Positions 1 through 64,000 of a DNA stretch of 64,000 nt are shown here, piece by piece (the stretch's first letter is position 1; each line of letters begins with the position of its first letter). Location of the stretch: positions 35,821,703-35,885,702 of the forward strand of contig CP154954.1 in NCBI GenBank assembly GCA_039621445.1. Reading direction: 5' to 3'. The notes under the pieces are model-generated. The model searched no databases and was not told the origin of the DNA. It saw only the letters and a program-made list of their open reading frames with translations. This stretch comes from Euglena gracilis. Lineage: Eukaryota. The position numbers were made by a program, and so were the translations under genes.

Positions 1-3000
1 TGGTAAATGTCCCCCGGAATGGTCGAATGCACCCATCTAAATGTGCTCATTTCTTGCAACCAACATTCCCACTGCATGTCTTTCTTACCATTAAACCACG
101 ACAATCATGAAACCAACGGGTCCCCTGACTTTGGTGGCCTCCTGGAACACCCATTCGGTTACTCGGAGGAAGGCCCACTTTGGTCCATTTTTACGTGGTA
201 ACCTGGGCTGACCTGGTAAATGTCCAGCGGGAATGGTCGAATGCACGCATCTAAATGTGCTCATTTCTTGCAACCAACATTCCCGCTGCATGTTTTTTTT
301 TAACCATTAAACCACGGCAATCATGAAACCAACGGGTCCCCTGACTTTGGAGGCCTCCTGGAACACCCATTCGGTTACTCGGAGTAAGGCCCAATTTGGT
401 CCATTTTTACGTGGTAACCTGGGCTGACCTGGTAAATGTCCCCCGGAATGGTCGAATGCACCCATCTAAATGTGCTCATTTCTTGCAACCAACATTCCCG
501 CTGCCTGTTTTTCTTACCATTAAACCACTACAATCATGAAACCAACGGGTCCCCTGACTTTGGAGGCCGCCTGGAACACCCATTCAGTTACTCGGGGTAA
601 GGCCCAATTTGGTCCATTTTTACATGGTAACCTGGGCTGACCTGGTAAATGTCCCCCGGAATGGTCGAATGCACACATCTAAATGTGCTCATTTCTTGCA
701 AGCAACATTCCCGCTGCATGTTTTCCTTGCCATTAAACCACGACAATCATGAAACCAACGGGTCCCCTGACTTTGGAGGCCTCCTGGAACACCCATTCGG
801 TTACTCGGAGTAAGGCCCAATTTGGTCCATTTTTACGTGGCAACCTGGGCTGACCTGGTAAATGTCCCCCGGAATGGTCGAATGCACCCATCTAAATGTG
901 CTCATTTCTTGCAACCAACATTCCCGCTGCATGTTTTTCTTGCCATTAAACCACCACAATCATGAAACCAACGGGTCCCCTGACTTTGGAGGCCTCCTGG
1001 AACACCCATTCGGTTACTCGGAGTAAGGCTCAATTTGGTCAATTTTTATGTGGTAACCTGGGCTGACCTGGTAAATGTTCCCCGGAATGGTCGAATGCAC
1101 CCATCTAAATGTGCTCATTTCTTGCAACCAACATTCCCGCTGCATGTTTTTCTTACCATTAAACCACTGACAATCATGAAACCAACGGGTCCCCTGACTT
1201 TGGTGGCCTCCTGGAACACCCATTCGGTTACTCAGAGTAAAGCCCATTTGGTCCAGTTTTATATGGCAACCCGGGCTGACATGGTAAATGTCTCCCGGAA
1301 TGGTCGAATGCACCCATCTAAATGTGCTCATTTCTTGCAACCAACATTCCCGCTGCATGTTTTTTTTTTAACCATTAAACCACGGCAATCATGAAACCAA
1401 CGGGTCCCCTGACTTTGCAGGCCTCCTGGAACACCCATTCGGTTACTCGGAGTAAGGCCCAATTTGGTCCATTTTTACGTGGTAACCTGGGCTGACCTGG
1501 TAAATGTCCCCCGGAATGGTCGAATGCACCCATCTAAATGTGCTCATTTCTTGCAACCAACATTCCCGCTGCATGTTTTTCTTGCCATTAAACCATTACA
1601 ATCATGAAACCAACGGGTCCCCTGACTTTGGAGGCCTCCTGGAACACCCATTCGGTTACTCGGAGTAAGGCCCAATTTGGTCCATTTTTACGTGGCAACC
1701 TGGGCTGACATGGTAAATGTCCCCCGGAATGGTCGAATGCACCCATCTAAATGTGCTCATTTCTTGCAACCAACATTCCCGCTGCATGTTTTTATTACCA
1801 TTAAACCACGACAATCATGAAACCAACGGGTCCCCTGACTTTGGAGGCCTCCTGGAACACCCATTCGGTTACTCGGAGTAAGGCTCAATTTGGTCAATTT
1901 TTATGTGGTAACCTGGGCTGACCTGGTAAATGTCCCCCGGAATGGTCGAATGCACCCATCTAAATGTGCACATTTCTTGCAACCAACATTCCAACTGCAT
2001 GTATTTCTTACCATTAAACCACGACAATCATGAAACGAACGGGTCCCCTGACTTTGGTGGCCTCCTGGAACACCCATTCGGTTACTCGGAGGAAGGCCCA
2101 CTTTGGTCCATTTTCACATGGTAACCTGGGCTGACCTGGTAAATGTCCCCCGGAATGGTCGAATTCAACCATCTAAATGTGCTGATTTCTTGCAACCAAT
2201 GTTCCCGCTGCATGTTTTGCGTACCAATAAACCACGAGAATAATGAAACCAACGGGTCCCCTGACTTTGGAGGCCTCCTGGATTACCCATTCGGTTACTC
2301 GGAGTAAGGCCCAATTTGGTCCATTTTTACATGGTAACCTGGGCTGACCTGGTAAATGTCCCCCGGAATGGTCGAACGCACCCATCTAAACGTGCTCATT
2401 TCTTGCAACCAAGGTTCCCGCTGCATGTTTTTCTTACCATTAAACCACGACAATCATGAAACCAACGGGTCCCATGACTTTGGAGGCCTCCTGGACCACC
2501 CATTCGGTTACTTGGAGTAAGGCCTAATTTGGTCCATTTTTACAATGTAACCTGGGCTGACCTGGTAAATGTCCCCCGGAATGGTCGAATGCAACCATAT
2601 AAATGTGCTGATTTCTTGCAACCAAGATTCCCGCTGCATGTTTTTCTTACCATTAAACCACGAAAATCATGAAACCAACGGGTCCCCTGTCCTTGGAGGC
2701 CTCCTGGAACACCCATTCGGTTACTAAGAGCAAGGCCCAATTTGGTCCGTTTTTACGTGGTAACCTGGGCTGACCTGGTAAATGTCCCCCGGAATGGTCG
2801 AATGCAACCATCTAAATGTGCTCATTTCCTGCAACCAACGTTCCTGCTGCATGTTTTTCTTACCATTAAACCACGACAATCATGAAACCAACGGGTCCCC
2901 TGACTTTGGAGGCCTCCTGGAACACCCATTCGGTTACTCGGAGTAAGGCCCAATTTGGTCCATTTTTACATGGTAACCTGGGCTGACCTGTTAAATGTCT

Positions 3001-6000
3001 CCCGGAATGGTCAAATGCAACCATCTAAATGTGCTTATTTCTTGCAACCAATGTTCCCGCTGCATGTTTATCTTACCATTAAACCACGACAATCATGAAA
3101 CCAACGGGTCCCCTGACTTTGGAGGCCTCCTGGGCCACCCATTCGGTTACTCGGAGTAAGGCACAATTTGGTCCATTTTTACATGGTAACCTGGGCTGAC
3201 CTGGTAAATGTCCCCCGGAATGGTCGAATGCACCCATCTAAATGTGCTCATTTCTTGCAACCAACATTCCTGCTGCATGTTTTTCTTACCATTAAACCAC
3301 GACAATCATGAAACCAACGGGTCCCCTGACTTTGGAGGCCTCCTGGAACACCCATTCGGTTACTCGGAGTAAGGCCCAATTTGGTCCATTTTTACGTGGC
3401 AACCTGGGCTGACATGGTAAATGTCCCCCGGAATGGTCGAATGCAACCATCTAAATGTGCTGTTTTCTTGCAACCAACGTGCCTGCTGCATGTTGGTCTT
3501 ACCATTAAACCAGTGCAATCATGAAACCAACGGGTCCCCTGACTTTGGAGGCCTTCTGGGCCACCCATTCCGTTACTTAGAGTAAGGCACAATTTGGTCC
3601 ATTTTTACATGGTAACCTGGGCTGACCTGGTAAATGTCCCCCGGAATGGTCGAATGCACCCATCTAAATGTGCTGATTTCTTGCAACCAACGTTCCTGCT
3701 GCATGTTTTTCTTACCATTAAACCACGAAAATAAAGAAACCAACGGGTCCCCTGACTTTGGAGGCCTCCTGGAACACCCATTCCGTTACTCGGAGTAAGG
3801 CCCAATTTGGTCCATTTTTACATGGTAACCTGGGCTGACCTGGTAAATGTCCCCCGGAATGGTCGAATGCACCAATCTAAACGTGCTCATTTCTTGCAAC
3901 CAACATTCCCGCTGCATGTTTTGCTTACCATTAAACCACGACAATCATGAAACCAACGGGTCCCCTGACTTTGGAGGCCTCCTGGGTCACCCATTCGGTT
4001 ACTTAGAGTAAGGCCCAATTTGGTCCATTTTTACATGGCAACCTGGGCTGACCTGGTAAACGTCCCCCGGAATGGTCGAATGCACCCATCTAAAAGTGCT
4101 CATTTCTTGCAACCAACGTTCCCGCTGCATGTCTTTCTTTACATTAAACCCCGACAATCATGAAACCAACGGGTCCCCTGACTTTCGAGGCCTCCTGGGC
4201 CACCCATTCAGTTACTTAGAGTAAGGCACAATTTGGTCCATTTTTACATGGTAACCTGGGCTGACCTGGTAAATGTCCGCCGGAATGGTCGAATGCACCC
4301 ATCTAAAAGTGCTCATTTCTTGCAACCAACATTCCCGCTGCATGTTTTTCTTGCCATTAAACCACGGCAATCATGAAACCAACGGGTCCCCTGACTTTGG
4401 AGGCCTCCTGGAACACCCATTCGGTTACTCGGAGTAAGGCCCAATTTGGTCCATTTTTACATGGTAACCTGGGCTGACCTGGTAAATGTCCCCCGGAATG
4501 GTCGAATGCACCCTCTAAATGTGCTCATTTCTTGCAACCAACGTTCCCGCTGCATGTTTTTCTTACCATTAAACCACGGCAATCATTAAACCAACGGGTC
4601 CCCTGACTTTGGAGGCCTCCTGGAACAACCATTCGGTTACTCGGAGTAAGGCCTAATTTGGTCCATTTTTACATGGTAACCTGGGCTGACCTGGTAAATG
4701 TCCCCCGGAATAGTCGAATGCACCCAACTAAACGTGCTCATTTCTTGCAACCAACATTCCCGCTGCATGTTTTTCTTACCATTAATCCACGACAATCATG
4801 AAACCAACGGGTCCCCTGACTTTAGAAGATCCCTGGAACAACCATTCGGTTACTCGGAGTAAGGCCCAATTTGGTCCGTTTTTACATGGTAACCTGGGAG
4901 GACCTGGTATATGTCCCCCGGAATGGTCGAATGCACCCATCTAAACGTGCTGATTTCTTGCAACCAACGTTCCTGCTGCATGTTTTTCTTACCATCAAAC
5001 CACGACAATCATGAAACCAACGGGTCCCCTGACTTTGGAGGCCTCCTGGAACACCCATTCGCTTACTCGGAGTAAGGCCCAATTTGGTCCATTTTGGCGT
5101 GGTAACCTGGGCTGACCTGGTAAATGTCCCCCGGAATGGTCGAATGCACCCATCTAAATGTGCTCATTTCTTGCAACCAACCTTCCCGCTGCATGTATTT
5201 TTTACCATTAAACCACGAAAATCATGAAACCAACGGGTCCCCTGACTTTGGAGGCCTGCTGGAACACCCATTCGGTTACTCGGAGTAAGGCCCAATTTGG
5301 TCCATTTTTACGTGGTAACCTGGGCTGACCTGGTAAACGTCACCCGGAATGGTCGAATGCACCCATCTAAATGTGCTCATTTCTTGCAACCAACCTTCCC
5401 GCTGCATGTATTTTTTTATCATTAAACCATGACAATCATGAAACCAACGGGTCCCCTGACTTTGGGGGCCTCCTGGAACACCCATTCGGTGACTTGGAGT
5501 AAGGTCCAATTTGGTCCATTTTTACATGGTAACCAGGGCTGACCTGGTAAATGTAAATGTCCCCCGGAATGGTCGAATGCACCCATCTAAATGTGCTAAT
5601 TTCGTGCAATCAACATTGCCGCTGCATGTTATTCTTACCATTAGAACACGATAATCATGAAACCAACGGGTCTCCTGACTTTGGAGGCCTCCTGGGCCAC
5701 CCATTCGGTTACTCGGAGTAAAACCCAATTTGGTCCATTTTTACATGGTAACCTGGGCTGACCTGGTAAATGTCACCCGGAATGGTCGAATGCACCCATC
5801 TAAATGTGCTCATTTCTTGCAACCAACATTCCCGCTGCATGTTTTTCTTACCATTAAACCACGACAATCATGAAACCAACGGGTCCCCCAGACTTTGGAG
5901 GCCTCCTGGAACACCCATTCGGTTACTCGGAGTAAGGCCCAATTTGGTCCATTTTTACATGGTAACCTGGGCTGACCTGGTAAATGTCCCCCGGAATGGT

Positions 6001-9000
6001 CGAATGCACCCATCTAAATGTGCTCATTTCTTGCAACCAACATTCCCGCTGCATGTTTTTCTTACCATTAAACCACGACAATCATGAAACCAACGGGTCC
6101 CCTGACTTTGGAGGCCTCCTGGAACACCCATTCGGTTACTCGGAGTAAGGCCCAATTTGGTCCATTTTTACATGGTAACCTGGGCTGACCTGGTAAATGT
6201 CCCCCGGAATGGTCGAATGCACCCATCTAAATGTGCTCATTTCTTGCAACCAACATTCCCGCTGCATGTTTTTCTTACCATTAAACCACGACAATCATGA
6301 AACCAACGGGTCCCCTGACTTTGGGGGCCTCCTGGAACACCCATTCGGTGACTTGGAGTAAGGTCCAATTTGGTCCATTTTTACATGGTAACCTGGGCTG
6401 ACCTGGTAAATGTAAATGTCCCCCGGAATGGTCGAATGCACCCATCTAAATGTGCTAATTTCGTGCAATCAACATTGCTGCTGCATGTTATTCTTACCAT
6501 AAGAACACGACAATCATGAAACCAACGGGTCCCCTGACTTTGGAGGCCTCCTGGAACACCCATTCGGTTACTCGGAGTAAAACCCAATTTGGTCCATTTT
6601 TACATGGTAACCTGGGCTGACCTGGTAAATGTCCCCCGGAATGGTCGAATGCACCCATCTAAATGTGCTCATTTCTTGCAATCAACATTGCCGCTGCATG
6701 TTTTTCTTACCATTAGAACACGACAATCATGAAACCAACGGGTCCCCTGACTTTGGCGGCCTCCTGGAACACCCATTCGGTTACTCGGAGTAACGCCCAA
6801 TTTGGTCCGTTGTTACATGGTAACCTGGGCTGACCTGGTAAATGTCCCCCGGAATGGTCGAATGCACCCATCTAAATGTGCTCATTTCTTGCAACCAAAA
6901 TTCCCGCTGCATGTTTTTCTTACCATTAAACCACGACAATCATGAAACCAACGGGTCCCCTGACTTTGGAGGCCTGCTGGAACACCCATTCGGTTACTCG
7001 GAGTAAGGCCCAATTTGGTCCATTTTTACGTGGTAACCTGGGCTGACCTGGTAAATGTCCCCCGGAATGGTCGAATGCACCCATCTAAATGTGCTCATTT
7101 CTTGCAATCAACATTCCGGCCGCATGTTTTTCTTACCATTAGAACACAACAATCATGAAAGCAACGGCTCCCTTGACTTTGGAAGCGTCCTGGAACACCC
7201 ATTCGGCTCTCGGAGTAAGGCCCAATTTGGTCCATTTTTACATGGTAACCTGGGCTGACCTGGTAAATGTCCCCCGGAATGGTCGAATGCCCGCATCTAA
7301 ATGCGCTGATTTCTTGCAACCAACTTTCCCGCTGCACGTTCTTCTTACCATTAAACCACGACAATCATGAAACCAACGGGTCCCCTGACTTTGGAGGCCT
7401 CCTGGAACACCCATTCGGTTACTCGGAGTAAGGCCCAATTTGGTCCATTTTTACATGGTAACCTGGGCTGACCTGGTAAATGTCCCCCGGAATAGTCGAA
7501 TGCACATTTCTTCCAAACAACATTCCCGCTGCATGTTTTTCTTACCATTAAGCCACGAAAATCATGAAACCAACGGGTCCCCTGACTTTGGAGGCCCCCT
7601 GGAACACCCATTCGGTTACTCGGAGAAAGGCCCAATTTGGTCCATTTTGCATGGTAACCTGGGCTGACTTGGTAAATGTCCCCCGGAATGGTCGAATGCA
7701 CCCATCTAAATGCGCTGATTTCTTGCAACCAACATTCCCGCTGCATGCTTTTTTTTACCGTTAAACCACTACAATCATGAAACCAACGGGTCCCATGACT
7801 TTGGAGGCCTCCTGGAACATCCATTCGGTTACTCGTGAGTAAGGCCCAATTTGGTCCATTTTTACATGGTAACCTGGGCTGACCTGGTAAACGTCCCCCG
7901 GAATGGTCGAATGCACCCATCTAAGTGTGCTCATTTCTTGCAACCAACATTCCCGCTGCATGTTTTTCTTACCATTAAACCACGACAATCATGAAACAAA
8001 CGGGTCCCCTGACTTTGGAGGCCTCCTGGAACACCCATTCGGTTACTCGTGAGTAAGGCCCAATTTGGTCCATTTTTACATGGTAACCTGGGCTGACTTG
8101 GTAAATGTCCCCCGGAATGGTCGAATGCACCCATCTAAATCTGCTCATTCCTTGCAACCAACTTTCCCGCTGCATGTTCCTCTTACCATTAAACCACGAC
8201 AATCCTGAAACCAACGGGTCCCATGACTTTGGAGGCCTCCTGGAACACCCACTCAGTTACTCGGAGTAAGGCCCAATTTGGTCCGTTTTTACATGGTAAC
8301 CTGGGCTGACCTGGTAAATGTCCCCGGAATGATCGAATGCACCCATCTAAATGTGCTCATATCTTGCAACCAACATTCCCGCTGCATTTTCTTCTTACTA
8401 TTAAACCACGACAATCATGAAACCAACGGGTCCCCTGACTTTGGAGGCCTCCTGGAACACCCATTCGGTTACTCGGAGTAAGGCCGAATTTGGTCCATTT
8501 TTACGTGGTAACCTGGGCTGACCTGGTAAATGTCCCCCGGAATGGTCGAATGCACCCATCTAAATGTGCTCATTTCTTGCAACCAAAATTCCCGCTGCAT
8601 GTTTTTTTTTTACCGTTAAACCATGAAAATCATGAAACCAACAGGTCCCCTGACTTTTGAGGCCTCCTGGAACATCCATTCGGTTACTCGTGAGTAAGGC
8701 CCAATTTGGTCCATTTTTACATGGTAACCTGGGCTGACCTGGTAAACGTCCCCCGGAATGGTCGAATGCACCCATCTAAGTGTGCTCATTTCTTGCAACC
8801 AAAATTACCGCTGCATGTTTTTTTTTACCGTTAAACCATGAAAATCATGAAACCAACGGGTCCCCTGACTTTGGAGGCCTCCTGGAACACAAATTCGGTT
8901 ACTCGGAGTAAGGCCGAATTTGGTCCATTTTTACGTGGTAACCTGGGCTGACCTGGTAAATGTCCCCCGGAATGGTCGAATGCACCCATCTAAATGTGCT

Positions 9001-12000
9001 CATATCTTGCAACCAACATTCCCGCTGCATGTTCTTCTTACCAGTAAACTACGACAATCATGAGACCAACGGGTCCACTGACTTTGGAGGCCTCCTGGAT
9101 CACCCATTCGGTTACTCGGAGTAAGGCCCAATTTGGTCCATTTTTACATGGTAACCTGGGCTGACCTGGTAAATGTCCCCCGGAATGGTCGAATGCACCC
9201 ATCTAAATGTGCTCATTTCTTGCAACCAAAATTCCCGCTGCATGTTTTTTTTTACCGTTAAACCATGAAAATCATGAAACCAACAGGTCCACTGACTTTG
9301 GAGGCCTCCTGGAACATCTATTCGGTTACTCGTGCGTAAGGCCCAATTTGGTCCATTTTTACATGGCAACCTTGGCTGACCTGGTAAACGTCCCCCGGAA
9401 TGGTCGAATGCACTCATCTAAGTGTGCTCATTTCTTGCAACCAACATTCCGGCTGCATGTTCCTCTTACCATTAAACCACGACAATCCTGAAACCAACGG
9501 GTCCCATGACTTTGGAGGCCTCCTGGAACACCCACCCAGTTACTCGGAGTAAGGCCCAATTTGGTCCATTTTTACATGGTAACCTGGGCTGACCTGGTAA
9601 ATGTCCCCCGGAATGGTCGAATGCACCCATCTAAATGTGCTCATATCTTGCAACCAACATTCCCGCTGCATGTTCTTCTTACCAGTAAACCACGACAATC
9701 ATGAAACCAACGGGTCCCCTGACTTTGGAGGCCTCCTGGAACACAAAATTCGGTTACTCGGAGTAAGGCCGAATTTGGTCCATTTTTACGTGGTAACCTG
9801 GGCTGACCTGGTAAATGTCCCCCGGAACGGTCGAATTCACCCATCTAAGTGTCCTCATTTCTTGCAATCAACATTCCCGCTGCATGTTTATATTACCATT
9901 AGAAGACAACAATCATGAAACCAACGGGTCCCCTGACTTTGGAGGCCTCCTGGAACACCCATTCAGTTTCTCAGAGTAAGGCCCATTTTGGTCCATTTTT
10001 ACATAGTAACCCGGGCTGACTTGGTAAATGTCCCCCGGAATGGTCGAATGCACCCATCTAAATCTGCTCATTTCTTGCAACCAACTTTCCCGCTGCATGT
10101 TCCTCTTACCATTAAACCACGACAATCCTGAAACCAACGGGTCCCATGACTTTGGAGGCCTCCTGGAACACCCACTCAGTTACTCGGAGTAAGGCCCAAT
10201 TTGGTCCGTTTTTACATGGTAACCTGGGCTGACCTGGTAAATGTCTCCGGAATGATCGAATGCACCCATCTAAATGTGCTCATATCTTGCAACCAACATT
10301 CCCGCTGCATGTTCTTCTTACCATTAAACCACGACAGTCATGAAACCAACGGGTCCCCTGACTTTGGAGGCCTCCTGGAACACCCATTCAGTTACTCGGA
10401 GTAAGGCCCAATTTGGTCCATTTTTACATGGTAACCTGGGCTGACCTGGTAAATGTCCCCCGGAATGGTCGAATGCACCCATCTAAATGTGCTCATTTCT
10501 TGCAACCAACATTCCCGCTGCATGTTTTTCTTACCATTAAACCACGACAATCATGAAACAAACGGGTCCCCTGACTTTGGAGGCCTCCTGGAACACCCAT
10601 TCGGTTACTCGGAGTAAGGCCCAATTTGGTCCATTTTTACATAGTAACCTGGGCTGACTTGGTAAATGTCCCCCGGAATGGTCGAATGCACCCATCTAAA
10701 TTTGCTCATTTCTTGCAACCAACTTTCCCGCTGCATGTTAGTCTTACCATTAAACCACGACAATCGTGAAACCAACAAGTTCCATGACTTTGGAGGGCTC
10801 CTGGAACACCCACTCCGTTACTCGGAGTAAGGCCCAATTTGGTCCGTTTTTACATGGTAACCTGGGCTGACCTGGTAAATGTCCCCGGAATGATCGAATG
10901 CACCCATCTAAATGTGCTCATATCTTGCAACCAACATTCCCGCTGCATGTTCTTCTTACCAGTAAACCAGGACTATCATGAAACCAACGGGTCCCCTGAC
11001 TTTGGAGGCCTCCTGGAACACCCATTCGGTAAGTCGGAGTAAGGCCCAATTTGGTCCATTTTTACATGGTAACCCGGGCTGACCTGGTAAATGTCCCCCG
11101 GAATGGTCGAATGCACCCATCTAAATGTGCTCATTTCTTGCAACCAACCTTCCCGATGCATGTGTTTTATACCATTAAACCACGACAATCATGAAACCAA
11201 CGGGTCCCCTGACTTTGGGGGCCTCCTGGAACACCCATTCGGTTACCCGGAGTAAGGCCCAATTTGGTCCATTTTTACATGGTAACCTGGGCTGACCTGG
11301 TAAATGTCCCCCGGAATGGTCGAATGCACCCAACTAAATGTGCTCATTTCTTGCAACCAACATTCCCGCTGCATGTTCTTCTTACCATTAATCCACGACA
11401 ATCATGAAACCAACGGGTCCCCTGACTTTGGAGACCTCCTGGATCACCCATTCGGTTACTCGGAGTAAGGCCCAATTTATTCAATTTTTACATGGTAACC
11501 TGGGCTGACCTGGAAAATGTCCCCCGGAATGGTCGAATGCACCCATCTATATGTGCTCATTTCTTGCAACCAACTTTCCCGCTGCATGTTTTTCTTACCA
11601 CTAAACCAGGACAATGATGAAACCAACGGGTCCCCTGACTTTGCGGCCTCCTGGAACACCCATTCAGTTACTCGGAGTAAGGCCCAATTTGGTCCATTTT
11701 TACATGGTAACCTGGGCTGACCTGGTAAATGTCCCCCGGAATGGTCGAATGCACCCATCTAAATGTGCTGATTTCTTGCAACCAACGTTCCCGCTGCATG
11801 TTTTTCTTACCATTAAACCACGACAATCATGAAACCAACGGGTCCCCTGACTTTGGAGGCCTCCTGGAACACCCATTCAGTTACTCGGAGTAAGGCCCAA
11901 TTTGGTCCATTTTTACATGGTAACCTGGGCTGACTGGTAAATGACCCCCGGAATGGTCAAAGGCACCCATCTAAATCTGCTCATTTCTTGCAACCAACAT

Positions 12001-15000
12001 TCCCGCTGCATGTTTTTCCTACCATTAAACCACAACAATCATGAAACCAACGGGTCCCCTGACTTTGGAGGCCTCCTGGATCACCCATTCGCTTACTCGG
12101 AGTAAGGCCCAATTTGGTCCATTTTTACATGGTAACCTGGGCTGACCTGGTAAATGTCCCCCGGAATGGTCGAATGCACCCATCTAAATGTGCTCATTTC
12201 TTGCAACCAACATTCCCGCTGCATGTTTTTCTTACCATTAAACCACGACAGTCATGAAACCAACGGGTCCCCTGACTTTGGAGGCCTCCTGGATCACCCA
12301 TTCGGTTACTCGGAGTAAGGCCCAATTTGGTCTATTTTTTACAAGGTTACCTGGGCTGACCTGGTAAATGTCCCCCGGAATGGTCGAATGCACCCATCTA
12401 AGTGTCCTCATTTCTTGCAACCAACATTCCCGCTGCATGTTTTTATTCACCATTAAACCATGACAATCATGAAACCAACCGGTCCCCTGGCTTTGGAGGC
12501 CTCCTGGAACACCCATTCGGTTACTCGGAGTAAGGCCGAATTTGGTCCATTTTTACATGGTTACCTGGGATGACCTGGTAAATGTCCCCCGGAATGGTCG
12601 AATGCACCCATCTAAGTGTCCTCATTTCTTGCAACCAACATTCCCGCTGCACGTTTTTATTCACCATTAAACCACGACAGTCATGAAACCAACGGGTCCC
12701 CTGACTTTGGAGGCCTCCTGGATCACCCATTCGGTTACTCGGAGTAAGGCCCAATTTGGTCCATTTTTTACAAGGTTACCTGGGCTGACCTGGTAAATGT
12801 CCCCCGGAATGGTCGAATGCACCCATCTAAGTGTCCTCATTTCTTGCAACCAACATTCCCGCTGCATGTCTTTATTCACCATTAAACCATGACAATCATG
12901 AAACCAACGGGTCCCCTGACTTTGGAGGCCTCCTGGATCACCCATTCGGTTACTCGGAGTAAGGCCCAATTTGGTCCGTTTTTACATGGTAACCTGGTCT
13001 GACCTGGTAAATGTTCCCCGAAATGGTCGAATGCACCCATCTAAATGTGCACATTCCTTGCAACCAACATTCCCGCTGCATGTTTTTCTTACCATTAAAC
13101 CACGACAATCATGAAACCAACGGGTCCCCTGACTTTGGAGGCCTCCTGGATCACCCATTCGGTTACTCGGAGTAAGGCCCAATTTGGTCCATTTTTACAT
13201 GGTAACCTGGGCTGACCTGGTAAATGTCCCCCGGAAAGGTCGAATGCACCCATCTAAATGTGCTCATTTCTTGCAACCAACATTCCCGCTGCACGTTTTT
13301 TTTCACCATTAAACCACGACAGTCATGAAACCAATGGGTCCACTGACTTTGGAGGCCTCCTGGATCACCCATTCGGTTACTCGGAGTAAGGCCCAATTTG
13401 GTCCATTTTTACATGGTAACCTGGGCTGACCTGGTAAATGTCCCCCAAAATGGTCGAATGCACCCATCTAAATTTGCTCATTTCTTGCAACCAACATTCC
13501 CGCTGCATGTTTTTCTTACCATTAGAACACAACAATCATGAAACCAACGGGTCCCATGACTTTGGTGGCCTCCTGGAACACCAATTCGGTTACTCGGAGT
13601 GAGGCCCAATTTGGCCCATTTTTACACGGTAACCTGGGCTGACCTGATAAATGTCCCCCGGAATGGTCGAATGTACCCATGTAAATGTGCTCATTTCTTG
13701 CAACCAACATTCCCGCTGCATGTTTTTCTTACCATTAAACCACTACAATCATGAAACCAACGGGTCCCCTGACTTTGGAGGCCTCCTGGATCACCCATTC
13801 GGTTACTCGGAGTCAGGCCCAATTTGGTCCGTTTTTACATGGTAACCTGGGCTGACCTGGTAAATGTCCCCCGAAATGGTCGAATGCACCCATCTAAATT
13901 TGCTCATTTCTTGCAATCAACATTCCCGGTGCATGTTTTTCTTACCATTAAACCATGACAATCATGAAACCAACGGGTCCCCTGGCTTTGGAGGCCTCCT
14001 GGAACACCAATTCGGTTACTCGGAGTGAGGCCCAATTTGGCCCATTTTTACACGGTAACCTGGGCTGACCTGATAAATGTCCCCCGGAATGGTCGAATGT
14101 ACCCATGTAAATGTGCTCCTTTCTTGCAACCAACATTCCCTCTGCATGTTTTTTTTTAACAATTAAAACATCACAATCATGAAACCAACGGGTCCCCTGA
14201 CTTTGAAGGACTCCTGGAACACCAATTCGGTTACTCGAAGTGAGGCCCAATTTGGCCCATTTTTACACGGTAACCTGGGCTGACCTGATAAATGTCCCCC
14301 GGAATGGTCGAATGTACCCATGTAAATGTGCTCATTTCTTGCAACCAACATTCCCGCTGCATGTTTTTCTTCCCATTAAACCACGAAAATCATTAAACCA
14401 ACGGGTCCCCTGGCTTTGGAGGCCTCCTGGAACACCCATTCGGTTACTCGGAGTGAGGCCCAATTTGGCCCATTTTTTTTACACGGTAACCTGGGCTGAC
14501 CTGGTAAATGTCCCCCGGAATGGTCGAATGCACCCATCTAAATGTGCTCATTTCTTGCAACCAACTTTCCCGCTGCATGTTTTTCTTACCATTAAACCAC
14601 TACAATCATGAAACCAACGGGTCCCATGACTTTGGAGGCCTCCTGGATCACCCATTCGGTTACTCGGAGTAAGGCCCAATTTGGTCCGTTTTTACATGGT
14701 AACCTGGGCTGACCTGGTAAATTCCCGCTTACCATTAAAACAGGACAATCGTGAGACCAACGGGTCCCCTGACATTGGCGGCCTCCTGGAACACCCATTT
14801 GGTTACTCGGAGTATGGCCCAATTTGGTGCGTTTTTATATGGTGGCCTGGGCTGACCTGGTAAATGTCCCCCGGAATGGTCGAATGCACCCATCTAAATG
14901 TGCTCATTTCTTACAAAAAACATTCCTGCTGCAAGTTTTTCTTACCATTGAACAACGACAATCATGAATCCGACGGGTGCCCGGACTTTGGAGGCCTCCT

Positions 15001-15366
15001 GGAACACTTACTCGGTTACTCGGAGTAAGGCCCAATTTGGTCCATTTTTACATGGTAACCTGGGCTGACCTGGGAAATGTCCACCGGAATGGTCGAATGC
15101 ACTCACCTAAATGTGCTCATTTCTTGCAACCAACATCCCCGCTGCACGTTTTTTTACAATTAAACCATCACAATCATGAAACCAACGGGTCCCCTGACTT
15201 TGGAGGCCTCCTGGAACACCCATTTGGTTACTCGGAGTAAGGCCCAATTTGGCCCATTTTTACACGGTAACCTGGGCTGACCTGGTAAATGTCCCCCTTA
15301 ATGGTCGAATGCACCCATCTAAATGTGCTCATTTCTTGCAACTAACATTCCCGCTGCATGTTTTTT
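1..15366. repeat. 213-bp tandem satellite array (~72 monomers), continues beyond left edge of window
   Basis: TGGTAAATGTCCCCCGGAATGGTCGAATGC recurs at 1, 214 and onward with a 213-bp period. Monomers differ by scattered substitutions and small indels. Confidence 0.98.
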
Positions 15367-16034
15367 GACGTCTCAGAATATTCTTTTGTTTTTTTTGAAA
15401 TCCTCGGATTCCCAATTTTTCTTGATATCCCAATTGTCCACAAAGACGTAACACAACCAATGTTGAGACATAACCAGAGCCAGCAGTCTGCACAGGAGGA
15501 AAGGTTCGAATTAGGAATACAAAGTTCGGTTCAGGCGGTTAGTAAATAGTCCGCACACGCCCCCCATGCCAGAGGACGCAGCGCCACAGGCACAGGACGA
15601 AACGGCATCACACCACAAACAAAATGGCTTTACTATGGTTCAAGCACGAATGAATGGTGTTCAACACGAATTGTCCACAAAAAAGGTTCAGAACGACAAA
15701 TTTCAACACAAAGGAAGGTAAAAGAGGTTACTTCCGACGTTCACCGTGGTCCCTTCACTTCGTGGTTGGCTTGCCATTCAAAAGTAACACAAACCTGGGC
15801 GAAACTCCTCGCATCAATGGCAGGTTTGTGACTGAAAGCCTTCAAAGGTTAGACAACAATCCACCCATGGCGAGGCGGGTTGGTGTCTCCTGACCCGAAA
15901 AACCATCCAAAAGGCCCCCTGGGGGGCTTGACTTTCCTCCCGCGTGACTGAAAGCACGACCAAACATTTGGGGGGAGGCCAGGCTGTCTCTTGAGATGCC
16001 AACCCCCATTCACATTCTGAAACGTCGCAAAACA
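15359..16034 (-). repeat. Putative 3' LTR of the Gypsy element (676 bp, TG...CA, ~21-bp imperfect terminal inverted repeats)
   Basis: TGTTTTTTGACGTCTCAGAAT at 15359 is an inverted match to ATTCTGAAACGTCGCAAAACA ending at 16034. It lies directly after the chromodomain. There is no second LTR copy for confirmation and no clear PPT. Confidence 0.5.
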
Positions 16035-16542
16035 TTCTGAGCGCCTGGCGTAGGCTCGATTGTAAATTTTGATCCACACAATAATTCTTGAAAACCTCAT
16101 TCATTCTGCCTCCTGGTTGCACAAAGGAAGCCACAGGCTCCCATGTACTGCTGCTTGCCGGAAAATTCTCCCACCAAACCAAAAATTTCCATCCCCCTTG
16201 GTACTTGTGCTTCAGAATCTTGTAAACATTGTAAAAACCCAATTGTGCTTGTTCTTCTTCTGACATCTGAAGGGGGGGATCCCCTCCCTGGTCTGGCATG
16301 GGGGTGTCACCCTCCACTGGGTCTCCCACAACCGCTTCACCGGTCAAAAGGTCTGGGTCTTCTTCCAAAAGGCTTTCTTCATGCAAAGCAACCTCCCAGT
16401 GTTTGCACAAACCCAAAGAAACATCAATGACCCCTCCCAAAGATGGACTGCTTGCAATTTGCACTGAATTGAACCTCGATTTGAGAACCCGAAAAGGTCC
16501 TTGCCAGGGGGGGAAAGCTTGGGCCATGATTTTTTTGGCCAT
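15814..16542 (-). pseudogene. Integrase C-terminus (GPF motif) plus chromodomain
   Basis: WQGPFRV; YNVYKILKHKYQGGWKFLVWWENFPASSSTWEP is a typical chromodomain pattern. Confidence 0.9.
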
Positions 16543-17075
16543 CTTTTGTTGTGCACCAAAACATAGTCATCTTCTTCAATTTTTGCTGGTACCCTCCCTT
16601 TGTTGGCACTCTCAAAATCATTTTTCCTCAATTCTTTCAATCTCTGGGAAGCTCTTTTTTGAATTTCCATCTGGGTAAAAAGCCAAGAATGGGTTTCTCG
16701 ATTTGTCACCGGTTCTGGGGGTAATTCCAACCTCCAAGCTGGTCTCCCCAAAAACATTTTATGGGGTGACAACATTGTTGTGGGGGAAATCTGCGAATTA
16801 ATCAAAAATGTGCAATACGGGATCAGCTGCACCCAATTTTTGTCCTTGGAAGACAGACTCAATGCTCGCATATTCTGCAAGAACATTTTATTGACATTTT
16901 CAACCAAACCGTTTGATCGGGGGTTCCTGGGCAGAGAAAACGATAATTTCACGTCGAGAGCTTTCAGGGCTGTCTGGTAAAAACCACTGGGCTGTCTGAA
17001 TCGCACGTCGTTGTCAGACCTCACAACAGACGGTTTTCCAAAAACAGAAATCCACCGGTCCAAAATAAGCCTCAA
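16344..17075 (-). pseudogene. Retroviral-type integrase catalytic core (rve)
   Basis: FGKPSVVRSDNDVRF ... PRNPRSNGLVENVNK. The first Asp is in the upstream fragment (LCLDFV). Confidence 0.93.
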
Positions 17076-17089
17076 AACACCTTCTCCGG

Positions 17090-18250
17090 TTACCGTTTTC
17101 TGTGTGGGGATGAATTGGCAAAATAGGACAAATTGTCGACCAAAGTCAGCACATAGTCAAAACCATTGTAGGGGTCCATTTGCACAAAATCCAAACACAA
17201 AACTTCATTGCTCACTGTTGGAATCGGTAAAGAACCCACCTTTCCACGGTCACTGGGGCGGTTTTGTTTTGAAAGGGTGCAAATTTCACATGTCATCACA
17301 ATGGCCCTGCAAATGTCCAACATGTCTTTCTTGGAAACCTTGGACTGAAAATGGCTCAAAAAGAACAACAAAGTCCTTTCAGCACCAACATGGTTGCTTG
17401 CCTTGTGACATTCATCCAAACAAACTTTCAACAAATGAGATGGAACAACCAACTTTCCTTCACAATACATGGCCTTGGCAGATCTGAACCAAAACTCATT
17501 GTCAATGAAACAGGGTTTTGAAACCTCCACTTTTTCCCAAAAATCCTTCAGCTCTGAATTCAAATAATCCTTTTCTGACACTTGCACTCTGTGGGACAAA
17601 CTGAAAATCTTCTGCAAAAACAGGTCAAGCTGCACATCGATTTTCTGAAAAGCGTTCCTTGCTTCTTCCTCAAAATGAATTTCGAATTTGTTCTCAAAAT
17701 CAGCACGAGACAAAAAATCACACAATTCATTTTTGCAACCTGCCACATGAACGATATTCAGTTTGAACTGGTTCAAAAACACATACATCCTTCTCAATCT
17801 TTTGTTGAGGGGGGGTTCACTCTTCAGGAAAGAGGTGGCTGCCTCATTGTCTGTCATCCACACAATTGGCAGATTTTGAAAAATCCTCGTTTGTGAAGCA
17901 ATGGTCAGCACACCACTCAAAATTTCCTTTTCCCAGGTAGTATATTTTTTTCTTGCCTCACTCCATTTCCAGTTGTAGTGGCCCAAGGGCACCAACCTCA
18001 TTTCACTGGGGTAGTTGTTTTTCAGGGTTCCATCCACCTTCACACCACTTGTTCGAAAATTCTCAGGAATTTGTGTTTGTTGGAGGGTTTGCCACTGAAA
18101 CAATGCTGAACCACCTCCCAAATCCGAACTGTCAGTCACCACAACAATCTCTCCTGAACTCCTGGGGGTACCCAAAACATCAAGAGAAGACAATTTCCTT
18201 TTCAATGCATTCAAACAACTCTCCTCCTTTTCAGTCCACCTCCATTTCAC
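17090..18250 (-). pseudogene. Ty3-type RNase H plus integrase HHCC zinc finger
   Basis: VVTDSSDLGGG, KYTTWEKEILS, WMTDNEA, HVAGCKNELCDFLSR; CHKASNHVG ... CEIC. Confidence 0.93.
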
Positions 18251-18414
18251 ATTCTTTTCAGTAGATCTGTGAGCGGGGCTGAGTCAAAAGTAAAACCCTT
18301 CACGTATCTGCGGTAGAAATTCATGGCTCCCAAAATTCGCCTCAAATCCCTTTGATTCTGAACTCGAAAACTTAGAATTGGTTCAATGTTTCTTTTGTTT
18401 GCCTGCCACATTCT

Positions 18415-19155
18415 TCATCCCAACGAGAAACCCAAATAGTCAATGGACTGATTCAGAAAGGAACATTTGCTCAATTTGATTCTCACTTGGTTCTTTCTGC
18501 AAACTTCAAACCACTTTTCCAAAAGATACAAACGATCCCCTTCGGAGTTTGCACCAACCCCTGTGTCATCGAAAAAAGAAGCCAGGTGTCCATCCTTCAA
18601 AATCTCTCTCACCCTCAAATCCGTTTTGCATTGGGAGGTTAGAATTTCCATCAGCTCCTGAAAAATACCCGGTGCATTACTTAGGCCAAACATCATCCTT
18701 TTGGGCCGAAAACACCTCCCAGAAGGAATGCAAAATGCAGACAAATTTGCTGCTCTTTTTGTGATTGGGATTTGCCAATACCCACTCCTCACGTCCAGGG
18801 TACTTTTCCAGCGACATTTGGCCAAACGTTCAATCAAAACCTCCATGCTTGGCAAATAACCTGCATGTGCCTTGCTTCTGGCATTCAATTTTCCATAATG
18901 GACGACCATCCTTCTGGTACTTGACCCTTTTTTGTCCACCAAAAATGTGGGGCTGCACACCTGGGGGATTTCATCAACCGGGAATTGCTCAACCAACCCT
19001 GACTTTAACAATTCTTCACACTGAAGGTCAATTTCTTTTTCATCCTCCTGAGGCATGGGCCAACGCTTTTGCCTTAGGGGTTTGCCTTCCCACTCAGGCT
19101 TCAGCTCAATGTCCATCAAAACAGGCAGGGGGGAAGACTCAGAAATTGTGGGCAA
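18415..19155 (-). pseudogene. Gypsy-type reverse transcriptase
   Basis: SPTFLVDKK, RMVVHYGKLN, TLDVRSGYWQI, MMFGLSNAPGIFQ, FFDD, KLSKCSF, DYLGF. Confidence 0.96.
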
Positions 19156-19823
19156 TGGTCCAAAACATCAGAAAATTTCACCAAAAGCTCATACAACCTG
19201 GGGTGGTCTCTGAATTTCTCAACTTCTTTTTTAAAATCTCCACTCAGATTCTCAGTAAACAATTTGCTGCTTTTTTCATCAGCCTTTTTCTGGGCCTCCA
19301 AAGTCCAAATCTTTTCATGCAAAACTTGGGAAATGCTTTTTAATTCATCCATCTTGATTGTTGCCTTGGGAGTTTTCACAGGTTTTGCAAACTAAACATC
19401 TTCCACAGGCTGGGCCAGCTGGAAAAACATCACCTCCACATCTTTTTTCACCTCCTGAAAAAGACTCAGCTCACTTTCAATGTCCTTGGTCAACTCAGCC
19501 AAAAAATTGATGTTTTCATGCTCATTCATTGGTTCAAACACCACCACATTGTCCAACCATTCTTTCACCTTTTCATCTGATTCCTTGAGGGAAACATTCT
19601 CCAAAGGAAAACTGGGACTTTCAAAAAGTTGCTTGTCTGCAGGTGGACTGGCAGGCTGGGGTGCCTGCTGCAGGGGGGGAACATCAGGAAGATCTGGGAA
19701 ATCAACTTGAATTCCATCATCCACTGTGGGGTACTTCCTGATCTCACCTCTGAGGTTCATCCAAACTCCAATTCCTTGAAACTTTTCTGAGCCACCTGAC
19801 AATTTTGGGGTGCAAAAGCTCAA
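19116..19823 (-). pseudogene. Acidic/Pro-rich and helical linker of the polyprotein between MTase and RT
   Basis: Two in-frame ORF pieces (19392-19823 and 19116-19379) separated by one stop. No recognisable motif. Confidence 0.6.
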
Positions 19824-21126
19824 AATCCACTTTGAATTGCACAGTGTCCACCAGACTCACAAAAGTGTTCCACAGGGGGGAGGGTAGCACCTTTTTGCAC
19901 TTGTCACCCACAAACAAGGGAACCCCACTTGAAATTTTCACCCTGGCCACAGTCACCCTTTCCAGCAGGGGGGACCAGTACTGGTCCACCCAGTCTGGGT
20001 GTACCAGGACCATTTTTGTTTCTTCAATGCACAACTTTGTCACCACTTTGCTTAGTTGGCTGAAGGGGGGGTTTGCCCACAGAAACTTGGAAGCACCAAT
20101 GTCACACAACAACCTTTCCCATGAATACCTGTAGGCTGAATTCCCTTTTGTCATGTACAAAGACTGGGTGTGGTTCACGTGGTTTGCAAAAAGATCAATG
20201 CAAATCTGACCCTCAGAAATCTTCAATTCATCCAAAGCTTTTGTCTTCACTGGCTTCACCAAAGTGTAGCTTTCTGTCTTGAAAAGTCTGAAAATTCTTT
20301 TGATGGTGTGGTCCCCATCATGGGTCTGAAGTAAAAACTCCTCACCATCAATGATGATTCTGGGGGGTCTGCTCAGCAACCCACCAAAAAATTCACTTTC
20401 AGTAAAGTCAGTCCCCAAAACTGCCTCGAAGGCATTTGTTTCAAAAACAACCGCTTTAAGCTTTAGAATTTTTCGTCCCAACTGCAGGCTCACCTCACAC
20501 ACTCCTTCAGAAAAAATGTACTCACCGTTGCCGATCTGCAGGGGTACCGCAGCACTCCGTTGAATTTTATTCTCTGGAACACATTTCTTAGAAACTGCAG
20601 TTATGGTGGCCCCAGTGTCCAAAATGGCTTGAATTTCCTTTCCATAAACCCTCACTGGCAAAAGATAAGTTTTACACACCATCTGGAGCAATTGTAAAGC
20701 ATCAGCCTTTCTCTTTTTGGGGTTCTCACCCTGGGGGGTATCCTGGGTTTGCACTCCCTGGGGTTGAACCGAAGGGGTCCCTTTGCCTGCCCCCTTCTGG
20801 GCTGCTGCCTTCTTTTTCTCAAACTTTTCTTTTGACCAACATCTGTCTTCATAATGCCCTTTTTTGTGACAAAATAAACAGAAAATTGTGGCTCCAAATC
20901 GTGGGGCTGGGGTGTCATCCACTTTTCTTTCACCCTTGCCTTTGCCTTTTCCTTTGCCTTTTCCTTTTCCACCAGATTTTCCTCCTTTTCCAGATTCTGG
21001 GACATTTTCACCAACTTTTTCAGATTGATCAGGGGGTTCTTCAATCAATGGTCTGAGATTTTCTTTTTTCAGCAAATTCCTCTCCAACCAATCTTCAGAA
21101 CTTTTCTCCGAAATTGTTTTTCTCAA
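19744..21126 (-). CDS. Gag zinc knuckle + aspartic protease + N6-adenine DNA methyltransferase-like domain (one open frame, N-terminally truncated)
   Basis: CLFCHKKGHYEDRC (CCHC); ILDTGA (DTG at 20611-20619); CIDLFAN (DLFA at 20185-20196); FLWANPPF (NPPF at 20062-20073); VLVHPDW..QYWSPLL. Confidence 0.92.
   Translation of the reverse strand: MRKTISEKSSEDWLERNLLKKENLRPLIEEPPDQSEKVGENVPESGKGGKSGGKGKGKGKGKGKGERKVDDTPAPRFGATIFCLFCHKKGHYEDRCWSKEKFEKKKAAAQKGAGKGTPSVQPQGVQTQDTPQGENPKKRKADALQLLQMVCKTYLLPVRVYGKEIQAILDTGATITAVSKKCVPENKIQRSAAVPLQIGNGEYIFSEGVCEVSLQLGRKILKLKAVVFETNAFEAVLGTDFTESEFFGGLLSRPPRIIIDGEEFLLQTHDGDHTIKRIFRLFKTESYTLVKPVKTKALDELKISEGQICIDLFANHVNHTQSLYMTKGNSAYRYSWERLLCDIGASKFLWANPPFSQLSKVVTKLCIEETKMVLVHPDWVDQYWSPLLERVTVARVKISSGVPLFVGDKCKKVLPSPLWNTFVSLVDTVQFKVDFELLHPKIVRWLRKVSRNWSLDEPQR
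19870..20280 (-). other. Dam/DIRS-like N6-adenine methyltransferase domain
   Basis: The motif series DLFA..N, W......ANPPF, L.KV..K, VLV.P.W..Q.W matches the pattern of the MT domain of DIRS-type retroelements and phage Dam-like enzymes. Confidence 0.85.
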
Positions 21127-23428
21127 ATCGACTTCGTCCAGATCATCTCAAAGACATGCTCTCTGATCCCCTGGGGACACAATCTGAACAACTCCTCACA
21201 ATTTTGGACCAATTCATCCGAACATGTTTGACAAACGGAATTCACAACTCAGTGGCATGGATTTTCGCTGGTGCCCGTTTGACTCCTCTTCGAAAACCCT
21301 GCAATCCAAGCGAAAACCTTGATGAGCTTGGCAATGCCAACCCCATTCCTGACCCAAAGAAGGATGGCACGCGACCAATTGCAGCTGGGGAATGCCTGCG
21401 TCGATTGGTGGGCAAATATTTGATGAGGCACCCCAAAATCAGGGACCGCCTTAAAGAACTGCAGCCACTACAATGCGGTGTAGGGGTCCAGGGGGCATGT
21501 GAACTCACTGCTATGGGACTGCAGCAAGAAGCAAATCACCTGCACATGCAACAGGACAGCACCTGGGCTTTGTTACAGGTAGATTTCAGCAATGCTTTTA
21601 ATTGCGTAAAAAGAAAGACAGTCCTTGCTGAAGTGGCTAAACGCTGCCCGGAGGCGTACGTTTGGTTCGAGACTTCTACGCCGAACACAGACTGCTCTTT
21701 TGTGGGTCATCACACCTTCGGAGTGCCTCTGGCGTACAACAAGGGGACCCTTGTGGCCCAGCCGGATTCGCCTTGGCGTTGCAATCCCTCGTTGAGTCCT
21801 TGCAAGACGTTGTGCCACTCCAATTGTGGTATTTGGATGATGGACACATCCTGGGAACCCTCCCATAATTACATGCAGCAATTACAGAAATTCAACGACA
21901 GGGGACGCTACTAGGCATACACATCAACGCAAAAAAATGCCGCCTGTGGGGCCCTGCAGCAACAGAAGCCAATCGTGCTGAAATGCCGCAAAACAGCCCA
22001 CTTCATGCAGTCCCAATCGTGAACTACTCCCCCGATTCTGGTATACGGGCCCTGGGAATCCCGGTATGCTGTCCACAAAGCGGAGGCTTTGCGGGGGAAG
22101 TGTGGGCTGAACGTGCAACAAGTGTGCAGAAAGCTTGCCGGGCCCTTTTGAACCTACCGCAGGCCCAAATTCAGTCCTGCCTCTTACGAACCTGCCTAGA
22201 TGCATGCAAAGTTAATGACCTCATGCGTGCAACAGAACTGGGGCAGGCAAATGACGCGTGTGCTTTGTTGACCAAAGAAATCAGGAACACAATGAGCAAC
22301 ATTGTTGGATCCCCCATCGATGACAATCAATGGGCTCAGGCCACCCTACCTGTGCGTCATGGCGGACTCGGAATGCGGGACCCATCACGGGAACGTCTCC
22401 CAGTACGGATATCCGGCATTGTGACGTTTGTCAGCAATGGCAGACGCACCCTGGGTCTGGCAGACCGAGGAGTACCGAAAGACACTGTTGAGTGCCTGTC
22501 CTCTGCCAACTCCATCCTCGAAGGAACTCCCCCAACGCAAACATGGGCCGCGGATGTATCACTCTTGAACGAATCCCAAATCCCTCACATTCAACAGAAG
22601 TGGTGGAGTGAATGCTTTGCGAAACAACGACAAAAGGTATTATCCTCCAACCTTCACGGTCAAGACGCCGTCCGGTTCGCAAGCCAACAGCGGCCCCACG
22701 CAATGGCCTGGGCTTCTGTCACACCACCCTCTGGACTGAAAACATTGGTTGCTTCTGCCGAATTCAAAGGATTTCTAAAGTGGTCACTGGGAGCACCAGT
22801 TTGCCCACCAACGGGATCAACGTGCCCACGTTGCACCGAGCCAATGGACAACCTGGGTAATCACCTTGTATGCTGCAGCTCAAATGGCATCACGCGGCGA
22901 CATGGTGCAATCCAGGACTTTGTGTTCCAACTGGCACATGATGCTGGGTTTACAGCAAAAAAAGAACAAGGAGGTCCAGAGAGAACACGCCCGGGCGACG
23001 TGCTCATTAGCAGACTTAACGCCAATGGTCCTGGAGCAGTGGATATCACAGTGAGACACACAGCAGCACCGTACAGACCGTTGCGTGACGCAGCTGAACT
23101 AACTTAATGGTATGAACGCCAAGAGAAGGAAAAACATTCAAAATATGACGCCACCTGTGGGAGGATGAGATGGACCTTCATTCCATTTGTTGTTGACTGC
23201 TATGGCGGCTTAGGCCAAGAAGTGCTAACCTTAATGTCAACACTGATGAAGCTTCTCCTCGGTCAACAAGATGCATGGTCAAAACGCAAAACTGAAGCCG
23301 ACACATGGCAACTTCTATCAATCACTGTTGCGCGAGAGATCGCGCGACAAGTAATCTGGGGACGGTATGCAGGCAACGACACAGATCCAGACGTAACCAA
23401 CACCATACACCAACCGTATTGTCTGTAA
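21114..23428 (+). pseudogene. CRE-like RT-CCHC-RLE polyprotein, disrupted
   Basis: Frameshift near 21670 and stops at ~21866 and 23105. YLDD is at 21830-21841. Confidence 0.9.
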
Positions 23429-24032
23429 AGAAGACCATTACGACCCCTAGACCCAGAACAAACAATTGTCCTCAAACCATTCACAACTTGTCAAAAAAGT
23501 AAACAACGGTACCCAACTATCAGCAACCTGTGTCCCACATTGACAAGAGAAGTGGACGTCAATTGGCTTGTGGAACAGTGGTGGAGCCATCTGGAACGGT
23601 GGATCCCACCACCCATTGCCCATTTGAGACGGTGTAAGCAATTTGACCACAGGGTCGAAGACTCCATGACACACCAACCGTACGCATAACCAACCACAAG
23701 ACTAAAAAGACGTCCAAACCCTTACCGCACTGAAAACAGAGCCTTCCCTGCGCCAACTCCCCTAAACCCAAACCTAAACTTGTCGCTGCCACAACCTCAA
23801 CACTCAACAGTCCCCATGGCCGTTCTATTGAACCTTCCCTGCCGCTGTACACTTTCCTCTCACACTCGCTATCTCCCCTCCGTACTGTGCCCCACACCGC
23901 CCTTCTTCTACTTCACCTTCGACTCTCGCCCCTCCCACAGTCCCCACTGCATATGCGGACAATTCGATGTAAATATCTCACCCGCCATGAACTTCGGCTC
24001 GGAGTGTTCCTCCTAGGCCGCTTGCACAAAAG
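21128..24032 (+). mobile_element. CRE-clade non-LTR retrotransposon (RT + restriction-like endonuclease), 5'-truncated, ~600-nt 3' UTR ending in a short A run
   Basis: LRPDHL, RPIAAGECLRRLVGK, PLQCGVG, VDFSNAFN, GVQQGDPCGP, YLDD, LPVRHGGLG, CPRC...HLVCC, RHG, RPGD, AVDITV, FIPFVVDCYGGLG. Confidence 0.93.
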
Positions 24033-24508
24033 TACCAGTAAACCACGACAATCGTGAGACCAACAGGTCCCCTGACATTGGCGGCCTCATGGAACACCCA
24101 TTCGGTTACTCGGAGTAAGGCCCAATTTGGTCCATTTTTGTATGGTAACCTGGGCTGACCTGGTAAATGTCCCCCGGAATGGTCGAATGCACCCATCTAA
24201 ATGTGCTCATTTCTTGCAAAAAACATTCCCGCTGCATGTTTTTCATACCATTGAACCACGACAATCATGAAACCAACGGGTGCCCTGAATTTGGAGGCCT
24301 CCTGGAACACCCGTTCGGTTACTCGGAGTACGGCCCAATTTGGTCCATTTTTACATGGTAACCTGGGCTGACCTAGTAAATGTCCCCCGGAATGGTCGAA
24401 TGCACCCATCTAAGTGTGCTCATTTCTTGCAACCAACATTCCCGCTGCATGCTTTTATTACCATTAAACCACGACAATCATGAAACCAACGGGTCCCCTG
24501 ACTTTGAG
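24033..24508. repeat. 213-bp satellite, ~2.2 further monomers
   Basis: Same monomer sequence and orientation as 1-15366. Confidence 0.97.
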
Positions 24509-27500
24509 TGTACGTCCAAAGCTTTCCCTTTCCCCCTTTTTGGAACTTCTGGAATTTCTGTAAAAGCCTTTCGCTTTCGCCTTGGTTAGCAGCCTACTTA
24601 TGGTAGGGAAAAGTCTCAGGAGTAACAAAAGTGGTTTTCCCCTTTTGATTCCCACTTCCCCAAGAAGCAAAGCAGAAGGCAAAGTCTCAGAAGTTTCTTC
24701 TGAGGTCAAACTCGATTGTTCCGAGGCTTTTTCCCTCTGACAAAACCAATGGTAAAACTTGTAGACGATGACAGCAAAGAATACCACCTGTGGGGGAAGG
24801 CGAGAAAAGTGCTGACGTGTCCAGGGGCAGATCCCAGAAGGGTCTGCCACGATCTTCCCAGCTGTGGTTTCCGCAGTTGGTGCGACCGTCACAGAACCCA
24901 CTCTGCAGATATCCTACAGAGCTGGGACGTGCCTGGTACACATCCCCCTCCCAGACTACGCCCGATTTCCTTCATGGACCAGGGAATCCCAGGTCCAGTC
25001 AGGATATCTGACGCTGCCCCAGGTGGGGTTCACTCTCTCATTCGGTGTCTCTCCTTTCCGCACAGTGGCATCCACCCAAAGCCCAAAAACGCGCAAAAGG
25101 TTAGCCGCGTTTCGCGGTTACCTATCAGCCGTTTCGGCTTAGGTGGGGTGAGAAAAAGCCCACTGTGGGAAACGGGGCTTGGCAGGTTTCCTGACAAGGT
25201 ATCCCATCCACCCAGTTTGGGTGTGCCGAAGGCACTCGGGGTTGGTCTAGCGATTCGCTGCAAACCCGAGGGGAGAGGTGTGGAAGGGGGGGGGCAGGCT
25301 CTTATCCTGGTCATACCCGGATAAGTCTCCTAGGCGGTCATATCCGCACTAGGAAACAAAAGCCTACTTACAAAACCGACTGCCGGCGACAGCTTTGCGG
25401 GGGTGGGGGGAAAGTAGGGAGGAGAGGGGGGCTGGCTTATGCCAAAACAGAATTTTTGCTGTCTGGCAGCCTTGAGCGGCCTTTCGGCCGAAAAGTTACA
25501 AGTTGGCCTATTATTACGGCGTGCGCGCTGTGTGCTGTGTTTCGCTTAGCGGCTTGCCAGGTTTCCCGGCTGCCAAGGTCTTCACAGCAGTAGCTCCTTC
25601 ACGACGTGATAAGAGGCGCTTACCTCCTGCACACGGTTCCGTCTGCACGGTGTCGTCTGCCGCTGGCGTCGGCAGCCAAAAATTTCCCAGAAAATTCCCA
25701 AAAAACCCCCAGTAGGATTAACCAAAGCAAGTCAACCGCCACGCGAGTGGAATTGGAACCCCAGCAAATTTCAAGAAGAATTTGAGAATTCGATTTGAGA
25801 ATCAGAAAAGAAGAAAAGTCAATTGGAGGACTTGAAGAGCAAAAAGATCAAATTCAAAATATCAAAAGGAAGCCAAGGCATTCATTTCCATATCATTTTT
25901 CCCACTCAACGCCTGAACTCAAAGGTACTTGCCCACCCTCTCAAGTCCCAGGTTTGTTGTGCTCTGCTGTTTGATCCTAAGTAGGTGGGTTAGTTTTTGC
26001 CTCTTTGGTTTTGTCTTTGCTCACCTTTGATCCAAATGTTTGAAAAGGGGAAACAGTGGAGGCTAAAAACGATCGTACGCGGGGAGACAGGGGGACCTGG
26101 GTCGGGGGGGCACACCTCACCCCCTTTAACCGCCTGTTGACCTTTGAAATCGGGGAATGGTGACGGCGAGGCTCTGACAAAACAGCTGGTTGACGTGCAA
26201 TGTTTATTAAGTGTGGCAAAAGAAGAAATTGGACGATTGGCAGAGCAAATAAAAAATTTGGAGCAGCAAATTACTGAAAAGTTGCAGCCCAGTGAAATAA
26301 AATTACGAAGTCCAGAAAATTTTGTGCCTGCTGTGAATCTTGATTCTGGACATGTCACAAATTTGCCACCGTCATCAGTGTCTTCTGAAAAATCTTCCTC
26401 AGATTTTGCCACACCGCCAAGAAAATTCAGACAGACAAAAAAATTCTGGAGGCCTGCCAAAAACAGTTGGAATGACTTTCAATTTTTGAGACCAAGTTGT
26501 TTCCAGGATTGGTGGGGTTGGGACTGGCATTTAAATCCCTGGAACAGCTGGGGGTGGTTTTCACCGTATCAGTGGTGGTGGTGAATTTTCTTTCAGCAGG
26601 TCTGACCACTGACTGGCACAGCACAGCACTTTACAGTGTCGAGTATGTTTCAGTGTTTTGTTTTGTGATTATTGTTTTTTTTCTGCGTTTTTTCATGGTG
26701 ATCTAGCATTGGAGGCAGATGCGCAATCAGCCAGACTTTAAATCTGTATTTTCAGTTCACAGAGTTTGGCTTATGGAAAAACAGCCAAGTCAAACATTTT
26801 TTCAATCTGGTTTCTGGGGTGCATGTTTTTCCCCAGTTGCTTTCCACTTAAATGGAGACACCCAGCCACGATGCTTGGGAATTTCTCCGTGTTCAGGCAG
26901 CCAGATCAATGGTCTTTCATTTTCAGTTTCAGAGTTTTCAGTGTTCGGTTGTCCGGAATGTCATTTGGGGTGGCACAGCGTTGACATGTGTCACCATCCC
27001 TGATGGGGACAAATCAGACATTTCAGGTGGGATTATTGTTTGTGTTTTTGCTGGTCCCTTTTGTCACGGGACAGTTTTTCCAGAGAGAAACTTTACCCCC
27101 GGACAGAGACATTTGTTGGAGAATCGGAACAGTTTTTTGGGATTTTTCAGTCCAGTTTCATTGTGGTTTTCGAGTGTGGCAGCCCAGCAGTCCTATGGCA
27201 GGTTTTATCTGGGGTTTTGCCAAATCCTGAGGCAAGGGAGAGACCTCTGATGGACCACTCGAACCAAAAAGTTTTTAGGAAAGCGCGCAAAGAGGGGTTC
27301 CGAGGGTGGGGCTAGACCCAGGCCAGGAATAAACACCCCTGTGGCCACCCATCTAAGGGCTCAGGAAACAGTTTTCAATTTTCAGTCCAAGTAGGAACCA
27401 AGGTGGATTGACCCAGGAGGAAAAGACACCCCTGAGGAAAATTCATTTTTGGGCCCATCAGTGGCATCATCATCATTCAGTTTTTGAAAAATCTGTTGAT

Positions 27501-28215
27501 CTGTGGGTAGCACTTTCTGTTGCATTTTTTTCGGCTGTGGAGTTTGCTTAAGGGAGAAACACACAGGGCCCACGATGCAAAACTCCCAAAGGCAATTTTT
27601 GCAGTTTGAGGCTTGCATACACAGTTTTCCTGTGACCCATTTGATGGATCAAGATACAGATTTTAAGTGCCGTTTTGGTTCAGATTCAGTGGCATTTTCA
27701 GGTCGGTCCAGTGAGGAAATTCAGAAATCTGCTTTCTGTGTTGCCAGGGGTGAATTTGTGCGTGTGTGTTGCCTTGTCATGCAGGTTCAAGCAATCAAGC
27801 ACCGAGCAAGGAGAATCAGCAGAAGGAGCAAACAGTCAATCATCAAGGATTTTGACTGAATTTATTTAATTCAAAGATTTCAACAGTTTTCAAAGAATTG
27901 ACGACAAAGACCGGGACAATGAATATTTCAAGTCAAGTTGGAGAACAGACTTCAATGACATCAATCATCATCAATGGGACCCAAGCAAATGAATGACATG
28001 ATTACGATTGCCATGATCACAATTGTGGATTGTTGTGGAGTTGCGGAATGGTGGCCACTTTATTTTACTCAAGTGCTGTGAAGCGTAATGGCCGACCAAA
28101 GAGCCTGCAGTGGGCAGTGGCCCGATGCACGGCCAAAGTGCAGGCCCAGGTTGGCTGCTCCCAGCACTGAATCAGATTTTTTCATGTTTTTTGGGCCTCA
28201 GAATTTTGCTTGTGG
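24509..28215 (+). mobile_element. Possible second, 3'-truncated or non-autonomous LTR element
   Basis: The satellite breaks abruptly at TGTACG (24509). A candidate LTR end GTTACA at 25500 is followed by AGTTGG, then a coiled-coil, Trp-rich ORF. No pol motifs seen. Confidence 0.35.
26144..26584 (+). CDS. Hypothetical protein with coiled coil and Trp-rich tail (gag-like?)
   Basis: Heptad-like LSVAKEEIGRLAEQIKNLEQQITEKL; WWGWDWHLNPWNSWGW. Non-ATG start in the ORF track. Confidence 0.3.
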   Translation: MKSGNGDGEALTKQLVDVQCLLSVAKEEIGRLAEQIKNLEQQITEKLQPSEIKLRSPENFVPAVNLDSGHVTNLPPSSVSSEKSSSDFATPPRKFRQTKKFWRPAKNSWNDFQFLRPSCFQDWWGWDWHLNPWNSWGWFSPYQWWW

Positions 28216-41105
<12,890 letters not shown>

Positions 41106-41500
41106 TCTGTTTTTATGAATGTGGATGTGGATGTGGATGTGCATGTATACGTATGCGTATATGAACATTATGCACATGCATACCAAAGCGGCTTTAAACT
41201 GAAATAAGCTTTGGGTACAGAAAAAATCTTCCAGAATGCAGAAAATTTTAAATCAATTTAATCAGCAGCGAAAGACCAGCAGTTGATTTTTGGCCATTTT
41301 TGGCCAGCTTTCAACAACCTTCGGTCATTGCTTTTTTTTTGCAATCTGACGTCATTTTCTGTCATGCTGCGATCATGGGGAGGGGGGCATTGGACTTTTA
41401 TCGCACCACTTTGTTTTGAAATTGTCAGCCATTTTATCAAAGAATTACGAAAAGCGTCTCTGAGAGCTACAAACGAATCGAGGCAGAGTTAAAGCAGTCC

Positions 41501-41886
41501 CAGGGTTCGATATAAGGACAGGTGGGGGGGGTGGTCTGGACCCTGCGGGCCAGGAGGGGGGGGGGGGGGGGGGGGACACCCCCCACCTAAACAGGTGCGC
41601 GGTCAGGGTGGCCGAAAATTTTTGACCCCCCAAAACGACCAAAAGTGCCATTTTGGGCACTTTTGGGCAAAAATGTGCCAAAAATGCAAAAAATTTTCGG
41701 CGCAAAGCGCCGGAGGAAAAAATTGACCCTTTTGGGGGGGTCCCGGGACCCCCCCCCCCCGAGGGTCGGTGCGGACCCCCTGGCAGGTGGGGGGGGGGGG
41801 TCCGGACCCCCCTGCGGGCCAGGGGGGGGGGGGGGGGGGGGAACCCCCCACCTAAACCATGTACGCCCTCCTTATATCGAACCCTG
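41501..41886. mobile_element. hAT-type MITE
   Basis: 18-bp TIR CAGGGTTCGATATAAGGA / TCCTTATATCGAACCCTG; perfect 8-bp TSD AGCAGTCC (41493-41500, 41887-41894). Confidence 0.93.
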
Positions 41887-42254
41887 AGCAGTCCCCTGTT
41901 CAAGAAACAGAAGAGGGGGGAACCAAAAAGGCCTCAGCGAAAGTGCTCCAATTTTTTTGAAAGCCCCTTGAACATGGTCAAACCCCCCGGAATTCCAAAG
42001 ATGCAAATTCCTGGGGTCCCCAACGCATCTCTCCAAATCGGCAGGCCTGGGACAGCGGCCAGCCATCTCCGGAACCCTGGTGGGGCTCCCCCACACCTGT
42101 GTGCAAACGCTCAGGACCCCCACCCAGCCACCTGCAGGACAACTGTGGAGTGGACTGTGGCCTGGAAGATTGTGCTTTTGGAGTTGGAGCTGGTCCAATG
42201 TGGCAATTGGCTCGATGCGAGAAGAAGCCCACCCCCAAAGGGGTTGCCGGCCAG

Positions 42255-42312
42255 TGCAGAATTATACGCCAAGTGGTTGTCCATCACCACGATGTCAGAG
42301 TTGGCCAGCGCC
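42255..42312 (-). CDS. HK exon (receiver phospho-Asp): [19 protein letters not shown]
   Basis: DIVVMD receiver motif; 3' boundary uncertain. Confidence 0.8.
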
Positions 42313-45300
42313 GCCAGCAGGGGGGTTCTAAAAAGGAGAATGCCCCCATAAAAAAAACAGATATGGATGCCCCATAGATAGATATAGATATAGATATAGA
42401 TATAGATATAGATATAGATATAGATATAGATATAGATATAGATACAGATATAGATATGGATATAGATATAGATATAGATATAGATGTAGATATATGGATA
42501 TAGATATAGATATAGATGTAGATATAAGGTAGATAAACTTATTCCTGACACTGACCCCACCCCTTTTCCAAATGCCCCAAGGTAGCCAGCCCCTGGGTTC
42601 CGACATAAACTGATCGACCTCGGCAGGCGTCTCACCAAACACCCGCACCACCGCGCCGGGTACCCACTTGGTGAAGGTATGGCGAAGTACCCGACGCGCA
42701 ACGTCAGAATCATCGACACGTGAAGAGGGCCACATCCATGAGAAACAGTTTGAAAGGCCAAAAAGTGCGTGGGGTCCGGAATCCTCTAGTCCGGGGGTGG
42801 ACAGTGCAGGGGCCAGAATGACCTAACCAGAAATGAGCGACAAAGCGGATTCAGGAACGGGTCGGGATGGCAAGATCAGCGGGTCAGCAGTGTGACACGC
42901 GAAGGCATGAGCCGTGGACCAGTTTATCGAGGTGGGGGCTCCACTGTTTTTGTGTGATCAGCAGACGAAAGAACAGGAAGGGCGGAGCAGGGACCAATGC
43001 CCCCGCAGGCCGGAGAGGCCACCCTCGGCAAAAAATTTTGACCCCTGAGGGCAAGGGAGGCGGCGGCGTTTGCAGGCAGGGCCCCGCGGGGGTGGGCAGG
43101 GGTGACAATCCACAGGGCCTTCAGTGGAAACCGTCGGCCAGCGCTTTGCCCACGGCCAGCAGTCCTTCGGTTCTGACTTCAAAGGTTGGGTGTGTGGGGT
43201 CTCCAAAATAAACCCCCCAAAAAAACAAGACGCCCCCATAAAATGGACCTCCCAAGAATAAGACCACCCCGGACGTTCCGAGCAAAAATCCATGAAATGG
43301 ACCCCCCCATGACGGTGGAAAAGGAATGGCCAGAGGCCTGAAGGAAGGCACGACAAGAAGAGGTGAAAGGTGGAAAGTGAAAAATCTTTTCCTTGTGCCC
43401 CACTTTGGCCATCCTCGGAGATATCTTTAAAATGGCGTGAGAATCAGTGCTCAAAGGGGCATCCCAGAATAATTTTCCAAATATAAACACAAAAATTCTC
43501 CAGCAAAAATCCATAAAATAGACCCGCCCCATGAATAAGACCTCCCCCATCGGGCTTTCCAGCAACCGACCCATAAATGGACCCGGGGAGGGGGTGTGAA
43601 CAGTTTCCAAGATCCAGGCATCTTTTAAAGACCTCTGGGGGGAGGGAGGGTCCCCCCATCCACCCAGTCCGGCGCGGGACCCCCCCGGGGGGGGGGTGCG
43701 GGGACCCCCCAAAAAATCGGGCCGAGGACATTTCCCAAAGAATTTTCGGCGCTTCGCGCAGAAACCCATTCCCGGGCCTCCTGCCTGGGACCCCGGGGTC
43801 CGGACCCACCAACCCCCCCCCCCTCGGGGGGTTTTCTGACTTACAGTGCAGCTAAAAATTACGGAAGACAGAAATTTTGGGAAAATACCCAAATTTTGCC
43901 ATATTCTTTTTCTCGTAATTTTCTGACTCCGTCGGTTTCCGACGCCCTCTTGGGAAGCTGCAAGCACAATGCTGGGACGGCCATGGTTTGACTCCTCAGA
44001 GTCAATGAGGACACACTGTGTCTTCGTGTTCAGCAAAACACCCGTTACGCACAAACTCGTCACAGCGAACGCATTTACGGGCTGTTTGTGTGCTACATTC
44101 ACAAGGATGTGTGGGCTCAGCAAGAAGGGATGCTTTGAGGCAGGGCGGTTCTTACCCGCCCCACCCTGGGCAATTGTCGCGTGACAAATCGGGCAGCACG
44201 GAGGGGGGGGGTGACAATTTCCCGGGGTGACAATTTGGCTGGCACAAAGGGGGGGTGACAATTGCCCGGGGGCGTCAATTGCCCGGGCGTCAATTGCCTG
44301 GGGGCGTCAATAACCCGGGGGGGCGCGGGTAAGCAAATAAAAAAAATGCAACCTCACCCAGCACAACACGTGGGACGGCAGAGTCATGGTACAAAGTGGG
44401 GCCCCCATTCCCTCCCATACCTCAAAATTTTTGTTGCCCGCATGTTATTTGGCCTCCCGGACCCTGAAAACCTGTTTTGGAGCCGAAATTGAGTGTCTGT
44501 CGGCCCCCCCGACGGCCCGTTTTTGGCCCGAAACCCATGGTGTTTGGATCAAAAACTGGTCAAAAAAGTCAAAACCCCTCGAAAATAGTTTGGGTCCGAA
44601 ACCATGTTTTTTGGCCTCCCAGACCCGGAAAACGTGTCCTTGAGCCGAAAATGAGCGGTTTTCGACCCGCCGGCGGCCCCTTTTGAATCCCATTTTGAAT
44701 CCCATGGTGGTTGGGTTTAAGAAAAAAAAAGGTCAAAACAGTCGGAAAAAAGTCGAAAAAAATCGAAAAATTTTTATCCGAAACGATGTTTTTGGGCCTC
44801 CCAGGCCCGGAAAACGCGGTTTTGAGCTGAAAGCGTTCTTCAACCGCGCGACATGCAACTGTTCGAGTGCCCGGGGAGGGGGGGGGGGGCTCCCGCCCCC
44901 CGGACCCCCCTGGCAAAAAAAAATAAACCTCATCCTTGTCTACCGATCTTTTCTGTGGTCAAATCGCGCGACGAATGAAACTGTTCGAGAGCCCAGGGGC
45001 CATAAACCTCATCAACAAAATCTCCAAACCCTTCCCTCCAAACCCCCCATACCCCCCATACCAGGTATTGAATAGTGCTGAGCTCTTAATAAGTGCTCAC
45101 CCACCCCTCATTGACACCCCCATATAAACCGGCTTAGGCGGCCTAACTCGCACTTAGCTTTGAAAGTGACTGTAAATTTGCGCCGACGCGCAAATCCCAA
45201 AAAAAGTTTGACCATCGACCACCATGGCCTGAGACTCGAGACAGTCTGAAAACAGTGTCTCCTTGCACCCCAGGGCCTGGGGACGAAAGCAACGACTGGG

Positions 45301-48300
45301 AACTGCACAGTCCACGGGCACAGCGCTCCCGAGTCCCAGTGTGCATGAACACAAAGCGCCGGGTGATGAAAATGAATGAAAATGAAAGCGCAAATGGAAA
45401 TACAATTTTTAAAATTGCAAAAGCAACATGGCTTGCGCCGAAGCGCAAATATAACTGTTTAAAACTTATCTCACAACGCAGGGAGACCACGGCCCTGGTG
45501 GAGTAACAACACCAGAGGGGATGGAGCACAAAAATGTAGAACAGGGGGACGGAAGCCTACTCTCAGTCACGTTGACTTTAAACTGGTCAACATTGCGCGT
45601 CGGCGCAAGAGCCGCGTTGCTTTGACAATCTTAAAAGTGTATTTCTACTTGCGCTTTGGCGCAATATAACTCTTAAACTTCCATTCTTCATGAGCCTACC
45701 CATTGCGCTTTGGCGCAACCGTCATCAAGTTGTATTTTCCATTTTTATCACTGCGGGTGGAGAGAGCAGTCCTGGAAGCATCTCATCACCAGAGCGGACA
45801 GAGCTCAGGTGGAGGGAAGCCTTGCCTGGGGCAGGAAGCCAACCCCCTGGTGTGTGAAAGCAACCACCAACTACTTGATAGCCAGACGTGCCTTGTCCTG
45901 TGCGTTGTAAACCCAACTTCCAGTGCCGGAGGTTCCTCCCACTTGCCTCGCACTTAAGCGTGCCTGAGGGGCCCTTCTCTTTGGCCGACTTTTAAAAGTC
46001 GGAAAATACCTGTGTGGAAAAGAACAGGTACCAGATAAACCCTGGGAACCACAGCCGAGGAAACGGTTTTAGGCGTCGAAAGGGTGTTTTAAAGAAGCTT
46101 GTCACCCCCCTTTCCTCGCCCAGGATTTGAAGCACAGAACTTTGGGGATGAGCGAATGGAATTGAGAAACCGAAAGGGCCCATCAACAACGGCGGAGAAG
46201 GGAAGACATGCTGACACGCCTTTTTTCGGTAATTTGCAACCCACCAGACAGCCACATGCAACGAGGCAGATGGAGGCATTGTTCAGCAGAAAAAAACCTT
46301 TCTGTCAACGTCCCCAAAAACCCCACTTTGTGCACCGAGTGCAAGGTCACCACAGCCTACCGCCCACCATTCGTCTTATTGTAACAACCACTTCCTCCCC
46401 AGCACCTGAATAGTTCGAAAGCACCAACCCAGCTTCTGGCACAGCAGCGCACAAACCCTCCTCACCATTCTCCCCTATCCCCCACCTTCTCACACAGCAC
46501 GAATGCATTCAAATACATCTGCCTTTTAAAAGGACATTTGCGCTTAAGCGCAAATTTTTAGCTTGCGCTTAAGCGCAAATTATAAATTTGCGCTTAAGCG
46601 CAAGCTAAAACAGAAGCCGCTGAGTTTGTGGGAGTCCCTCTGATGTGTTACGGTGTGTCGGGGGCCCCTCTCTGCATGGCCAGTGTACGGGCTTGGTGAG
46701 GAAATACATTTGCGCCGAAGCGCAAGGGACATGCCTACATAATGCACTGCTTGTTCATCCACATTACACGTCAGCCGCGTGTTTGCACTTCTCAGTTTTT
46801 TTGTATGATGGTTTGCGCTTCGGCGCAAATGTATTTCCTCACCAAGCCCGCACACTGGCTGTTCAGGGAGGGGCCCCCGACACACTGTAACACATCAGAG
46901 GGACTCCCATAAGCTCAGGGGGCTTCTGTTTTAGCTTGCGCTTAAGCGCAAATTTATAATTTGCGCTTAAGCGCAAGCTAAAAATTTGCGCTTAAGCGCA
47001 AATGTCCATAAACATTGCCTTCTGTGCCCGGCAGTGTGGGGCCTGGCGTTGCTCACCAGACGTTGGGACAGGTCCCTGGGCTTGCCCTCAATCCCCCCCA
47101 CCCCCCCCACCTGGGTGGTTCCCACTGTACCGCTCCTCGCGCTTCAAGCACACAGGGATCACAACTTTGTGACATGCCGTTTTTTCCAACTTTTCACAAC
47201 GTGTGTGTAGAGTCCACCCTCTGGATGCCTCAGCTGCCAACTCTTCACGGACATATCACAGAGGCAAAAAAAGCAACAAAAAGGGCTTCATTACACCTGG
47301 ACTGTGTGGCACCATCCGGGGAACACAGTCAAGGCTTCAAAAACGAGGGACTCACACCGGGGGTTTCGGCCCTTTTTTGGGAAAATTCACGTGTCTCGGC
47401 GGTCAAACCCAGGGTTTTGGACCTTTTTCAAAATGGTGCACAGGCCGAAAAACACCAAAATTGGGCCTGTTCCCCGGGTTCCAAAATCGGAAAATGATGC
47501 CCACGCCACCGTGGAGGGTCTCCGCGGAACCAGAGGGTCAAAAGGGTGGGTTCTACCGCCGGGTCTCAAAGAAATCGAAAATTTGCGCCAAAGCGCAAGC
47601 TAAAAATGAAAACCTTAAGTGCGAGTTAGGCCGCCTAAGACCGGCCCACTCCATGGAGCTCTGTTGACTGAAATGCAAAGGTTTTGTGCCCGAAACAGGG
47701 CGCCAGGGGGGGGGGAAACGCTCATTTTTGGCCCAAAATACACCTTTTACGAGTCTGAGGAAAAAAAAAACAGCATATAAAGCAAAAAAAAATCTGGATT
47801 TTTTTCGTGTTTTTTTGACCCGAAAATGACCGAAAGTGAGTGGGTTTACAGCCCAAAACGGGGCGCTGGCGGGTCGAAAAACACTCATTTTCTGCCCAAA
47901 AACAGTTTTTCTGGGTCCGGGAGGCCAAAAAACATCGTTTCGTTTCGATTTTTTGACTTTTTTAGACCCGGTTTTGACCCAAAGTCAATGGGTTGGCAGC
48001 AGGCAAGGACAGTCATCCCCGGTTTTTGGTCTCCGGTGGGGTCCGGTGGGATCCGGTGGGATCCAGTGGGATCCGGTGGGATCCGGTGGGATCCGGTGGG
48101 GTTCCGGTGGGTTGCCTTGGGGGGGGGGGGGATCGGGAATTCATCAATTATAAAATTGCAATAAAACAGCATTTTGGGTGAATTTGGTCATTTTCGGTGT
48201 TTTTGGCCCAAATCACCTGGTTTTGCCGGCAGATCTTATCAAAACTGTACCAATGGTCACCGAATCTGTGCACAAAATGGCCAAGAATGGCCAAAAGGGG

Positions 48301-51300
48301 GCAAAAAGTGGATAAAAAGCAGTCAGAAGTGGCCTAAAATGGACACAAATGTGCAAAAATAGCCAGAAGCAGCCAAAAATGGTCTAAAATGCCAAAATGC
48401 AGCCCACGGTGGTCAAAAGTAGCCAAAAGTGGTCCAAAATGGCCAAAAAAAAATGGCCAAAAAGGCAAAAAGCTGCTAATTTGCAGGAAACCAGACAAAA
48501 AAAAGAATGCAAGTCAACTACAGATGGGGTACTGGTGGAAATTTGTGAAAATTGCACATTCGGACATGATTCTTCTCACGCGGACCATTAATCCAGAAGA
48601 AAAATCTGTGCATGGAAAAAAAATCTCCGGTGGGATCCGGTGGGATCCGGTGGGACCCGGTGGGATCCGGTGGGATCCGGTGGGAACCCACTAGTCAAAT
48701 GGTCGAAAAAACACCGGTGGGATCCGGTGGGATCCGGTGGGATCCGGTGGGATCCGGTGGGATCCGGTGGCTGTCCTTGCCTGGTTGGCAGCCCAAAACG
48801 GGGCGCTGGTGGGTCGAAAAACGCTCATTTTCGGCCCAAAAACAGTTTTTCTGAGTCCGGGAGGCCAAAAAACATCGTTTCAGGTCAAAATTTTTTTCGA
48901 TTTTTATCGACTTTTTTGACCCAGAGTGGGTTGGCAACCCAAAACGGGGCGCTGGCGGGTCGAAAAACGATCATTTTCGGCTCAAAAACAGTCCTTGGGT
49001 CATGATGGCCATCTTGGGTCTTGATGGGCATCATGGGTCATGATGCCCATTATGGGTCATGATGCGCACCATGGGTCATGATGGCCATGATGGGCTGGGG
49101 GGTCGAAAAACGCCCATTTTCGGCTCGGAGGCCAAAAGGCATGGTTTTGGGCAAAAAAAATTCGATATTTTTCGACTTTTTTGGCCGAAAATGGCTAAGT
49201 CCACCAGTGGAAAAAGTGTACAAAATGGCCCCCATTGGTCGAAAACGGGCATATCTCGGACTGGGCGGGGAGTTGCGGGGAAATCAAAATACCGGTAGAT
49301 GGGGCGTTCCAAGGGCTTCAAATTAGGTCTCTGGACATTTCCTTTCATTTTGCTTCATTTTCGAGATATTTTGAAAATTGACATTTTTTGGCCGAAATGG
49401 CAGAGTCCAAAGGGGGGGGGGCTTATCCAGGGGGGGGGGGCGGGCCAATCCTACCCAGTTTGGACCCCTTCGTGCGTGAATGACTCGGGCCTGGCGGGGA
49501 GTTGGGGGTCAAACCCAGGTGATTCGGAAACTAGAAATCCAGTCGCTCGCGACTGGAAAAAAAAAACGGGAACGGGGCCGGGATCATGGTGATAATCCGC
49601 CGGTTCCCGAGGTGGCCCCGAGGGAGGGGGAGGGGGGTTTGGGGGGGGTTTTCCCCCAGGGGTAAGCTTCGCTCTTACCCATAAAGGGATAAGAGCTCAA
49701 CGACCCCCCATACCCCCATACCCTAGGTATGGGGGCCCCACTTCGTGCCATATGTGGGACGTCATGTGAATTCATGGCTAAAGAGAAGAAAAAGGAAAAC
49801 TAAAAATTCCTTCTTAAATTAAGCAGAGAGAAGGAAGAAATTTTTGGAAAAAAACAGATTTTGCCAAAATTAATTCTTCCAAAATAAAAATTTTGCCAAA
49901 ATTTTTTTAAAATTTTTCTCGTATTTTTTTGCTGTAATTTTTGTCTTCCGTAAGTTTTAGCCACACTGTAAAAAGAAGCCTGCCAGGGTCCCCTCCTTCC
50001 CCCTTTATGTCACGACTTTGTTGCAATTCCGGTCAATTATAAGAGTACGGTAAGCTTTTGGATGTGTACTTTGGGTATTGGCCACTCTTTGAACAAATTA
50101 GGCCCAGATTTAGAATACATTTTAAACCGCATTTTGGCCGAAATTTCGTCCAGACCACCTTCCCCCACCCTAAACCCCCCCCCCCCTAATAGAAGCACGG
50201 GTGCGCTTATAGCGGACTGCCGCCTCCGGCAGCGGGGGGGGGGGGTGTGCTTCTATTTGGACCCTACCTGCGCGATTTCTTGTTGATTTCCTTTAGAGAT
50301 CCCATCAAAATGGGGGGGTGCTTGTAGTGGACCGCAGCCTCCGGCGGCGGCGGGTGCGATTTTATTTAGACCCTGCGCTTGTAGCGGCCCCGCGCTTCTA
50401 TTAGGGGGGGGGGGGGCGGGTTTATTTATAATTTAACCGTAACTCCAACCTATCACCAATACAACCCGAACCTGAACTTAAATGTGTTCATCCAAAACGC
50501 TGTCGCATGCCACCAACATACAGCAAGGTTCCGCATCGAAACCTTGGAAGTGGCTGCATTAAACATTTTTCATTTTTTCATTGTATAATGCAGTGGTCCT
50601 GCTTGTATATAACGTGTGGGGTAGGCCCATGGCAGGAGGCTGCCATGTGTCCTGTTGTTTGTTGTTGGAGGGAGGAGGGGAGCACGTTGTGTTGTTACGC
50701 TGTAGTGCATTGGATTGTATTGGGTTAGGTTGCGGTCATGCAAGTCGGTGCGAGTGGGCGCGCACGGGAGATGTTTGGGTTCAAAAGTGCATGCACAATT
50801 CCTGAAGACCTTGGGACAGGGTATGCGCATTGGGCAGGTGAAGCTGCGGTAAGAGGGGGGATTTCAAAAAAAACGGCACATGTAAGAAAAAATCCTTTAG
50901 AATGTACAAAGTACTTAACTTAACTCACGCTGAAGGATTATGAACTGTAAAAAGCTGTAGAATAAACTGCGAAAATCCCGAGCAGAGGTTTTTTAAGACC
51001 TGGGGGAAGAGGGGGTCCGGAACGCACCCACTCAACCACAGGGCCCGTGGGGGTTCGGGGGGACCCACTTTTGGCGTTTGGGGGGAGATTTTGAGGTCCA
51101 AAATTTCTTTGGCGGTTTGCGTCGAAAATAGACAGGAAAACCCCCCTCTGGCTCTGGTTTGTCCCGACTCCCTCCCCCACAGGGAAGGGGGGCCAGACCC
51201 ACCCGCCTGCCCGCCCACCAACCCTTCGCTTCTCGGGGCACCAGGAGTAAAATATATATGGCAGCCTCCAACTATACGACCCGTGGGTCCTTTAGTTGGA

Positions 51301-51767
51301 CCGGGGGGGGGGGGTCGTGTGGTGGGACCTAGGTCCAACCTTCGAAGAAAGTCGGGGTTATGGATTGGGATAGGGTTGGGGTTATGGCTGGCGGGCCGCA
51401 GGGCTCCAATTTTTGGGAAGTTAGGGGCGCCTTTCGGAAGCATTTGGGCCGAATTTGGACCCAATTTGGACATTTTCAGGCAAACATGCGTTTTCGAAAG
51501 TCTTCCCAGATGGGGACCTAACTTCCGGCCTAACTTGGTCCCTAAAATTTGCCAAATTTCGGCGCGCCAATCCTAACCCTAACCTTATTCCTAAAACTAA
51601 GTGGGAACCCTCCCCGAATCCGCCGATGGTTGCCCAGAATCTGCGCGTTATCCCGGCGCCGTGGGTATATGTATATGTATATGTATATGTATGTATATAT
51701 ATATATATATATGTATATGTGTGTGTATATATATGTATACATATGTATATATATGCATATGTGTGTG

Positions 51768-51804
<37 letters not shown>

Positions 51805-52851
51805 ATACATGGCAGCTCCCCGCTATATGGCCCCCCAGGGGGGGCATATAGTGGGGAGTAGGGGTCAAGATAATTTTTTTGCGTTAATGATGGAATAGGG
51901 TTAGGTGCGCGAGTTAGGCGTTAGGCTTTAAGACGGGCTAACCCTAAGCCTAAGTCGCGCACCTAAACCCTATTCTAAACCCCGTTATTGAAGGTATAGG
52001 GTAAGGTGCGCACATGCTAATTTGCGCTAATTGGCTATGTTGCGCTAATCGGCTATGTTGCGCAACATAGCCGATTAGCGCAACATAGCCAATTAGCGCA
52101 AATTAGCATGTGCGCACCTAACCCTATACCTTCCATTAAGGGGGTGCCCAACCCGGTGTCAAGCTTAGTCCCCCGGGGGGGTACTTAACTTAACACTTGC
52201 CATATATATAAGTGTGTGTATACATATATACATATATATAATGTATATAATATACATACACGCATGCATATGTATATATCTGATCCCGAGACAGCCAAAA
52301 CCAAAAAAAAGTTCTTCAACAGCTTTAATTTTTTTGTCCCTGTTTGATCCAGGCATTCTTTGGGGGGTGCATTTTCGGGCCTCCAGTACCGTCTGTACCA
52401 TGGCTGGCCGCCACCCCCCCCCCAAGAGTCTGTTGGAAAACCACAACACAGCGTCCAAACCCCGCGACGGCATGGGGGTGGTGGGGCAAATCCGTCCCCA
52501 GCCGGCGGTATCCTGGGTCCACAACGCCGGGGTCCTCAGGGGCTGCATGGGGGAGGACGACAGCTTCCAGGGAGGTGCGGAATACGACCCGCTCTCCTTC
52601 CTGCTGGAGCGACACGGCCATCCCAGAGATCTGGGCTGCGGGCAGGTGGCCAGCCTCCCAGGAAATGCCTTCGTTGCCATGGTCCGGCATGTGCACGTGT
52701 GTGCGCGTGTGTGTGTGTGTGTGTGCGTTGTGTGTTGTGTGTGTGTGTGCGTGCGTGCGTGCATGTGTGCATGTGTGCGCGTGCGCGTGTGCGTGCACGT
52801 GCGCGTGTGCATGCGCGTGTGCGTGTGTACGTGCATGCGTGTGTGCGTGTG

Positions 52852-52883
<32 letters not shown>

Positions 52884-52892
52884 TGTGCGTGC

Positions 52893-52931
<39 letters not shown>

Positions 52932-55900
52932 AGAATCAAACCTCCTCATGTAAAAAGGGTCAGAATTATGGACATAAAATAAGGCACCACAAGTATTGCG
53001 TGGGTTTGAGAAAATATGTTTGACAAATGTTAAGTATTTCAACAGTTTAGACAGGACACTTTAGATACAATAAATTTGTAGGATGGCATCCTTTCTAGTA
53101 TTGTTTCCCATTCTCTCATGTAAAAGTTCTTCTCCATTTGGATCCTGGCCAGTCATATGCAACCCAGTGACAGCGTCTGAAGAAGAAAATTAATCAGAAG
53201 AGGAATCCACCGAACCCAGCCAGGGCCCCCTGACTGCCATAAACATGTGTCGCAGACCGAGGTTCTCCAGCACGGTGCTTTCAGATTCCACTGGTGGCCC
53301 GTGGAGCACCTGGTTGATGAACTCCTCCGTGCCAGCGACCCCCTCCCCAGGAAACGGTACACATAAATTAAACATGCAGTGAGTGTGTGCAGGCGAAAAT
53401 GTTTCAAAAATGTTCGCTCAAGTTTCAAAAATGTTTCAAAAAATGTTGCAAACATGTTTCAAAAATTATTGAAAATGTTTCAAAAAATCTTTCAAAAATG
53501 TTTCAAAAATACTCAAAAAATGTTTAAAAATGTTTAAAAAAAGTTAGATAAATATCATGTGATGACGCGGCGACAACGGCACCGCTGATTTCAATGATGG
53601 TGAGCAGGAAGATCGTCCACGGCACCGGTCCTCAGCCTCCCGAAAGGGAAGCGCTGCTCGGTGAGCTTTGGTTCCTCGGCCCGAACGCGGTTGGTGACCT
53701 CGAACACCACCCGGAAGCGATTGCCGGTGGCCTCGTCCAGGTTTTGGAGGGAAATTGCGAGGGTGGTGGGGGACGTGCCAGCTGCAGGCAACCCCCGTGG
53801 CTTGGCAGAACTGCGGTCGCGCCGTGCGCATACTGTCCTCCTCCCCCACGGAACCTTAAACCAGGGAGGGAGGCAACAAGGCCCTTGATGAAGTTGATTA
53901 AGAGATTCAGAGAGGGTGGGGGGCAAAGTCCTGCAGATTGACGCATCCGGAATTCCGGATGGATGCAGATCGACCCAGCCAGATGCATCGGATAATTACG
54001 CCGTGCACATTTCCTCCTTTTCTTCAATGAATCCCACGAAGTTTCGTGAAGGGTTTTGCAAAACGATCTACTGCGACGGTTGACCGCAATGCCACAATGT
54101 GCGAAACCACATATCTCCAAACCACAAAAAAAATCAATTGATTCCAGCAAGGAAAAACATCAAAGAAATGTCTTTATTTTCCTTCACTGCGGAGTTGATT
54201 GGTCAAATGGGGGCTGGATAGATCAGGTGGGTTCATGAATGGGGAGGGGGAGTTCTGGGAAGGAGGTTCGTTGCTGCAAAATGATTTCCATGTGGAGAAT
54301 TGGAACAAGCTGGTGCCATAGAGGAACGCCTTCCACCATCACTGGTGGGGATATTTAGCCAGAACAATTGTCGGCAGAAAAAAAATCTTACAGGAAAAAA
54401 ATTGGACAAATTTTCGTCCAGAACTTTTCCCACGGCATTTTCTCTCATTCCAGCCCCCCCCCCCCCGGTATCGTACCATGCAGCGGGGCCGGGGGCGGTC
54501 CTGGCCGTCGCCGTGGCACAGCGCGTTGGTCACGGCATTGTCCAGCACGATCTCGCACGCCAGGGGGTCCAGCAGCGCCACCTCCGGGGCGATGTCGCAC
54601 GCCACAGCACCAGCGCCCCCCGGGGCCGGGGCGTGGGCCGCCACCGGGAAACCCCCCCAGCCCCCCCTCCCAGGGTTCCCAGGGTTCCCCCCGGGGGGAG
54701 ATATACTTTTCGGCGCCGAAGGAGTGGAAAATTTTATAAAAGGTTCTATTTTTAGCATTTTTGCAAATTTTTGGCCGTTTTCCAGCCATTTTCGGGGAAA
54801 AGTCGGTGGGTCTCCCCAGTCCCCCCTCCCTGGGTCCCCCGGGGGGGGGGGGGACCCCCGCCGCGGGCTGTCTGGCTGTCTGTACAGCAAGGCCTGCCCA
54901 GGTTATTTGACCCCCCACCCACCAGGGTAACCAGGATACCCCCGCCAGAGGGAGGGGATGGTCGCCCCCCCCCCGCCCACCTTGAATGGGTACCACGCCC
55001 GGGCTTCTTTTGTGATCAGATGCTCTCCTGGAACAGGTGGGAAAGGAAAACCCAGACACACCACGGCCAATGGGCATCCTGAAAACTGAAAAATTTTTGA
55101 ATTTTAATGAATTTAAACTGGCAAAAAATGGTGTTTTGAGGGTTGGGGGGGTGCTTCTACCTCCATGTTTTTGCTGAAAAATTCCAACCCAGCTGAACTT
55201 GATGGTTTTTTTGAATGCGTGTGATTTTGTGGATTCCTACACAGCCCTGCCCCGCCCCCTCCGGAGACGCCTGTGGTGGGCGTCGGTTTCGCTGTCAGTT
55301 CCACGTGCTGGGGCCAAACTGCCAGCCAAAATGGGAACCGAAGCAAGCCCTGGGCGAGGGGAGGGGGCGACCCCCCCCCTTGCGCATTGCTCTTTTCCCG
55401 CTGGCGCCATTTTCCTGGTCAAATTCCTTCGGCGCCTTCGGTTCCACAGGAGCTTCCCCCGCTGCGAAATGCCACAGTCGGTGGAGGGGGGGGTCCCCAG
55501 GCATTCCCATACAAAGACGGCCCTGTGGCTATGTTGGCCTGGGACAAACCCAGCTCAGGAGCCGGGGCATACACCGGGGGACCACAAAACTTTCTCGTCA
55601 ACATCACATTCACATTAACGTTCACATTCTTCACGTTCACATTCCCATCACGAAACCCTGCGGCGGTCCCACTCGGCCCGGGTGGCTCTGGCCATTGCGG
55701 CCCTGCACCACATCTGCGCCAAAGGTCTGCAGATCAGTGGCGACGGCAGAGCCCGCCGGGGTGGCCCGCCCCAGCCCAGCCCCCTCATTCTTCTGCAGAA
55801 AAAAAAAATGAACGCCGGCCGAATGAATGCAGGGGGGGGGGACAGGAAGCGGAGGAGACGAAGGCTTTGAGGGTGTGAGGGATCGATTTTGATTGCATTT

Positions 55901-58900
55901 TCATTTGGGAGCACATGTTCTTGTGCAGGGAATCCTGGAATTTCCTTTGATTTAGAGACAGGTCGTGCCCCGAGTTATCGTCCACAGCACATAGCCGACA
56001 CTCAGCACATAGCCGACAAACGGATGGCTGGAAAAACTTTCAAGGGTTTCTTCCCGATTTGGCAGGGTTTTGGGTTGGTGGGTCAGTCCCCCCCCCCCCG
56101 GTGGTTGATCCTTGTGAAATAGTGGGTGGGTTTGGGCTTGGAAAACAGTCCCCAGGTGTCACTATGTGGCCCCATGGGAGTAAATTTTTTGGGGGTAAGC
56201 AGGTGGCTCTCCAGTCTCTTTCGGCGTCAAATTTCCGGCGAAATTCATGTGACCCCCGCCCACCACAGGATAGAGGGGCGGTCCAACTGTCCTAACCCAC
56301 CCACCCACCCGGGGGGGGGGGGGGTTACGCAGGTGTTAAACGGACCTATGGTTTCCACCTGGAAGTCAGCGAGTACAATCCTTGTAATGGATTTTTCAAC
56401 ATGACAATTCAGTCGGTGCAGTCTGTAGTGACTGATGAACACAGGATGGCAAAGGCCCATGGTGAGAGGGCACCTTGGACCGTGCACCATACCTCTCCAC
56501 AGTTTGGATGCTCCGGCGGAGCCCATGATGCATTAAGAACCTTCAATTTCATTTTGTCACAAAGTGTGCCCATGTGGAGAGGGAACACAATGTGAAAATC
56601 CAGGAAAAAAAATGGAAAAAGTGCGCATGAAGGCAAAAAAAAGACAGAGGCGTCGTAACGGAAGCTTCTCCTTCGTCCGTTCCTTTCCCTTCACTGCCCA
56701 CACATTCAGACCATCGCAGGCAGACACAAACAAAACTGTGCAGGACCCTTCAGGACCGCCAATCGCACCGGCCAGATGCCTGTGCGCCTTCCCCCGACGC
56801 ACCCTGGGGGACCAGCGTTGGGGTGTGTAGCTCCCGGACGTCATCCGCAGGATGGCCTCCCGGCGGCGGCACCAGCTCATGCCCCGCTGCAGGCACTACT
56901 GCCAGGCGGAATTTGACCAACCCCCCCCCCCCCCCGGGGGGTGGGGTCGGCCTCGCCTTAAGCTTCAGCCTGATTGGCGTGCCTGCTGCAGCTGCCCCAG
57001 GTCCGCCCCCGCACGGCGGGAGGCCCAGCCCACAGCCCCGCCTGCCCCTCCGGCGGCTCGGCCGGGGGCGACCCCACCCCCGGGCCGAGCGTTGCGCTCA
57101 GGGGTTATTTTTTCTAAGACCGGGGGGGTCACGGGGGACCCACCCACTTTTCCCCGAAAGTGGCAAAAAAAAATCGCAACCTTTTTCAAAAATTTTCGGC
57201 GCCTTCGGCGTCGAAAAGTATATCACACCCCCCTCCCTGGTTCCCGGGGGTCCAAGGCAAAAAAAAACCCTGGTTGCGCTCGCCTGCCCTTGGTCCCTCC
57301 ACGAGGCGGGGGGGGGAGGCAACTTTTGGAGCGGATTCCGCGGGGCTGGGGAGGAAGGCTGGCGTTGCCCTGTCATTCTCTTGCTTTCTTTTGGTCGCAA
57401 AAGGCAACAGAGTTCCCTCGGGGATTTTGGTAAAACTCTTCTTTCTCTCTTGAGAAAATTGCACTTCTTTATGTGAGCACCCATCAGCTTGAGCCGGCTT
57501 GCATGTCAACCCCCCCAAGAAATTGTTGCTGGACAAGTGCCAGGAACATACACTTCTTGTCGACTACCAGGGGGGAGGGAGGTCACTTTCAACATTCAAA
57601 CAACCAGTTGGTCGCTTACCAAAACCAGTCGAAACACTGCCTGTCGGTCATTTTGGCACTGAGACCAAAATGGCTCAACCTTAATTGATATTGGCCAAAA
57701 AAACCCAAAAAATCCGGCGGCTTCGGCGCAGGCTGGTCCACTTTCGGGCGGCGATCACTTTTGGCTCCGAACCCAGGGGTGGTCCGGAGCAAAAAACTAC
57801 TCAGTCGATCCAAAAAAAACCCAGTCTGTCACCCCCCGGGTATGCAATGGTGTGGTCAGGAACCCTGACAACCTCCCATGATGACAGCTGGACTGTTGCA
57901 AATTCCAGGGCCGGATCCAGTTCTCGAGTATGACAGCTTCTTGGGTGAGTTGATATGCAATGGCATCAAACTTGTGCAATGTATCTCTCGCCTTCAGCTA
58001 ATCACTTTCCTGCCTCCAGATTCCAGGTTTTGTCTTCTTAACCTTAGAACTACCTGAATAATTACTTTGCCTTACCTTAACTTGCCTCACCTTAAAATTT
58101 AGGATGGGTCCTCTTTATGGTGGGAATAGGGAAAAGCTCCCAAGGGGTGCTCATTCAAGGGAATGAGCCTGAGTTGGGTTGTCATCCTTGAAGACCCCCC
58201 CCTTGATCCCTCAAACTCCCCATGAGGCTTTGCCTCGCTGCTGTCCTGTGCGCGCACACTTCCGGGTGTACGTTTTGGCTGACGCCAGACAACTATGTGC
58301 CCCGCATTAAGCTCCCCCCCCCACTTATGCCCAACAACCAGTGATCTCTGTCCCCAGCCGGGTGGTGGTTGTTGGACACGTTTCAGCCAAAAAAAGTATC
58401 CTCCGATTGGGGGGGGGGGGTCGTTGGACATCGGGGGAGGGGGCAGTTATGGGAAATGCATGCTTTCCATACAGACTCCAAAGAACAAAACAAGGTCTCA
58501 TGGTACGATGGCACAGCGGGGCAGGAGGCTGGGGGTGGGGTGCCAGGAGGGGAGGGGGTTAGGCCCGTTGGTGTTTACAATTTCGACAAAAAGCTCGCAG
58601 CACCCGTAAATGAACTCTCTCCAGGCCTGTCTTGCTTTAAAAAGTTTTGATGCCCACACCTCATGTGACTATGTATCTGACTCATTGAGGGGGGGGGGTG
58701 CTCACAAAAAAGATCGTGCCTGGACAGTCATCCAAACGGGCCCTTCACGCTTCTGAAGGCAGGGCCTCGCCGGCTCTCAAAGAGGTAGATGCAGCGCCCA
58801 GGCGTCCGCCATAGCATTCTTCAGGATGGGCGGAGTGCGAAGCGTCGGGAGTGTTGGGGGGGCCGCCGATGGGGGGGGGGGGGCTGCCATGGAGAACTGG

Positions 58901-61900
58901 GCGGAAAAAGTCTGCTGTAGTTCCGCCCCCCCCCCCTAAACCCCCCGGCATTCCACAAACCAAGGCTTCTGACTCCCCCCCCACTCCGTCTGTGCTGCAA
59001 AAAAAAACAGGTCGCACTCACAGGGTGGCCCATCAGATGGTGATCGTAAACCATGACCTTCTCCGATAACCTTGCATACACCCGCAGGGGTCGAAAGTGA
59101 TTTTTCTCGACCCAGAACTGCACATGAAGCCTCGACTTTTTTAAAAACTGTAAGCGGTCTCCCCCAGGACGTCGTCAAATGACGTCCCACAACCAAGGGG
59201 TAGATTCAAAATGACATTCACCAAACTCAACGCACCAACGCATCAAAAGCCCCAAGCATAAACCTTTGTAAGTAAACCTTCGTCAGTTTGGGCTGACGCA
59301 AGAACTGATGTCCCAGGCACCGTCTTCATGCCCCAACCGATAGTTCTCGATATGACGCCTCTGTTTACAACATGACTTTGGTCAATGTCTGTGTTCCTAA
59401 ACACAAGATTTGGCACGTCAAAGCCTGCGTTCAGAAGCGCAGACTATGCCTGCTGAAGATGGGGATAGCTCAAAGATGGGGGGCCGGAAACCATGTGCAC
59501 CTTGTCCTCTTTGTGGTTGAGCATGGAATCTGCCTTCTCCGATGCCCGCTTCAACGCCTTCTCGCGCTGCATCTGATCGTGCAGGGACTGTGCCTCGATC
59601 ACAGAGCAGCACCAAACACACACACGCACGCACGCACACCCATATGCAGGCGTGCACACACTTATAAATCTGATGAAAGTGTGCTGCCGATGCAAATGCA
59701 TGCGATCCCCCATGTGCACACAGGAAAGAACCAGGGTGGCCCTGGTAGCGGGTCAGGGCGCTCTTCAAGACGAAGTCCGCCTGGAAGTGGCGGTGCTGCA
59801 GGACCAGCATGTAGAAGCTGGCGCAGATGGAGTGGCGGGAAGGGGTCCCCCGCGGCACGCATGTGGTGCGGACGAAAATGATGGGAAAAAATATTACCGA
59901 AAAGGCTCATGGGAAAATCAGATAATTTTCCCATGAGTTTTGTCGCCCATGATTTTTGCCCGGACTGGAGCCCTGGCCTGAACTTCCCGCCCCTGCTCCC
60001 CCCCCCCAGGTTGCTGGTTGAACTGGGGGGGGGGGGAGGTCCTCGTTTCCTGATGACAAGCACAGCACTTGGCTACCGTAGACCAAGTCAGACAAAAAAA
60101 TTCAAAACGGGGCTCAGTTCGGGCCAGCTGGGGCATCCACCAGGGTATTGCGTGAGAGGGGGGGAGGTGAGGGGAGGGGGGTGGTCCCGACCCCCCTCTC
60201 CCCGGGAGAGGGGGAGGGGTCGACCCTCAGGTGTAAATAATAAATAAATAAAAACGGCACAAAGGGCCGGAGATAATTTGAGGGGCTTCAAAAAATGCCC
60301 AAATTGTGTTTTCAGGTGATTTTTCTACCAAATTGATAAAAATAGATGATAAAATATAAGTCTGCTGGCGCGAGGAGCCAAGGAAAACAAATAATTTTTT
60401 TGGTTCCATGGGGGGTCTCCAGACCCCCCTCAGCTCTGGGGGGGGGTCCGACCCCCCCCGGGGTATTAAGTGAGTGGGGAGGAGGTGGTCTAGACCATTC
60501 GGTTACTGGCAGAAACTCCAGGGGAGGGCTTCTATTGTAAAACCCTTTGCATACATGGTGGCTATTTTTGGCTGTTTTCAGCTTTTTTTGGCTCCTTTTG
60601 GTTCTTTTTTGACCATTTCATCGCTTTTGGCCATTTTCATTGTTTCACTGTTGTCTACTGTCATTTTTGGTCCTTTCGGCAGGCTTGGAATTTTTCAGCC
60701 AATCCATAGGTAATTTTTTTGGACAAAAACTTGCACAATTTCAAACTGCTTTCAGAAATTTACACCAATTTTGGACTTTTTTTTTGGTAATTTTGCCCTT
60801 TTTTCCACCTTTTTCTCGTCACGTTTGGCACTTTCATTTCGAAAATTTATGGCGTGATAGGTGTAAGGTTGATGCTCATGAGTGAAGAGGGGAGGGTCGG
60901 AACCCCTGTCAAAACCAAGACTCACTTGGGGCCCTGGCGAACAGGATTTGTCTCCGGGACAGGTGAAAGGGATGGGTGCCCCCCCCACTTTCCTCGGATG
61001 CGGGTAGAAGACATTCAGAAAGTCGGGGTTCTGGACGCCACACCAGAACCAGGAGGCCCAGAAGGGCCTGATTCGATGGTCGTCCCCAAGCAAAAACTTG
61101 GGCCATACCCCGGGATGTGCGAAGAGACAACTTCAGCACACCACAACTGCAACGAAAAACACATACACCTCTGGGGTCAGGATTGCTCCGGAATGTGGGG
61201 GGTCCAGGACGTGTGAAACCCAATGCCTGACAGCGGACAACACAATCTCATTGAAGTGCCAGAAAACGACCCGACAAAACAAAAAAATTGCATAATCTTT
61301 GCTTTCCAAAATCATTGGGCTTTCGAAATTCTAATTTATGCATGATAAAAGGAAACAAAGGACGATTAAGCCAGAGCAAAGATGCAATAAATTCGTGAAC
61401 AAAAGCATGGAGAACGTTTGGGTGATGGACATGTGAAGGTTTTTGGACAGTCATCCAACCAACTTCCCCTAGTAAATAAGACCAAAAAAAAGCCCCCCCC
61501 CAAACAAGAGAAAGGGGGAAGTTCAAAAGACATACGCCCCCGAACATGCGAAAATGCCCCGAAAAATGGGTGGCTTTTGACATTTTCTTTATGTTTATCC
61601 ATTTTGAGGGGTTGAAATGAGCATGATTTGAGATTTTTTTTGCTCGTTGCCGAAATATGGTGCTTTTTGAACCTTCCTGAGGGAGGCGTTTATTCAGCCG
61701 AATTTTTTGGCAAAAAAATACAAAAAAGTGGACCCCAAAAAAATAAGATCCCCTTGGGGATTTTCAAAAAAAGGACCCAAAAGTTGACCCAAGGACTTAT
61801 TGGGGAAGGAGGGGTTACAATAATGGCAGCCAGAGAACTTCATTTGTACGTACTCCAAAGGATGCATGGCCAAGTGCCACGACAAGGATTCTGTCACCCC

Positions 61901-63868
61901 CCCACTTGATTTGCTTTACAGAAGTGAGCGCTGAATCAGGGTAGAGGATGGGCACACCCTAGCAGAGGCTCGCACCCAGAATCCCCAAAAGGAGACCCAA
62001 GGACAAATTTCATTTAAAAGAAACTCCTGAGCTCCTCCAAAGAATTACTGTGGGTTCCTCACCAGCAGTCCAAAAGGTTCACCCAACCTGCAATGGCAAC
62101 GGGTGGGATCTGAGGTTGGCTTGAAATCACGTTTTTCCTTCCTGCGCCATGTCTCCACCCCCGGTGGGTTGCTGCTGCAAGTCCTGATTTTGGCCCGGCC
62201 CTGAGGTGTAATGAAAACCTTTGGCGTTTGTCAATGACGGTTGTCAATGAGGGTTGTCAAACCTTTGACGGGTTGTCAATGAGGGTTCCTCCAACTTCTC
62301 GGGGAAAAAAAGAACAACTTTTTTTTAAAAAACAGCAATTAACTTTTCCTATTTATAAAAATGAGCTGGACAACCCATTTTTTTCAACACAATCTCAGCT
62401 ATTTCATTTGCAATCTTTCTGCCATTCCAATGCAATCCAGTTTCAGCCTGTTAACGCACACGTCACTCACATCGTCTGCTCTCCAAAACCCTTCGAGCCA
62501 AATTTTGCAATGACGCAAAATTCCATATCGGGGATGAGAGAACGTTCCCCCGCACACCCAGTGCGGATGGCGACAACGCAACGATGGGCGCCGGGCAATC
62601 GCTGGGCGGGATATTAGTGTCGACCTGCGGTGACAGGTTGGCGATCAGGGCGACGGTGACCGGGATGGAGAGGTATGTGAGGACGAACCACACGTTGCGG
62701 GCAGGGCGGGAGGGAGGGGAGGAAGGGGCGCAGCGGGAGACGCAAGATGGACCAGCAAAAAAGACAAGACAAAAAAAAAAAAAAACAAAACAGAAAAAAA
62801 CAGAACAAAAAAAAAAACACACAAAAACACACAAAAAAACACACAAACGAAAACACAAAAAAAAACACACAACCACGCAAAAACACAATAAAAACACAAT
62901 AAAAACACAATAAAAACAAAAAACAAAAAAATGCAAGTTGCGCCCTCCCCGCTGCTCTGAGCCTACTAAGTAGATTCCAATTCATGACGAGTCGACTAAG
63001 TCTCCCAAAGGCGCATTGAACTGATCACTGCTGAGAGAGACAGCAAGCGCACAGCACGCACACTGGACGAAAATACACCTGAGATGATGAAAGAGAGGCT
63101 TTTCGTCAACCAGGGATCAAAAGCAAGCTGCAACAGGAGTTGGAGTGCCTGATCCCCACAATGTGTGCAGGAGGCCAATAAAAAATCGTTGCAACACACC
63201 CCAGTGAGTTGCTCGAAGCCTTACAAGTGTCCAGCCCTGCACGAAAAGGCACGAAACTGACGATAAAACCAAAATCAAAGCTTCTGAGAATGCCCACGCG
63301 GCTGGACAACAGCACTTGGACTGCATTTTCCTGCGGGGGACGCTTCCACGCCACACACACCGTGTGTTGCACGCCGCATACGCTGCATAAACACGCACCG
63401 CGTGTTTCACGCCATGCACGCCGCGCCGCACGCCGCATGTGACGTGCGACACCTGCCAGGCCATCTTAAGAACATTTTGCAGGTACTCGGCACTGGGCAC
63501 TGGGCACTGGGGGGATGGACCACTGGGATGGATGGATGGATGGATGGATGGAAAAAACGGACCAGCTAGACCCCCCCTGGGGGAGGGGTCCGGGGTCCCC
63601 CGACAAAAACAAATTTCCTCCGGCGCTTTGCGCCAGTCATTGGAAAAAAGCTTTCCATTAGCTAGCCTGCTAGCAGACCCCCCCCCCGGCGGGGTCCATT
63701 GGAATTCCCGCTAGCTAAATTTGGACCCCCCCCAGGAGGGGTGCTGCGAACCCTTGAGCAAAGGCCTGACACCCTGGGCGACGCCGATGAACTGCAGCAG
63801 GTCAAAGAGCAGCAGCAGCTGAACGGCAGCGATAATGAGGTGCTTGCGGCTGGCCTCCCGCGTGATGT
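42255..63868 (-). CDS. Multi-exon membrane-bound hybrid histidine kinase (TM helices, HisKA-like NHILKN, HATPase_c, receiver); 5' end beyond window, 3' end not located
   Basis: 16 exons join under the nnnCAG...CTGnnnnn rule, apart from two 1-nt slips inside exons and one unresolved gap (60084-62630). Product: ...[19 protein letters not shown]...[12 protein letters not shown]...[21 protein letters not shown]...FEVTN...[11 protein letters not shown]...[15 protein letters not shown]...DIVVMDNHL. Confidence 0.88.
42375..42525. repeat. (GATATA)n microsatellite inside intron 42313-42598
   Basis: Direct inspection. Confidence 0.95.
42599..42719 (-). CDS. HK exon (receiver): [39 protein letters not shown]
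   Basis: Receiver acidic pocket VDDS. Confidence 0.87.
43030..43071 (-). CDS. HK exon (start of receiver): [13 protein letters not shown]
   Basis: CTGcctgc| and |gccGAG; gives KIFCVDDS after splicing. Confidence 0.8.
44155..44329. mobile_element. Short copy of the 40427-40917 MITE family
   Basis: Same termini, TA TSD and GGGCAATTGTCGCGTGACAAATCGGG start. Confidence 0.85.
45133..47639. mobile_element. 2.5-kb TIR element with 5-bp TSD and many TTGCGCnnnnGCGCAA palindromes
   Basis: 24-bp TIR CTTAGGCGGCCTAACTCGCACTTA / TAAGTGCGAGTTAGGCCGCCTAAG; flanking direct repeat ACCGG. Confidence 0.85.
46532..47007. mobile_element. Foldback MITE, ~190-bp inverted arms
   Basis: GGACATTTGCGCTTAAGCGCAAA... 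arms are near-perfect reverse complements around a ~90-bp spacer. Confidence 0.9.
48032..48770. repeat. Three short arrays of 10-bp (TCCGGTGGGA)n
   Basis: Arrays at ~48032-48110, 48626-48684 and 48714-48770. Confidence 0.9.
50171..50424. mobile_element. Small MITE
   Basis: TAAAC(C)nTAATAGAAGCACGGG ... CCGCGCTTCTATTA(G)nCGGGTTTA inverted termini. Confidence 0.7.
51990..52133. repeat. 144-bp spacerless palindrome
   Basis: Centre TTGC|GCAA at 52061/52062; one mismatch in the arms. Confidence 0.92.
52519..52637 (-). CDS. HK exon (end of HATPase): [39 protein letters not shown]
   Basis: CTGcccgc| and |accCAG; phases match both neighbours. Confidence 0.85.
52690..52930. repeat. (TG)n/(CGTG)n microsatellite in intron
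   Basis: Direct inspection. Confidence 0.95.
53236..53327 (-). CDS. HK exon (F/G2-box region): [30 protein letters not shown]
   Basis: CTGgcacg| and |agtCAG. Confidence 0.85.
53660..53779 (-). CDS. HK exon: [40 protein letters not shown]
   Basis: CTGcagct| and |gagCAG; 40 codons. Confidence 0.85.
54507..54605 (-). CDS. HK exon with HATPase N-box: [33 protein letters not shown]
   Basis: N-box pattern LDNA..NA..HG; 33 codons. Confidence 0.9.
55694..55741 (-). CDS. HK exon: [16 protein letters not shown]
   Basis: CTGccgtc| and |ggcCAG; 16 codons. Confidence 0.82.
56810..56897 (-). CDS. HK exon: [25 protein letters not shown] (1-nt slip in C run near end)
   Basis: CTGgcagt| and |cccCAG. Confidence 0.82.
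56976..57014 (-). CDS. HK exon: [12 protein letters not shown]
   Basis: Boundaries from a 14/16-bp intron stem and |aatCAG. Confidence 0.78.
57099..57272. mobile_element. hAT-type MITE
   Basis: CAGGGGTTATTTTT ... AAAAAAAACCCTG with perfect 8-bp TSD GTTGCGCT (57091-57098, 57273-57280). Confidence 0.9.
58772..58827 (-). CDS. HK exon: [18 protein letters not shown] (contains +1 slip)
   Basis: Completes the NHILKN H-box; GAG/CTC-paired introns on both sides. Confidence 0.8.
59513..59596 (-). CDS. HK exon: [28 protein letters not shown] (phospho-His candidate)
   Basis: Coiled coil leading into the H-box; exactly 28 codons. Confidence 0.88.
59748..59830 (-). CDS. HK exon: [28 protein letters not shown]
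   Basis: Followed by the paired-end intron 59597-59747. Confidence 0.82.
60056..60083 (-). CDS. HK micro-exon: VYGSQVLCL
   Basis: CTGacttg| and |catCAG; joins in frame to SICASFY. The 5' boundary is tentative. Confidence 0.55.
62631..62696 (-). CDS. HK exon (TM): [22 protein letters not shown]
   Basis: Flanked by CTGcccgc| and |ccgCAG; high GC3. Confidence 0.78.
63780..63868 (-). CDS. HK exon (TM region): [29 protein letters not shown]
   Basis: Flanked by CTGgccat| and |gccCAG; in frame with the next exon. Confidence 0.75.
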
Positions 63869-64000
63869 ATGGCCAGGCGGGGTTCAACCAACCCTGGGGG
63901 GGGGGGGGCAGGGAGAGAAATTCATATCGGAGGCCTTCAAAAAAATTGCGGAAAAATTGTGGGAAATCGCGGAAAATTCTAGAAAATTTGCAGAAAAATT

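Follow-up and report, generated by a model that had tools for sequence, protein, structure and literature searches.

Overall, the nonconventional introns and the MITEs found together in a 64,000-nucleotide stretch of Euglena gracilis DNA (the window) agree in the geometry of their ends, in that the introns carry 3 and 5 nucleotides outside a CAG...CTG core and the MITEs, which have CAGG...CCTG ends, are flanked by target site duplications (TSDs) of 8 bp. We infer, with a probability of roughly one half, that the nonconventional introns descend from insertions of transposons with such ends and 8-bp TSDs; the hAT label for these transposons is putative. The link between 8 and 3 + 5 is plausible and testable, and the idea is only partly new. 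Specifically, a MITE origin of nonconventional introns has been proposed in general terms (Milanowski 2014, PMC3935182; reviewed in PMC11282704), as the sequence-only reading of this DNA had noted for a transposon origin, and the accessible text of PMC3935182 notes that no transposable elements were known in euglenids as of 2014. The available portion of a study of E. agilis gapC describes a strain-specific, recently gained intron (intron 4, strain ACOI 323) with eight-nucleotide direct repeats at its junctions, and raises the possibility that CAG(G)/(C)CTG is a 'fingerprint' left by the source sequence (PMC4770533). According to the accessible part of PMC12501133, the code for nonconventional introns is 5'-N3CDG...CH'GN5-6/R (the slash marks the junction), with 3 + 5 spacers published and tested; nonconventional introns make up ~72% of all E. 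agilis introns, and junction direct repeats occur in 84.4% of E. agilis introns. A link of the 8-bp TSD to the 3 + 5 spacing, or a tie of hAT elements to Euglena introns, was not found in the literature accessible as main text.

Three elements with flanking duplications, together with one diverged relative, were located in and beside the gene that carries the introns.

41493..41894 with TSDs, no strand: M1, a MITE of 386 bp (41501-41886) with TSD AGCAGTCC on both sides.
57091..57280 with TSDs, no strand: M2, a MITE of 174 bp (57099-57272) with TSD GTTGCGCT on both sides.
47992..48791 with TSDs: M3, a MITE-like element of 784 bp (48000-48783) with TSD GTTGGCAG.
54671..54838, minus strand: a diverged relative of M2.

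M1 and M2 had been described in the sequence-only reading as having CAGGG...CCCTG ends and perfect 8-bp TSDs, and both descriptions are confirmed; M3 had been missed. M1 is located in the 3' flank of the gene, beyond the last exon that could be recognised. Its termini, CAGGGTTCGATATAAGGA...TCCTTATATCGAACCCTG, form an uninterrupted terminal stem of 18 bp; in the RNA folds of both orientations the stem is 17-18 bp and CAG is paired with CTG. The inverted repeat of M2, which sits in the intron upstream of the exon at ~57027-56976, is imperfect (CAGGGGTTATTTTTTC/CAGGGTTTTTTTTTGC). M3 begins CAGGC and has the ends CAGGCAAGGACAG...CTGTCCTTGCCTG, a 13-bp perfect inverted repeat of CAGGCAAGGACAG. It is hosted by a tandem repeat unit within a 9.4-kb intron, and paralogous repeat units span the reconstructed pre-insertion sequence, thereby providing an empty site; the M3 duplication can be read as 8, 9 or 10 bp. 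Across M1-M3, CAG-CTG pairing was seen in four of six element-by-orientation RNA folds, the remaining two being off by one register. The diverged relative aligns at its ends with the CAGGG...AACCCTG of M2, is nested in the intron at 55693-54606, and has kept no TSD (3-4/8 matches).

Exact flanking repeats were counted for 86 CAG...CTG pairs having 11/14 or more inverted-repeat matches: three pairs had repeats of 8 bp, and none had repeats of 4-7 or 9-12 bp. A looser scan of 254 pairs gave three with 8/8 flanks, versus 0.2 at shifted control positions, none with 7/8 flanks, and three with 6/8 flanks versus 2.0 expected. No extra TSD-bearing element was found around 14 copies of a shared core motif, and the M1 end, when scanned against metagenomes, gave 23 single chance matches and no additional copy. 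None of M1-M3 falls within a credible exon in the window. With their TSDs and on the sense strand of the gene, all three elements conform to every item of the intron code as given in the accessible part of PMC12501133, since each TSD has a pyrimidine/purine step at positions 5/6.

The introns belong to a single gene, whose exons and junctions were mapped by homology to P0007, the protein of E. gracilis EG_transcript_6207, which is a paralogue or orthologue of this gene. The contiguity of P0007 across the junctions stands in for cDNA.

63869 to 42258, minus strand: single gene of ~22 kb in 16 exon pieces.
62697..63779, minus strand: nonconventional intron, GCC/CAGGG...CCCTG/CCCGC, 8-mers GCGTCGCC/CCCGCAAC (3/8 matches).
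61173..62607, minus strand: nonconventional intron, N3-CAG...CTG-N5, 8-mers 4/8.
59597..59747, minus strand: nonconventional intron of 151 nt, N3-CAG...CTG-N5, 8-mers 2/8.
58828..59512, minus strand: intron, N3-GAG...CTC-N5, 8-mers 3/8.
56898..56975, minus strand: nonconventional intron of 78 nt, AAT/CAG...CTG/GCAGT, 8-mers 3/8.
55742..56820, minus strand: ambiguous-ended intron between exons Ef and Eg, with a candidate at 56799-55742 (CGG...CTG) that fits the frame.
54606..55693, minus strand: nonconventional intron, N3-CAG...CTG-N5, ends a 13/16 inverted repeat, 8-mers 3/8.
53780..54506, minus strand: nonconventional intron, N3-CAG...CTG-N5, 8-mers 4/8.
53328..53659, minus strand: nonconventional intron, best case of the sequence-only reading, 8-mers TCACCGAG/GCACGGAG (6/8), ends a 9/12 inverted repeat.
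52638..53235, minus strand: nonconventional intron, AGT/CAGGGG...CTG/CCCGC, 8-mers 4/8.
42720..43029, minus strand: intron, N3-GAG...CTC-N5, 8-mers 3/8.
42313..42598, minus strand: nonconventional intron, ACC/CAGGGG...CTG/CTGGC, 8-mers 3/8.

The gene covers P0007 residues 152-575, with 46-91% identity per piece, and a receiver-domain protein of E. longa is a further relative. The gene contains a +1 frameshift at 58800-58794, and the last ~70 P0007 residues had no match in the window, where scores stayed at shuffle level; the 22-kb gene is possibly a decaying copy. A protein homologue search with two exon queries gave no matches, and a Pfam search of 10 single ORFs gave one sub-threshold chance match only. 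De novo gene models, which were unstable and ranged from 5 to 26 introns, were dropped in favour of the homology-guided junctions. An H-box reading in the frame HELVPPPGG and an acceptor at 54666, the end of the M2 relative, proved wrong. A stop at 53192 is likewise no longer taken as the end of the gene, as the frame runs on past it by way of the intron at 52638..53235.

With respect to intron ends, it had been claimed that all 14 definable introns share the 3/5 geometry. Of 15 homology-mapped introns, this holds for 11, which have N3-CAG/GAG...CTG/CTC-N5 ends (nine CAG...CTG, two GAG...CTC) at, or at most 6 alignment points from, the best protein-supported junction; the other four are ambiguous. 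The intron at 62697..63779 has the top protein score and joins QFIGV/NVWFVL without gaps against P0007, and the intron at 59597..59747, located in a variable linker, scores 6 alignment points under the best junction. Among the ambiguous introns, 55742..56820 also offers a conventional GT...T10CTGCAG pair. The donor at 56809 that had been proposed for it reads exon 56897-56821 in a frame contradicted by the homologues. The match counts quoted earlier for the two best 8-mer pairs (6/8 and 5/8) are correct, and the second pair comes from an intron, 55742-56809, that joins the wrong frame.

Further features of the 11 introns recall the code and the MITE ends. The downstream exon starts with a purine in 11/11, and each of the other three pyrimidine/purine junction positions is as expected in 10/11. 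A G follows CAG/GAG at eight of the 11 5' ends and a matching C precedes CTG/CTC at seven of the 11 3' ends, as in the MITEs. The helix beside the core has 3-5 of 6 positions paired in nine introns and 2/6 in two. By eye, one of these last two looks like a bulged 5-bp helix.

The origin that we propose would proceed in few steps. A transposon with CAGG...CCTG ends would insert in an exon and duplicate an 8-bp target, its inverted ends would pair as a terminal helix, and the splicing machinery would cut 3 nt upstream and 5 nt downstream of that helix. Cuts at these distances would remove the element along with exactly one 8-bp copy, such that an insertion in an exon would be silent in the mRNA. 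This arithmetic, which the sequence-only reading had set out for a CAG...CTG element with an 8-bp TSD, is sound. A 6-nt 3' spacer, as tolerated by the published code, would leave a scar. It is a more tentative suggestion that nonconventional splicing itself works at the RNA level as an excision system fitted to a single kind of DNA transposon, which the 3 + 5 spacing would remove without a scar, and we would only guess that 3 and 5 are the sole pair summing to 8 with a 2-nt stagger across the helix. If such a match exists, insertions would be silent wherever the target has pyrimidine/purine at positions 5/6, the ongoing massive gain of introns in Euglena would be explained, and a host splicing system would be fitted to the insertion chemistry of a transposon.

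Descent from such insertions predicts residual identity between the 8-mer before CAG and the 8-mer after CTG, and these were compared for each homology-guided intron. For the 11 introns with supported ends, 38/88 positions are identical (43%), which is similar to the 49/112 (44%) counted by hand in the sequence-only reading; the signal is weak, with a permutation P of 0.039. Composition predicts 28% identity and cross-pairing of the introns 33%, the latter chance level reflecting the pyrimidine/purine preference at both junctions, which accounts for roughly one third of the identity above the composition level. The excess is spread across positions 3-8 of the 8-mer, beyond the junction itself. 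For all 15 introns, including chosen ends for the four ambiguous ones, identity is 48/120 (P 0.021), and for the nine CAG-CTG introns alone P is 0.09; in the de novo models that predated the homologue, identity was 26-39% (P 0.026-0.41). Per-intron matches range from 2 to 6, none reaching 7/8 or 8/8. Compared with other offsets in this gene, the predicted register (offset 0) ranked first among 25. Residual 8-mer identity is real in the predicted register but weak, and we regard it as suggestive, not decisive.

These data also bear on an alternative in which the fit is a coincidence, the splicing enzyme setting 3/5 by measuring from the helix, the MITEs being ordinary and the introns having arisen otherwise. 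The expectation that introns would prove to be members of MITE families failed within the window, where 0/15 introns are end-to-end homologous to M1, M2 or M3 and MITE copies are nested inside three introns, with an M1-like fragment inside a fourth. Coincidence would also suit the modest identity excess (P 0.02-0.09, depending on the intron set), the 3' spacer of 5 or 6 nt allowed after CTG in the available text of PMC12501133, and the shortness of the intron stems (2-5/6 positions paired) relative to the 13-18 bp of M1 and M3. It would nonetheless require CAG(G) ends, a terminal helix and a 3 + 5 sum equal to the TSD length to concur by chance, as well as a best score for offset 0 among 25 registers, and it sits poorly with the 8-nt junction repeats of the recently gained gapC intron (PMC4770533, accessible text). 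We consider it unlikely.

Less probable still is that the junction repeats stem from double-strand-break repair or microhomology at intron gain, with no transposase duplication. This is how Milanowski et al. 2016 read the intron with 8-nt repeats (PMC4770533, in the portion available), and conventional E. agilis introns are also rich in junction repeats (PMC12501133, likewise in part). Break repair, however, leaves the CAG...CTG inverted ends and the fixed 8-nt length unexplained, and the excess identity seen here extends over 8-mer positions 3-8 rather than the junction alone. Descent from CAGG...CCTG, 8-bp-TSD insertions is the reading that we prefer.

In terms of superfamily, the hAT label for the MITEs is drawn from TSD length and CAGGG ends and is unproven. 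The 8-bp TSD is perfect in 3/3 elements (possibly 8-10 bp in M3), and M1 and M2 start CAGGG like the 5' end of Ac/Ds, which according to the accessible text of PMC3260210 has ends (C/T)AGGGATGAAA and 8-bp TSDs; M3 starts CAGGC. The target consensus nTnnnnAn of Hermes and Ac-type elements (PMC10368747) is fully matched by one of the three TSDs, half matched by another and not matched by the third, and no hAT or other transposase domain was detected by Pfam among the 90 ORFs of the window. This poor target fit and lack of a transposase would accord with membership in another superfamily with 8-bp TSDs (Merlin, P or an undescribed one), as would the two Merlin families with 8-bp TSDs reported for E. 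gracilis in the available part of PMC8101967. The same source gives Merlin inverted repeats as ending in GG, whereas the elements here end in CAGG, and the CAGGG of M1 and M2 is that of Ac/Ds. The elements resemble Merlin in TSD length (8-9 bp) but not in their ends. A non-hAT identity is somewhat unlikely overall, and the link to the introns could survive it.

With respect to known systems, Ac/Ds-type hAT elements and their MITEs share the 8-bp TSD with the elements described here, and the CAGGG start with M1 and M2, but differ in the CAGGC start of M3, in the poorly matched target consensus and in that no transposase partner was found in the window. A maize Ds insertion was reportedly processed as an intron, an observation attributed to Giroux in 1994. 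Introners, known from Micromonas, dinoflagellates and others, are similar in that a transposon and its TSD enable precise removal; as described in the accessible part of PMC11282704, however, they form near-identical families and are spliceosomal, whereas the introns here form no family and, as the literature has it, are removed by non-spliceosomal means. Likeness to euglenid nonconventional introns, whose origin and removal mechanism have been a question since the 1990s, lies in the 3-nt and 5-nt spacers and the CAG/CTG core, seen in 11/15 introns here, although the two GAG/CTC introns fall outside the published CDG/CH'G formula and the splicing of all the introns here is predicted from homology. 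Finally, the MITE-origin hypothesis already treats the inverted intron ends as terminal inverted repeats and the junction repeats as TSD-like. In their accessible text, PMC3935182 and PMC11282704 give no superfamily, TSD length or actual euglenid MITEs, whereas the window holds three intact elements with a TSD equal to 3 + 5. Under the proposed link, a vague 'MITE-like origin' would become numeric, with an 8-nt repeat in the register -5..+3 and CAGG...CCTG ends, and it would further predict families shared by introns and 8-bp-duplicated intergenic elements, as well as a target rule at positions 5/6.

The introns in question belong to a gene on the minus strand, where residues 152-575 of P0007 (EG_transcript_6207), a 645-residue protein from an E. 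gracilis transcriptome, align in 16 pieces from 63869 to 42258 at 46-91% identity (tblastn and local alignment). One exon, used as query in an exhaustive profile search, gave seven weak matches; these include P0007 and P0005, an E. longa protein that shows a sub-threshold receiver-domain match at its C-terminal end. Relative to its E. gracilis and E. longa homologues and to one further homologue, the gene contains a +1 frameshift at 58800-58794 (minus strand), where one extra base is present in a GGG run between ILKNAMADA and CIYLF, and the last ~70 residues are not recognisable in the window copy. Given these two features, this copy may have become a pseudogene, although a homopolymer error in the assembly is another possibility. 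Gene models built from sequence only were dropped as unstable, since changing a single penalty moved the intron count between 5 and 26.

Intron junctions were ranked by scoring every in-frame donor/acceptor combination for each neighbouring exon pair by alignment to P0007. Junctions with 3 nt, a core running from CAG or GAG to CTG or CTC, and then 5 nt were among the top-scoring solutions in 8 of the 15 introns, and fell 1, 2 or 6 alignment points below the top in three more. The set secured by P0007 alignment thus comprises 11 introns (nine CAG-CTG and two GAG-CTC), while the introns between exon pieces Eb2-Ec, Ee1b-Ee2, Ef-Eg and Ek-El are ambiguous. Since the core trinucleotides are rare and few positions tie at the top, the agreement of these alignment-ranked junctions with the 3/5 geometry is far beyond chance and independent of the motif. 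The introns defined by hand in the sequence-only reading lacked this independence, and the 5,224 CAG-CTG pairs with modest pairing found in 10.9 kb make motif fitting by eye easy. One intron, 55742-56809, which ranked second among the examples of that reading, was wrongly drawn: exon 56897-56821 had been read as HELVPPPGG, and homologues back another frame that is 80% identical to P0007. A frame-compatible intron with the same acceptor is found at 56799-55742 (CGG...CTG). By eye, an in-frame, conventional-looking pair is also visible within this ambiguous intron at 55785-56802 (minus strand), with AGG/GTGCGT at one end and T10CTGCAG before an in-frame AAG at the other; an in-frame GT-AG pairing from the junction listing ends 8 nt beyond the T10CTGCAG site. 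Either conventional pairing may be the correct one in place of a nonconventional junction here.

An origin from elements with 8-bp target-site duplications (TSDs) had been taken to predict residual identity between the 8-mers before and after the core, for which the sequence-only reading counted 49/112 matches. Across the 11 secure introns, these 8-mers agree at 38 of 88 positions (43%), as compared to 28% predicted from composition and 33% when each 5′ 8-mer is cross-paired with 3′ 8-mers taken from the other introns (P = 0.039 for permuted pairings). The cross-paired value exceeds that from composition because both junctions favour a pyrimidine followed by a purine (exon end 10/11, intron start 10/11, intron end 10/11, next exon start 11/11). 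When the 3′ window was slid from -12 to +12, the true register ranked first of 25, the other registers having a mean of 23.8 matches and a highest value of 33. Including picks for the four ambiguous introns gave 48/120 (P = 0.021, again first of 25), and the nine CAG-CTG introns considered separately gave 32/72 (P = 0.09). Matches per intron range from 2 to 6, and the excess is spread over 8-mer positions 3-8 rather than hugging the junction. The identity signal in this gene is small, as the sequence-only reading had noted, but real.

Three transposons in the window combine CAG...CTG ends with 8-bp flanking repeats.

CAG-ended transposons and their flanking repeats
41501-41886: M1, ends CAGGG...CCCTG, perfect 8-bp flanking repeat AGCAGTCC
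57099-57272: M2, ends CAGGG...CCCTG, perfect 8-bp flanking repeat GTTGCGCT
48000-48783: M3, 13-bp perfect inverted repeat, TSD GTTGGCAG, within a tandem repeat unit

M1 and M2 match their original description, and M3, which had been missed, is new. Among 86 CAG...CTG pairs found across the whole window with at least 11/14 inverted-repeat matches, three (M3 being the third) have exact flanking repeats of length 8, and none has repeats of length 4-7 or 9-12. Neighbouring repeat units cross the reconstructed empty site of M3 without a break and with the target in single copy; a duplication of 9 or 10 bp is another possible reading of its flanks. In a looser scan (254 pairs with at least 9/12 matches), 8/8 flanks occurred 3 times versus 0.2 at shifted control positions, 7/8 flanks were absent, and 6/8 flanks occurred 3 times versus 2.0 expected. 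This pattern points to young elements plus background, and no series of ageing copies is visible in that scan of the window. A single diverged M2 relative (~54671-54838) has ends that align with those of M2 and flanks that no longer match. Separately, M1, M2 and fragments at 54693-54826, 43678-43715 and 63579-63634 have the core AAATTTTCGGCGC in common, as well as long runs of G or C; with at most one mismatch allowed, there are 17 occurrences of the 9-base core motif versus 4.75 expected.

With respect to splicing, the published rule calls for N3 and CAG, then a helix, then CTG and N5, with the next exon starting on a purine; fully synthetic 50-bp sequences designed to it are spliced, and knock-in experiments have tested both spacers (3 nt and 5 nt) and the need for CAG/CTG (PMC12501133). 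All three elements with their TSDs conform to the full rule on the gene-sense strand. When folded as RNA, M1 forms the CAG:CTG pairing in either orientation (stems of 17-18 bp); M2 and M3 form it in the gene-sense orientation and slip one register in the other. The proposed fit of such an element to the intron consensus is exact on paper. Two observations in this window speak against the link: no intron of the host gene is a copy of such an element, M2, its relative and M3 being nested inside three introns and an M1-like fragment inside a fourth; and no MITE lies in a credible exon. Like the element ends, the introns carry G after the core at 8/11 5′ ends and the matching C before the core at 7/11 3′ ends. 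Milanowski et al. (2016, PMC4770533) describe G/C at +7/-9 in 31/55 introns and raise the question of CAG(G)/(C)CTG as a fingerprint of a source sequence.

The interpretation draws support from the exact geometry and the weak statistical trace here, along with one published case elsewhere. We put at about even odds the possibility that the introns of this gene descend from CAG-ended transposons with 8-bp TSDs. Apart from the mis-drawn intron and the overlooked element, the original observation largely holds, and existing data suffice for a genome-wide version of the 8-mer test.

Several other repeats are present in the window. The first 15 kb (1-15365) consist of a 213-bp satellite (~69 copies, 92% identity) that reappears at 24033-24506, and a 12.2-kb hexamer microsatellite, (ATGTAT)n with ~2,040 copies (28216-40423), lies directly 3′ of the last recognisable exon region. 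A 2.5-kb stretch at 45133-47639 has at its boundaries a perfect inverted repeat of 18 bp (CTTAGGCGGCCTAACTCG) and a direct repeat of 5 bp (ACCGG), and encloses a long hairpin (46549-46990); it may represent a different type of transposon. Chromodomain-type LTR retroelement ORFs occupy 15817-21147 (minus strand); the ORFs scanned against Pfam gave matches to, among others, reverse transcriptase, RNase H, aspartyl protease, an integrase zinc-binding domain and a chromo domain, and one ORF of the scanned set has a weak Dam methyltransferase match (E 2e-4).

In terms of transposon class, the 90 window ORFs of at least 110 residues contained no transposase family, the matches there being to the LTR retroelement. 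Ac/Ds elements have 8-bp TSDs and ends starting (C/T)AGGG (PMC3260210), and the Hermes-type target pattern nTnnnnAn (PMC10368747) is fully fitted by only one of the three TSDs. E. gracilis also has Merlin elements with 8-bp TSDs, whose ends are GG (PMC8101967). The hAT label is only a lead.

A MITE-like origin of nonconventional introns has already been proposed (PMC3935182; PMC11282704), and the interpretation examined here is a sharper form of that hypothesis. According to the 2014 study, euglenids then had no known transposable elements (PMC3935182), and the review describes CAG/CTG as an inverted repeat and the junction repeats as TSD-like (PMC11282704). Within the literature searched, we found no paper that states a TSD length, equates it with 3+5 or names hAT, nor one showing actual MITEs of the CAG...CTG, 8-bp-TSD kind in a euglenid genome. 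One published case is a gapC intron, strain-specific and recently gained, whose junctions carry eight-nucleotide direct repeats; the authors ascribe these to double-strand-break repair (PMC4770533). Compared by length rather than register, these repeats are also what a fresh 8-bp TSD would be expected to look like.
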